Positions 1 to 64,000 of a DNA stretch of 64,000 nucleotides are shown here, piece by piece. Within the stretch, counting starts at the first letter, position 1; every line of letters starts with the position of its first letter. A program made the translations under genes and the position numbers. Origin of the DNA: Pristiophorus japonicus (taxonomy: Eukaryota); contig NC_091981.1 in the NCBI RefSeq assembly GCF_044704955.1, forward strand, positions 24,738,001 through 24,802,000, given 5' to 3'. Below the pieces are notes generated by a model that was not told the DNA's origin, did not search any database, and worked only from the letters and a program-made list of their open reading frames with translations.

Positions 1-455
1 TGGGATACAAAATTCCACAGATTCACGACCCTCTGAGAAAAAATTCCTCCTCATCTCTGTTTTAAATGGCGAGCCCTTATTCTGAAACTTTGCCTCCTAG
101 TTCTAGATTCCCCCATGAGGGGAAACATCCTCTCTGCATCTACCCTATTAAGCCCCCTTATAATCTTACACATTTTAATATAATCACCTCCATTTTTATA
201 AACACCAATGAGTATGGACCCAACCTGCTCAACCTTTCTTTATAAGACAACCGCTTCATCTCAGGAATCAACCTAGTAAATCTTCTCTGAACTGCCTCCA
301 ATGCAAGTACATCCCTCTTTAAAACTGTATGCAGCACTCCAGGTGTGGTCCCACCAACGCCCTGTACAGTTGTAGCAAGATCTCCCTACTTTTATTCTCC
401 ATCCGCCTTGCAATAAACGCCAACATTCCATTTGCCTTCCTAATTACTTGCTGTC
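1..455 (-). mobile_element. CR1 LINE 3' fragment (RT C-terminal region)
   Basis: Similar to the CR1 at 17206-20315. In copy B the same piece extends to a CATAAGAA-like tail at ~48480. Confidence 0.85.
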
Positions 456-456
456 G

Positions 457-1412
457 ACGTGTCTCCTATCATTTCTCCCCTCTCGGGTACTCGGCCCTCC
501 CAATTCCCTACTCCAATCCGACAGCTCACCTCCACCTTCCTACACTCATGCCACCATCAGAAGCTTGATCTTAGAGAAGACTATAGCTTCCCTCTGTGCC
601 TTGCTTGGCATTCTCTGAAGAGCCCAACAAGACACTCAATATCCTCTCCTTATGTGCAGCAACTCAAACTATCTCATCCTATTCTTTCGCCAGCCTTACT
701 GCTCAGTGCGAGAGCTGGGCACTAACCTTTCCAATTTCCATCCCGTCCCACTCACCCCGCCCAATGCTAACCCTGTGGATGATTGCTGCGACATCATGGC
801 CTTGACGGAAACCAGGCTGATGATTGAAGGCGCCTTCCCCCTAAATGAATCTTCCCTGCCTGGCTATACCTTTTATCACTGGCCTCACCCAAACAATTGC
901 TGACGCGGTGTGGCATTTATCACCAAATCACACCGTGGTTCGTCTCCGTACTCCTCTGGCACCTTCTCCTCCTTTGAACATCTCACCCTGTTCGACCTCT
1001 TTCGTATCCCATTTAAAATCCTTGTTCTCCACGTCCAGCCAAATACCAAGCCAACTTTCCCACCGCGATATCTTCACTGCCCTCCTCCCTTAACCACTGC
1101 ATTGAGTGATTTCTCATCTACAGTGATTTCAAGTACATCTCAACTCAGCATTCTCGCCCAGCTCTGAGTTCACTCCACTCCTATCCTCCCTTAATCTCTC
1201 CCTCCATATAAACTCCCTTACCCATACTCACGGCCACCCCCTCGATCTTGCGGCACCTCAGCTGTTCTCGCTGCTCCCACCGTTTCAATCACAGATCAGG
1301 CCATCTCTGATCACATCCTTGTATTGCACATCACCCACTTCCCCCTTTCCCCTCCAAACTCCCCTCAAATTCTCAGCTGTCCCTCCATTCATCACAACAT
1401 TTCTACAGCTAC
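457..1412 (+). mobile_element. Decayed L2/CR1-group LINE, endonuclease region (interrupted by an LTR element)
   Basis: APE-like peptides DDCCDIMALTETRL and LPGYTFYHWPH..GVAFITK. The sequence resumes at 4220 and is colinear with the L2 at 45859-47745. Confidence 0.75.
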
Positions 1413-4219
1413 GTGTTATGTATTGATGTGTGTATCGTCCTGGTATCTTAAATGTAATGTAAGCACAATGGTATACCACAGAGGGCACTGTGGTGGGAAA
1501 CCTGAAAGTACCTGCAACAGGCAATATAAAAGGCTGACCACCACACCTGAGCGGCACTCTGGAGCTGAACAATAAAGGACGAAGGTCACAGCAGTTAGAC
1601 TTACACCAGACTGTGTGGAGTCAGTGATTTGTGTGCTACATACACCACATTGGCGAACAAGGAAGCGAACGAACTCCACGCAACCATGGCTACTCTGGGC
1701 TCGCTAAAGGATTTTTACCGTGGGCAATGATTGGGAGGCCTTTACGGAAAGGCTCGAGTACTACTTCACAGCAAACGACCTGACGGAGGACACGGACGCA
1801 ATGAGAGATAAGCGTAAGGCGATATTGCTCTCCAGTTGTGGAGATGAGGTTTACTGTCTCGTCAGGGATTTGCTGGCACCCGGGAGCGCCAGGGACAAGT
1901 CATACGAGGAGCTGACTGAACTCATTCGTGACCAGTTGAAACCGAAGGAGAGCATCCTCACAGCCAGATACAAATTTTACCATCACTGCAGACCTGAGGG
2001 CCAGGATGTCACCAAATATGCTGCGGACCTCAGGAGACTCGCGGCGCCGTGTGATTTTGGGGCACAACTTGACGAGGCGTTACGGGACGTTTTCGTTATG
2101 GGGATTGGCCACGAGTGCCTCCTTCACAAGCTGTTAGCCACGGAACCCACAGTCACTCTGACAAAGGCCATCACCATCAGCCGGGCACATATGACCTCGA
2201 CTTGCAGCACGAAGCAAATAATCAACACAGTCTCGAACCCGGCAGGCACTGTCCACAGGATAGTGCCCACCACGGACAAAACTGCAGAACGTGGCTCTGC
2301 CCGGGGTAGAGAGCACGGACCATAGGGTCCTGGAACTCAGTGTCTGCCGAGGCGGGTAAATCAAGCAGCACCATGCTGGCGTTGTGGAGGAAGCCATGGG
2401 GCTCACCAGTGCAGGTTTGCGGAGTACACGTGCAATACCTGCCACACGAAAGGCCACCTTCAGCGTATGTGTAAAAGAAATCGGACTCACCATGTAGCTG
2501 AGGAGATGGGGGATGATCCACCATCCAGCGAAGAGCAGGCAGAAGATGATGAGGTGTTGGGACTGTACACGTGTACCGACGATTCGCCCCCAGTGATAAG
2601 GGAAGTAAAAATCAACGGAGTCCCTGTGAGTATGGAAGTGGACACGGGCTCGGGTTCATCGTTGATGAGTCGGAGAACTTTTGATAAACTGTGGATTAAC
2701 CCAGCTGCACGACCCAAGCTGGTCCCGGTCACGGCGAAGCTGCGTACCTACACCAGGGAACTAATACCTGTTCTTGGCAGAGCGATGGTGCAGGTATCCC
2801 ACGGGGACGAGACGCACGGTTTACCTTTGTGGGTCGTTGCAGGCGATGGGCCGACACTCCTCGGCCGGAGGTGGATGGGGACGGTCCGTGGGAGCTGTGA
2901 AGACTTCACCACTCCACAGGCTGCTGCTCCCCGGGGTGATGCCGTGCCCCGGGCCCCCAGAGAGCAGCGCCAACCGAGCTGGAGCTGCAGCCTCAATCGA
3001 CCCACAGGCAAGTCCCAGCCCCGGACCTCACACAGAGATCCTGCAGCCTCAGCCCCCACAGGCAAGTCCCAGCCCCGGACCTCAAGCCACAGAGATCCTG
3101 CAGCCTCAGCCCCCACAGGCAAGCAGCGCTGCAGAGAGGGGCCTAGTGGGGGGTGGGGGGGTGAGCTGGCAGGGCGCTGCGGGTGGGGTGCGAGGGATCC
3201 AGGATGGCGGATCGGAGGGGCCAATGCAGAGGGAGAGTCGGACGGCGGCAGCAGCTGGAGGTCGGCGGCCACGGCGGCCGCAGGGGAGGCCGCTACGGAG
3301 GTCACGGGGGGAGGCGGCAAGTGCGGCCGCTGAAGAGGCCACGACAGCCGCAAGTGCGGCCGCTGAAGAGGCCACGACAGCCGCAGGGGAGGCGGCTACG
3401 GTGGCCGCCGGAGAAGCGACCACGACAGCCGCAGGAGAGGCGGCAAGTCAGGTGGCAGCGGAGGGATGGTGGAGGCTGCGGCGGCGGAGGAATTCTGGAG
3501 CGGCGAAAAGCAAGATGGCGGTGGCCTCGTGTCCAGAGCAGCAGAGCATCAAAGATGTCAGCGCCCAAGGCGAAGCCTCGTGGAATCCTCCTGCATCAAA
3601 GATGGCGCCTTAAAAAGGAAATGCACCCGGGAGTCTTAAAGGGGCCTTACCATGTGGTGGTCCCCACAAAGGACTTCTGTAAGGCAGAGCGAGTCTAAAA
3701 TGAGTTATGTTAATGTGAGATGGCGGATTTATAATAAGAATTAATATTTTAATGCTGAATGGCCACTGTATTTGTGTAAAATAATGAATATGAAGCACAA
3801 TTAATGATAAGAGCTAACAAGGAAATCAGGGATCCGTTACCAGTCAATAACTAGTTTATGTACCAGATAACATGTACCATACTAACGCACTGTCTATGCC
3901 TACCTGCCTTCCGTTGGACAAATGTGATGTTATGTATTGATGTGTGTATCGTCATCCTGCGTCCTGGTGGGGGGGAAGTGTGATGTTATGTATTGATGTG
4001 TGTATTGTCCTGGTACCTTAAATGTAATGTAAGCACAATGGTACACCACAGAGGACGCTGTGGTGGGAAACCTGGAAGTACCTGCAACAGGCAATATAAA
4101 AGGCTGACCACCACACCTGAGAGGCACTCTGGAGCTGAACAATAAAGGACAAAGGTCACAGCAGTTAGATCAACACCAGACCGTGTGGAGTCAGTGATTT
4201 GTGTGCTACATACACCACA
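1413..4219 (+). mobile_element. Non-autonomous Gypsy-type LTR retrotransposon (gag + protease only)
   Basis: Direct LTRs at 1413-1649 and 3979-4219 end in CACCACA. PBS-like TGGCGA follows the 5' LTR, the PPT is GGGGGGGAAG at 3969-3978, and a CTAC target duplication is at 1409-1412 and 4220-4223. No RT, RNase H or integrase is present. Confidence 0.92.
1686..2900 (+). pseudogene. gag-protease pseudogene of the LTR element
   Basis: Contains DWEAFTERLEYYFTANDL (K02A2.6/Mag-like gag), zinc knuckles CWRCGGSH and CNTCHTKGHLQRMC, and protease motif MEVDTGS. It has a frameshift near 1712 and an in-frame stop at 2323-2325. Confidence 0.85.
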
Positions 4220-5164
4220 CTACTTATCTGCTCAATCACACCCTCACCTCCACCTTTGATGTTCTTGTCCCCATTTAAACCATTACTGCATTACTGTCTT
4301 TCACCCTGGTTATTCTTCCTGGTATGGTCCTAACCATTGCTCCATTAAGTCTAAGGGACGCAGACTTGAACTTTTATGGAGGACAAATGGTTTTGCTATT
4401 CATTGTCAGATCTGACTGCAATGCATAAAACATTATCGCACCCTTCTCTTCTCTGCCAAAAATGCTCACTTTTCCAGGATCATCCTGGATTGCAATGATA
4501 ACCCCTGGCTTCTATTTTCCATGACAAATAGTCTTCTTAAATCCCTCTCCCTGCCTCTTCCACCCTCATCTCCAGTACCAAGTGCGAGGACATCATGGAC
4601 TTCTCGGTCATGAAAATTGAGACGATCCATTCAGCCGCGTCTGCCGCTTCCGTCCCTTCACCTAGCTCACCAGGACAAACTTCACCTATGGGTTCCCACT
4701 GACCTAACCCTGAATATGCAACTTTCTCTCTATTGACTCCAATGTCTCTTCATGCCCCCACCAAGCTCACCTTGTCCTTGAGACCCAAATCCTACTCACT
4801 CGAGCCCTATTTTCACCAAGTTGATGACCACACAACTTTCTTCCTGGCCCCCATATTAGCTGATATCGTTAAATCTCCTTAGGTACTGTCCCCCACCCCT
4901 TCAAATCTGCTGTCATCACACCTCTCCTCGAAAAAAATCATCCCCAACTCCTCTGTCCTTGCAAACCATAGACCCATCTCCAAACTCCTTTGCTCTCCAA
5001 AATCCTTGATTGTGCCACCACCTCCCAAATCCATGCTGATCTTTCCCGATCTCAGCCCTCCCAATTCCCTACTTCAATCCAACAGCTCACCTCCACCTTC
5101 CTTCACTATCACAGGCTTGACTGCATCTTAGATAAGCCTACAGCTTCTCTCTGTGCCTTGCTTG
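4220..5164 (+). mobile_element. Decayed L2-type LINE (continuation), ending in a second copy of the 490-606 segment
   Basis: Colinear with 46190-47010 and includes an RT-proximal NHRPISKL-like region. 5052-5164 resembles 490-606. Confidence 0.75.
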
Positions 5165-5165
5165 T

Positions 5166-8100
5166 TGTAAAGTCCTGTCCCCTCAGTACAGATTCACACG
5201 AGTCATTTAGTGAAGCCAAGGTTTATTTCACAGTTCTGGAATGCTGCACTTGCCTGAGACCTGTCCTTATATACCTGTCTCTTGCAAGTGCACCCCTGGT
5301 GGTAAGGTATGCTGGTGGTTACAGGTCTTATCTTATTACAGTCATGTATAGCATGTTAGGATACAGTTATATATAATAATGTAAGATACATGACATCACC
5401 CTCCCCCAAGGTCTTATTGTCTTTATAGGTTCAGTCTTTCAGGTGGTCTACGCTCTCGCGTGGAGCGTCTGAGGTGTGGTTCAGTTGTTTGCCTTGGTGT
5501 CTGTTTTTCTTTGGGTGTGGTTGCTGGTATCTTGCCTGGGCTGTCTGTTTCAATTGGTGTGATTGTTGTTGACTCGCCTGGGCTGTCTGTTGGGATTGCC
5601 CTTTCCTCAGGTTGTTCCCTCTGTCTGTCCACCAGGTGTGATGTGAGTTCCACATTGTAGTCTGCCTCTGGTTCTACAGTGTTGTTGGTAAATCTGCTTT
5701 TGACTTGGTCAACATGCCTCCGGCAGGTTTGGCCATTGTCCATTTGTACTACCAGTAGCCTGCTTCTTTCCTTGCCCGTTAATGTCCCTGCAAGCCATTT
5801 GGGACCCCTGCCATAGTTTAGTACAAACACTTTGTCCCCTATCTCATTCCATCTCCTCCTCGAATTTCTGTCATGGTACTCAGTCAGCTTACGGCGCTTT
5901 GCCTCAACGATTTTGTGCATGTCTGGGTGGATTAATAAGAGCCTTGTTTTTAAAGTCCTTTTCATCAACAGTTGCGTGGGGGGAATCCCAGTCAATGAGT
6001 GCGGACGAGATCTGTATGCCAGCAGCAGTCGCGACAGGCGACCCTGCAGTGTGGGACCTTGGATTTTAATCATGCCTTGTTTAATGATTTGCACTGCTCT
6101 CTACGCCTGGCCGTTGGAGGCCGGCTTGAACGGTGCCATCTTGACGTAATTTATGCCGTGATCAATTATAAAATCTTGGAATTCTGCGCTGGTGAAGCAC
6201 GGACCATTGTCACTGACCAATATGTCAGGGATTCCGTGCGTTGCAAACATGGTTGCGAGGCTATTCTCAGTGGTGGAGATTGTGCTCGAGTTTAAAATGG
6301 TGCATTCATCCATTTTGAAAATGCATCTACAACTACGGGGAACATTTTGCCCATGAATGGGCCTGCATAGACTATGTGCACCCACGACCATGGTTTGGTA
6401 GGCCAAGGGCTCAGGGGAGCCTTCCTGGGGCATTGCTGAGTTAGGCACAAATGGTGCACCATCGGACGCAGAGCTCCAAGTCCGCGTCAATACCAGGTCA
6501 CCAGACGTGGGATCTGGCTATGGCCTTCATGAGAATGATCCCCGGGTGCTCGCGGTGGAGCTCCCGGACAAATGCCTCTCTGCCTCCCAGAGGCATGACT
6601 AATCAGCTGCCCCACATCAGGCAGTCCGCTTGTAGTAATAGCTCATGCATGCGCCTGTGAAAAGGTTTGAATTCCTCGGGGCAGGCATCGCTAGCCTCTG
6701 CCCAGTCACCGGTCAGGACACATCTTTTTACTAATGATAACGTGGGGTCGCTGGCCGTCCAGGCTCTGATTTGGCGAGCCGTCATGGGCGAACCTGTGGA
6801 CTCAAAGGCATTGATTGCCATGACTATCTCACAGGCCTGTTCGTCAGACCCTTCCGTGGTCGCCAGGGGTAGCCTGCTGAGCGCGTCGGCACATTTGTCT
6901 GTGCCTCGTCTGTGCCTTATGGTATAGTCGTAGGACGCCAGCATGAGTGCCCACCGTTGAATTCGCGCCGAGGCGTTGGCGCTTATTGCCTTGCTCTCGG
7001 ATAGGAGGGACGTGAGGGGCTTATGGTCGGTTTCTAACGCGAACTTGGCCCTGAAAAGGTATTGGTGCATCTTTTTGACACCGTACACGCACGCAAGCGC
7101 CTCCTTCTCTACCATTCCATACCCGCACTCCGCCCACGAAGTGACCTGGAGGCATAAGCTATGGGTTATAATTTGCCCGCACTATTGACATGTTGTAAAA
7201 CACACCCGACCCCATACGCTGACACATCGCATGTGAGACCTAGCTTTTTACCTGGATCAAAGAAAGTCAAAACACTGTTGGAACACAGAAGGTTGCATGC
7301 CTTATTGAAGGCGCGTTCCTGGGCGTCCCCCCAAAACCAATCGCACCCCTTCCTGAGTAGCACATGGAGAGGCTCCAGCAGCGTGCTTAAGTTCTGCATA
7401 AAGTTCCCAAAGTAATTGAGTAGCTCGAAAAAGGCGCGCATTTCTGAGACATTCCGGGGCCTGGGTGCCAGGCGAATTGCTTCTGTTTTGGACTCTGTTG
7501 GGCGGATTCCATCAGCGGCAATCCTTCTGCCCAAAAATTCAACCTCGGGTGCGAGAAACAGGCACTTGGATTTCTTAACTCGTAGGCCTACCCAATCCAA
7601 CCGCTTTAGTACTTCCTCCAAAGTACGGAGATGGGAGTCGGTGTCCCTGCCCGTGATAAGTATGTCATCTTGAAATACAACCGTCCCCGGGATGGACTTG
7701 AGCAGACTCTCCATGTTGCGCTGGAATATGGCAGCTGCCGACCTGATGCTGAATGGGCATCGATTGTACATGAAAAGGCCTCGATGTGTGTTGATGGTGG
7801 TGAGTAGCTTGGATTCCTCGGTCAATTCTTGCGTCATATACGCAGATGTGAGGTCTAATTTTGAGAAAAGTTTACCTCCAGCCAATGTGGCAAATAAGTC
7901 CTCCGCTCTGGGCAGCGGGTACTGGTCCTGTAGGGAGACTCTGTTTATGGTAGATTTGTAGTCCCCACAGATTGGTACGGATCCATCAGGCTTCATGACT
8001 GGGACGATGGGACTTGCCCAGTCGCTAAATTCCACAGGTGATATAATGCCTTCCCGCAGAAGCCTGTCTAGTTCGTGTTCAATCTTTTCCCTCATCACAT

Positions 8101-9360
8101 AGGGTACAGCTCTGGCCTTGTGATGGACCGGTCTAGCATCCTGTGTGATGTAGATTTTGACTTTGGCCCCTTTGAAAGTGCCCATACCTGGCTGAAAGAG
8201 ATGTTCAAATCACTTCATAACTGTTGAGCAGGAGGTCCGTTCCTCTAACGACATGGCATGGACATCATCCCATTTCCAGTTTAGTTTTGCCAGCCAGCTT
8301 CTCCCCAGCAGTGCTGGGGGGTCTCCGGGGACAATCCACAGGGGAAGTCGGTTCACTGTCCCTTTGTGTTTGACGGAGAGCATGGCGCTGCCGAGGACTG
8401 ATACGATTTCTTTGGTATAGGTCCTTAGCTTGGTGTCGACCCTTGTGAGTTTTGGTATGTCTCTTTTATGCGGCCACAATTGTTCAAATTGTTGAGCGCC
8501 CATGAGAGATTGACTCGATCCCGTATCCAGCTCCATGTTGACAGGTATCCCGTTGAATAGGACCCTCATCATTATAGGAGGTGTCCTGTTGTAGGAGCAG
8601 CGGCCATTGATCGTGTTGACCCGCTGTACATCGGTGTCCCGGGTACTGTCCCCACCGTCTTCTGGTCCGCTTTCCGACCCATCCGATTCGTATACCAGCC
8701 GAGCTGTCGTTTTTTTGCACATGCGGGCCAAATGCCCTGTATATTCACAGTTCCTGCAAACAGCCTGCTGAAATTGACATCCCCTTGACAAGTGCCCACC
8801 CCCACACCTCCAGCACAGACCGCTTCCATTGTTTCCAAAGAATGAGCTGCGTCTGGCTGATCTCTCTTGAGCTTCTCTCAGTTTGTAGTTGATTGCTCGC
8901 ATTGTGGGTTGATGAAGTGTGAACGGCCGTCCCTGTGGCCCTTGATGGCTTCTGGCGCCATTGCCTGCTGTCGAGGGCCTGCTCTTCCGCTTTTGTCTGT
9001 GTGTCGGGGTGGCAGCTTGTTTCATGCTGTGAACTCCTTTTTCCGATATTTCGTTAGTTGTCGTACCTGCATTGTAAATCAACCTCGTTTCTTCTTCCCC
9101 TGCCAAGAATGTCTGTGCAACCAGTGCTGCTGCCTCTAAGGTCAGGTTCTTGGTCTCTATGAGCTTTCGGAATATGCCTGCGTGGCCTATTCCTTCAATG
9201 AAAAAGTCTCTCAGCATTTCTCTCCTCAGTTTCATCGGAGAACTCACATAAACTAGCCAACCTCTGAAGTTCCGCCACAAAGTCGGGTATGCTCTGGCCC
9301 ACACAGCATCTGTAGTTGTAGAACCTGTGTCTGGCCATGTGTAAGCTGCTCGCTGGCTGA
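5166..9360 (-). mobile_element. 5'-truncated Gypsy LTR retrotransposon with decayed gag-pol
   Basis: Minus-strand domains: gag and zinc knuckle, protease MELDTGS (8210-9427), RT with FQDD (7166-8185), RNase H (EKEALA, ETDHKPL; 6603-7115) and integrase (SDNGPCF; 5423-6490). The PPT is beside a 3' LTR at ~5166-5395. No 5' LTR is present. Confidence 0.95.
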
Positions 9361-9720
9361 CCTTTGAAGCATGGCATTGGTCACCTGAGTGATGCATCTG
9401 TGGACGGCCGACTGCGAGATGCTGCAAATGTCTGCTGCAGATCCCTGGAAGGAGCCTGAGATGAAGAAGTTGAGGCCCATGGTGAATTTGACAGTCACTG
9501 GTAAGGCATGTCCACTAGGTTCTCTGGGCAACAGGTCTTGTTCCAGCAAGCTACAAATATCTGCGTTGAACTGACGTAATAGCCTGAGCCTCAGGTCGGT
9601 GAGAAGAGACTGCTGGTGTAGTTGCTGCAGCTGCTGGTGTGGCTGGTGTTGCTGGTGCTGAGACTCACCCTGGTCCAATTCTGAGGATCAAGGTGAGACA
9701 GCATAGTGGCACCCATGCTG
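9361..9720 (-). mobile_element. Harbinger/PIF transposase N-terminal fragment
   Basis: [43 protein letters not shown] is a HARBI1-like helix-turn-helix region. Confidence 0.88.
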
Positions 9721-10705
9721 ATCTAATAGATGCCAGGTAACGTGGAGATCAGAGGCACAATCCTCCAGTGTACTGAGAGTGACTAGCAATGTGGTGAGAG
9801 TAGCTTCCTAGGTTGCAGAAATGACCTGTGAACTCCTGAAAGTGAAATCTCTGAACAAAATGGTGTCAGCCAGAGCCTTCCGCTTAGGCAAGGTGTGAGT
9901 ATTTATGTGTTTTTTCCAGCTGTCACTTAATGGACTCGCACAATGGCCACCGAGCTCCCGCCTCCCCTGCACAGACGATGTCCCGAGGGGTATGAGTAGC
10001 TTATCAGCGGGTATAGCTTCTTGTGGGGTATTTTTCTGCAATGACAATTACAATAGAACTTAAATGCTGAGTTTTACAGAGTGCAATTTTTTAGCCAATC
10101 CAATTTTGCCAGTTCTCTGTCCGAAAACAAAGCAGCAAAGGTGGGGTGAAGGGTTGGAAATAAAGGATTAAAAACATATTTATTTTTGTGTTTAGATGAC
10201 CTGCTCTGTTTGAAACGTTGACCAAGATCCTTGCTTTTGAGTTTTAAGTTTCAAAAGAACTTTTATTGGAATAAAAAATAGAAAATACTGGATCATTAAA
10301 TGCAAAAGAATGGTGATTAAAGGTATGTTAGATGAACGCATTTTACTTGTTAAATCTTCTGTAACCCCACCCCCCAAAAGAAATTCAAATAAAAATATCG
10401 ATTAAATGAATACAAAATGTGGTTCAGTGATTTATTGTTTTGGAATCTGTAAAGATAGATTGATCGCTTTCTGATTTAAAAGATTGAAATCTTTTTTCCT
10501 TATTTTGTATAAAGCTCTATTTGCAATGTAGACCAAAATCCCTGCTTTTGGGTTTTTAATTCCAAAAGAATTTTGCTTTTAAAAAATAAATAGAAAATCC
10601 TGGCAATAAATAATAGTCCAGATTTACCAATTTTAGGCATAGGTATGGTGCTACAGATTTAAAAACTCTGGGCAGTTAATTAATCAGCACCTAAACACAT
10701 ATTAT

Positions 10706-11331
10706 GGGCTAGAATTTCCATAAAATCCACCACCGCCGAATTGCCGTCCAAAAAAACGCTACGATTATTAAATTAATGCTGATGAAAAATTGCACAAAAG
10801 AGGAAAAAATTCTGCCTGGCGGGAAAAATGGGACTTACATGCAGATTCTGGGTGGAAAACACAATCCTGGGCAAATTGGGCGGTTCTTTATCAAATTGGT
10901 CGTTACTTACTCAAATATAGTCCGAGGCTGCGGTTTGGGCCTAGGGAGGGGGGAAAACACAAAAAATATTTTTTCCAAAAAACCAAAAATCAGAAAACAT
11001 TCCCAGGACCCTTTTCCACTTAATCGCTGTAAAATGAATTTTAAAACAATTTAAAAAACACTTTAACTTAACTTTTTTTGCCGGGTTTCATACCAACTGC
11101 CCTGGCTGGTTTCTCGTGGGCATTTTTTTCCTACTCACCTACGGGTCACCGCTGAGACCAAACGTGAATGGTGGGGTTTTTTTCGGCGGTGCACGCTAGC
11201 GGTCCGCTCCCCAACAGTATTTCGAGACCGCCGGCGGAACTCTTTGTGGAAATTCTCGCCGGGTGGTTTCTCGGCGAAAACGAGCATTACCACCGAAAAT
11301 CCCGGTGGAAATGGTGTGGAAATTCTAGCCC
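10706..11331. mobile_element. Harbinger-type MITE
   Basis: Perfect 15-bp terminal inverted repeats GGGCTAGAATTTCCA ... TGGAAATTCTAGCCC around a non-coding interior. The same terminus type is on the transposase-bearing elements at 21349 and 36827. Confidence 0.85.
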
Positions 11332-11363
11332 AAAGACAGGTTAATTTCATCAGAATATAAAAT

Positions 11364-11998
11364 CTAACATGGGAACAGGAGTAGGCGATTCTGCCCCTCG
11401 AGCCTCTTCCACCATTCAGTTAAATCTGTATCTGAATTCCATCGAACCACCTTGGTTCCGGAACCCTTAATACCCTTGCCTAACAAAAATCTATCAATCT
11501 CACTTGTGAAGTTTTCAATTGACCGAGTCTCAACAGCTTTGTGGGGGAAGAGAGTTCCAGGTTTCGAGTACCCTTTGAGTGAAGAAGTGCTTTCTGACTT
11601 CACCCCTGAACAGCCTAGCTCTAATTTTAAGGCAATGCCCGCTTGTGGACTCTCCCACCAGAGGAAATAGTTTCTCTCTATCTACCCTATCAAATCCTTT
11701 AATCATTTTAAACACTTCAATTAGATCACCCTAAACCTTCTATATTCAAGGGAATACGTCTAGTCCATACAGCCTGTCCTCATAATTTAACCATTTAACC
11801 GCGATATAATTCAGTAAACGTGTGCGTAACCCCCTCCAAGCCAAGATATCCTTCTTGAAGTGCAGTGCCCAGAACTGAATGCAGTGTCCAGATGGGGTCT
11901 AACCAGAGCTGTAACATAATTCCCACCCCTTTATAAGTTAAAGGCTAACATTTCATGTCTTTTTAATTATTTTGTACCTGTCCAATATCTTCTAGTGA
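11364..11998 (-). mobile_element. CR1 3' fragment
   Basis: ORF piece FKMIKGFDRVDREKLFPLVGES..FFTQRV. Confidence 0.85.
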
Positions 11999-12000
11999 TA

Positions 12001-12392
12001 GGAACATAAGAAATAGGAGCAGGAGTAAGCCATTTGGCCTCTCGAGCCTGCTCCACCATTCAATAAGATCATGGCTAATCTGATCTTGGCCTCAACTCCA
12101 CTTCCCTACCTGCTTCCCATAATTCTTGACTCCCTTAACATTCAAAAATCTGTCTATCTCCACCTTAAATGAATACAATGATCCAGCATCCACCACTCTC
12201 TGGGGTAGAAAATTCCAAAGTTCACCACGCTCTGAGAGAAGAAATCCCTCCTCAATTCCGTTTTAAATGGGCAAACCCTTATTCTGTAAATATTCCCCTA
12301 AGTTCTAGATTGGCCCACGAGGGGAAACATCCTCTCTGCATCTACCCTGTCAAGGCACCTCAGAATCTTATACGTTTCAATAATTCACCCCC
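12001..12392 (-). mobile_element. CR1 3' fragment with tail
   Basis: The gaacataagaaataggagcaggagt 3' end is shared with the other CR1s. Confidence 0.85.
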
Positions 12393-13439
12393 TTAGTCTT
12401 TTAGCAGGTACTGAAAAAGATGATTTTGATTTTCCCTTCCAATACAATTGAAGAATCAGCTTGAGCAAGAGAACAGCAATTCATGATTCACAATAATGAG
12501 CCCATTCGCATGAGGGGAAATCACCGCAATATTTGCCAAAATCTTCAGCTACACAAGTGTTGGAATGCTGGGTGCACCTGCAGCTTTGACTATAACCAAG
12601 CCAGGCCCTACTGCACACTCAGTGTAACTATCTGTCACAGGTCTATATTCAAGGGGGTTACAGTTTTGGGGGCTGTGTCATTATTCTCTGTAACAAAGCC
12701 AGGCCCTACTGCAGGGGTTCTGAACGTGGCGGGACAAATCGGATTCGGAACTCAAGAGCAAAAGCACCCAACTGCAGTGGCCCAGAAATGCTGACAGATG
12801 AACTGAATATCAATCACCAAGGCAAGGTGACTGGTGCACCTGCGGATGGCAGCTTTGGTGCTTGTGATTTGAGCAGGTCCGCCTCGCTAGGTCTCTGGGT
12901 CCGCCACCCGGCTTACCGGTGACCGACCAGGCAGTTTCCGTTATCTCTGGGCACACCTTCGCCCAGGCGAGCACAGATGACGCACCCGAGTGACAGTGGG
13001 TGGGTGGGTGACGGGCCTGCAGATTTATCAGTCTGAAAGCAATCTCGTGCTTTACTGCTGTCCCTGCGTCCTGGCAAAGGTGTAGCCTCACAGGCTGGGT
13101 ACTGCCCTCCCAATCTCAGCAAGCCCTCTCACTCGGCTCAGCACTGAAATCGCCATTTCACCCTCTTCCCTTGCTCGCTCGGGGCCAGTACGGCCAAACA
13201 GAACGAACACCTGGGGGCAACAGACCCCTTCAGTGACAATATTGAAATTATACTGCCACCCTCTGTCCCATCAAAGCTATTAGACCTGTCATTGACAAGT
13301 TTCCCATGAAGTAATTAAAATAAAAATAATAAATATATATGTTTAATTGTAAAATTAATTTTTATACAGAAAAAATACTTATGTTGTCTTATAGGGAGTG
13401 GGTGGGATTTTTATAGCACATGGGAGCCTCAGAAGCAGA

Positions 13440-14684
13440 AAGGTTCTTTGAGGATGTACCGAGCAAGGTGGATAAGGGGGAACCAGTGGATGTGGTGTAT
13501 TTGGATTTCCAGAAGGCATTTGATAAGGTGCCACATAAAAGGTTACTGCACAAGATAAACGTTCACGAGGTTGGGGGTAATATATTAACATGGATAGAGG
13601 ATTGGCTAACTAACAGAAATCAGAGAGTTGGGATAAATGGGTCATTTCCTGGTAGGCAAACAGTAACTAGTGGGGTGCTGCAGGGATCGGTGCTGGGTCC
13701 TCAATTATTCACAATCTATATTAATGACTTGGATGAAAGGACCGAGTGTAATGTAGCCAAGTTTGCTAATAATACAAAGATGGGTGGGAAAGCAAATTGT
13801 GAGGAGGACACAAAAAATCTGCAAAGGGACATAGACAGGCTAAGTGAGTGGGCAAAAATTTGGCAGATGGAGTATAATGTGGGAAAATGTGAGGTTATCC
13901 ACTTTGGCAGAAAAAATAAAAAAGGAAATTATAATTTAAATGGAGAAAAATTGCAAAGTGCTGCAATTCAGAGGGACCTGGGAGTCCTTGTGCATGAAAC
14001 ACAAAAAGTTAGTATTCAGGTACAGCAAGTAATCGGGAAGGCAAATGGAATGTTGGCCTTTATTGCAAGGGGGATAGATTATAAAAGCAGAGAAGTCCTG
14101 CTACAACTGTACAGGGTATTGGTGAGGTCACACCTAGAACCCTCCATATTTAAGGAAGGATATACTTGCTTTGGAGGCTGTTCAGAGAAGGTTCACTAAG
14201 TTGATTCCAGTGATGAGGGGGTTCACTTATGAAGATAGGTTGAGTAGGTCAGCCTATACACATTGGAGTTCAGAAGAATGAGAGGTGATCTTATCGAAAC
14301 AGATAACATAAAGTGGGGGCTCGACAAGGTGGATGCAGGGAGGATATTTCCACTCGTAGAGGAAACTAAAACTAGAGGATAGTCTCAAAATAAGGGGCTG
14401 CACATTTAAAACTGAAATGAGGAGGAATTTGTTCTCTCAAATGGTTGTAAATCTATGGAATTCTCTGCTCCAGAGAGCTGTGGAGGCTGGGTCATTGAAT
14501 AAATTCAAGGCGGTGATCGACAGGTTTTTGAGCGATAAGGGAATAAAGAGTTATGGAGAGTGGGCGGGGAAGTGGTGCTGAGTCCATGATCTGATCAGCC
14601 ACGATCTTATTAAATGGCAGAAGCGGCTCGAGGGGCCAAATGGCCTATTCCTGCTCTTATTTCTTATGTTTATATTTCTTATGT
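13440..14684 (+). mobile_element. 5'-truncated CR1 LINE (RT domain and 3' UTR)
   Basis: VDVVYLDFQKAFDKVPH and GVLQGSVLGPQLF; ends in a TTCTTATG tail. Confidence 0.95.
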
Positions 14685-14689
14685 AATCC

Positions 14690-14828
14690 TTCTCTTCAGT
14701 TGCAAACCCTGGTCATTCGTTACTTTCTTGATGGTCTTATTATACTAAAATCCTTCTGAACATCTATGTTTTGTATTCATTTTTCTTGAAGTTTTAAATA
14801 ATGGAGGACCAGAGCAAGGCAAATTACT
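14690..14828 (+). pseudogene. Truncated paralogue of the serpinB intron 1/exon 2 junction (MEDQSKANY stub)
   Basis: About 140 bp alignable to 25134-25273. ATG is at 14801, and similarity stops after 9 codons. Confidence 0.85.
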
Positions 14829-14994
14829 TTTGTTCTCGTGGTCTACTCCTACCCTCCTACACACTGAGTGTAACCACCTGTCACAGGCTGGATTCAGGGG
14901 GTTACAGGTTTGGGGCTGTGCCAGCTTTTGGTAGTTTTCTAATTTTGCATGTACACTTCTCACAAGCTCTGCAAGTTTTAATTCCGCATCAACT

Positions 14995-15110
14995 TTAAAA
15001 AAAGAGGAAACGCCTTGTGTTCCCAGTAAGAGGACCGCCTCCGCTCTGAGGGATAACAGAGCAGTCCTGTCAATCCGGGGGTGGAGGGGCGGCTGCTCAG
15101 GATTAAAAGG
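14995..15110 (+). promoter_or_regulatory. Putative serpinB promoter
   Basis: ETS/PU.1-like AAAGAGGAA at ~15001, GC box GGGGCGG at ~15086 and TATA-like GATTAAAA at 15101-15108, in non-TE sequence just upstream of a consensus donor. Confidence 0.5.
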
Positions 15111-15124
15111 CGCCACACAGGTGA

Positions 15125-15188
15125 CGCACAGAGCAAAGTGAAGACAGTGAGAGGAAGTGTTGGATGCTGAACGACAGCAGCGCATAAG
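15125..15188 (+). other. Putative non-coding exon 1 of the serpinB gene (start approximate)
   Basis: Consensus donor AAG|GTAAGT at 15188/15189. Clade B serpins characteristically have an untranslated exon 1. Confidence 0.55.
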
Positions 15189-15599
15189 GTAAGTGTCTTT
15201 ATATCTCTGCCAGGGGTTTTAGTGACACTACATTTCCGTGTCAGCGCTGCAAACCTTCGCTAACTTCATGATCAATTCCCTTTTAGTGCAGCGGATAAAC
15301 ACCGTCCACTCCCCCCATGTGTAATCTGTCCTTTCTCTCTTGTACTGTACTGTGAACAAGCGCTACCGGGGAGAGTGAAATACACATGGTTCCGCTTTCG
15401 GAGTTGTGATCGGGCTGTTCATTTCCGCTATGGGATAGACCAATATGTCAGAGATACCTGGACAGTAACTAAAGTCAATCCTGTGGCTGGGGGAAAACTA
15501 CAGAATGATCCACTCTGGGTGGAACTCTCAAGCGTTGTATCCGAGCCAACACGAGGGTATAATACAGAAACCCAGACGAACGTAAAAAGGTCAGATTGC

Positions 15600-17190
15600 T
15601 CGATTAAGAAATAGGGAAGATATGCAAGAACAGGAAGGTTAATTTAATGGAAGACGTCAATCAACCAAATAGAAATACCTGAGTTCTTTCCATTCAGAGT
15701 TGGTAAATGTGCGAGCCTTGAATTGGTATTCGCACAGGATCCAGACCAGTTATAGCACACCTGGGGGCCATCACCTATAGTGGGTAAAGTTTGACATGAA
15801 CTAGGAGTGAGATATATCCAAGACCAGCAGCTTGGTGTATAACTTTACGAAGGATCAATTCAATGAAATAAGGGGAAAATTACTGCCTATGGAATGGTGG
15901 AGAATGTTCAACAACATTTCAGTGGAGGACAACTGGAATACCTTTAAAGGTGTAATGCTGAAAGTGCAGGATCAAGACACACTGATCCTAAAGCTCAGGC
16001 TGAACAAACCTGTCCCAACATTGATTAACAAACAAACAGTAAGAGGACAGTCAGGGAAGAGGTATAAAACATGTAAGCAGAACCATAACGGAGGATTGTC
16101 AATATTGTGTGATTACTTCCTGCAAGTATTCCCATGGGAGGGTCTGAGAAACATGCGCACTCCAGAGTGAAGCAAAGTAACACTAACGACTCTTTGATAT
16201 GAATGAGATGAAGTCCTAGACAAGCTGAAAAGGCTCCCAATGAATAACTCACTGGGGTCTATGGTATATCCCCAAAGTGCTGAAAGAGCCTGAGGAGGAG
16301 ATATGAGGCACTGGCCACCATTATAAGTGATTTGCTGGACACTGGGGAGACACCAGTAGATTGAAAGCAGGTCAGTGTGGTGCCCATGTTCAGAAAAGGG
16401 GATAAAACGGACACAGGCAACTACAATCTTTATTCAGTGTAAAATACTGGAATCAAATCAGCAGGAATCAATATCTGGAGCATCTGTCTCACATTATCCG
16501 AGAGAACAGTAGGCTCCGGATTCAGAAGGGGACGATCCCACCTCAAAAAACCTATTTGTCCTCTTTGAGGATGAACCATCTCAATTGCACTTTGTAAAGT
16601 ATTATGCTATGCTGTACTTAGACTTCCAAAAGGCACCTCATAAAGTCCCTCATGTAAAGTTTGTAAATCAAACTCAATGCTGTGGGAATTCATTATAAAT
16701 CCTAGAAATGGATAATAAACAGGTTGATGAGTCGAAACAGCTGGAATATAATTCAAAAGCAGAGAAGTCATGTTAAATGTATATAGAACCTGGGTTAAAC
16801 CAAACTTGATGTGTTTTGCACAGTTCTCGTATCCACATATATTTTTTTAAGTATAGAAAAACAGTGGAGACGGTGGGAAAAAGATTTACAAGAATGATAC
16901 CAGAACTGAGTGTGCACAACTATCTGGAAAGACTGGGGCTCCTTTGTCTAGAAAATAGGAAACTGAGGGGTGACCTGACAGAAGTCTTTCAAATTATGAA
17001 GCAGTTTTATATGGTAAATGTACTGAAGATGTTTCCACTTGCGGGGAGTATAAAACTAACAGACATAATTATAAAATAGTCACTAATAAGGAATTCAGGC
17101 GTAACTTGTTTATTCAGAGTGTGGTGAGAATGTGGAACATGCTACCACAGGGAGTGGTTGAGGTGAATAGCATTCAAGGGGAAGCTTGAT
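15600..17190 (+). mobile_element. Old, heavily decayed CR1 LINE
   Basis: Remnants include LDFQKA-like gacttccaaaaggc, KRFTRMIPEL and LRGDLTEVFQIMK. Confidence 0.75.
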
Positions 17191-17205
17191 AATTAAATGT
17201 AAGAT

Positions 17206-20200
17206 AAATAAGAACATAAGAATTAGGAACAGGAGTAGGCCATCGAGCCCCTCGAGCCTGCTCCGCCATTCAAAAAGATCATGGCTGATCTGGCCGTGGA
17301 CTCAGCTCCACTTACCCGCCCGCTCCCCATAACCTTTAATTCCCTTATTAGTTAAAAATCTATCTATCTGTGACTTGAATACATTCAATGAGCTATCCTC
17401 AACTGCTTCCTTGGGCAGAGAATTCCACAGATTCACAACCCTCTGGGAGAAGAAATTCCTTCTCAACTCGGTTTTAAATTGGCTCCCCCGTATTTTGAGG
17501 CTGTGCCCCCTAGTTCTAGTCTCCCCGACCAGTGGAAACAACCTCTCTGCCTCTATCTTGTCTATCCCTTTCATTATTTTAAATGTTTCTATAAGATCAC
17601 CCCTCATCCTTCTGAACTCCAACGAGTAAAGACCCAGTCTACTCAATCTATCATCATAAGGTAACCCCCTCATCTCCGGAATCAACCTAGTGAATCGTCT
17701 CTGTACCCCCTCCAAAGCCAGTATATCCTTCCTTAAGTAAGGCGACCAAAACTGCACGCAGTACTCCAGATGCGGCCTCACCAATACCCTATACAGTTGC
17801 AGAAGGACCTCCCTGCTTTTGTATTCCATCCCTCTCGCAATGAAGGCCAACATTCCATTCGCCTTCCTGATTACCTGCTGCACCTGCAAACTAACTTTTT
17901 GGGATTCACGCACAAGGACCCCCAGGTCCCTCTGCACCGCAGCATGTTGTAATTTCTGCCCATTCAAATAGTATTCCCTTTTTTTGTTTTTTTTCCCAAG
18001 GTGGATGACCTCACACTTTCCGACATTGTATTCCATCTGCCAAACCTTAGCCCATTCGCTTAACCTATCTAAATCTCTTTGCAGCCTCTCTGTGTCCTCT
18101 ACACAACCCGCTTTCCCACTAATCTTTGTGTCATCTGCAAATTTTGTTACACTACACTCTGTCCCCTCTTCCAGGTCATCTATGTATATTGTAAACAATT
18201 GTGGTCCCAGCACCGATCCCTGTGGCACACCACTAACCACCGATTTCCAACCCGAAAAGGACCCATTTATCCCGACTCTCTGCTTTCTGTTCGCCAGCCA
18301 ATTCTCTATCCATGCTAATACATTTCCACTGACCCCGCGTACCTTTATCTTCTGCAGTAACCTTTTGTGTGGCACCTTATCGAATGCCTTTTGAAAATCT
18401 AAATACACCACATCCATCGGTACACCTCTATCCACCATGCTCGTTATATCCTCAAAGAATTCCAGTAAATTAGTTAAACATGATTTCCCCTTCATGAATC
18501 CATGCTGCGTCTGCTTGATTGCACTATTCCTATCTAGATGTCCCACTATTTCTTCCTTAATGATAGTTTCAAGCATTTTCCCCACTACAGATGTTAAACT
18601 AACCGGCCTATAGTTACCTGCCTTTTGTCTGCCCCCTTTTTTAAACAGATGCGTTACATTAGCTGCTTTCCAATCCGCTGGTACCTCCCCAGAGTCCAGA
18701 GAATTTTGGTAGATTATAACGAATGCATCTGCTATAACTTCCGCCATCTCTTTTCATACCCTGGGCTGCATTTCATCAGGACCAGGGGACTTGTCTACCT
18801 TGAGTCCCATTAGCCTGTCCAGCACTACCCCCCCTAGTGATAGTGATTGTCTCCAGGTCCTCCCTTCCCACATTCCTGTGACCAGCAATTTCTGGCATGG
18901 TTTCTGTGTCTTCCACTGTGAAGACCGAAGCAAAATAATTGTTTAGGGTCTCAGCCATTTCCACATTTCCCATTATTAAATCCCCCTTCTCATCTTCTAA
19001 GGGACCAACATTTACTTTAGTCACTCTTTTCCGTTTTATATATCTGTAAAAGCTTTTACTATCCGTTTTTATGTTTTGCGCAAGTTTACCTTCGTAATCT
19101 ATCTTTCCTTTCTTTATTGCTTTCTTAGTCATTCTTTGTTGTCGTTTAAAGTTTTCCCAATCTTCTATTTTCCCACTAACCTTGGCCACCTTATACGCAT
19201 TGGTTTTTAATTTGATGCTCTCCTTAATTTCCCTGGTTATCCACGGCTGGTTATCCCTTCTCTTACCACCCTTCTTTTTCATTGGAATATATTTTTGTTG
19301 AGCACTATGAAAGAGCTCCTTAAAAGTCCTCCACTGTTCCTCAATTGTGCCACCGTTTAGTCTGTGTTTCCAGTCTACTTTAGCCAACTCTGCCCTCATC
19401 CCACTGTAGTCCCCTTTGTTTAAGCATAGTATGCTCGTTTGAGACACTACTTCCTCGCCCTCAATCTGTGTTACTAATTCAACCACACTGTGATCACTCA
19501 TTCCGAGAGGATCTTTTACTAGGAGATCGTTTATTATTCCTGTCTCATTAAACAGGACCAGATCTAAGATAGCTTGCTCCCTTGTAGGTTCTGTAACATA
19601 CTGTTCTAAGAAACAATCCCGTATGCATTCTATGAATTCCTCCTCCAGGCTACCCCGTGCGATTTGATTTGACCAATCGATATGTAGGTTAAAATCCCCC
19701 ATGATTACTGCCGTTTCTTTTTCACATGCCTCCATTATTTCCTTGATTATTGCCCGCCCCACCGTGAAGTTATTATTTGGGGGCCTATAAACCAAGCCCA
19801 CCAGTGACTTTTCCCCCTTACTATCTCTAATCTCCACCCACAATGATTCAACATTGTGTTCATTGGAGCCAATATCGTCTCTCACAACTGCCCTGATATC
19901 ATCCTTTATTAACAGAGCTACCCCACCTCCTTTCCCTTCTTGTCTATCTTTCCGAATCGTCAGATACCCCTGTCCCAGTCTTGGCCACCCTGCAACCACG
20001 TTTCTGTAACGGCCACCAAATCATACCCATTTGTAATGATTTGTGCCGTCAACTCATTTACTTTATTTCGAATGCTGCGTGCGTTTAGGTAGAGTGTTTT
20101 AATACTAGTTTTTAATCCATGATTTTTAGTTTTGACCCCTCCTGCAGCCCCTTTACATTCAGTGGCCCTTTTTGTTTTTTGCCTTGGGTTTCTCTGCCCT

Positions 20201-20315
20201 CCACTTTTACTCATCTCCTTTCTGTCTTTTGCTTTTGTCTCCTTTTTGTTTCCCTCTGTCTCCCTGCATTGGTTCCCATCCCCCTGCCACATTAGTTTAA
20301 CTCCTCCCCAACAGC
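17206..20315 (-). mobile_element. Young CR1 LINE with near-complete ORF2 (APE + RT), few disruptions
   Basis: ORFs 19960-20292 (YLNARSIRNK), 18776-19999 (MGDFN, SDH) and 17302-18747 (RT, FADD), with a CATAAGAA tail at ~17210. Confidence 0.97.
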
Positions 20316-21348
20316 ACTAGCATATATAAACAAATAGAAGGATATATTGACGGGGTGAGATGAAGTAGGGTAGGATGAGACTCATGTGGAGCATAGACCA
20401 GTTGGTCTGAATGTCCTGTTTCTGTGCTGTAAAATTCTATGCAACACTGGTACCTCATGAATGGCACTGAAATAGCTAAGACTGATCTAAAAAGAGACCT
20501 AGATATCTTGGTAGACTCAATACTAAACATATATAAGTAATCAACAGAGCTACTAGAATGTAGAACTACATCACCAAAACAGTTGAATATAAATCAGAGG
20601 AAGTCAATGATCAAACCATAACTGCTCTGGTTAGATCACATTTCAAGTATTATGTTCAATTCTGGTCACCAAGATACAATTGAGAGCTTCTAGTGCTGGA
20701 GGCAGCAGAGAGAAGATCAATGAGACTGATCCTTGGTTGCTGTGGTCTGAGATATGAAAAAAGACCAGTCTGGAAAGGAGGAGTCTGAGAGGTAATATTA
20801 CAGAGTCAAAAGAAATAGTAAATGTTGTGGAAAAGGTAAATGTGGGAGTAAAACAAGGAGACAAAGGTTCCAACTCGTAAAAGATAACTTTAGGACTGAT
20901 ATCAGGACGTTCTTTTTAACATAGTGAGCAACACTTGGTTTAGATTTCCAGATGGAGTCGTACAGGTGAAAACCTAGGTTGCATTTAAGAAAGAATTCTA
21001 TAATGAAATGGGAGGATTGTAGAGCACCTGTGGATGGATGAACTAATGTGGGTCAAATGGTCTTCTCCTCTGGAATTATCTTGTGATCTGTCAATACATC
21101 TATCCCTATAATAGTTTGTGCACAAGGACAAATATTTGAAAGTAGTGATGGAAAGCTCATTTAAACTATCAGTGTATGTTGAGGAATATATATTTGCCTT
21201 TGTAGTTTGTTCTATGAACGCAAGGCAAAATGGCTGCTGCAAGCATTATGGGTAGGATAAAATGCAGGATAAAATGATGCAACATGGGTGAAGACAGTTA
21301 GTCTAAGAAAGTGATGCACACTTCTGCACGTAGCCTTTAGAACCCCGA

Positions 21349-23527
21349 GGGCTAGATTTTACACTTTTGTGCAGATCGACCAAAAATGAGTGTTATTTCT
21401 GGCATGGGTCGTAAAAATGGGTTTTCAGGTCGCCGCTTGTCGCCCATTTTCAAAGCCCTTAGTCTCCATTTTAAAAATTGGACGTTATCGCGAGCGATCT
21501 GAAATGGGCGTTAGCGTTAAATTTCTCTGACCTTCTGCTGTAAAGTGTCACCGTCCTTAGCAACGGCATGGCAACGCTCATTTCCCGTGATTCAGGAGGT
21601 CAGGGGTCATCCTTATATACGCAGAAGAGGAGACAGAGAGAGAGAGGGAGCAGAGAGGGACTGAAACGGTGAGTGGGTGTGGTGTGTGCTTGTTTAGCTG
21701 TTGTGGGAGCCACAAGGGAGATTCACCAGCAGCAAAAAGCCAACTAAGTACCAGGAACATAGCTGGCACTGAGTTTTTGTCCAACAAATAACACATAACA
21801 TGGAAGGGATGGAGGAGGCCCTGGAGCTGTTAACCAGGAACACTGGTGGCAGAGGGCTCCCAGTGATCCCAGAGCGCGGCACTGCACCCCAAGATGCTGC
21901 ACCCCCATTGCCATGAGAGCCAGGAGCAACATCTTGCTTCTAGCTAGGAGCACATTCCCACCTTGGGACCATCCTCTCATGTATCTGTCGAAGCAGCGGT
22001 TCGGCCGTCATCCCCCTCGCCCCAATGAAGCAGCATCTGAGGAGCTCCTCGGCCAGGCAGCTTGGAGGCAGGAGGGGAAGGGATAGAGGTGGGGAGAGAA
22101 GCAGCAGGGGCGGGGTGGGGGGGAAGGAAAGTGAGGTGCATGGCCGCAGGTGTTGTCTGGGGCATATTTTTAGGTTGCTGCTGCTATTTTGGGGGGAGGA
22201 TCGGTGCAAGGGGCGAGGGGACTACCTTGTTGGTTTGCATTTGTGTTCTATATTGTGGGAAATGGGGACCATTGTAATGATGTAAATGTGACAAATTTGT
22301 TGTGGGCTGGGGCGGGGGTGGGGTGGGCTGGTTTTTACAGATATACTTATCATTTCAGACAAATGGTCAGAGTAAATGTTTTTTATTTAACATAACCTTG
22401 TTGCGCATTGGCTCAGCTAGCTGCACTGTAGACACACTGGTGATTCCTTAATATGAAAGGGTATAATTACACTTAACTTCAATCAACTTAAACTTTAACT
22501 GTCACCAAGGTAATGCACACCATGGATGTATGACCTGCACACCCAGCAGTGTTTCAGCTTTGTAAATACCACCAACGTTATTTCAAGCAAAGCGCTCATT
22601 TATGAGCTCCTGACATCAGAGTCTTGCAGCTATGATGCCACCATCTCCCTTATGAGCTGGCATACCTCAGTGATAACCACTTTGTGGAAGCGCAGTCTCC
22701 TAAGGCAGGTAGTGTTGCACAAGTTGAGGTAAGACTGCTTCACCCTGTACTTGCGGGGGGTGTAACGTCTGATCCTCCTCATCGGTCTGTCACGTCTTGC
22801 ATTGGCCACATGATGCTGCCGAGTGTACCTTCTGCCATCTCGCGTCTGCAGCATGTGAGTCGTCATCAAGAGAGAGTGAGAAATGGCAGGCACCATTCCA
22901 ACAGCTATGTGTTTTCCACCGATTGTTCACAAAGAATAATGCCCCTACTAAGACATCTAGTAAATTCCAATCATCCACAGTATGAAAAGATGTTTGTTCA
23001 GATGTTCACAACACCTCCAATCACCTCCAGAGTAAATCTGAACTCCCCCAAGGTTGAAGCAGAGCAGCCTTTTAAATGATGCGACCTGCGATTTAGAACA
23101 TGGCGTCCATACCGCTGTGAGTAGTTCCGGTTAGTTCAACTTTTGAGCAGCATTTTTTTCGGTGAGCGATATTATCGGTGAAATGTGTACGAGATGCAGA
23201 CAGTTAGTTTTGGCAAATGTGGTCTTTATGACAAAAAACAGTGGGCGGTCAGTATTATTAAATCTCGGTGTTAATTACGTGCCGAAAGTAATGCTGGGTG
23301 ATATTCTGTGCGTTGGGATCGCCCATTCTGATGATTGCGCCCCGTATTATTTTTTTCAGCGGTACGCACATGCGGAAAATAACACTCGGCGATAAGTGAC
23401 CGAGAAATGGGAATCAGTTTCCATTTTGTGGCTAAGTGGGCGATATATGGGTATTGCACCTCATTCCAGCGTTAAAATTGATGTTAAGTGGGCGGTATGC
23501 ATGCAAAAATAATGGAAATTCTAGCCC
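21349..23527 (-). mobile_element. Internally deleted Harbinger DNA transposon
   Basis: Termini GGGCTAGATTTT and GGAAATTCTAGCCC; minus-strand transposase start CLRRLRFHKVVITEVCQLI (22630-22896). Same family as 36827-38760, in inverted orientation. Confidence 0.85.
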
Positions 23528-24194
23528 CTAGCCTCAAGATGACATATCTGGAGCACACCAGACAAACGCCCGTTTTACTTAGTTTCCCCTTAACCGCCGA
23601 GAAAACCGATGAGAATAATGGTGCAAGACCCATTTTCTCGCCGGGTGATTAGTTTCAATTAGTTTTAACTTAAAAGTGAAAATTTTCACCAGCATTACTT
23701 ACCAAACATTAGTGTTTTTTCTGGCCGGGCAGTCGGGTGTTGAGGGGCTCTCTAGGAAAGTCTAGCCCTTAAACATTTTAAATGGCTTAATTTACCAGCT
23801 GTGCAAGACAGTATTTCAGATTAAATGAGGATAGAGACATGGATAATGGAAGGTGGCTGACTGTCAAGATGTTTTTAGACAATGAAACAGAATCTGTTAA
23901 GGATGAGGCCTGTATGGTTGTGTAAGTTCAGCAATCTGTTCGATGACCTAGAGTCATAAGCTACCTGCAGAAGTTAAACCCAACAAACTCGGTGTCACAA
24001 ATTCAGCCATGATCTAATCAAATAATTAATCAGGCTTGAGGGGCTGAATGGCTCCTAGGGCTTCTGTTCCAGGGGCTGCACTAATCTTCCTGACTGGATG
24101 AGCTTTGTCAATTGCTATCTCGGCTATATCGATCCATATGTGTGAGTGTTGCAGCGTGGAAGAGCAATGAGTAGCAAAAGGCTGCCAATTATTA

Positions 24195-24830
24195 TTAATA
24201 ACTTTTATTTATATAGAGCCTTTAACATAGTAAAACATCGAAAGGTGCTTCACAGCAGTGTTACAAGACAAAACAGATACATTTGACACCGAGCCACAAT
24301 AAAATATGGCAGATGACCAAAAGATTGGTTAAAGAGGCAGGTTTTAAGAAGCGTCTTAAAGGAGGAAAGAGAAGTTGAAGGAAGGAATTCCGGAGCTTAG
24401 GGCCTTAGCAGCTGAAGGCACGGCTGCCAATGGAGGAGCAATTAAAATCGGGCTGCTCAATAGGGCAGAATTGGAGGAGCGCAGATATATTGGAGGGCAG
24501 TAAGGCTGAAGAAATTTAGAAATAGGGAGGGGTGAGGTCATGGGGGGATTTGAAAAGAAGGATGAGAATTTTAAAATCAAGGTGTTGCTTAACTGGGAGC
24601 CAATGTGATGGGTGAACAGAACTTGGTGTGAGTTAAGACGTGAGCAGCAGAGTTTTGGAGACTCCAAGTTTACGAAGGGTAGAACGAGGGAGGCCGGCCA
24701 GGAGTGTGTTCGAATAGTCAAGTGTAGAAGTAACAAAGGAATGAATGAAAGTTTCAGCAGCAGGTGGGCTTAGGCAGAGGGGCAGTCAGGCGGTGTTACA
24801 GAGATGGAAATAGACAGTTTTCGTGATGCA
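24195..24830 (-). mobile_element. L2-type LINE 3' end
   Basis: The reverse complement ends CTGTGAAGCACCTTT..ACTATGTTAAAGGCTCTATATAAATAAAAG, typical of L2-group tails, and resembles 47560-47740. Confidence 0.75.
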
Positions 24831-25245
24831 ATATATATCAGACAACTTTCTCCAGGGAGCTGTGCTGAGGCCTTACCATTTCCCTTTGTTTTATAATTTT
24901 TCCAAATATTGTACATATCTTGGTTTTGCTAGAGATGCCTTGAGACCGAAGTCTTTGTTTCACTGATGTTCATCAATCAACCGAGGTTGTTTCAGCACGT
25001 TGGTTAATGAGAAACAATAATATTTGAATCTTAGACATGTAGAGATTAAATAACTTGAGACCAATTCTACAGAGAAGATTGTAAATGTTTCACTGCAGAC
25101 CAACACTCAGTTTGCGATTCTTCATAAGCCAATTTCTCTGTTCAGTTGCAAACCCTGGTAATTCATTAACTTTCTTGAGAACCTTATTGTACCAAAATCA
25201 TTTTGGATATTTGTTTTATATTCATTTTTCCTGCAGTTTTAACCA

Positions 25246-25413
25246 ATGGAGGACCTGAGCAAAGCAAATTGCCATTTCACCCTTGACCTATTCAGAAAGC
25301 TGGTTGAAAAAAATCAAGCTGGCAACATCTTTTTTTCTCCATTCAGCATCTCCAGTGCGTTGGCCATGGTTTATCTTGGAGCAAAAAATAATACTGCATC
25401 TCAAATGGCAAAG
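25246..25413 (+). CDS. Clade B serpin (SERPINB1/leukocyte elastase inhibitor-like), first coding exon
   Basis: [56 protein letters not shown]: 56 codons, no signal peptide. Acceptor TTTTTCCTGCAG| at 25236 and phase-0 donor AAG|GTATGT at 25413/25414 match the ov-serpin exon 2 layout. Confidence 0.95.
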
Positions 25414-25519
25414 GTATGTATAAAATTACTCTGAGTAAAAGATGTAGCTGAATTTTTTTTAACTGTCTTGTGTGTGCATTTTGTTTGATAATATCAGTTT
25501 GCCAGAAGCATGGACTTAT

Positions 25520-26480
25520 GGGCTCGACCTTCCACTTCAGATCGCTGGGCTAGTGCCCATATATCGCCCAAAATGGCAGGCTATCGCCCATTTTGATTAA
25601 AAAGTGGAAAGTTGGGCCAGAACAGCGCCGGAAAATTGCTGGCCCAACTTTCCTGTCACATCGTTGAGGTGATCGCCCGCATCGCCCAGCGCAACTTTCA
25701 GCACATCGCCCACACATCGCCCGGCTTATCGCTCACTGAAAATATCACTGGAGAAAAGCTGCTATTAACTGGCCTTCCTCACAGAACTCAACACTACGGA
25801 CGCCATTTTGAACATTGGAGGAAGTGAGGAGGCAGCTTACACAAGGGGCTTATCATTTGTGAGTTATTTAAGGGTCGTTTACTGATAGATCCACTCACAT
25901 TTATATTTATATTTATATGTATATTTATAATTTATATTTTATATTTTCTTTAGTATAAAGGGCATTTATAACAACAGTGATAGTGATAATAGTGATAATG
26001 ATGGAGCCTGTAGCTTCTCTACCATTATTTGGTAGATTATAACGAATGCATCTGCTATAACTTCCGCCATCTCTTTTCATACCCTGGGATGCATTTCATC
26101 AGGACCAGGGGACTTGTCTACCTTGAGTCCCATTAGACTGTCCAACACTACAGCCATACACACTTACAGTGCCTCTGAGCTCCCTCTCACTCTGTCTCCT
26201 CTTCTGCACATGTCATCATGACCCTTGACCTCCTGAATCGCGGGAATCGTGCGTTGCCATGCTGTTGTTAAGGGCGGCCACACTTTACGGCAGTAGGTCA
26301 AAAAACTTTAACGCTACTGCCCATTTGATATCGCTCGCGGTAGTGCCCATTTTCAAAACTGTAAACTAGGTGTTTTGAGAAAGGGCGATGAGCCGTTGAT
26401 CTGAAAACCCTTTTTTAACGCCCACGCCGGAAATAATGCCCATTTTTGGGCGATAAGCACAAAAGTGGAGGTTCTAGCCC
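25520..26480. mobile_element. Non-autonomous Harbinger deletion derivative containing a CR1 filler
   Basis: TIRs GGGCTCGACCTTCCACTT and AAGTGGAGGTTCTAGCCC. The right arm is the inverse homologue of 21349-21700. Confidence 0.82.
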
Positions 26481-26919
26481 ATAAACTCATTGATAGTTTA
26501 TATGCATCTAATAGTAATAGGTATCATGTCTCAATATCCTACGTGTAACTAGCAGTAATACTTTAACTCACTGATACTCACCCTGAAACCATCGCCAGAA
26601 CCCCCCTGCACTGCACCAGGTGAGGTCAGTCTCTCCAGTTGATGCCACTTATAACAGGCCCGATCTCTCTCTCTATCTCCTTGGAATCTGGTTTGGACTC
26701 CGGTTCTGTGTGAAGGTGACAATTCTGAACTGCGAACCTCAGTCTGAGCTGATCTGTACTTGGTCTTCACATGTCAAACCCGGTCGGCACAGACCAACCG
26801 GAACCAAACCGAGAGATTGCGCAAAGGGCAGTGAGCTGAGTGTTTGGGGCACTTCTCACAGGTCACATTGTCCTAAACTCAGCTCAGTACCAACATTTCT
26901 AAACCGCTCCATGTGCTCG

Positions 26920-28155
26920 GTCTCAATAAATGAGGGATGGGAACCTATGCAGGGAGACAGAGGGAAGTAGAATAGGGGCAGAAGCAAAAGATAGAAAGAA
27001 GAAAAGTAAAAGTGAAGTGCAGAGAAACCCAAGGCAAAAATCAAAAAGGGCCACATTACAGCAAAATTCTAAAGGGGCAAAGTGTGTTAAAAAGACAAGT
27101 CTGAAGGCTCTGTGCCTCAATGCGAGGAGTATTCGTAATAAAATGGATGAATTAACTGCTCAGGCAGCAATTAATGAATATGATATAATTGGCATCATGG
27201 AGACATGGCTCCAGGGTAACCAAGGCTGGGAACTCAACATCCAGGGGTATTCAACATTCAAGAAGGATAGACAGAAAGGAAAAGTAAGTGGGGTAGCGTT
27301 GCTGATTAAAGAGCAAATTAACACAATAGAAAGGAAGGACATTAGCTTGGATGATGTGGAATCTGTATGGGTGGAGCTGCTGAATACCAAAGGGCAGAAA
27401 ACGCTAGTGGGAGTTGTGTACAGACCACCAAACAGTAGTAGTGTGGTTGGGGACAGCATCAAACAAGAAATTAGACATGCGTGCAATAAAGGTACAGCAG
27501 TTTACATGGGTGACTTTAATCTACATATAGATTGGGCTAATCTAACTGTTGCAATACGGTGGAGGAGGATTTCCTGGAGTGTATGAGGGATGGTTTTCAA
27601 GACCAATATGTCGAGGAGCCAACTAGAGGGCTGGCCATCCTAGACTGGGTGATGTGTAATGAGAAAGGACCAATTAGCAATCTTGTTGTGGGGTGCCGCA
27701 GGGCTCAGTGCTGGAACCCCAGCTCTTTACAATACACATCAATGATTTAGATGAAGGAATTGAGTGTAATATCTCTAAGTTTGCAGATGACACTAAGCTG
27801 GGTGGTGGTATGAGCTGTGAGGAGGATGCTAAGAGTCTGCAGGCTGACTTGGACAGGTTAGGTGAGTGGGCAAATGCATGGCAGATGCAGTATAATGTGG
27901 ATAAATGTGAGGTTATCCACTTTGGGGGAAAAACACGAAGGCAGAATTTTATCTGAATGGCGGCAGATTAGGAAAAGTGGAGGTGCAACGAGACCTGGGT
28001 TTCATGGTACATCAGCCATTGAAAGTTGGCATGCAGGTACAGCAGGCGGTGAAGAAGGCAAATGGTATGTTGGCCGTCATAGCTAGGGGATTTGAGTATA
28101 GGAGCAGGGAGGTCTTACTGCAGCTATACAGGGCCTTGGTGAGGCCTCACCTGGA
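26920..28155 (+). mobile_element. CR1 LINE with a large internal deletion and 3' truncation
   Basis: APE region (CLNARSIRNK..MGDFN) jumps at ~27690 to [10 protein letters not shown], and ends at ALVRPHL where the minisatellite begins. Confidence 0.93.
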
Positions 28156-28912
28156 CTCCCTTTCTTTCTGAGCCCCCATTCCCCCTCTCCCCTCTCCCCC
28201 ATTCCCCAGTCTCCCTCTCCCCCATTCCCCAGTTTCCCTCTCCCCCATTTCCCAGTCTCTCTCCCCCCGAGCCCCCATTCCCCACTCTCCCTCTCCCCAA
28301 ACCCCCATTCCCCAGTCTCCCTCTCCTCCATTCCCAGTCTCCCTCTCCCCGAGCCCCCATTCCCCAGTTTCCCTCTCCCCCATTCCTAGTCTCCCTCTCC
28401 CCAAGCCCCCATTCCCCACTCTCCCTCTCCCCGAGCCCCCATTCCTCAGTCTCCGTCTCCCCGAGCCCCCATTCCACAGTCTCCCTCTCCCCCATTCCCA
28501 GTCTCCCACTCTCTCACTCCCCCATTCCTCAGTCTCCGTCTCCCCGAGCCCCCATTCCCCAGTCTCCCTCTCCCCCATTCCTCAGTCTCTGTCTCCCCCC
28601 TAGCCCCCATTCCCCACTCTCCCTCTCCTCGAGCCCCCATTCTCCACTCTCACTCTCCCCGAGTCCCTATTCCCCACTCTCCCTCTCCCTCTCCCCGAGC
28701 CTCCATTCCTCAGTCTCCGTCTCCCCGAGCCCCCATTCCTCAGTCTCCGTCTGCCCGAGCCCCCATTCCCCACTCTCCCTCTCCCTGAGCCCCCATTTCC
28801 CACTCTCCCTCTCCCCGAGCCCCCATTCCTCAGTCTCCCTCTCCCGGAGCCCCCATTCACCAGTCTCCCTCCCCCTGAGCCCCCATTCCTCAGTCTCCCT
28901 CTCCCCAAACCT
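28156..28912. repeat. CT-rich minisatellite, ~21-29-bp units (CCCCATTCCCCAGTCTCCCTCTCCCCGAG)
   Basis: More than 25 degenerate tandem units are directly visible. Confidence 0.97.
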
Positions 28913-29054
28913 CCACGTGGTCGCTGCTCTCGGCTGCGGTGATCAAGTGACATCACCGAGCCAGAGGTTCCACTGAGCAACAGCCGGTGAGGTCACGGAG
29001 CGGGGGAGGGGAAGGGAGGAACTAACCACTGGATGGCTAATCTCAGACTTGGTC

Positions 29055-29080
29055 AGTTTCACTTTCCAGTTTCACTTTCA
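29055..29080 (+). promoter_or_regulatory. Two abutting ISREs of the IFIT promoter
   Basis: AGTTTCACTTTCC (29055-29067) and AGTTTCACTTTCA (29068-29080) match the AGTTTCNNTTTCN consensus. Confidence 0.93.
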
Positions 29081-29116
29081 GGAACCAATTCCTCAAAATC
29101 AGGTGATCCCAGTGGC

Positions 29117-29124
29117 TATAAAAA
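29117..29124 (+). promoter_or_regulatory. TATA box of IFIT
   Basis: TATAAAAA ~37 bp downstream of the ISREs and 85 bp upstream of the ATG. Confidence 0.85.
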
Positions 29125-29201
29125 TATTCAGGAAGACAAACATTGCACAGTGTTTCGGCTGATCTGCTGACTGAAGTACAAGTGAAATCCAGATCACCAT
29201 C

Positions 29202-29206
29202 ATGAG
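29202..29206 (+). CDS. IFIT: IFIT coding exon 1 (ATG AG)
   Basis: accatcATGAG|GTCAGT. The phase-2 donor fits the acceptor at 33752 to give M-S-N-T-L. A near-ATG-only first exon is the canonical IFIT structure. Confidence 0.88.
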
Positions 29207-29599
29207 GTCAGTAATCACTTTGCTTTACACAACATTATTAGATGTACTGACATTTTAAGGAAATAACAGTGACATTGACCACGATATTAACGCAGAGACG
29301 GGATCAGAGTGCGGGTGAGGGAGGGGCGATGGCGGGCGACCAAAGCACAACATCGTGGAACGTGTGCAAATATCCTATTCAATGGGGATTCCTCTTTATC
29401 ATTTTACTTCCGGCTTTCGTGTCCCTAATGCACGTGAGCGGGCGTGACACTGACCTGCATGATGCGATTTCACCTCGACCACTGACAGGGCCAGTTCACA
29501 GAGGCAGTGGAGGAGGAGGTTTGCAGTTAGCTACATTGGGCTGGAAGGAGTGCAGGCAGAGTTATGGAAGGAAGGAGGACAAAGACTGCACCCAGGTTT

Positions 29600-30290
29600 A
29601 ATCAGGCGTCCCTGGATGTCATTGGAATCCTCATCTGATGAGGTGTGCTGAGCGGCTTGTTCCTCTTCACCTTTAGTTCTCGCTGCTGTGCTGTGTTGTG
29701 CAGAATGCAGCTCACCACGATTATGCTGGAGACCCTCATTGGTGAGCACTGAAGGGCGCCTCCAGACCTGTCCAGATACCTGAAGCGCAACTTGAGCATA
29801 GCAATGGCTTGCTCAATAACACATCAGGTTGACAAATGGCTCCTGATGTAACGCTCCTCAGAGGTATCATCAGGCAGGTTTGAGGGGGATATCCTTTGTC
29901 ACCTCGCCCTTAAGGCTGGTTCCAGGTCTGAACATGTTGAGGATTCTGGGCTGCCGCAGCATGATAGCACCTCCCAGGGAATCTGGCGCAGACCTGCATG
30001 AACCTTTTTTTGTGGTTACATACCTGCTAAACATTGATGTAATGGAATCCCTTGCGGTTGACAAATACTCCTGGTTAATCTGTGGGGTGCTCGGATTGCC
30101 ACGTGTGTGCAGTCGATGCCAGCCTGCCCCTGTGGGAAGCCAGCCAAAGATGTGAATCCGAGTGCCCGCTGATTCTGGCTATTGTCATCACAGGGGAAGT
30201 TTATATGCCTCCAGCACTGACAAACAACCCATCAATCACCTGCCTGATGCATTTACTTGCAGCCGACTGCGAGATCCCATGCATGTTGGG
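29600..30290 (-). mobile_element. Decayed Harbinger transposase fragment within the IFIT intron
   Basis: LKLRFRYLDRSGGALQCSP..SCILHN is a HARBI1-like C-terminal motif. Confidence 0.8.
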
Positions 30291-30820
30291 TTAGGGCTAC
30301 GTTTCACGTATTTGACTGTTTGACTTCTCCGTGACCCTCTCCCAGGTGTGAGGGGTTAATATCAAAGCCATTGATTTCAAACCCACTGAAATGAGTGGAG
30401 CTGGACCTATCTGTTTATAGCTGAAACATGTTTACAGCAAGGCAGCTGCCTCAGGGCAAACTCCTTCCTAAACCTGCCTCCCTGTGACTGCTGCAATGAA
30501 AATAGAACATTTCTCACAGCAGGAGACTGGTGACGGTGGAATTACTCACTCTCTGTCTCTCTCCACTCCCTGTATTCCCTCCCTCTCTGTGAGAGCTGGG
30601 ACTGGTGCATGCAATAGGTTCCAGAGGGTGGCAGTGTAGGGTTATTAGTTGCATGCATTGCGACTGTACAAATAGATTGTGCATTTTATAAAAGACACAA
30701 TCAGCAATCTCGAAGTGTGTTGCTAATGGTTACTCAAAGGATGTGCTGTTTTATAACAATAAACATGTATCATTGTCAGTGTGCCGCTGGTTTATGAAAA
30801 CAGAATCAGTCAACTTTCAT

Positions 30821-30975
30821 GTGAGTGCTCGGGGGAAGGGTTTGGGATCTGTCCCTGGGTCTGTGAGCACTCGGGGAAAGGGTTTGGGATCTGTCGCTGA
30901 ATCTGAGAGCACTCGGGAAGGGTTTGGGATCTGTCCCTGGGTCTATGAGCACTCAGGGGAAGGGTTTGGACCTGC
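30821..30975. repeat. ~39-bp tandem repeat, about 4 copies
   Basis: GAGCACTCGGGGAAGGGTTTGGGATCTGTCCCTGGGTCT units. Confidence 0.9.
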
Positions 30976-31099
30976 CCCAAGTTAATGTTGTCTGCTCTCT
31001 GCAGTAACAGAAAATGTGTCCAAGCAATGTCCAGAACTTTAAGTTTTTGCTGTCGATATTTTCGCTGAATCTTACACTAAGTTATGTGGCACAGTAAAT

Positions 31100-31950
31100 A
31101 ATACAGATGGGATTAGACAGTTGCAAAGGCACATTGATAAATGAAATGATTACGAAAAACTAGCAGATGGAGTTCAGTGTGGGGAAATGTGTGCTCATCC
31201 ACTTTGGAGCCAAGAAATATCGGAATATTTTCCAAATGTGACAAGCCTGGAACTGCGGAGGAGCAAAGAGATTTAGGGGACCATGTACAGAAATCATTAA
31301 ATCTAGTGAACAGGTACAGTAAATAATGAAAGGGGTGAATGGATTGTTTGCCTTGATCTCAATGGGGCTGGAATACAAAGGGTAGGCGTTATATTAATGT
31401 TGTATAAAGCTCTGGTTAAACTACATCTGGAGTAATGCATTGAGTTCTGGGCACCTCACCTCAGAAAGGATATATTGCTCCTGCGGCGGGTGCAGTGCAG
31501 ATTCATTAGAATTTTACCAGGGCTAAAATGGTTATATCATGAGGACAGCTCACATAGACTCGGCTTGTATTCCCCCAGATATAGAAGATTAAGGGGTGAC
31601 CTAATTAAGGTGTTTAAGATGATTGAAGCATTTGATTGGGTAGGTAGAGTAAAACAATTTCCTCTGATGGGGGAGACCAGAACAAGGGGGCATCAGCTTG
31701 AAGTTAGAACTCAGCCAGTCAGGGGTGATGTCAGACAACACTTCTTCACACAAAGGGTAGTGGAAATCTGGAACTCTCTCCCCCAATAAGTTGTTGCGGT
31801 TAGGCCAATTAAATATGTCAAAACTGTGATGATAGAATTTTGTTAGGCAAGGGTATTAAGAGTTACAGAACCAGGGTGGGTAGATGGAGTTGTGATACAG
31901 ATCAGCCATGATAAAGTGAATGGTGGAACATGTTCCTATGTTCCGACCTA
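31100..31950 (+). mobile_element. Decayed CR1 3' fragment
   Basis: RRLRGDLIKVFKMI..FFTQRVVEIWNSLPQ. Confidence 0.85.
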
Positions 31951-32197
31951 TGTTCATATTAAGGGATAATCGTGGATTTCTGCTGGCACTCATGAGCCAA
32001 TTGTTCATTTTATGTTGCCTCCAGGACCCTTACGGGATTTCTAGAGGTTTCCCCCAAACTGAGCGAAACCAGGCAGTCAGGCTGCAGGGAGGTGTTCTGT
32101 GCCCACGTGCACTGACCTGCACATCTGTTCTGCTATTGTGACTTTACCAGCATTGCTACATTGATTATATATGAGCTATAAATGTAAGTTAGATACA

Positions 32198-33718
32198 CAT
32201 AGCGGATGCATTGACAGTCATTTTCCAACATTCCACAGATTCTGGATCAGTTCCTATGGAGTGGAGGGTAGCCAATGTAACCCCACTTTTTAAAAAAGGA
32301 GGGAGAGAGAAAACAGGGAATTATAGACTGGTCAGCCTGACCTCAGTAGTGGGTAAAATGATGGAATCAATTATTAAGGATGTCATAGCAGCGCATTTGG
32401 AAAGAGGTGACATGATAGGTCCAAGTCAGCATGGATTTGTGAAAGGGAAATCATGCTTGACAAATCTTCTGGAATTTTTTGAGGTTGTTTCCAGTAGAGT
32501 GGACAAAGGAGAACCACTTGATGTGGTGTATTTGGACTTCCAGAAGGCTTTCGACAAGGTTCCACACAAGAGATTAATGTGCAAAGTTAAAGCACATGGG
32601 ATTGGGGGTAGTGTGGACATGGATTGAGAACTGGTTGTCAGACAGGAAGCAAAGAGTAGGAGTAAATGGGTACTTTTCAGAATGGCAGGCAGTGACTAAT
32701 GGGGTACCGCAAGGTTCTGTGCTGGTGCCCCAGCTGTTTACATTGTACATTAATGATTTAGACGAGGGGATTAAATGTAGTATCTCCAAATTTGTGGATG
32801 ACACTAAGTTGGATGGCAGTGTGAGCGCGAGGCGAATGCTATGAGGCTGCAGAGTGACTTGGATAGGTTAGGTGAGTGGGCAAATGCATGGCAGATGAAG
32901 TATAATGTGGATAAATGTGAGGTTGTCCACTTTGGTGGTAAAAACAGAGAGACAGACTATTATTTGAATGGTGACAGATTAGGAAAAGGGGAGGTGCAAT
33001 GAGACCTGGGTGTCATGGTACATCAGTCATTGAAGGTTGGCATGCAGGTACATCAGGCGGTTAAGAAAGCAAATGGCATGTTGGCCTTCATAGCGAGGGG
33101 ATTTGAGTACAGGGGCAGAGAGGTGTTACTACAGTTGTACAGGGCCTTGGTGAGGCCAGACCTGGAGTGTTGTGTACAGTTTTGGTCTCCTAACTTGAGG
33201 AAGGACATTCTTGCTATTGAGGGAGTGCAGCGAAGGTTCACCAGACTGATTCCCGGGAAGGCGGGACTGACATATCAAGAAAGACTGCATCAACTGGGCT
33301 TGTATTCACTGGAGTTCAGAAAAATGAGAGGGGATCTCATAGAAACGTTTAAAATTCTGACGGATTTCGACAGGTTAGATGCAGGAAGAATGTTCCCAAT
33401 GTTGGGGAAGTCCAGAACAGGGGTCACAGTCTAAGGATAAGCGGTAAGCCATTTAGGACCGAGATGAGGAGAAACTTCTTCACCCAGAGAGTGGTGAACC
33501 TGTGGAATTCTCTACCACAGAAAGTTGTTGAGGCCAATTCACTAAATATATTCAAAAAGGATTTAGATGTAGTCCTTACTACTAGGGGGATCAAGGGGTA
33601 TGGCAAGAAAGCAGGGATGGGGTACTGAAGTTGCATGTTTAGCCATGAACTCATTGAATGGCAGTGCAGGCTCGAAGGGCCGAATGGCCTACTCCTGCAC
33701 CTAATTTCTATGTTTCTA
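32198..33718 (+). mobile_element. 5'-truncated CR1 LINE ending ~35 bp before the IFIT splice acceptor
   Basis: RT motifs (GNYRLVSLTS, LDFQKAFDKVPH, GVPQGS) and a TTTCTATG tail. Confidence 0.95.
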
Positions 33719-33752
33719 TAAGATGGGCTTTGATTATTTTGTTCTCTTACAG

Positions 33753-35205
33753 CAACACACTGAACGATTGTTTGAAAGCGAAACTCGGCGAGCTTCAATG
33801 TCAATTCACGTGGGCCCCACAGAAAGACAGTATTGACTTGGAGGACATGAAGTATAGATTACACAATTTAATACAGGCTGGTGTGAAATATCAGGCCATG
33901 TCTTACAACCACCTCGCTTTTGTAAACTGTCTGCAAGGCAACTGTGAAGAGGCAATTCAAAACTTAAATGAAGCTGAAAAAATTCTGAGGGAAAATCATG
34001 AACATGAATTTAAAAGAAGAAGCATCATCACCTATGGAAACTATGCCTGGGTATATTATCACATGGGCCAACTGACAGAGGCCCAGTCCTACCTCGACAA
34101 GCTGGAGAGGATCTGTAAACAATTGACTGATGGCTCTCGGTATACAGCGCTGATACCTGAAGTATACGGGGAGAAGGGTTGGTCACTGTTGAGTTCTGCT
34201 GCTCAATACTATGAAGAGGCAAAGGAATGTTTTGAGAAAGCTCTGGAGGAAGATCCTGATGATACTGAATGGAATGCTGGCTATGCGACTGTTCTGTTTC
34301 GTCTGGAAGGAGGTCCTGGTATCTCAGAGAATGGTGAACCCAGTCAATCAGTGAAGCAGTTGCGACGTGTGCTGGAACTTGATCCAGATGACTCTGTCGC
34401 CATGGTGCTGTTGGCTCTAAAACTGCAAGAGTCCAAACAAAAGGAGAAAGCACTGCAATTAGTTGAACAAGCATTGCAGAAGTCCCCTGATCTTCCATAT
34501 GTAACTCGTTATGCAGCAAGATTTCTGAGAAAAGAAGGAGATGTGGAAAAAGCTATGGAGCTGTTGAAGAAAGCATTAAAAATTATCCCACACTCTTCCT
34601 TCTTACACCACCAAGTAGGTCTGTGTTACAGAAACAAAGTATATCAGTTGATCAAACATCCAGGCAGCAAAGACCCTCGCAATCCTGCTTTTCAACAGAA
34701 AGCTGAATTGATCAATCAATGCAAGTACCATTTTGAAAAGGCATTTGAGCAGAAGCCATCATTTATTTTTGCACGATTAGATTTTGCAAAAATCTGTTCA
34801 TTAAATGGGGAATATCTCAAAGCAGAGAAGATCTACAGCGATTTCCTGCAATTAGAAGATAATCATCCTGATAAGCAGTCCGTATATTTGCAGATTGGGT
34901 TATTTGAACTGCACCAGAAAAGATCGGAATCAAATGCCATCAACTATTTTCTGGAAGGACTTAAATTTCAACGTGACACAAAAGCTTGGCAATTGTGTCA
35001 TGAAAACTTGAGAAAGATTGCAACAAAACAAATTGACAGGAATCCCAGAAACAGCAAGGCCTTTGGTGTTCTTGGGTTACTGCACCAGCAGGATGGGAAG
35101 AAGTGCAAAGCTATTGAATGCTTTGAAAAGGCCTTGGAGTTTGATTGTGGCAATGAAGAATATCTAAGTGCTCTTTGTAAATTACGCCTTTCTATCAGTC
35201 AATGA
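33753..35205 (+). CDS. IFIT: Interferon-induced protein with tetratricopeptide repeats (IFIT1/IFIT5-like), exon 2; ~485 aa with exon 1
   Basis: Uninterrupted ORF with IFIT hallmarks L..LQCQFTW, YNHLAFV, ITYGNYAWVYYHMG, VYGEKGWSLL, AKECFEKALEEDPD and further TPRs. Acceptor TTCTCTTACAG| at 33752. Confidence 0.96.
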
Positions 35206-35233
35206 TGACTAACCCAGCTAAAACTAAACACAT

Positions 35234-36033
35234 TGGGTGGAGTTTCTGCTTTGGCGCAATTGGGAACTTAGTTGTAAATTACGCTACATAGGTTACAGTT
35301 CAAGTTTCCGCTAGAATGCATTTGCATACTCACAGACATAAAATCTTTAATGAACCAGCCTTTCACCTGCGGGAAACCTGATTTTAAATGACTGAAAATG
35401 ACTTAAAGGTAGATATACAGAACCATTTATTAGTTTCATTGTTGTACACTAGTCAGTTTGTAAGTAAATTAAATATAATAATTTGTAAAACTTTTAAATC
35501 ATGCCTACTAGTGCCCAGGGGCCTAAGAAAATGAGCTCAATTTGAAAACCCTCCTCAAACGGGCGCAATTGGCAGAAACTCGCCATCCTCGTTATTTCGA
35601 TCTGTGGGCGGGGCCAGTTTTGTAGATTTTTAAACCAGCGTTAAAGATCACGGAATACTTGATTTACGCTTGATGTAAATCTTGCTCGAGTTCCCGTGAT
35701 CTTTTGTGCTGGTTCGGCAGATTTCACCTGGATTGTACTGATAAAACGAGGGCAAATTAGCAGAGGCTCTATCCCAGTGTTTGAAAGATGCTGTGATGCT
35801 CTCTCATCTATGAACAAGTTTGGCAGGATACTCATCCAACTTATATTATTTAATATACACTGTTAATACTTTCAGTCGAAGCGGCCTTTTGTTTGTAAAT
35901 GCATCGATATTTGTGAGTACAGTCCCCACCGATTTCTCTGCTTTACACAGGATGGCCGGTATCACGCGTGAAGAAGGATTATTTTCTCTCTCTCCCTGTA
36001 ACGAGCCGCCCGCAGCTCCCTGATTTCTAGCCC
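35234..36033. mobile_element. Probable decayed Harbinger-type MITE in the IFIT 3' UTR
   Basis: Begins GGGTGGAGTTTC and ends GATTTCTAGCCCC, similar to the other Harbinger termini here. Confidence 0.5.
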
Positions 36034-36110
36034 CTTCAATGGAAGCAGTTAATTTCCATCGGGTGACTTATGGCTAAAGGATATAATAATAGATTTAAAT
36101 GGCTAAAATT

Positions 36111-36200
36111 AATAAAGCTTAATAGTTGCAGATATAGATTTTCCAACCAGAATTATTAATTTGCTGTAATATCAGAGACTGTGTTAAAATAACCAATAAA
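36111..36200 (+). terminator. Candidate IFIT polyadenylation signals
   Basis: AATAAA at 36111-36116 and 36195-36200; the second is followed by GT-rich sequence. Confidence 0.55.
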
Positions 36201-36640
36201 AAGAAACTGTACCTAAAATGATATTTGTGTTATTGATCTGTGCTAATGCTGACAGTAAGTGTCACTCATAGTCCATACTTTGTGATGGTGAACTGTACCA
36301 GCTCTGTAAGGAACATTCAGACCAGCCTTTAACACAGCTGTTGATTGTGGAGTGAAACATGGCCCTTGCACTGCTAGCTGTAGCCATAGTGCTATTAGAG
36401 AAAGGTTAGGAAGAAATGGTTGGGAAGGTCCAGAGGAATGGGACAATGGGAGAACCTAACATTGGGAGAGGCTGCAGACGCCTCACATCATATTTAGACT
36501 TATTGGTAAAGCAGCCCCTGAAGGGTTCAGCCCTTCTGTGAAGGTATTGTTTCAGCTCTGTGCAATGTTGGAAACTAATTTTTTAAGACATTGGAGATGT
36601 TACACAGACAGCTGAGGGACTAAATTGGAGAGCCCTGAAG

Positions 36641-36826
36641 ACATAAGAACAAAAGAAATAGGAGCAGGAGTAGACCATTTGGCCCTTCGAGCCTGCTCCG
36701 CCATTCAACAAAATCATGGCTGATCTACTACCTCAACTCCACCTTCCCGCACTATCCCCATATCCCTTAATTTGCTTTGTTCCCAAAAATTTAGCTACAT
36801 CTATCTTGAATATAATTAAAGATTGA
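36641..36826 (-). mobile_element. CR1 3' tail fragment
   Basis: acataagaac..aataggagcaggagtag terminus. Confidence 0.8.
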
Positions 36827-38760
36827 GGGCTAGACTTTCCGTTATTTTTGCATGCATACCACCCACTTAACGTCCATTTTAATGCTGAAATGAGGTATAA
36901 TGCCCACAATATCGGCGAGCGTGACTTTCAGCACCTTGCACACATATTGGCCAAAATCTCGCTCGCTGAAAAAATTGCTGTGAAAAAATTGAACTGACAT
37001 GAAGTAATCACAGCGGTAAGGACCCCATTTTGTAAATCACAGGTCGCTCCATTTAAAAGGCTGCTTCAACTTCTGGGGAGTTTGGATGTACTCTGGAGTT
37101 CTTTTAATTTATATGAACATCTAAACAAACATCTTATCATACTGTGGATGATTGGAATCTACTTTAGGTGTCTTATTGCTTGTGAACAATCGGTATTATA
37201 CTGATAGTTACTGGAATGGGGTCAGCCATTTCTCAGCTTGTCTTGATGACACCGCAGATGCTGCAGGCTAGAAATGGCAGAAGGTATATTCGATAGCATT
37301 ATATGCCCAATGTAAGACGTGCCAGACTGATGAGGAAGACAAGATCATACACTCACCACACTTACAGGGAGAAGAGGTCTTACCTCAACTTATCCGAGAA
37401 CACCTGCCTTCGGAGACTGCGCTTCCACAAAGAGGTTATCAGTGAAATATGTCTGCTCATCAGGGGAGATCTGCAGCCTTCCAGCACCATCAGGACCGCA
37501 CTGTCCTTCAAGGTCAAGGTGACCGTGGTACTGTCGTTCTACGCGTCGGGTTCCTTTCAGGCCTCCGCTGTCGACATTTGCGCTGTATCTTAGCAAGCCA
37601 CACATTGCTGCATTAGACAGGTCACTGAAATGCTGTAGGCATGCAGGATGGACATTATCAGCTTCCCTATGACCACGGAGGCTCAGACTGAGAGGGCTCT
37701 AGGATTCTACCGAATTACTAAATTCCCCAAGGTGTAGGGAGCAATAGACTGTACACACATCGCCATGCGGGCACCTTTTCAGGATATAGAGGTTTTTCAG
37801 AACAAAAAAGGATTTCACTCCCTGAAGGCGCAATTCGTTGTCGACCACAACCAGATAATTATGGCAGTGAATGCCAAATTTCCAGGCAGCATCCATGATG
37901 CTCACATCCTGAATGAGAGCGCTGTATCTGACATGTTTACCAGTCAGCCACAAGGTCAATGCTGCATGCTTGGTGACAAAGGATATGGCCTCGCCACCTG
38001 GCTGTTGATCCCCCTGCATGACACCCACACAGAAGCCGAGAAGCGGTACAATTAGAGCCACAGAGCCACATGCAATATTGTCGAGAAAACCATTGGTGTG
38101 CTCAAGCAGCGCTTTAGATGCCTGGACCACTCAGGAGGTGAGCTACAATACCACCCTGAGCAGGCAGCTCAATTCATGATCGTGTGCTCCATGCTGCACA
38201 ACTTGGCTATCAGGAGGGGACAAGAATTGCCAAAAGGGACTGACGGTCCACCTCAGGAGAGGAGGTGGACGCTGACCTCGGGCCAGACAATCAGGCTGAC
38301 GATGCAACTGTGCTCACGCCCCCCTCCAGAGCGCAGGAAAGGGCCTATGGTGGCTAAAATAGCTGCAAGATTCTTACGTCAGCAGCTTATAAATGAGTGC
38401 TTTGCCTGACAGAATGTTGCAATTATTTACAAAGCTGACACACTACTGTGTGTGCAGCTCAGACATCAATGGTGGACATCACCTAGGTGCCAGTTAAAGT
38501 TTAAGTTGATTCAAGTTAAATTTAATTATACCCTTTCATGTTAAGGAATCACCAGTGTGTAACAGTGCAGCTATCTGAGACAATGCGCAACAAGGTTATG
38601 TTGAATAAAAAACATTTAATCTGACCATTTGTGTGAAATCATAAGTATAACTGTCAAAACTACACTCCACCCCCACCTCATCCCACAACACATTTATAAC
38701 ATTGACATCAATAAAATGGTCAACATTTCCAGCAACACAGAACACAAATGCATGCCCTTG
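36827..38760 (+). mobile_element. Harbinger transposon with full-length but disrupted transposase; right end lost
   Basis: Terminus GGGCTAGACTTTCC. Transposase remnants at 37217-38409 include GAIDCTH, FPGSIHDAHIL, LGDKGY, LKQRFRCLD and CSMLHN, with several stops. Confidence 0.93.
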
Positions 38761-39185
38761 TTTTTAATTGGATACCATCCTTTATTTAATTAGTTAGTCA
38801 TGGATGGCTATCTTTTCTTTTACACCCTTTTCTCCTCACTGGAATATATTTTTCTTAATAGTTGTGAAATATCTCCTTAAATGTAATCCATTGTTGATCA
38901 ACCGTCCTACACTTTAATCTATTTTCCCAGTCCACTTTAGCCAACTCTGCCCTCATAACTTCATCGTCTCCTATATTTAAGCTTAGTACGCTGGTTTGAG
39001 ATCCAACTTTCTCACTCTCCATCAGAATTTGAAATTCAACCATGCTATGATCACTCATTCCAAGTGGTTCCTTTACTAGGAGATTGTTTATTAATCCTGT
39101 CTCATTACACAGGACCAGATCCAAGAGAGCCTGCCCATTGGCTGGTTCCATTACATACTGGTCAAGGAACCCTTATGCACTCTAT
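38761..39185 (-). mobile_element. CR1 endonuclease-region fragment
   Basis: ALLDLVLCNETGLINNLLVKEPLGMSDH. Confidence 0.85.
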
Positions 39186-39995
39186 GAAAGATGAGGTGCT
39201 GTTCCTCAAACTTGCATTGAGCTTCACTGGAACATTGTAGGAGACCGAGCACGGAGAGGTCAGAGTGGGAATGGAGTGGGGAATTAAAGTGACAGGCGCT
39301 TAGAAGCTCAGGGTCACCCTTGCGGACTGAACGGAGGTGTTCCGCAAAGTGTTCACCCAATCGACGCTTGGTCTCCCCAATGTAGAGCAGACCACATTGT
39401 GAGCAGCAAATACAGTATACTACATTGAAAGAAGTATAAGTAAATCGCTGTTTCATCTGGAAGGAGTATTTGGGACCCTGGATAGTGGGAAGGGAAGAGG
39501 TAAAAGGTCAGGCGTTGCATCTCCTCTGCTTGCACGGAAAGGTACCGTGGGAAGGGGAGGGGGTGCTGCGGTTGACTGCAGAATGGACCAGAGTGGCCGC
39601 GGGCGGAGCGGTCACTTCGGAATGCTGAGACGGGAGTGGAGGGGAAGATGTGATTGGTGGTGGGATCACGCTGGAGGTGGCAGAAATGCCAGAGGATGAT
39701 CTGTTGAACATGAAGGCTGGTGAGGTGAAAGATGAGGACAAGGGAACCCTGTCATGGTTCTGAGAGGGAGGGGAATGGGTGAGATCAGAGGTGTGCGAAA
39801 TGGAACAGACACGGTCGAGGGCCATGTTAACCACGGTGGGGGGGGAAATCCTCTGTTGAGGAAAAAGGAAGACATGTCAGAGGCACTAGTGTGAAAGGTG
39901 GCGTCGTCAGAGCAGATGCGATGGAGACGGAGAAACTGGGAGAATGAAATGGAGTCCTTACAGGATGCAGGGTGGGAGGAAGTGTGGTCCAGGTA
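39186..39995 (-). mobile_element. Penelope-like retroelement fragment (RT C-terminus + GIY-YIG endonuclease)
   Basis: SHPASCKDSISFSQFLRLHRICSD and NVVYCICCSQCGLLYIGETKRRLGEHFAEH. Confidence 0.92.
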
Positions 39996-40016
39996 GTTTA
40001 ACATTAGTATAGGCAA

Positions 40017-41260
40017 GATGCGTGAAAGAATCATAAGTGATGCAATATATCAATACTTGGATAGAGAGGGACATATTAGGAACACCCAACATGGCTTCAT
40101 AAAAAAGAGGTCATGTCTCACAAATCTAATTGTAATTTTTGAAAAAGTTACGAAGTTGGTGGAGGAGGGAAGCCCAGTAGACATTGTCTACTTAGATTTC
40201 CAAAAAGCTTTTGACAAGGTACCGCATAAGAGGCTTCTCTATAAGTTCGGAGCCTCTGGTATTAGTGGAAATATATTGAGTTGAATTCAGAACTGACTGG
40301 CAGGACGCAGGCAAATAATAGTTATAGATGGATTTGGATTTGTTTGGAGGCCGGTCACCAATGGTGTCCCGCAAGGATCGGTGTTGGGACCGTTGCTTTT
40401 TACAATTTTTATGAATGATCTGGATTCAGCGGTTGGCGACACAATTTACATACTTGCAGATGATACCAAGATCTGTGTGACTGCTAGAACTGTAGAAGAG
40501 GCTCGTCTGATTCAGGCAGATCTTAATGTGTTGGAAGATTGGGCTCAAGACTGGAAAATGTTGCCTTAGATAAGTGCAGTGTTATGCATGTGGGCAGGGC
40601 AAATGCTCAACATTCATACACTCTCCAGGGAAAGATATTAAAGATGGTGGAGATAGAAAGAGATTTGGGCATTCTCGTGCATACATCCTTAAAGGTACAC
40701 GAGCAATGCCGTGCAGTGATAACTGGAGCAAATAGGATGTTGGGGTGTATCCATATGACGATTGAGTGTAAGACGAGACGTACTGTTTTGTCCTTGTACA
40801 AGACCTTCATCAGGTTGCGCTTGGAATACTGTGTCCAGTTTTGGTCCTCAGTTGGTGGGTGATATTGATAAGGCACTGGAAAGGTGCAGAAGAGGGCCAT
40901 TGGACTAATTCCAAGTCTAATGCATCTTAGTTATTAAGATAGGCTAAAAGAGTTGGGACTCTATATCTTGGAGCAGCATAGATTTAGAGGGGGTATGATT
41001 GAGGTTAATAAGATAATGAAGGGAATAGAGAGCGTTCCAGTGGACAGTTTATTTCCATTAAATAGGTTAGGCAGGACCAGGGGGCACAAATTTAAGTTGT
41101 ATAAGGCTAGATCTAGGTTAGATGTCAGGAGATGGTTCTTTTCCCAGAGAATAGTAGATCTCTGGAACAAGCTGCCGTTTCACGTGATGCATGCAGACTC
41201 ACTGAATTCCTTCAAGTGAAAGCTGGATTTGTTTCTGGCTGAGGCGGAGTTGAACTCTTA
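40017..41260 (+). mobile_element. CR1 LINE of a different family, decayed
   Basis: QHGFIKKRSCLTNL, LDFQKAFDKVPH, ADDTK and RTRGHKFKL. Confidence 0.92.
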
Positions 41261-42389
41261 CAGAAGATAGATACTGCAGGGAATTTAATGGCCAGAGTGA
41301 TCTCCTGGACTAGTTTTGATTGCCTAGATGAGTCAGAGAGGAAATTCCCAGATTTTGTTTCCCAAATTGACCTGGGTTTTTAATGTTTTTTTGCCTCTCC
41401 CAGGAGATCACATGGTTTTGGGTGAGGTGGAATGTATATGTTGGCTTGATGGACCAGTCCGTCATTGTTCGTATGTTCATATCTTCATATTCTAACCCTC
41501 CAGAATTGTCTTGGAGTCTCCATATATTGATGATTAATCTCCAACACACTCCTGTGAGCAACTGAGGAGAACATTCACGGGGACATGAAATAAATTGAGT
41601 GTTCTTAAAATTTTCTTTGAATCCTTTTGTTTATTAGTAATATAAGTATTGGAGGTGGGGAAAAAGGCTGTTTGACTAACAGTTAAGAATCATCCAATCA
41701 GGTACTGAAGAGTCTGTTTGCTTTCCAATTGGTGCGGGAAGGCGGGGCGACGCGATGATGTGCGTATCTGGTGATCAATTGCGGGAGCTCGGGGGTGGGG
41801 CTATTGGAGGTGAGAGTTCATGTGACAAAACCTCCAGGAATACGCCCAAACAGAGTTGGCAACACTACTTCAACCATCCCAGCAGTTTTTTTCATAATAT
41901 CTTTGTTGTATCATTATGTCTTCCTGAGCTGGGTTTTCCTCCAGGAAGGGTTCATGTCAGAGGTGGGTCAAGCGGGACTTCTACTGAACACTCTGACCCA
42001 CGTGAACGGACCCATTTTCCCAGGTTAGAGCTCATTAGACCTGCAGGGCAGGCTCCCAGCAGGATCTCCGTTACACTTCAAGGAGCCACCGCTGATAGCC
42101 AGGGAATGGTGGCATCGCACAGCAACACCAGAAAGAGGAAGATCCGCCATTAACTGGGACAGAAACACTCCAAAGATTAGCAGCACAATTTTACTTACCG
42201 CTTGTGAATCAGCTGGCGTTTGTATAAACTTAGTGACTGTGGACAGAAGAGAGGGAGAGGTGCCCATTGTTGGGCACTGTTGCCCACTGTCCATAAGGGC
42301 GTTCTGCTACTTCCCTTGTTGACCACGGTTGAGCCACCTTCCCCATTTTATTTTTACGCCAAACAGGGATGTACAATTGTTGAAGTTCT

Positions 42390-43800
42390 TGCATATCGTG
42401 GCTGTCGGCCAGTTGTTGTATCTCTTATGTTTTCTCCATCCACCACCTGTTCTTTAGCTCTGGGGTTTTTTGTTGGACCTCTGCCTTGAGCCCTCTATAA
42501 CGCTGCTTTGCTGCCCCCGAGTTGGGTTGTTGCTTGAGGCTCAGAAATGCTCTGCGCTTGCGATCTATTAGTCCTTGGATCTCCTGATCATTTTCATCAA
42601 ACCAGTTCTGGTGTTCTCTGGTTAAGTGACCAATTATCTCTTCAGAGGCACTGGTTATAGAGGCCTGGAGGGTACACCAAGCGCTGTGGGCATTCAGCAT
42701 CTCAGGGTCTTCAAGGCACGCCAGATTACTTGTGAGGCGCTGGCTGTATAGGGCACTTTTAGCTGGGTCTTTAAGTGCCCCGGCATTAACATTTTTGCGG
42801 CACTGCTTCTGCTGCCCTTCTGCTTTGGGGCTATGTTAATGTCGATGATGGATTGGATCAGACGGTGGTCCGTCCAGCAGTCGTCAGCTGCTGTCATGGT
42901 GATCCCTGGCTCAGACGATGACATAGTCGAGCAGGTGCCCGGGTTTGGAGCAAGGGTGTTGCCACGATGCCTTGTATTTATCCCTCTAGCAGAACAGGCT
43001 GTTGGTGATGAGGAGTTCATGTTGCAGACATTTTTTCAGGAGTAGGGTACCGCTGGAGTTGGCTTTCCCTAACCCCTCTCTGCCAATCGCACCTCCCCAG
43101 AAGGCTGCGTCTGCTGACTCTGGCATTAAAGTCACCTAGGAGAATCAATTTGTCGCCCATGGGGACGCGGGACATGGATGTCTTGAGCTTGGAATAAAAA
43201 CCCTCTTTAACCTCATCCGTGTTTGGGCGTATGCACTGTGGCACATTGGTTCCGGGATAGGGTAAGACTAAGAGTCATGAGGTGTTCGTTAACCTCGCAG
43301 GGGGAGTCTTTGAGGCGGTCAACCAGCTCATTTTTGATGGCGAAGCTGACTCCATGAAGGCGGCGTTCTTCCTCTGGTTTTCCTTTCCAGAAAAATGTGT
43401 AACCTCCACCATGTTCCTTGAGCTGGCCTTCCCCTGCCCGCGGGTCTCGCTTAGGGCGGCGATGTCGAAGTTAAAACTTCTAAGTTCCCGGGCAACTAAT
43501 GGCGGTGCGGCATTCCAGCCTGTTGCTGTTGGAGTTGTCCATGAGGATCCTGACATTCCAGGTCCCGAACTTCATATTAACGAAGTGGAAGATGCCTGTG
43601 CGTGAGTTGTTTTAATGTGGTGTGGCAGCTGCACACCGGCAACCATACAGGCTTAGCTGAGCAAGGTCTTGGTCCAGTGGCAAGGGGGTCCAAGACAACT
43701 GGAGACCAGGAACTGCTGTATGAGCCTAATTGCCTACGGTGAGGTGTTGGCCGCAAGCTTGGCGCTGAGTAGCGTCATTGATGGTAGGTGACCCGAGGCT
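42390..43800 (-). mobile_element. RTE-clade LINE 5' part (endonuclease)
   Basis: LVARELRSFNFDIAALSETR, DKLILLGDFNARV, CWTDHRLI and HQNWFDENDQEI. Confidence 0.9.
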
Positions 43801-43854
43801 TGTTTGGGGGGGCAGGCCTTAGGAAGGTCAGCTGTCCGCTGGGGTTCCGAGGGA

Positions 43855-44140
43855 TGTTTTAAAAAGTTTCTTCCAAGTTTTCCAAAGTTATTTAAAAGTT
43901 TCTCCAAAGGTTTCCAAGTTGATTAAAAGTTGAAAAGTTTTAAAGTATTTCCAAATTGTTTAAAAAGTTACTCCGGTTGATTAAAAGTTTAAAAAATAGA
44001 TTAAGAGTTGATTAAAAGTTGATTAAAAAGTCTAAAATGTAACTCAGTAGTAGATTATAAAAGTTTTCCCAAATTGTTTATAAGTTTAAAAGTTGATTAA
44101 AAGTTAAAAAATTGATTAAAAGTTGATTAAAAATTTAAGA
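43855..44140. repeat. Degenerate AT-rich short tandem repeat (AAAAGTTGATT-like)
   Basis: Many visible aaaagtt(gatt) units. Confidence 0.8.
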
Positions 44141-44329
44141 TGTCAGTCAGTAGTAGGAATTCTGGCCCCTCGAAGAAATTACGACAGCTTGGTCACTTCG
44201 GCCGGTTCAACGCAGGTACCGGACTCTCTTCGATCGGTTCGACGCCGACTCCAGAGTCCCTTCGGCAGGTTTTAAAAAGTCTTGGATGATGTCCCGTGAA
44301 GGCTGCAAGCCCCGAGCAGGAGCCACAGG

Positions 44330-44465
44330 CCGGTGCAGGGGTCCCTCCGGCCTGGGATAGAAGCGGACCGGTGCAGGGGTCCCTCCGGCCTGGGATAGAA
44401 GCGGACCGGTGCAGGGGTCCTTTCGGCACAGGATAGAAACAGGCCGGTGCGGGGTCCCTTCGGCG
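44330..44465. repeat. 38-bp GC-rich tandem repeat, about 3.5 copies
   Basis: CCGGTGCAGGGGTCCCTCCGGCCTGGGATAGAAGCGGA units. Confidence 0.9.
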
Positions 44466-45250
44466 GGGTCCTAGGAGGTTATCCACATGTCTTGTTCAAC
44501 TGGCGGCAACACCGGAGTAGGCTGTACGTGCAGATCAAAGGCATGTAATGGAAAAAGCACCTCAGCTCACCTACATATCAAATGAAGGGATGGGGGGGGG
44601 AACTTTCTGGTGGCGCTCTGAGGAGTGAGGTTCTGAAGTTTGCCTTCCCTACCCGATTTTTCTCCCAACCCGATTTTGGATGGTATAGCAGAAGTAAATC
44701 CAGACCCTTGTTGCTCACTCAGTGGTGGATGTGTGAGTTGACTGCCATTTCATTGTTAATTCTATAGTCACCATTTCTAATTCTACCAATCGGGAGATCA
44801 CTGCGAGAAATGTTATTAATTTGCGGAAAAACAAAATATAAAGGTCTAGAAATTTGTTAGTCCCCGATAACAGGTACGGAAATCGCGATATGCGATCAAC
44901 CCACGCCAGTTGAGGGGAATGCAGGCAGAAAAGAACTTCATACTGCCTGCTCATTTCCATGATTATGGCATTCAGCCCAGTGCCGAATGAGCTGCTGAGT
45001 GGCTGAATGCTCAGCAGGGGTCTCAAGTTCGTGCGAAGCTAGTACCACATAAAGCTACTTAAAGGCAGTCTATATTTCTGAAAGGGGACGTGCATTCTGT
45101 CTGCAGCAGCTTACTGAACTGGCTGGGGATGACAAACCACATGGCTGATCACTACAGAATGGAGCAGGGGATGCAGGACAAAGTAGTTGGTAATCTTCGG
45201 CTGGGTAGCCAAGTACCAAAAAGGGGAACTGAAGTGGGGCTTTTGCGCTC

Positions 45251-45858
45251 TGTTATAATGAAAGGGTTAAGAATGGGTCTCGGGACTTAAATAAGCTAAT
45301 AGGCTTTTGCAATGGTCAACTTGTTAGGTAGCTTAATGGGCAGTTGAGATAACATTAGGAATAACATGTTGACTTTGCAATGACCAACGGATGTAAGCTG
45401 TGTGACTTGGAGACTGAACCACAGGGGCCGAGGAGGGCAAGACAACAGAACAATGGGGCAGAAGTAAAATGTTAACAGGATACTATCTGGCCTGAGCAAA
45501 GGTCATAGTAGCAGATTGTGGTCACATCAGTCTTATACTTCTTCGGTAATGGAGGTATACCTTATGTTACGCGAGCTAGGCATAAAACATAGGCGAGTGA
45601 TTATGTGACGTGGAAGGCAAGTAACCAATCAGGCACTGTGCACGCGGGCTTTAGGCTAATCAAACTGTGCCAAAGGATTGTGCACGAGGCTGAATATTTA
45701 TGATTAAGTGTATAAAAGGTTGTCTGAAACTACATATCGTTGGACGGTGACCTGGCTAGACCTATAGCAGGTCACCTCCCCACCGGTGCGAATAAAGACT
45801 GCTTGAATCTTCGATCCCACACCTGGAGTTGAGTGCTTATTTCAAATACTCCACTATA
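45251..45858 (+). mobile_element. Possible solo LTR
   Basis: Starts TGTTATA, with CCAAT at ~45625, TATAAAAGG at 45711 and AATAAA at 45791 in U3-R-U5 order. The 3' end and TSD are not clean. Confidence 0.5.
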
Positions 45859-47745
45859 GTCTCAACTCAGCTTTCTCCCTCACCCATGAGTTCACTGCCC
45901 TCCTATCCTCCCTTAATCTCTCCCTCCATATAAACTCCCCTACCCATATTCACAGCCCCTGTCCCAACCTTGCCAGCTCACTTGGCCTCGCTGCTCCCAC
46001 CATGTCAGTCGCAGATAAGGCCATCTCTGATCACTTCCATGTATTGCTCATCACACACTTCCACCTTTCCCCTCCCGACTCCACATACTTCTGTGTCCAC
46101 CCCTGGAAAAAAACTCTCCCCAAGTCACTTGCAATTTCAAATTCTCAGTTGTCTAGCCTTTGGTCCTCCATTCACCACGACAGGTGTGCAGCTACTGATC
46201 TGCTAAATCACACCCTTAGCTTTATATTTGATGCTCTTGTCCCCAATATAAACAATTCTCTATTTCTCCCTTGTTATTCTCCCTGATATAGCATTCATCG
46301 CTGGTCCTTTAAGTCCAAGGGACACAGACTTTTGACATTTTATGGCAGACAAATCGTTTCACTATTCATCGCCAGATCTGACTGGACCATATCAAGCATT
46401 ATCAGACACTCTCTCCTCGGTCAAAAAATGTTCAATTTTCCAAGATCATCCTGGAACCCAATGATAAACCCTGGCTTCTATTCTCCTTGACAATCTCCTT
46501 CAATCCCTCTCCCTGTCTCTTCCACCCTCATCTCCAATAACAACTGCGAGGAAGTCATGGACTACTTGGTCACGAACATTGAGACCATCTGTTCAGCTGC
46601 GTCTGCTACTTACGTCCTTTGATCTAGCCCACCAGGACAAACTTCACCTCTGGTTTCCTTTTGCCAAAGCCCTGAACTTGCAGCTTTCCCTAGTTTCTCT
46701 CCAATCACGCCTCATGCCTACTCCATGCTCACCTTGTTCAATGGATCCACCTCCTGCTCACTCGAACTCTATTTTCACCAAATTGATAACCACCCAACTT
46801 CCTTTCCTGGCCCCCATATTAGCTGATATTGTTAAATCTTCTCAGGTACTGTCCCCCTCCCTTTCACATCTGCTGTCATCACCTCTCTCCTCAAAACAAT
46901 CATCCCTTACACCTCTTTCCCTGAAAATCACAGACCAATCACCAAACTCCTTTTCACTCCAAAGTCCTTGAATGTGCCATTGCCTCCCACATCCATGCCG
47001 ATCTTTCCCGCAGTTCCATTTTTGAAACCCTGATATCAGTTTTCCTCCGCTGCTACAGTACTGAAACAGCCCTTATCAAAGTCACAAATGATATCCTGTG
47101 TGACTGTGACTGTGACAAACTATCCCTCTTCATAGTTCTCGACCTATCTGCAGCCTTTGACACAGTTGACCACAACACCACTTGCAACGCCTCTCCTCCC
47201 TCCTCCAGCTGGGAGGGACTGCACTCGCCTGGTTCCATTCTTATCTATCCAGTCATAGTCAGACAATCACCTGCAATGGATTCTTTTCCCGCAGCATTAC
47301 CTCTGGAGACCCCCATGGATCTATCCCTGGCCCCCTTCTTTTCTCTTCGTCATGCTGTCCCTCGGCGACATCATCCCACAACACATATTCAGGTTCCATA
47401 TCTATGCTGACAACAGCCAGCTCTACCTCACTACCACCTCCCTCAACCCCTTCACAGTTTCTAATTGTTCACATTGTCCACCTCGGTAACGTCACACAAC
47501 TGCACTCCTGCCTCAGCTCAGCTGCTGCTGAAACCCTCATCCATGCCTTTGTTAGCTCTGGCCTTGACTATTCCAGCGCTCTGCTGGCCGGCTGCCCATC
47601 TGCCACCCTCCATAAACTTGAATTCATCCAAAACTGCTGCCCGTATCCTAACTCACACCAAGTCACATTCACACATCACCCCTTTGCTCACTGACATACA
47701 TTGGCTCCCAGCCTGGCAACGCCTCAATTTTAAAATTCTCATATG
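45859..47745 (+). mobile_element. Decayed L2-type LINE
   Basis: STETALIKVTND, LDLSAAFDTVDH, AETLIHAFVSSGLDYSSALL and HITPLLTDIHWLP. Confidence 0.9.
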
Positions 47746-47792
47746 GTGAGAAGGCAGATTATAAAACAGTAACAGTTAATTTTGTTTACCAG

Positions 47793-47880
47793 GTTCAGTT
47801 TCTACTTTCACATTCAAGAAACCAATAATCAGGAAATGACAACACACCGCGTACTGTGCTCGGTCAACTCTCCACTGGAG
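47793..47880 (+). pseudogene. Probable serpinB exon 3 (CD-loop type) carrying a 4-nt frameshift
   Basis: Acceptor TTTTGTTTACCAG| and donor GAG|GTAAAG bound 88 nt of non-TE sequence. Removing 4 nt near the start gives a phase 0-0 exon V(L/F)YFHIQETNNQEMTTHRVLCSVNSPLE. Confidence 0.45.
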
Positions 47881-48475
47881 GTAAAGTTGATGAAGGAATT
47901 TGTCGATTTTTTTATACAAACACTATTATGAGATTTAGATCATTGTAATTCCTTCTGTATTTAAATTTGCATTTAGATTATTGAACATGGATTGCTTTTC
48001 CAGAAATAAAACAGCATTTGCAGCAATTCAGTTGCCAGCTCTGTTACCCCTTTGTAACTGACTTTGTGGTCCCGATTTTAACTCCCCATACTTGGCGGAA
48101 ACCAGCAGGCAGGCAGTTAAAATGGAGTGGGGTATTTGCTATGTAACCAGGCCTATGGTACTTGAGTTCCCCTGTGTCCATTCGCGTGAGCATTTTGTCT
48201 GCCGCTCCGGATCTGAACCCATCACATCTACTTGCCCTTTTTACTACCACAATTTTTTCTTTGCTATTTATACCTCCTATATTCAAAAGGGAATTAGATG
48301 TGGCCCTTACAGCTAATGAGATCAAGGAGTATGGAGAGAAAGCAGGAATGGGGTACTAAAGTTGCATGATCAGCCATGATCATATTGAATGGTGGTGCAG
48401 GCTCGAAGGGCCGAATGGCCAACTCCTGCACCTATTTTCTATGTTTCTAGACCCACCCCTTTCTTTTGTTATAAG

Positions 48476-49141
48476 AGCATAACATAAGAACTCAAGAAAT
48501 AGGAGCAGGAGTAGACAATTTGGCCTCTAGAGCCTGCTCTGCCATTCAATAAGATCATGGCTGATCTGATCTTGGCCTCAACTCCACTTCCCTGTCCGCT
48601 GCCCATAATCCTTGACTCCCTTATCATTCAAAAATCTGTCTCTCTCTATCTTAAATATATTCAGTGACCCAGCCTCCACAGCTCTCTGGGATACAAAATT
48701 CCACAGATTCACGACCCTCTGAGAAAAAATTCCTCCTCATCTCTGTTTTAAATGGCGAGCCCTTATTCTGAAACTTTGCCTCCTAGTTCTAGATTCCCCC
48801 ATGAGGGGAAACATCCTCTCTGCATCTACCCTATTAAGCCCCCTTATAATCTTACACATTTTAATATAATCACCTCCATTTTTATAAACACCAATGAGTA
48901 TGGACCCAACCTGCTCAACCTTTCTTTATAAGACAACCGCTTCATCTCAGGAATCAACCTAGTAAATCTTCTCTGAACTGCCTCCAATGCAAGTACATCC
49001 CTCTTTAAAACTGTATGCAGCACTCCAGGTGTGGTCCCACCAACGCCCTGTACAGTTGTAGCAAGATCTCCCTACTTTTATTCTCCATCCGCCTTGCAAT
49101 AAACGCCAACATTCCATTTGCCTTCCTAATTACTTGCTGTC
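48476..49141 (-). mobile_element. CR1 3' fragment with tail (complete version of 1-455)
   Basis: cataacataagaa tail followed by the CR1 3' UTR and RT end. It lies tail-to-tail with a short + strand CR1 end at ~48275-48450. Confidence 0.85.
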
Positions 49142-50098
49142 GACGTGTCTCCTATCATTTCTCCCCTCTCGGGTACTCGGCCCTCCCAATTCCCTACTCC
49201 AATCCGACAGCTCACCTCCACCTTCCTACACTCATGCCACCATCAGAAGCTTGATCTTAGATAAGACTATAGCTTCCCTCTGTGCCTTGCTTGGCATTCT
49301 CTGAAGAGCCCAACAAGACACTCAATATCCTCTCCTTATGTGCAGCAACTCAAACTATCTCATCCTATTCTTTCGCCAGCCTTACTGCTCAGTGCGAGAG
49401 CTGGGCACTAACCTTTCCAATTTCCATCCCGTCCCACTCACCCCGCCCAATGCTAACCCTGTGGATGATTGCTACGACATCATGGCCTTGACGGAAACCA
49501 GGCTGATGATTGAAGGCGCCTTCCCCCTAAATGAATCTTCCCTGCCTGGCTATACCTTTTATCACTGGCCTCACCCAAACAATTGCTGACGCGGTGTGGC
49601 ATTTATCACCAAATCATACCGTGGTTCGTCTCTGTACTCCTCTGGCACCTTCTCCTCCTTTGAACATCTCACCCTGTTCGACCTCTTTCGTATCCCATTT
49701 AAAATCCTTGTTCTCCACGTCCAGCCAAATACCAAGCCAACTTTCCCACCGCGATATCTTCACTGCCCTCCTCCCTTAACCACTGCATTGAGTGATTTCT
49801 CATCTACAGTGATTTCAAGTACATCTCAACTCAGCATTCTCGCCCAGCTCTGAGTTCACTCCACTCCTATCCTCCCTTAATCTCTCCCTCCATATAAACT
49901 CCCTTACCCATACTCACGGCCACCCCCTCGATCTTGCGGCACCTCAGCTGTTCTCGCTGCTCCCACCGTTTCAATCACAGATCAGGCCATCTCTGATCAC
50001 ATCCTTGTATTGCACACCACCCACTTCCCCCTTTCCCCTCCAAACTCCCCTCAAATTCTCAGCTGTCCCTCCATTCATCACAACATTTCTACAGCTAC

Positions 50099-52860
50099 GT
50101 GTTATGTATTGATGTGTGTATCGTCCTGGTATCTTAAATGTAATGTAAGCACAATGGTATACCACAGAGGGCACTGTGGTGGGAAACCTGAAAGTACCTG
50201 CAACAGGCAATATAAAAGGCTGACCACCACACCTGAGCGGCACTCTGGAGCTGAACAATAAAGGACGAAGGTCACAGCAGTTAGATTTACACCAGACTGT
50301 GTGGCGTCAGTGATTTGTGTGCTACATACACCACATTGGCGAACGAACTCCACGCAACCATGGCTACTCTGGGCTCGCTAAAGGATTTTACCGTGGGCAA
50401 TGATTGGGAGGCCTTTACGGAAAGGCTCGAGTACTACTTCACAGCAAACGACCTGACGGAGGACACGGACGCAATGAGAGATAAGCGTAAGGCGATATTG
50501 CTCTCCAGTTGTGGAGATGAGGTTTACTGTCTCGTCAGGGATTTGCTGGCACCCGGGAGCGCCAGGGACAAGTCATACGAGGAGCTGACTGAACTCATTC
50601 GTGACCAGTTGAAACCGAAGGAGAGCATCCTCACAGCCAGAAACAAATTTTACCATCACTGCAGACCTGAGGGCCAGGATGTCACCAAATATGCTGCAGA
50701 CCTCAGGAGACTCGCGGCGCCGTGTGATTTTGGCGCACACCTTGACGAGGCTTTGCGGGACGTTTTCGCTATGGGGATTGGCCACGAGGGCCTCCTTCAC
50801 AAGCTGTTAGCCACGGAACCCACAGTCACTCTGACAAAGGCCATCACCATCAGCCGGGCACATATGACCTCAACTTGCAGCACCAAGCAAATAATCCACA
50901 CAGTCTCAAACCCGGCAGGCACTGTTCACAGGATAGTGCCCACCACGGACAAAACTGCAGAACGTGGCTCTGCCCGGGGTAGAGAGCACGGACCATAAGG
51001 TCCTGGAACTCAGTGTCCGCCGAGGGGGGTAAATCAAGCAGCACCATGCTGGCATTGTGGAGGAAGCCATGGGGCTCACCGGTGCAGGTTTGCGGAGTAC
51101 ACGTGCAATACCTGTCACACGAAAGGCCACCTTCAGCGTATGTGTAAAAGAAATCGGACTCACCATGTAGCTGAGGAGATGGGGGATGATCCACCATCCA
51201 GCGAAGAGCAGACAGAAGATGATGAGGTGTTGGGACTGTACACGTGAACCGACGATTCGCCCCCAGTGATAAGGGAAGTAAAAATCAACGGAGTCCCTGT
51301 GAGTATGGAAGTGGACACGGGCTCGGGTCCATCGTTGATGAGTCGGAGAACTTTTGATAAACTGTGGATTAACCCAGCTGCACGACCCAAGCTGGTCCCG
51401 GTCACGGTGAAGCTGCGTACCTACACCAGGGAACTAATACCTGTTCTTGGCAGAGCGATGGTGCAGGTATCCCACGGGGACGAGACGCACGGTTTACCTT
51501 TGTGGGTCGTTGCAGGCGATGGGCCGACACTCCTCGGCCGGAGGTGGATGGGAACGGTCCGTGGGAGCTGGGAAGACTTCACCACTCCACAGGCTGCTGC
51601 TCCCCGGGGTGCTGCCGTGCCCCGGGTCCCCAGAGAGCAGTGCCAACCGAGCTGGAGCTGCAGCCTCAATCGACCCACAGGCAAGTCCCAGCCCCGGACC
51701 TCACACAGAGATCCTGCAGCCTCAGCCCCCACAGGCAAGTCCCAGCCCCGGACCTCAAGCCACAGAGATCCTGCAGCCTCAGCCCCCACAGGCAAGCAGC
51801 GCTGCAGAGAGGGGCCTAGTGGGGGGTGGGGGGGTGAGCCGGCGGGGCGCTGCGGGTGGGGTGCGAGGGATCCAGGATGGCCGGCGGATCGGAGGGGCCA
51901 ATGCAGAGGGAGAGTCGGGCGGCGGCAGCAGCTGGAGGTCGGCGGCCACGGCGGACGCAGGAGAGGCCGCTATGGAGGCCACGGGGGGAGGCGGCAAGTG
52001 CGGCCGCTGAAGAGGCCACGACAGCCGCAGGGGAGGCGGCTACGGTGGCCGCCGGAGAAGCGACCACGACAGCCGCAGGAGAGGCGGCAAGTCAGGTGGC
52101 AGCGGAGGGATGGTGGAGGCTGCGGCGGCGGAGGAATTCTGGAGCGGCGGAAAGCAAGATGGCGGTGGCCTCATGTCCAGAGCAGCAGAGCATCAAAAAT
52201 GTCAGCGCCCAAGGCGAAGCCTCGTGGAATCCTCCTGCATCAAAGATGGCGCCTTAAAAAGGAAATGCACTCGGGAGTCTTAAAGGGGCCTTACCATGTG
52301 GTGGTCCCCACAAAGGACTCCTGTAAGGCAGAGCGAGTCTAAAATGAGTTATGTTAATGTGAGATGGCGGATTTATAATAATTAATATTTTAATGCTGAA
52401 TGGCCACTGTATTTGTGTAAAATAATGAATATGAAGCACAATTAATGATAAGAGCTAACAAGGAAATCAGGGATCCGTTACCAGTCAATAACTAGTTTAT
52501 GTACCAGATAACATGTACCATACTAACGCACTGCCTATGCCTACCTGCCTTCCGTTGGACAAATGTGATGTTATGTATTGATGTGTGTATCGTCATCCTG
52601 CGTCCTGGTGGGGGGGAAGTGTGATGTTATGTATTGATGTGTGTATTGTCCTGGTACCTTAAATGTAATGTAAGCACAATGGTACACCACAGAGGACGCT
52701 GTGGTTTGAAACCTGGAAGTACCTGCAACAGGCAATATAAAAGGCTGACCACCACACCGGTGAGACACTCTGGAGCTGAACAATAAAGGACGAAGGTCAC
52801 AGCAGTTAGATCAACACCAGACCGTGTGGAGTCAGTGATTTGTGTGCTACATACACCACA
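50099..52860 (+). mobile_element. Duplicate of the gag-protease-only LTR element
   Basis: Same LTRs and CTAC TSD. The gag N-terminus is in frame here (MATLGSLKDFTVGNDWEAF, ORF 50315-50998). Confidence 0.92.
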
Positions 52861-53805
52861 CTACTTATCTGCTCAATCACACCCTCACCTCCACCTTTGA
52901 TGTTCTTGTCCCCATTTAAATCATTACTGCATTACTGTCTTTCACCCTGGTTATTCTTCCTGGTATGGTCCTAACCATTGCTCCATTAAGTCCAAGGGAT
53001 GCAGACTTGAACTTTTATGGAGGACAAATGGTTTTGCTATTCATTGTCAGATCTGACTGCAATGCATAAAGCATTATCGCACCCTTCTCTTCTCTGCCAA
53101 AAATGCTCACTTTTCCAGGATCATCTTGGATTGCAATGATAACCCCTGGCTTCTATTTTCCATGACAAATAGTCTCCTTAAATCCCTCTCCCTGCCTCTT
53201 CCACCCTCATCTCCAGTACCAAGTGCGAGGACATCATGGACTTCTCGGTCATGAAAATTGAGACGATCCATTCAGCCGCGTCTGCCGCTTCCGTCCCTTC
53301 ACCTAGCTCACCAGGACAAACTTCACCTATGGGTTCCCACTGACCTAACCCTGAATATGCAACTTTCTCTCTATTGACTCCAATGTCTCTTCATGCCCCC
53401 ACCAAGCTCACCTTGTCCTTGAGACCCAAATCCTACTCACTCGAGCCCTATTTTCACCAAGTTGATGACCACACAACTTTCTTCCTGGCCCCCATATTAG
53501 CTGATATCGTTAAATCTCCTTAGGTACTGTCCCCCACCCCTTCAAATCTGCTGTCATCACACCTCTCCTCGAAAAAATCATCCCCAACTCCTCTGTCCTT
53601 GCAAACCATAGACCCATCTCCAAACTCCTTTGCTCTCCAAAATCCTTGATTGTGCCACCACCTCCTAAATCCATGCTGATCTTTCCCGATCTCAGCCCTC
53701 CCAATTCCCTACTTCAGTCCAACAGCTCATCTCCACCTTCCTTCACTATCACAGGCTTGACTGCATCTTAGATAAGCCTACAGCTTCTCTCTGTGCCTTG
53801 CTTGT

Positions 53806-56800
53806 TGTAAAGTCCTGTCCCCTCAGTACAGATTCACACGAGTCATGTAGTGAAGCCAAGGTTTATTTCACAGTTCTGGAATGCTGCACTTGCCTGAGAC
53901 CTGTCCTTATATACCTGTCTCTTGCAAGTGCACCCCTGGTGGTAAGGTATGCTGGTGGTTACAGGTCTTATCTTATTACAGTCATGTATAGCATGTTAGG
54001 ATACAGTTATATATAATAATGTAAGATACATGACATCACCCTCCCCCAAGGTCTTATTGTCTTTATAGGTTCAGTCTTTCAGGTGGTCTACGCTCTCGCG
54101 TGGAGCGTCTGAGGTGTGGTTCAGTTGTTTGCCTTGGTGTCTGTTTTTCTTTGGGTGTGGTTGCTGGTATCTTGCCTGGGCTGTCTGTTTCAATTGGTGT
54201 GATTGTTGTTGACTCGCCTGGGCTGTCTGTTGGGATTGCCCTTTCCTCAGGTTGTTCCCTCTGTCTGTCCACCAGGTGTGGTGTGAGTTCCACATTGTAG
54301 TCTGCCTCTGGTTCTACAGTGTTGTTGGTAAATCTGCTTTTGACTTGGTCAACATGCCTCCGGCAGGTTTGGCCATTGTCCATTTGTACTACCAGTAGCC
54401 TGCTTCCTTCCATAGAAACATAGAAACATAGAAAATAGGTGCAGGAGTAGGCCATTCGGCCCTTCTAGCCTGCACCGCCATTCAATGAGTTCATGGCTGA
54501 ACATTCAACTTCAGTACCCCATTCCTGCTTTCTCGCCATACCCCTTGATCCCCCTAGCAGTAAGGACCTCATCTAACTCCTTTTTGAATATATTTAGTGA
54601 ATTGGCCTCAACAACTTTCTGTGGTAGAGAATTCCACAGGTTCACCACTCTCTGGGTGAAGAAGTTCCTCCGCATCTCGGTCCTAAATGGCTTACCCCTT
54701 ATCCTTAGACTGTGACCCCTGGTTCTGGACTTCCCCAACATTGGGAACATTCTTCCTGCATCTAACCTGTCTAATCCCGTCAGAATTTTATATGTTTCTA
54801 TGAGGTCCCCTCTCATTCTTCTGAACTCCAGTGAATACAAGCCCAGTTGATCCAGTCTTTCTTGCCCGTTAATGTCCCTGCAAGCCATTTGGGACCCCTG
54901 CCATAGTTTAGTACAAACACTTTGTCCCCTATCTCATTCCATCTCCTCCTCGAATTTCTGTCATGGTACTCAGTCAGCTTACGGCGCTTTGCCTCAACGA
55001 TTTTGTGCATGTCTGGGTGGATTAATGAGAGCCTTGTTTTTAAAGTCCTTTTCATCAACAGTTGCATGGGGGGAATCCCAGTCAATGAGTGCGGACGAGA
55101 TCTGTATGCCAGCAGCAGTCGCGACAGGCGACCCTGCAGTGTGGGACCTTGGATTTTAATCATGCCTTGTTTAATGATTTGCACTGCTCTCTACGCCTGG
55201 CCGTTGGAGGCCGGCTTGAACGGTGCCATCTTGACGTAATTTATGCCGTGATCAATTATAAAATCTTGGAATTCTGCGCTGGTGAAGCACGGACCATTGT
55301 CACTGACCAATATGTCAGGGATTCCGTGCGTTGCAAACATGGTTGCGAGGCTATTCTCAGTGGTGGAGATTGTGCTCGAGTTTAAAATGGTGCATTCATC
55401 CATTTTGAAAATGCATCTACAACTACGGGGAACATTTTGCCCATGAATGGGCCTGCATAGACTATGTGCACCCACGACCATGGTTTGGTAGGCCAAGGGC
55501 TCAGGGGAGCCTTCCTGGGGCATTGCTGAGTTAGGCACAAATGGTGCACCATCGGACGCAGAGCTCCAAGTCCGCGTCAATACCAGGTCACCAGACGTGG
55601 GATCTGGCTATGGTCTTCATGAGAACGATCCCCGGGTGCTCGCGGTGGAGCTCCCGGACAAATGCCTCTCTGCCTCCCAGAGGCATGACTACTCGGCTGC
55701 CCCACATCAGGCAGTCCGCTTGTAGTAATAGCTCATGCATGCGCCTGTGAAAAGGTTTGAATTCCTCGGGGCAGGCATCGTGAGCCTCTGCCCAGTCACC
55801 GGTCAGGACACATCTTTTTACTAATGATAACGTGGGGTCGCTGGCTGCCAGGCTCTGATTTGGCGAGCCGTCATGGGCGAACCTGTGGACTCAAAGGCAT
55901 TGATTGCCATGACTATCTCACAGTCCTGTTTGTCAGACCCTTCCGTGGTCGCCAGGGGTAGCCTGCTAAGCGCGTTGGCACATTTGTCTGTGCCTCGTCT
56001 GTGCCTTATGGTATAGTCGTAGGACGCCAGCATGAGTGCCCGCCGTTGAATTCGCGCCGAGGCGTTGGCGTTTATTGCCTTGCTCTCGGATAGGAGGGAC
56101 GTGAGGGGCTTATGGTCGGTTTCTAACGCGAACTTGGCCCTGAAAAGGTATTGGTGCATCTTTTTGACACCGTACACGCACGCGAGCGCCTCCTTCTCTA
56201 CCATTCCATACCCGCACTCCGCCCACGAAGTGACCTGGAGGTATAAGCTATGGGTTGTAATTTACCCGCACTATTGACATGTTGTAAAATGCACCCGACC
56301 CCATACGCTGACACATCGCATGTGAGAACTAGCTTTTTACCTGGATCAAAGAAAGTCAAAACACTGTTGGAACACAGAAGGTTGCATGCCTTATTGAAGG
56401 CGCGTTCCAGGGCGTCCCCCCAAAACCAATCGCTCCCCTTCCTGAGTAGCACATGGAGAGGCTCCAGCAGCGTGCTTAAGTTCTGCATAAAGTTCCCAAA
56501 GTAATTGAGTAGCTCGAAAAAGGCGCGCATTTCTGAGACATTCCGGGGCCTGGGTGCCAGGCGAATTGCTTCTGTTTTGGACTCTGTTGGGCGGATTCCA
56601 TCAGCGGCAATCCTTCTGCCCAAAAATTCAACCTCGGGTGCGAGAAACAGGCACTTGGATTTCTTAACTCGTAGGCCTACCCAATCCAACCGCTTTAGTA
56701 TTTCCTCCAAAGTACGGAGATGGGAGTCGGTGTCCCTGCCCGTGATAAGTATGTCATCTTGAAATACAACCGTCCCCGGGATGGACTTGAGCAGACTCTC

Positions 56801-58448
56801 CATGTTGCGCTGGAATATGGCAGCTGGCGACCTGATGCTGAATGGGCATCGATTGTACATGAAAAGGCCTCGATGTGTGTTGATGGTGGTGAGTAGCTTG
56901 GATTCCTCGGTCAATTCTTGCGTCATATACGCAGATGTGAGGTCTAATTTTGAGAAAAGTTTACCTCCAGACAATGTAGCAAATAAGTCCTCCGCTCTGG
57001 GCAGCGGGTACTGGTCCTGTAGGGAGACTCTGTTTATGGTAGATTTGTAGTCCCCACAGATTGGTACGGATCCATCAGGCTTCATGACTGGGACGATGGG
57101 ACTTGCCCAGTCGCTAAATTCCACAGGTGATATAATGCCTTCCCGCAGAAGCCTGTCTAGTTCGTGTTCAATCTTTTCCCTCATCACATAGGGTACAGCT
57201 TTGGCTTTGTGATGGACCGGTCTAGCATCCTGTGTGTTGTAGATTTTGACTTTGGCCCCTTTGAAAGTGCCCATACCTGGCTGAAAGAGATGTTCAAATC
57301 ACTTCATAACTGTTGAGCAGGAGGTCCGTTCCTCTAACGACATGGCATGGACATCATCCCATTTCCAGTTTAGTTTTGCCAGCCAGCTTCTCCCCAGCAG
57401 TGCTGGGGGGTCTCCGGGGACAATCCACAGGGGAAGTCGGTTCACTGTCCCTTTGTGTTTGACGGAGAGCATGGCGCTGCCGAGGACTGATACGATTTCT
57501 TTAGTATAGGTCCTTAGCTTGGTGTCGATCCTTGTGAGTTTTGGTATGTCTCTTTTATGCGGCCACAATTGTTCAAATTGTTGAGCGCCCATGAGAGATT
57601 GACTCGATCCCGTATCCAGCTCCATGTTGACAGGTATCCCGTTGAATAGGACCCTCATCATTATAGGAGGTGTCCTGTTGTAGGAGCAGCGGCCATTGAT
57701 CGTGTTGACCCGCTGTACATCGGTGTCCCGGGTACTGTCCCCACCGTCTTCTGGTCCGCTTTCCGACCCATCCGATTCGTATACCAGCCGAGCTGTCGTT
57801 TTTTTGCACATGCGGGCCAAATGCCTGTATATTCACAGTTCCTGCAAACAGCCTGCTGAAATTGACATCCCCTTGACAAGTGCCCACGCCCACACCTCCA
57901 GCACAGACCGCTTCCATTGTTTCCAAAGAATGAGCTGCGTCTGGCTGATCGCTCTTGAGCTTCTCTCAGTTTGTAGTTGATTGCTCGCATTGTGGGTTGA
58001 TGAAGTGTGAACGGCCGTCCCTGTGGCCCTTGATGGCTTCTGTCGCCATTGCCTGCCGTCGAGGGCCTGCTCTCCCGCTTTTGTCTGTGTGAGGGGGTAG
58101 CAGCTTGTTTCATGCTGTGAACTCCTTTTTCCGATATTTCGTTAGTTGTCATACCTGCATTGTAAATCAACCTCGTTTCTTCTTCCCCTGCCAAGAATGT
58201 CTGTGCAACCAGTGCTGCTGCCTCTAAGGTCAGGTTCTTGGTCTCTATGAGCTTTCGGAATATGCCTGCGTGGCCTATTCCTTCAATGAAAAAGTCTCTC
58301 AGCATTTCTCTCCTCAGTTTCATCGGAGAACTCACATAAACTAGCCAACCTCTGAAGTTGCGCCACAAAGTCGGGTATGCTCTGGCCCACACAGCATCTG
58401 TAGTTGTAGAACCTGTGTCTGGCCATGTGTAAGCTGCTCGCTGGCTGA
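53806..58448 (-). mobile_element. Duplicate of the 5'-truncated Gypsy element, interrupted by a CR1
   Basis: RT at 56198-57274, protease at 57299-57820 and integrase at 54063-55580. Confidence 0.95.
54411..54860 (-). mobile_element. 450-bp 5'-truncated CR1 insertion specific to copy B
   Basis: Has a (CATAGAAA)n tail and is absent at the equivalent site 5770/5771 (tgcttctttc|cttgccc). Confidence 0.96.
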
Positions 58449-58808
58449 CCTTTGAAGCATGGCATTGGTCACCTGAGTGATGCATCTGTGGACGGCCGAC
58501 TGCGAGATGCTGCAAATGTCTGCTGCAGATCCCTGGAAGGAGCCTGAGGTGAAGAAGTTGAGGCCCATGGTGAATTTGACAGTCACTGGTAAGGCATGTC
58601 CACTAGGTTCTCTGGGCAACAGGTCTTGTTCCAGCAAGCTACAAATATCTGCGTTGAACTGGCATAATAGCCTGAGCCTCAGGTCGGTGAGGAGAGACTG
58701 CTGGTGTAGTTGCTGCAGCTGCTGGTGTGGCTGGTGTTGCTGGTGCTGAGACTCACCGTGGTCCAATTCTGAGGATCAAGGTGAGACAGCATAGTGGCAC
58801 CCATGCTG
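58449..58808 (-). mobile_element. Duplicate Harbinger transposase fragment
   Basis: ORF 58341-58766 matches 9253-9678. Confidence 0.88.
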
Positions 58809-59792
58809 ATCTAATAGATGCCAGGTAACGTGGAGATCAGAGGCACAATCCTCCAGTGTACTGAGAGTGACTAGCAATGTGGTGAGAGTAGCTTCCTAGG
58901 TTGCAGAAATGACCTGTGAACTCCTGAAAGTGAAATCTCTGAACAAAATGGTGTCAGCCAGAGCCTTCCGCTTAGGCAAGGTGTGAGTATTTATGTGTTT
59001 TTTCCAGCTGTCACTTAATGGACTCGCACAATGGCCACCGAGCTCCCGCCTCCCCTGCACAGACGATGTCCCGAGGGGTATGAGTAGCTTATCAGCGGGT
59101 ATAGCTTCTTGTGGGGTATTTTTCTGCAATGACAATTACAATAGAACTTAAATGCTGAGTTTTACAGAGTGCAATTTTTTAGCCAATCCAATTTTGCCAG
59201 TTCTCTGTCCGAAAACAAAGCAGCAAAGGTGGGGTGAAGGGTTGGAAATAAAGGATTAAAAACATATTTATTTTTGTGTTTAGATGACCTGCTCTGTTTG
59301 AAACGTTGACCAAGATCCTTGCTTTTGAGTTTTAAGTTTCAAAAGAACTTTTATTGGAATAAAAAATAGAAAATACTGGATCATTAAATGCAAAAGAATG
59401 GTGATTAAAGGTATGTTAGATGAACGCATTTTACTTGTTAAATCTTCTGTAACCACCCCCCCAAAAGAAATTCAAATAAAAATATCGATTAAATGAATAC
59501 AAAATGTGGTTCAGTGATTTATTGTTTTGGAATCTGTAAAGATAGATTGATCGCTTTCTGATTTAAAAGATTGAAATCTTTTTTCCTTATTTTGTATAAA
59601 GCTCTATTTGCAATGTAGACCAAAATCCCTGCTTTTGGGTTTTTAATTCCAAAAGAATTTTGCTTTTAAAAAATAAATAGAAAATCCTGGCAATAAATAA
59701 TAGTCCAGATTTACCAATTTTAGGCATAGGTATGGTGCTACAGATTTAAAAACTCTGGGCAGTTAATTAATCAGCACCTAAACACATATTAT

Positions 59793-60418
59793 GGGCTAGA
59801 ATTTCCATAAAATCCACCACCGCCGGATTGCCGTCCAAAAAAACGCTACGATTATTAAATTAATGCTGATGAAAAATTGCACAAAAGAGGAAAAAATTCT
59901 GCCTGGCGGGAAAAATGGGACTTACATGCAGATTCTGGGTGGAAAACACAATCCTGGGCAAATTGGGCGGTTCTTTATCAAATTGGTCGTTACTTACTCA
60001 AATATAGTCCGAGGCTGCGGTTTGGGCCTAGGGAGGGGGGAAAACACAAAAAATATTTTTTCCAAAAAACCAAAAATCAGAAAACATTCCCAGGACCCTT
60101 TTCCACTTAATCGCTGTAAAATGAATTTTAAAACAATTTAAAAAACACTTTAACTTAACTTTTTTTGCCGGGTTTCATACCAACTACCCTGGCTGGTTTC
60201 TCGTGGGCATTTTTTTCCTACTCACCTACGGGTCACCGCTGAGACCAAACGTGAATGGTGGGGTTTTTTTCGGCGGTGCACGCTAGCGGTCCGCTCCCCA
60301 ACAGTATTTCGAGACCGCCGGCGGAACTCTTTGTGGAAATTCTCGCCGGGTGGTTTCTCGGCGAAAACGAGCATTACCACCGAAAATCCCGGTGGAAATG
60401 GTGTGGAAATTCTAGCCC
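59793..60418. mobile_element. Duplicate Harbinger-type MITE
   Basis: Same TIRs as 10706-11331. Confidence 0.85.
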
Positions 60419-60450
60419 AAAGACAGGTTAATTTCATCAGAATATAAAAT

Positions 60451-61479
60451 CTAACATGGGAACAGGAGTAGGCGATTCTGCCCCTCGAGCCTCTTCCACC
60501 ATTCAGTTAAATCTGTATCTGAATTCCATCTAACCACCTTGGTTCCGGAACCCTTAATACCCTTGCCTAACAAAAATCTATCAATCTCACTTGTGAAGTT
60601 TTCAATTGACCGAGTCTCAACAGCTTTGTGGGGGAAGAGAGTTCCAGGTTTCGAGTACCCTTTGAGTGAAGAAGTGCTTTCTGACTTCACCCCTGAACAG
60701 CCTAGCTCTAATTTTAAGGCAATGCCCCCATGTGGACTCTCCCACCAGAGGAAATAGTTTCTCTCTATCTACCCTATCAAATCCTTTAATCATTTTAAAC
60801 ACTTCAATTAGATCACCCTAAACCTTCTATATTCAAGGGAATACGTCTAGTCCATACAGCCTGTCCTCATAATTTAACCATTTAACCGCGATATAATTCA
60901 GTAAACGTGTGCGTAACCCCCTCCAAGCCAAGATATCCTTCTTGAAGTGCAGTGCCCAGAACTGAATGCAGTGTCCAGATGGGGTCTAACCAGAGCTGTA
61001 ACATAATTCCCACCCCTTTATAAGTTAAAGGCTAACATTTCATGTCTTTTTAATTATTTTGTACCTGTCCAATATCTTCTAGTGATAGGAACATAAGAAA
61101 TAGGAGCAGGAGTAAGCCATTTGGCCCCTCGAGCCTGCTCCACCATTCAATAAGATCATGGCTAATCTGATCTTGGCCTCAACTCCACTTCCCTACCTGC
61201 TTCCCATAATTCTTGACTCCCTTAACATTCAAAAATCTGTCTATCTCCACCTTAAATGAATACAATGATCCAGCATCCACCACTCTCTGGGGTAGAAAAT
61301 TCCAAAGTTCACCACGCTCTGAGAGAAGAAATCCCTCCTCAATTCCGTTTTAAATGGGCAAACCCTTATTCTGTAAATATTCCCCTAAGTTCTAGATTGG
61401 CCCACGAGGGGAAACATCCTCTCTGCATCTACCCTGTCAAGGCACCTCAGAATCTTATACGTTTCAATAATTCACCCCC
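60451..61479 (-). mobile_element. Duplicate pair of CR1 3' fragments
   Basis: Matches 11364-12392. Confidence 0.85.
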
Positions 61480-62522
61480 TTAGTCTTTTAGCAGGTACTG
61501 AAAAAGATGATTTTGATTTTCCCTTCCAATACAATTGAAGAATCAGCTTGAGCAAGAGAACAGCAATTCATGATTCACAATAATGAGCCCATTCGCATGA
61601 GGGGAAATCACCGCAATATTTGCCAAAATCTTCAGCTACACAAGTGTTGGAATGCTGGGTGCACCTGCAGCTTTGACTATAACCAAGCCAGGCCCTACTG
61701 CACACTCAGTGTAACTATCTGTCACAGGTCTATATTCAAGGGGGTTACAGTTTTGGGGGCTGTGTCATTATTCTCTGTAACAAAGCCAGGCCCTACTGCA
61801 GGGGTTCTGAACGTGGCGGGACAAATCGGATTCGGAACTCAAGAGCAAAAGCACCCAACTGCAGTGGCCCAGAAATGCTGACAGATGAACTGAATATCAA
61901 TCACCAAGGCAAGGTGACTGGTGCACCTGCGGATGGCAGCTTTGGTGCTTGTGATTTGAGCAGGTCCGCCTCGCTAGGTCTCTGGGTCCGCCACCCGGCT
62001 TCCCGGTGACCGACCAGGCAGTTTCCGTTATCTCTGGGCACACCTTCGCCCAGGCGAGCACAGATGACGCACCCGAGTGACAGTGGGTGGGTGACGGGCC
62101 TGCAGATTTATCAGTCTGAAAGCAATCTCGTGCTTTACTGCTGTCCCTGCGTCCTGGCAAAGGTGTAGCCTCACAGGCTGGGTACTGCCCTCCCAATCTC
62201 AGCAAGCCCTCTCACTCGGCTCAGCACTGAAATCGCCATTTCACCCTCTTCCCTTGCTCGCTCGGGGCCAGTACGGCCAAACAGAACGAACACCTGGGGG
62301 CAACAGACCCCTTCAGTGACAATATTGAAATTATACTGCCACCCTCTGTCCCATCAAAGCTATTAGACCTGTCATTGACAAGTTTCCCATGAAGTAATTA
62401 AAATAAAAATAATAAATATATATGTTTAATTGTAAAATTAATTTTTATACAGAAAAAATACTTATGTTGTCTTATAGGGAGTGGGTGGGATTTTTATAGC
62501 ACATGGGAGCCTCAGAAGCAGA

Positions 62523-63767
62523 AAGGTTCTTTGAGGATGTACCGAGCAAGGTGGATAAGGGGGAACCAGTGGATGTGGTGTATTTGGATTTCCAGAAGGC
62601 ATTTGATAAGGTGCCACATAAAAGGTTACTGCACAAGATAAACGTTCACGAGGTTGGGGGTAATATATTAACATGGATAGAGGATTGGCTAACTAACAGA
62701 AATCAGAGAGTTGGGATAAATGGGTCATTTCCTGGTAGGCAAACAGTAACTAGTGAGGTGCTGCAGGGATCGGTGCTGGGTCCTCAATTATTCACAATCT
62801 ATATTAATGACTTGGATGAAAGGACCGAGTGTAATGTAGCCAAGTTTGCTAATAATACAAAGATGGGTGGGAAAGCAAATTGTGAGGAGGACACAAAAAA
62901 TCTGCAAAGGGACATAGACAGGCTAAGTGAGTGGGCAAAAATTTGGCAGATGGAGTATAATGTGGGAAAATGTGAGGTTATCCACTTTGGCAGAAAAAAT
63001 AAAAAAGGAAATTATAATTTAAATGGAGAAAAATTGCAAAGTGCTGCAATTCAGAGGGACCTGGGAGTCCTTGTGCATGAAACACAAAAAGTTAGTATTC
63101 AGGTACAGCAAGTAATCGGGAAGACAAATGGAATGTTGGCCTTTATTGCAAGGGGGATAGAGTATAAAAGCAGAGAAGTCCTGCTACAACTGGACAGGGT
63201 ATTGGTGAGGTCACACCTAGAACCCTCCATATTTAAGGAAGGATATACTTGCTTTGGAGGCTGTTCAGAGAAGGTTCACTAAGTTGATTCCAGTGATGAG
63301 GGGGTTCACTTATGAAGATAGGTTGAGTAGGTCAGCCTATACACATTGGAGTTCAGAAGAATGAGAGGTGATCTTATCGAAACAGATAACATAAAGTGGG
63401 GGCTCGACAAGGTGGATGCAGGGAGGATATTTCCACTCATAGAGGAAACTAAAACTAGAGGATAGTCTCAAAATAAGGGGCTGCACATTTAAAACTGAAA
63501 TGAGGAGGAATTTGTTCTCTCAAATGGTTGTAAATCTATGGAATTCTCTGCTCCAGAGAGCTGTGGAGGCTGGGTCATTGAATAAATTCAAGGCGGTGAT
63601 CGACAGATTTTTGAGCGATAAGGGAATAAAGAGTTATGGAGAGTGGGCGGGGAAGTGGTGCTGAGTCCATGATCTGATCAGCCACGATCTTATTAAATGG
63701 CAGAAGCGGCTCGAGGGGCCAAATGGCCTATTCCTGCTCTTATTTCTTATGTTTATATTTCTTATGT
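62523..63767 (+). mobile_element. Duplicate 5'-truncated CR1
   Basis: ORF 62503-63282 matches 13420-14199. Confidence 0.95.
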
Positions 63768-63772
63768 AATCC

Positions 63773-63911
63773 TTCTCTTCAGTTGCAAACCCTGGTCATT
63801 CGTTACTTTCTTGATGGTCTTATTATACTAAAATCCTTCTGAACATCTATGTTTTGTATTCATTTTTCTTGAAGTTTTAAATAATGGAGGACCAGAGCAA
63901 GGCAAATTACT
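63773..63911 (+). pseudogene. Duplicate serpinB exon-2 stub (ATG 63884)
   Basis: Matches 14690-14828. Confidence 0.85.
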
Positions 63912-64000
63912 TTTGTTCTCGTGGTCTACTCCTACCCTACTACACACTGAGTGTAACCACCTGTCACAGGCTGGATTCAGGGGGTTACAGGTTTGGGGCT

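Follow-up and report, generated by a model that had tools for sequence, protein, structure and literature searches.

The window analysed here is a stretch of 64,000 nucleotides of the sawshark Pristiophorus japonicus (NCBI RefSeq assembly GCF_044704955.1, contig NC_091981.1, positions 24,738,001 to 24,802,000 of the forward strand), without N letters anywhere along its 64 kb. It holds one intact, spliced gene of the IFIT family and, upstream of it, the orphan first coding exon of a serpin gene, both of which lie between two direct copies of a block made up mostly of mobile DNA. The features between the copies are as follows.

15086..15188, plus strand: candidate serpin promoter and non-coding first exon, proposed from motifs (GC box at about 15086, TTAAAA at about 15103, splice donor AG/GTAAGT at 15188)
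25246..25413, plus strand: orphan first coding exon (56 codons), SERPINB1-like, with intact acceptor and donor (Pfam Serpin, 2.8e-17)
28170..28915, no strand assigned: degenerate CT-rich tandem tract with a period of about 30, separating DNA of serpin origin from DNA of IFIT origin; its minus strand bears 12 G4-type motifs
29055..29079, plus strand: two tandem ISRE-type motifs (at 29055 and 29068), recognized as sequence motifs, lying about 125-150 bp before the IFIT ATG
29082..29206, plus strand: IFIT exon 1, with ATG at 29202 plus two bases; the exon start is taken as 29082, a provisional 5' end
32199..33717, plus strand: LINE fragment in the IFIT intron; one X1 contig joins across it, that is, an empty site in another copy, allele or paralog
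33753..35205, plus strand: IFIT exon 2; the spliced gene gives a protein of 485 aa identical to P0123

The IFIT gene and its product

The first-pass annotation, made from the sequence alone, had described the IFIT gene as intact; the gene model and assembled contigs bear this out and show the gene to be spliced. An intron of 4,546 bp separates the two exons, and the exon 1-exon 2 joint (about 29204-33751, GT..AG) is found in contigs of X5, X6 and X7 and is absent from the DNA run X1 (present in three of the four runs); X5, X6 and X7, all from one study, are treated as RNA solely from this spliced joint. Contigs covering 34457-34750 (X7) and 34490-34687 (X5) agree with the window gene at every letter, and no loose contig end was seen at the IFIT acceptor among the 24 listed of 751 rows.

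The gene has two exons, of which the first codes only for ATG plus two bases. The same layout is given in PMC3688568 for the IFIT family, whose genes combine such a pair of exons with tandem ISREs and a tetratricopeptide repeat (TPR) protein. The two ISRE-type motifs are in keeping with the two or three that family members have close upstream, and the gene is an IFIT by each feature examined. The product matches Pfam TPR families and, over its full length, IFIT proteins (family range about 470-490 aa), and its best database matches are Pristiophorus japonicus proteins. None of the neighbours conserved in the family (FAS, ACTA2, CH25H, SLC16A12 and PANK1) was seen in the 64-kb window.

Among solved structures, the best relative of the sawshark protein is human IFIT5 (PDB 3zgq/4hor; E 2e-105 over residues 1-483), followed by human IFIT1 (5w5h; full length, E 2e-100); orthology with human IFIT5 is not supported by any test done. 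Aligned by eye, the sawshark protein keeps the positions of IFIT5 R186, Y250, R253, Y254, R260, H287 and Q288, whereas K150 is replaced by serine (Ser149), Q41 by leucine and T37 by arginine, so that six of the nine pocket residues T37, Q41, K150, R186, Y250, R253, Y254, R260 and Q288 are kept. K150 makes the strongest contact with the RNA 5' end in human IFIT5, and its loss weakens binding about 15-fold, as stated in part of PMC9677429. Judged by these replacements, the sawshark IFIT may differ from IFIT5 in its preference for RNA ends.

The serpin exon and the search for other host genes

The serpin exon at 25246-25413 is 100% identical to the N-terminus of P0167, P0168 and P0170, which are sawshark leukocyte-elastase-inhibitor-like proteins. 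Shark SERPINB1-like genes encode about 380 residues, whereas the window supplies only 56 of these: in tblastn searches with nine shark serpins (E up to 10), residues 1-56 match, nothing else among the matches listed is better than E 0.2, and neither later exons nor a reactive centre loop were found in the window. With a homologous first exon and the remaining exons absent from the window, the piece is not, as read from its sequence, a functional clade B serpin gene.

A serpin-IFIT fusion protein was considered and discarded, since the phases disagree (0 at the end of the serpin exon, 2 at the start of IFIT exon 2) and splicing the two together brings a stop after 83 codons. No protein with both Serpin and TPR families occurs among the best 120 of 366 matches, and two exact look-ups for an annotated short serpin product both came back empty. 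With no in-frame fusion to IFIT exon 2, and with an IFIT gene that uses an exon 1 of its own, we take the serpin piece for a probable passenger.

The claim that IFIT is the only intact host gene in the unit also stood, on Pfam scans of reading frames and on the serpin searches. In addition to 14 frames scanned earlier, positions 1-48.7 kb hold 169 stop-to-stop frames that reach 70 aa or more; 123 of these were scanned, the other 46 lying in or antisense to evident transposons or repeats, and exons shorter than 70 codons escape detection at this threshold. Pfam matches were obtained for 11 of the 123 frames, ten of them to transposon domains and one to SelB-wing_2, a match judged spurious as it falls inside a LINE fragment. 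No further host gene was found in the 14 and 123 frames scanned, and Rfam gave no matches in the window.

The duplicated block

Self-BLAST and global alignment confirm that 1-14917 recurs in direct orientation at 48687-64000, and that both copies run to the window edges, the first match starting at base 1 and the last ending at base 64000. The features of the block are as follows.

1..14917, plus strand: copy A, open at the left window edge; mostly pieces of LINEs, LTR retrotransposons and DNA transposons
48687..64000, plus strand: copy B, open at the right window edge
1414..4219, plus strand: internally deleted LTR retrotransposon with 236-bp LTRs that are 94.9% alike and an aspartyl protease; same junctions in both copies
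5423..9514, minus strand: second LTR retrotransposon, broken, with protease, RT, RNase H and integrase in separate frames
14691..14825, plus strand: old truncated serpin remnant (intron end and first ~25 coding bases), 82% like 25137-25270; found again in copy B at 63774-63908
54412..54855, minus strand: LINE 3'-end fragment of ~445 bp, in copy B only, splitting an LTR-element stretch that runs unbroken in copy A

On the same strand, 1-5771 matches 48687-54411 at 97.9% and 5765-14917 matches 54856-64000 at 99.2%. In the global alignment, the copies differ by 129 substitutions in 14,860 aligned columns (0.87%) and by 11 indels, the largest of which is the ~445-bp LINE fragment (itself 94.8% like the LINE end at 33276-33719); because this fragment is present only in copy B, the offset between the copies shifts from ~48.7 to ~49.1 kb. 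Identical 31-mers tell the same story, with 11,616 of the 11,872 pairs in the window at offsets of 48.5-49.2 kb, far above chance. The copies are longer than 1 kb, more than 90% identical, in the same orientation and joined to their repeats at common junctions, as in a tandem duplication.

The block is built of nested mobile DNA, namely two LTR elements and LINE pieces, with some unique DNA. Pfam gave domains only for these elements, to which we attach the class names Gypsy (the LTR element at 1414-4219), CR1 (the LINE end at 54412-54855) and L2. The LTR retrotransposon at 1414-4219 has identical junctions in both copies and is therefore older than the duplication. Corresponding LTRs of copies A and B are 99.2% and 97.5% alike, a closer match than within one element, where the LTR pair reaches 94.9%; together with the common junctions, this indicates that the insertions came first and that the block was then duplicated whole, that is, by segmental duplication. 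Independent insertions are ruled out, since several unrelated transposons and the serpin remnant share their junctions between the copies. The idea of a single large mobile element (Helitron, Maverick or similar) that inserted twice near IFIT with captured fragments draws on the almost wholly mobile content of the block and on its ends, which lie outside view; helicase, DNA polymerase B and capsid domains, however, are absent from the 14 and 123 frames scanned, and the block consists of decayed elements of different classes, nested, plus host remnants. We give this idea almost no credence.

The serpin remnant at 14691-14825, which lies inside the duplicated block, had been missed by the first-pass annotation. 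A 75-bp piece also recurs at 12606-12680 and 14852-14923, and because of this piece and the remnant a serpin cluster looks to be the source of no less than 11 kb. Copy B had been said to end some 80 bp before the point at which the serpin promoter begins in copy A; this needs correcting, as the promoter is only a candidate and lies some 170-270 bp past the point where copy A ends.

Non-CpG divergence between the copies is 0.27-0.30% in two flanking segments outside the LTR elements and 0.78-1.22% in three others (chi-square P ~5e-6), a patchiness that suggests gene conversion or a mosaic history. For comparison with another shark, the epaulette shark, a nucleotide diversity (pi) of 0.002 and a mutation rate of 7e-10 per generation are given in part of PMC10587355. 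At that rate, 0.3% divergence corresponds to about two million generations of separation. The earlier description of the duplication as very recent was overstated: a divergence of 0.3-0.9%, being similar to allelic diversity in the epaulette shark, sets a loose bound by which the repeat is no older than ordinary allelic variation, and divergence alone does not exclude haplotypes.

IFIT copy number and the origin of the repeat

The proposal of a young gain in IFIT copy number fits the presence of at least six near-identical IFIT proteins in Pristiophorus japonicus. The UniRef 90% cluster of P0123 has six members, five of them named sawshark, and the others differ from P0123 by 1, 2, 4, 5 and 6 of 485 residues; their origin in a single assembly we infer from similar UniRef identifiers, and base errors could add variants. 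The six are up to eight residues apart (0.2-1.6%) and divide into two sets of three, with four residues between the sets; together they form one clade (SH-aLRT 100 in a quick tree of 75 of 163 IFIT sequences), set apart from the remaining sawshark IFITs (77-85%). In total, 42 IFIT sequences (38 retrieved, some of them isoforms) belong to six clusters with a sawshark protein at the head, split 36:6.

In X1, the eight listed contigs on the window IFIT have depths of 35-42 and contigs with letters of other subfamilies have depths of 233-312; depth is not copy number, and the closeness of this ratio to the 36:6 split is a weak hint. Coding differences in contigs at residues 89, 121, 126, 229, 234 and 237 match the other subfamilies (0/6 of the near-identical proteins versus 32/32 of the others) and are for that reason uninformative on the six-protein group.

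As one diploid locus yields at most two proteins, six require at least three loci, even if both haplotypes had been kept. This weighs against an assembly artefact in which the two haplotypes of a single locus were set in tandem as copies A and B, as do the lack of an N gap between the copies and the sawshark serpins, all six of which, when looked up as a control, are single-member clusters, so that the annotation is not doubled throughout. The artefact would sit well with a divergence near the allelic level, with an intron site (31493) that has two forms in X1, and with the division of the six proteins into two groups of three, four residues apart, as two haplotypes might be. Moreover, the letters that mark the second group (M270I, K278E, K303N and R311S) find no read support among the contig differences of the four runs as listed (40, with two not shown), although contigs drop variants. 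On balance, we regard such an artefact as decidedly unlikely.

Only 15 of 49 kb is visible twice within the window, and the length of the unit has to be argued from the hidden ends. For a unit of length L, both ends are hidden in about (L - 15 kb) placements of the window, which is about 1 kb for L = 16 kb and about 34 kb for L = 49 kb; a long unit is favoured because hidden ends are more probable when L is long. A real duplication could nevertheless lack a uniform 49-kb unit, consisting instead of a transposon-rich spacer of 16-40 kb or of mosaic units of varied length, with the serpin exon not in all of them and the six IFITs partly elsewhere in the cluster. The patchy divergence (P about 5e-6) speaks for this, and the contig without the intronic LINE points to structural differences among related copies; the short serpin protein missing from both look-ups and the lack of a serpin-TPR model in the best 120 of 366 matches point the same way. 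The window-placement estimate runs counter to such a layout, as do the protein differences among the six, which are comparable in size to the DNA divergence of the block. We hold a non-uniform unit to be unlikely, if worth keeping in mind.

A young segmental duplication in the sawshark IFIT locus, most likely of neighbouring head-to-tail units with a period of about 49 kb, is the explanation that we consider probable. We infer the location of the six IFIT genes, the unit length, the mechanism and any selection. The IFITs of Heptranchias perlo tell against this explanation in that they show near-identical copies to be common in such clusters, and the six need not belong to the window repeat. 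For the next unit, the first-pass annotation had given a serpin exon at ~74,329 and an IFIT exon 2 at ~82,836, coordinates that are arithmetically right and lie beyond the window. In a first step, a rearrangement would have brought serpin-cluster DNA, at least 11 kb of it, up against an IFIT gene; the join would fall between 25.5 and 29.0 kb, in a stretch that holds a LINE and the CT-rich, G4-prone tract. The joined region would then have been duplicated and enlarged by unequal crossing-over, with patchy gene conversion, after which the copies would have gained private insertions. Each unit would comprise one intact IFIT, predicted to be interferon-inducible, along with remains of transposons and the defunct 5' part of a SERPINB1-like gene; the serpin piece would probably be a hitch-hiker, and the presumed effect would be a higher dose, and the start of divergence, of an RNA-binding antiviral IFIT.

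Alternatively, the serpin promoter and first exon might drive transcripts that either run on through the IFIT promoter or splice into IFIT exon 2, the latter giving an IFIT that begins with Met34; the six-copy subfamily, which is without the K150-type contact, would then be made without interferon in serpin-expressing cells, and the rewired unit would have been selected and amplified. Such a promoter capture strikes us as very improbable.

The preferred reading, a young segmental duplication, has ample precedent. PMC3688568 and PMC4887208 describe IFIT duplication particular to lineages and to species, gene conversion, and segmental duplicates such as mouse Ifit3b/Ifit1c and dog IFIT5L, the last of which moved from one chromosome to another. 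According to the same papers, vertebrate IFIT clusters resemble the sawshark IFIT in their two-exon layout, tandem ISREs and TPR protein, and grow by segmental duplication and gene conversion. In Heptranchias perlo, 13 close IFIT sequences on one 53-Mb contig form a clade confined to that species and independent of the sawshark clade, and represent a similar kind of young burst.

The mechanism is an ordinary one that changes no general principle, and the unusual detail is the adjacency of serpin and IFIT. A serpin fragment as neighbour sets the sawshark IFIT apart from the clusters of PMC3688568, in whose synteny passages the word 'serpin' has no occurrence. Among other elasmobranchs, 16 species have long contigs in both match lists, and in all 16 the serpins and IFITs lie on contigs of different length; for this reason the adjacency looks derived. 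We found no report of a shark IFIT array or of an IFIT-SERPINB link in the paper listings searched, which covered few subscription papers.

The serpin-IFIT junction is a rearrangement unseen in 16 other sharks and rays and offers a convenient case for asking whether an interferon-stimulated gene can be rewired by a foreign promoter. A gain of IFIT genes provides dosage as well as raw material for divergence, and tandem copying is a normal way for clusters of immune genes to grow. IFIT gene counts given in part of PMC3688568 are 8 for elephant shark, 10 for zebrafish and 11 for Xenopus, against the 42 sawshark-headed sequences, some of which are isoforms; if the array is real, the sawshark IFIT repertoire would stand several times above these counts. 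Such an array would also capture a dated moment of birth-and-death evolution in the oldest lineage of jawed vertebrates that has interferon.

Serpin pieces and surrounding repeats

Some repeats and transposon pieces of the window, together with one serpin remnant, are as follows.

10203-10301 and 10514-10611: 100-bp pair, 79% alike
14691-14825 and 63774-63908: older truncated serpin exon remnant within the duplicated block, 82% like the intact exon boundary
17202-20320, minus strand: LINE in a fairly intact state, with a 414-aa endonuclease frame, a 483-aa RT frame and a single frame break
30820-30969: 42-bp unit, 3.6 copies
37297-38406 and 29605-29823: decayed DDE_Tnp_4 transposase pieces, presumably Harbinger-like
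39154-39507: GIY-YIG fragment
44330-44464: 38-bp unit, 3.6 copies

The LINE at 17202-20320 sits in the inferred serpin intron. The orphan serpin exon lies between two inverted copies of a sequence of ~340 bp (21349-21685 and 26145-26480), which are 78% alike, stand at a distance of 4.5-5 kb and are probably the ends of a common DNA transposon. Five sawshark SERPINB1-like proteins (P0167, P0170, P0171, P0176 and P0185), with overall identities of 84-91%, are almost the same at the N-terminus, and their reactive-loop regions differ greatly.

IFIT transcript start and intronic LINE

The spliced contig from X7 (one of the runs taken as RNA because of the spliced joint) carries 29 letters 5' of position 29082 (29053-29082), unaligned and with the repeat skipped; IFIT transcription may therefore initiate 5' of a TATA-like motif at about 29117, although contigs cannot mark a start. 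The intronic LINE (32199-33717) is absent from one contig of the DNA run X1, which has three differing letters just upstream, and an empty-site version is thus present in some copy, allele or paralog.

RNA-pocket positions of IFIT

Across 163 IFIT sequences from sharks and rays (P0001-P0163), the positions corresponding to R186, R253 and R260 of IFIT5 show almost no variation, whereas that of K150, an RNA 5'-end contact in human IFIT5 (residue 149 here, encoded in exon 2, 33753-35205), is highly variable, being occupied by S, K, R, T, N or G. Judged from these sequences, diversified recognition of RNA 5' ends among shark and ray IFITs is therefore possible.

Follow-up and report, generated by a model that had tools for sequence, protein, structure and literature searches.

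Organization of the locus

The window analysed here, a stretch of 64,000 nucleotides from contig C5 of Pristiophorus japonicus, is a single unit of a ~49-kb tandem array, in which an IFIT gene follows the first two exons of a clade-B serpin gene. Apart from the breakpoint, all the window features described below lie on the forward strand. The first 14,917 nucleotides recur at 48687-64000, where the next tandem unit begins (self-matches of 97.9% and 99.2%), a repetition overlooked in the first-pass annotation. Positions 1-5164 are the end of the previous unit's block derived from the IFIT locus of contig C3 (blastn identity to C3 78-93%, the last match ending at C5 24743164). This block is made of pieces of a 3.16-kb repeat that is arranged in tandem on C3, and mobile elements interrupt it. 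Positions 9991-15100 correspond to the intergenic spacer and promoter region of the serpin cluster, with 80-94% identity to the spacers that precede the first exons of other serpins on C5.

The serpin begins with a TATA-like box (15102-15108) and a putative non-coding exon 1, assigned from the sequence (together 15102-15188). Its donor, AAG/GTAAGT at 15188/15189, lies where the first-pass annotation placed it and is conserved upstream of intact serpins. The array holds nine copies of exon 1 at 95.6-100% identity, the donor is intact in all 11 copies listed, and the window's exon 1 differs from that of the intact gene at 4 of 91 nt. Exon 2 (25237-25413; ATG at 25246, 56 codons, phase-0 donor) is intact, as had also been predicted: it matches the Pfam Serpin family (E 2.8e-17) and its best PDB match is leukocyte elastase inhibitor. 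Exons 3-7, with the reactive loop, are missing from the ~410 kb that follow this exon, leaving a stub. Exon 1 with its donor is kept in all eight stubs of the array and exon 2 is intact in seven of them, in which it is 100% identical to that of the intact gene.

The first-pass annotation had taken 47793-47880 for a probable serpin exon 3 and had made the nesting of the IFIT gene in the serpin depend on serpin homology there. None was found. The phase-0 frame ends after 11 codons, and the sole open frame of this segment has no Pfam match and does not resemble the intact serpin by BLASTP (E 1.2). The true exon 3 is 138 nt long and begins ALHFDQ; a tblastn search with serpin residues past exon 2 (four queries) gave just 13 weak matches (E 1.8-9) over C5 24.671-25.173 Mb. 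The segment aligns instead with C3 IFIT promoters and first exons (75-87%), and it forms part of a defunct IFIT-type promoter with its first exon (47745-47990), in which ATGAG at 47928-47932 is followed by AT, not GT; the array has nine copies of it.

The IFIT gene

Downstream of the serpin stub, 26028-29054 derive from the C3 cluster and include a low-complexity tandem repeat (~28170-28915). The IFIT promoter (29055-29124; C3 homologues 81-86%) has two ISRE-consensus matches (29055-29067 and 29068-29080), a CCAAT box and a TATA box (29117-29124); two ISRE matches were reached in none of 5000 shuffles. Exon 1 (29125-29206) comprises the 5' UTR and ATG AG, with a putative start, and exon 2 runs from 33753 to the stop codon at 35205. 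Poly(A) signals lie at 35468, 36111 and 36195. The gene was thus correctly delimited (29055-35205) in the first-pass annotation. It encodes a 485-residue protein that is IFIT5-like in UniRef, matches TPR families and has IFIT5 as its best PDB match (E 1e-105).

The window gene has the features expected of the family, namely a ~480-residue TPR protein, two exons of which the first ends with ATG and two bases, and an ISRE pair near the TATA box; the same two-exon structure and the two ISREs near TATA are described for vertebrate IFITs in the accessible text of PMC3688568. Its location is not that between CH25H and PANK1, the home cluster being on C3, which leaves family membership unaffected. 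The array IFITs are predicted to be interferon-induced RNA-binding antiviral proteins. The window protein was compared with human IFIT5 and IFIT1 (PDB 3zgq, 5w5h; accessible parts of PMC9677429 and PMC13197388). It aligns with IFIT5 over the full length and is identical at 9 of 14 RNA-pocket sites; the equivalents of R186, Y250, R253, Y254, R260, H287, Q288 and R294 are retained, while those of K150, Q41 and K257 are Ser, Leu and Arg, respectively. D33 and R37 match D34 and R38 of human IFIT1. K150 of human IFIT5 matters for 5'-triphosphate binding, according to the same parts of PMC9677429 and PMC13197388. Its loss is not a special feature of the window gene, since Ser is frequent at this position in cartilaginous fish (Ser in 53 and Lys or Arg in 39 of 120 sequences).

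The array and its junction

A map drawn over 774 kb of contiguous C5 sequence gives the following order: an intact serpin gene, an older IFIT, and nine repeats of IFIT, serpin exon 1 and serpin exon 2, with one additional IFIT copy besides. The complete serpin gene is followed by an IFIT at 24699723 and then by the first array IFIT at 24723067, which no serpin exon 2 precedes; downstream of the latter come eight identical junctions and eight serpin stubs. The ninth pair of serpin exons 1-2 alone runs on into exons 3-7, which are intact at C5 25.173-25.190 Mb, so that the decay of the downstream serpin part suggested in the first-pass annotation did not occur. The array thus holds ten intact IFITs and eight stubs with one common junction, and ~0.5 Mb of IFIT array splits the serpin cluster. 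All ten frames are open and differ from the window copy by 0-6 nt over 1452 nt; in copies as young as these, intact frames are expected. The units are head-to-tail, more than 90% identical, and differ by 0.36-0.92%, with varying lengths and insertions of their own.

The common junction lies at 26027/26028. To its left, a stub of serpin intron 2 (25414-26027), 99% identical to the intact gene's intron 2 up to 25724, ends within a dispersed repeat; 25700-26030 is found genome-wide at 84-88% and in eight copies at ~100% in the array. To its right, 26028-26151 is 99.2% identical to C5 24711579-24711702. The breakpoint would therefore join serpin intron 2 to a LINE that precedes the array's first IFIT, as judged by sequence comparison, and this junction recurs eight times at 99.3-100%. 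Contigs from public sequencing runs that we examined over the stretch to 26030 bridge 25724, not 26027/26028. Position 25724 was considered as the breakpoint and rejected, because the repeat continues through 26030 elsewhere in the genome; for the same reason, the intact gene has likely lost the part past 25724.

The home cluster on C3 and the origin of the array

Seventy-eight of 90 IFIT matches on C3 and its flanking genes identify the home cluster, which lies between a CH25H-like gene (316.147 Mb) and a PANK-like one (319.77-319.82 Mb). The accessible text of PMC3688568 names five genes as conserved neighbours of IFITs, CH25H and PANK1 among them. The C5 IFIT block is colinear with C3 at ~80-92%, its first half with 319.500-319.517 Mb and its second half with 319.315-319.350 Mb, and the homology includes coding and non-coding DNA with introns kept. 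The identity of C3 paralogues to the array IFIT is ~90% in exon 2 and drops to 81-86% at exon 1. The first-pass view that the IFIT gene reached the serpin locus as DNA is thus upheld by the retention of its intron, ISREs and flanks. The IFIT and serpin families are recorded on contigs of different length in each of the 16 other chondrichthyans examined, and their linkage, which that annotation had wanted checked, does not look ancestral. In a FastTree protein tree of 53 sequences, broken C3 copies being left out, the array copies group on a branch of their own outside any C3 group, and the older C5 IFIT pairs weakly (0.79) with C3 319506233. The dN/dS of the array IFIT is 0.58-0.82 against ten near C3 and C5 paralogues and 0.36 against a distant one, and seven C3 pairs range over 0.32-0.98; there is therefore no specific selection signal. 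Among array copies, eight differing sites change an amino acid and three are silent, which fits neutrality.

The array is likely a dispersed segmental duplication followed by recent tandem amplification, and we consider it highly probable that its ~49-kb units arose in two steps, by copying of a C3 block to C5 and then by amplification in tandem. In the older step, a ~47-kb C3 block, which included two IFIT genes complete with introns and promoters as well as the dead first exon, would have been copied into the space that separates two clade-B serpin genes. Serpin-type spacer DNA flanks the IFIT block on both sides, and ~17 kb of repeats blur its left edge. The spacer homology overlaps on the two sides; this step would therefore not have been a simple insertion, and a serpin gene may have been replaced in it. 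In the recent step, one break of a tandem duplication would have fallen in the LINE that precedes the second IFIT and the other within intron 2 of the following serpin, ~600 bp from its start. The unit would then likely have been multiplied to nine copies by unequal crossing-over, and one additional duplication of 17.6 kb would have involved an IFIT alone. The adjacency of serpin exon 2 and IFIT is thus attributed to the later tandem duplication.

Transcripts and alternative interpretations

Splicing from 29206 to 33753 was found, with zero mismatches, in contigs from three of the four runs examined (X1, X2 and X7) and not in the DNA-type run. The three runs come from one study and are called RNA-type from the GT..AG joint itself, the kind of run not being on record. 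Their variants match different assembled IFIT copies. Since splicing joins IFIT exon 2 to the IFIT's own exon 1 and the proteins are predicted to be antiviral, the amplification likely raises IFIT dosage. The serpin stubs are probably passengers; any transcripts made from them would encode only dead-end peptides of 62 or 83 residues.

A regulatory fusion would be a more far-reaching outcome, in which the serpin promoter, 14 kb upstream on the same strand, adds a leukocyte-type input to that of interferon, and ten IFITs were selected for it. This appears unlikely; if true, ten antiviral genes among ~60 IFITs would be pre-armed in white blood cells. Also improbable is the proposition that the stubs are functional, their promoters driving or boosting the IFITs by read-through, exon 2-to-IFIT splicing or an enhancer effect, and that the pairing was what was amplified. 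The preservation of exon 1, donor and exon 2 in the stubs speaks for it, as does the fact that the IFIT promoter follows 3.6 kb after the end of exon 2, in the same orientation. However, a transcript joining serpin exon 2 (phase 0) to IFIT exon 2 (phase 2) would lose the reading frame and meet a stop after 27 more codons, and the array's first IFIT has the same promoter without a stub. Among the contigs listed, the IFIT acceptor is entered from IFIT exon 1 only; neither a serpin-IFIT chimera, which contigs cannot exclude, nor the interception of serpin transcripts proposed in the first-pass annotation was seen. A 274-bp contig of X7 covers the stub-specific intron 2 at a depth of ~10, but this equals the depth over the IFIT intron and may reflect genomic DNA.

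Nine of the ten IFITs do have a serpin exon 2 before them and the sole downstream exon 3 after them, at most 410 kb away, so that a formal nesting remains. The stubs could accordingly be alternative 5' ends spliced over up to 410 kb to this single exon 3, making up to nine IFITs intronic. Serpin exon-2 loose ends do read into exon 3 in X1, X2 and X7, among those listed (one of the three loose-end contigs listed for X2 seems to differ, with an agreement of 0.74). This join cannot be assigned to a stub or to the intact gene, because exon 2 is identical in both, but intact serpin genes account for it fully, exon 3 having its own exons 1-2, and a transcript from a stub would have to cross the IFIT poly(A) signals in every unit. 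We regard such splicing as very improbable.

An assembly artefact, whether a wrong join of C3 sequence into C5 or an inflated array, might be suspected from units more than 99% identical and from a junction that the contigs examined do not bridge. It is hardly credible given that the C5 IFITs differ by ~10% from all C3 copies compared, that the units have diverged and gained separate insertions, and that public runs with two sample labels contain variants specific to single copies as well as intron DNA specific to the stubs. The direct move of an IFIT into serpin intron 2 with decay of the downstream serpin, as first envisaged, accounts for the real order of exon 1, exon 2 and IFIT in the window and can virtually be dismissed, since the window has no exon 3, the first two IFITs are intergenic between complete serpin genes and the downstream serpin is intact. 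A lone window can disguise a tandem partial duplication as a nested gene.

Comparison with other loci

The window serpin resembles the seven-exon SERPINB1 type, as described in the accessible text of PMC1308813, in its non-coding exon 1, the phase-0 intron after exon 2 and its clustered locus, and the intact C5 neighbours have the six coding exons of this type. It differs in having exons 1-2 only, in a cluster interrupted by the IFIT array. C5 also carries a GMDS-like gene (26.19-26.73 Mb). GMDS is linked to SERPINB1. As to other synteny markers of the serpin locus, the WRNIP1-type family matched contig C274 only and the NQO-type family gave no match.

Nested or variable-first-exon loci have repeated 5' exons upstream of one 3' exon set, with other genes between. 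The C5 array differs in that its repeated serpin exons are near-identical and that use of the stubs is only hypothetical. No description of the locus was found among the matches listed from the literature on shark or cartilaginous IFITs, on IFIT-serpin nesting or on the species, and there were no matches on IFIT expansion in elasmobranchs. Here, an antiviral family has probably established a second site within a cluster of other immune genes, by growth recent enough for its steps to be still readable; with near-identical units, promoter capture and differences in copy number among individuals are directly testable.

Dog IFIT5L is, in the accessible text of PMC3688568, an IFIT DNA segment with introns copied to another chromosome, where it is a single gene accompanied by SLC16A12 and PANK1. 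In the shark, two IFITs would have moved to C5 without the neighbours tested, and one would then have multiplied ten-fold together with a piece of an unrelated gene. The C3 cluster, beside CH25H and PANK1, resembles the vertebrate IFIT cluster of the same text, including lineage-specific expansion; the second shark locus, within a serpin cluster and with 11 intact copies, is unlike the IFITs described there. With ~50 further stop-free, near-full-length matches on C3, the shark total seems to be ~60 IFITs, far above the 8, 10 and 11 genes given in that text for elephant shark, zebrafish and frog.

Organization of the array

Peptides of the serpin and the IFIT in the window (C5, contig NC_091981.1 of the 5.9-Gb genome, positions 24738001-24802000) are 100% identical to database proteins of the sawshark Pristiophorus japonicus, so that each gene taken singly has an existing annotation, the serpin as leukocyte elastase inhibitor-like and the IFIT as IFIT5-like. 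A first-pass annotation had described the IFIT as nested in intron 2 of a clade-B serpin gene, a class whose 7-exon structure is known (PMC1308813). Serpin exon 1 (donor after 15188) and exon 2 (25237-25413) do exist, as does a complete two-exon IFIT of 485 aa (exon 1 to 29206, exon 2 33753-35205), whose promoter carries two consensus ISREs at 29055-29080; none of 5000 shuffled versions of this 306-bp region had two. The arrangement is real, but the nested gene is not upheld. Its supposed serpin exon 3 (47793-47880) runs into a stop after 11 codons in the phase-0 frame, and its open frame belongs to no Pfam family and does not match the intact serpin, whose genuine exon 3 (138 nt) begins with ALHFDQ. 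The DNA relatives of this segment lie in the IFIT cluster on contig C3; alignment with IFIT promoters shows it to be a first exon, with AT in place of the GT donor after ATGAG. It was rejected as a serpin exon, being an IFIT-type first exon that has lost its donor.

The window is one unit of a tandem array, very probably produced by segmental duplication and subsequent amplification. Positions 1-14917 recur at 48687-64000. Over 774 kb of contiguous C5 sequence, a broken serpin is followed by a complete one (24648279-24670295), an older IFIT (24699723; 76-77% protein identity) and the first array IFIT (24723067), which has no serpin exon 2 in front. To its right the series serpin exon 1, exon 2, junction and IFIT occurs eight times, the array also containing one IFIT-only duplication of 17.6 kb; a ninth serpin exon 1-2 continues into intact exons 3-7 (25161306-25189941), and three further serpin copies, one broken, lie beyond. 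Full units measure 48.6-52.2 kb and diverge from each other by 0.36-0.92%. Among the eight stubs, one carries an insertion of 1 nt in exon 2. All ten array IFITs have open frames, each differing from the window copy at 0-6 of 1452 nt; the variable sites (eight amino-acid-changing, three silent) fit neutrality.

Broken LTR-retrotransposon-like remains form part of the duplicated unit, on the minus strand (window 5426-9687 and 54066-58775) and on the plus strand (1708-3330 and 50285-52339), with what we take to be gag, protease, RT and integrase motifs. Seven additional serpin exon-2 matches lie in the opposite orientation (minus strand, C5 24130038-24431241), bringing the whole cluster to about 20 exon-2 copies. 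Just past the last serpin is a single exon match of the GDP-mannose-dehydratase family (C5 25315028-25315156), about 0.9 Mb ahead of the main GMDS-like exons.

The putative duplication breakpoint

Over positions 25414-25724 the sequence is 99% identical to the intact serpin's intron 2. The dispersed repeat at this intron 2 stub runs on to 26030 in many genomic copies, and from 26028 the sequence matches at 99% first a LINE and then the region upstream of the first array IFIT, which places the putative breakpoint at 26027/26028. Eight copies of this junction are present, at 99.3-100% identity, as would be expected if the junction arose once and was then spread by unequal crossing-over.

Origin of the IFIT block

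At least 90 IFIT matches were found in the genome: 78 on C3 (316.3-319.5 Mb), 11 on C5 and one on a small contig. At least 50 of the 78 are near full length and stop-free; these counts are a floor, 88 of 158 candidates having been scored, and stop-free status was judged without first exons. PMC3688568 gives far fewer genes, 8-11, in elephant shark, zebrafish and frog, and it reports CH25H and PANK-type genes beside IFITs as a conserved feature from fish to mammals. CH25H-like and PANK-like genes border the C3 cluster. This cluster is very large, its blocks recurring about 216 kb apart in the portion examined, and its IFIT count may include haplotype duplication.

The stretch C5 24696.5-24743.2 kb aligns colinearly with C3 sequence, at about 80-92%: the older IFIT through the array promoter corresponds to C3 319.500-319.517 Mb, and the array IFIT intron, exon 2 and 3' flank to 319.315-319.350 Mb. 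The C3 copies sharing this 3' flank are disrupted by frameshifts, stops and one insertion, which makes the C5 gene the intact survivor among the copies examined (less than a quarter of the C3 cluster). In exon 2 the array IFIT shares 90-91% identity with its nearest C3 copies, and dS against the six nearest intact ones is 0.135-0.158; the move to C5 is therefore far older than the amplification. Since serpin-type spacer DNA flanks the C5 IFIT block on both sides, the block arrived between serpin genes and may have taken the place of one. In all 16 other cartilaginous fish that both protein searches listed, the longest contigs given for IFITs and for these serpins differ in length. This is an indirect sign of non-linkage, drawn from representative sequences of clusters and from the best 120 of 428 IFITs, with no close sawshark relative included.

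IFIT relocation by segmental duplication (dog IFIT5L) and lineage-specific IFIT expansions are already known (PMC3688568). The array within a serpin cluster is real and apparently undescribed: among the papers listed by our literature search, which covered few subscription journals and no supplements, none describes such an array or an elasmobranch IFIT expansion.

Within the C3 IFIT cluster, a 3.16-kb unit that includes an IFIT-promoter-like start and a fragment resembling a LINE forms tandem runs of up to five (317555001-317575000). Two copies, including that start, lie on contig C15 (125466123-125470524), where the genome IFIT search found no match nearby; they are possibly another dispersal of IFIT-locus DNA. 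At C3 319181488-319181711, an IFIT-type first exon is folded back on itself as an inverted duplication of about 70 bp.

Transcripts

The 29206>33753 splice is present with zero mismatches in contigs of X1, X2 and X7, three runs of one study judged RNA-type from the GT..AG joint, and is absent from the DNA-type run X3. Contig variants at 34277 and 34881 correspond to different assembled IFIT copies. That captured serpin promoters drive the array IFITs is improbable. At the serpin exon 2 donor, the loose ends shown in each of the three runs continue into exon 3. Against this reading, one X2 contig out of three appears to differ (agreement 0.74), a further 7 loose ends at serpin exon 2 and 720 at IFIT lie outside those shown, and rare forms are lost from contigs. 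An X7 contig spans the stub-specific intron 2 at a depth equal to that of the IFIT intron, which fits read-through or genomic DNA alike. As computed, joining serpin exon 2 to the second IFIT exon would break the reading frame (56+27 aa), and read-through into the intron would give 62 aa.

The IFIT protein

The window IFIT is identical to IFIT5 at 9 of 14 RNA-pocket positions (for the roles of pocket residues, see PMC9677429 and PMC13197388). By analogy with its family, it is predicted to bind RNA and act antivirally. At the position equivalent to IFIT5 K150 it has Ser, a state shared by 53 of 120 homologues in cartilaginous fish and hence not peculiar to this gene. In the alignment of these 120 IFITs the position is Ser, Thr, Gly or Asn in 79 and differs between paralogues, whereas R186 and R260 hardly vary; this hints at a diversified RNA 5'-end specificity.
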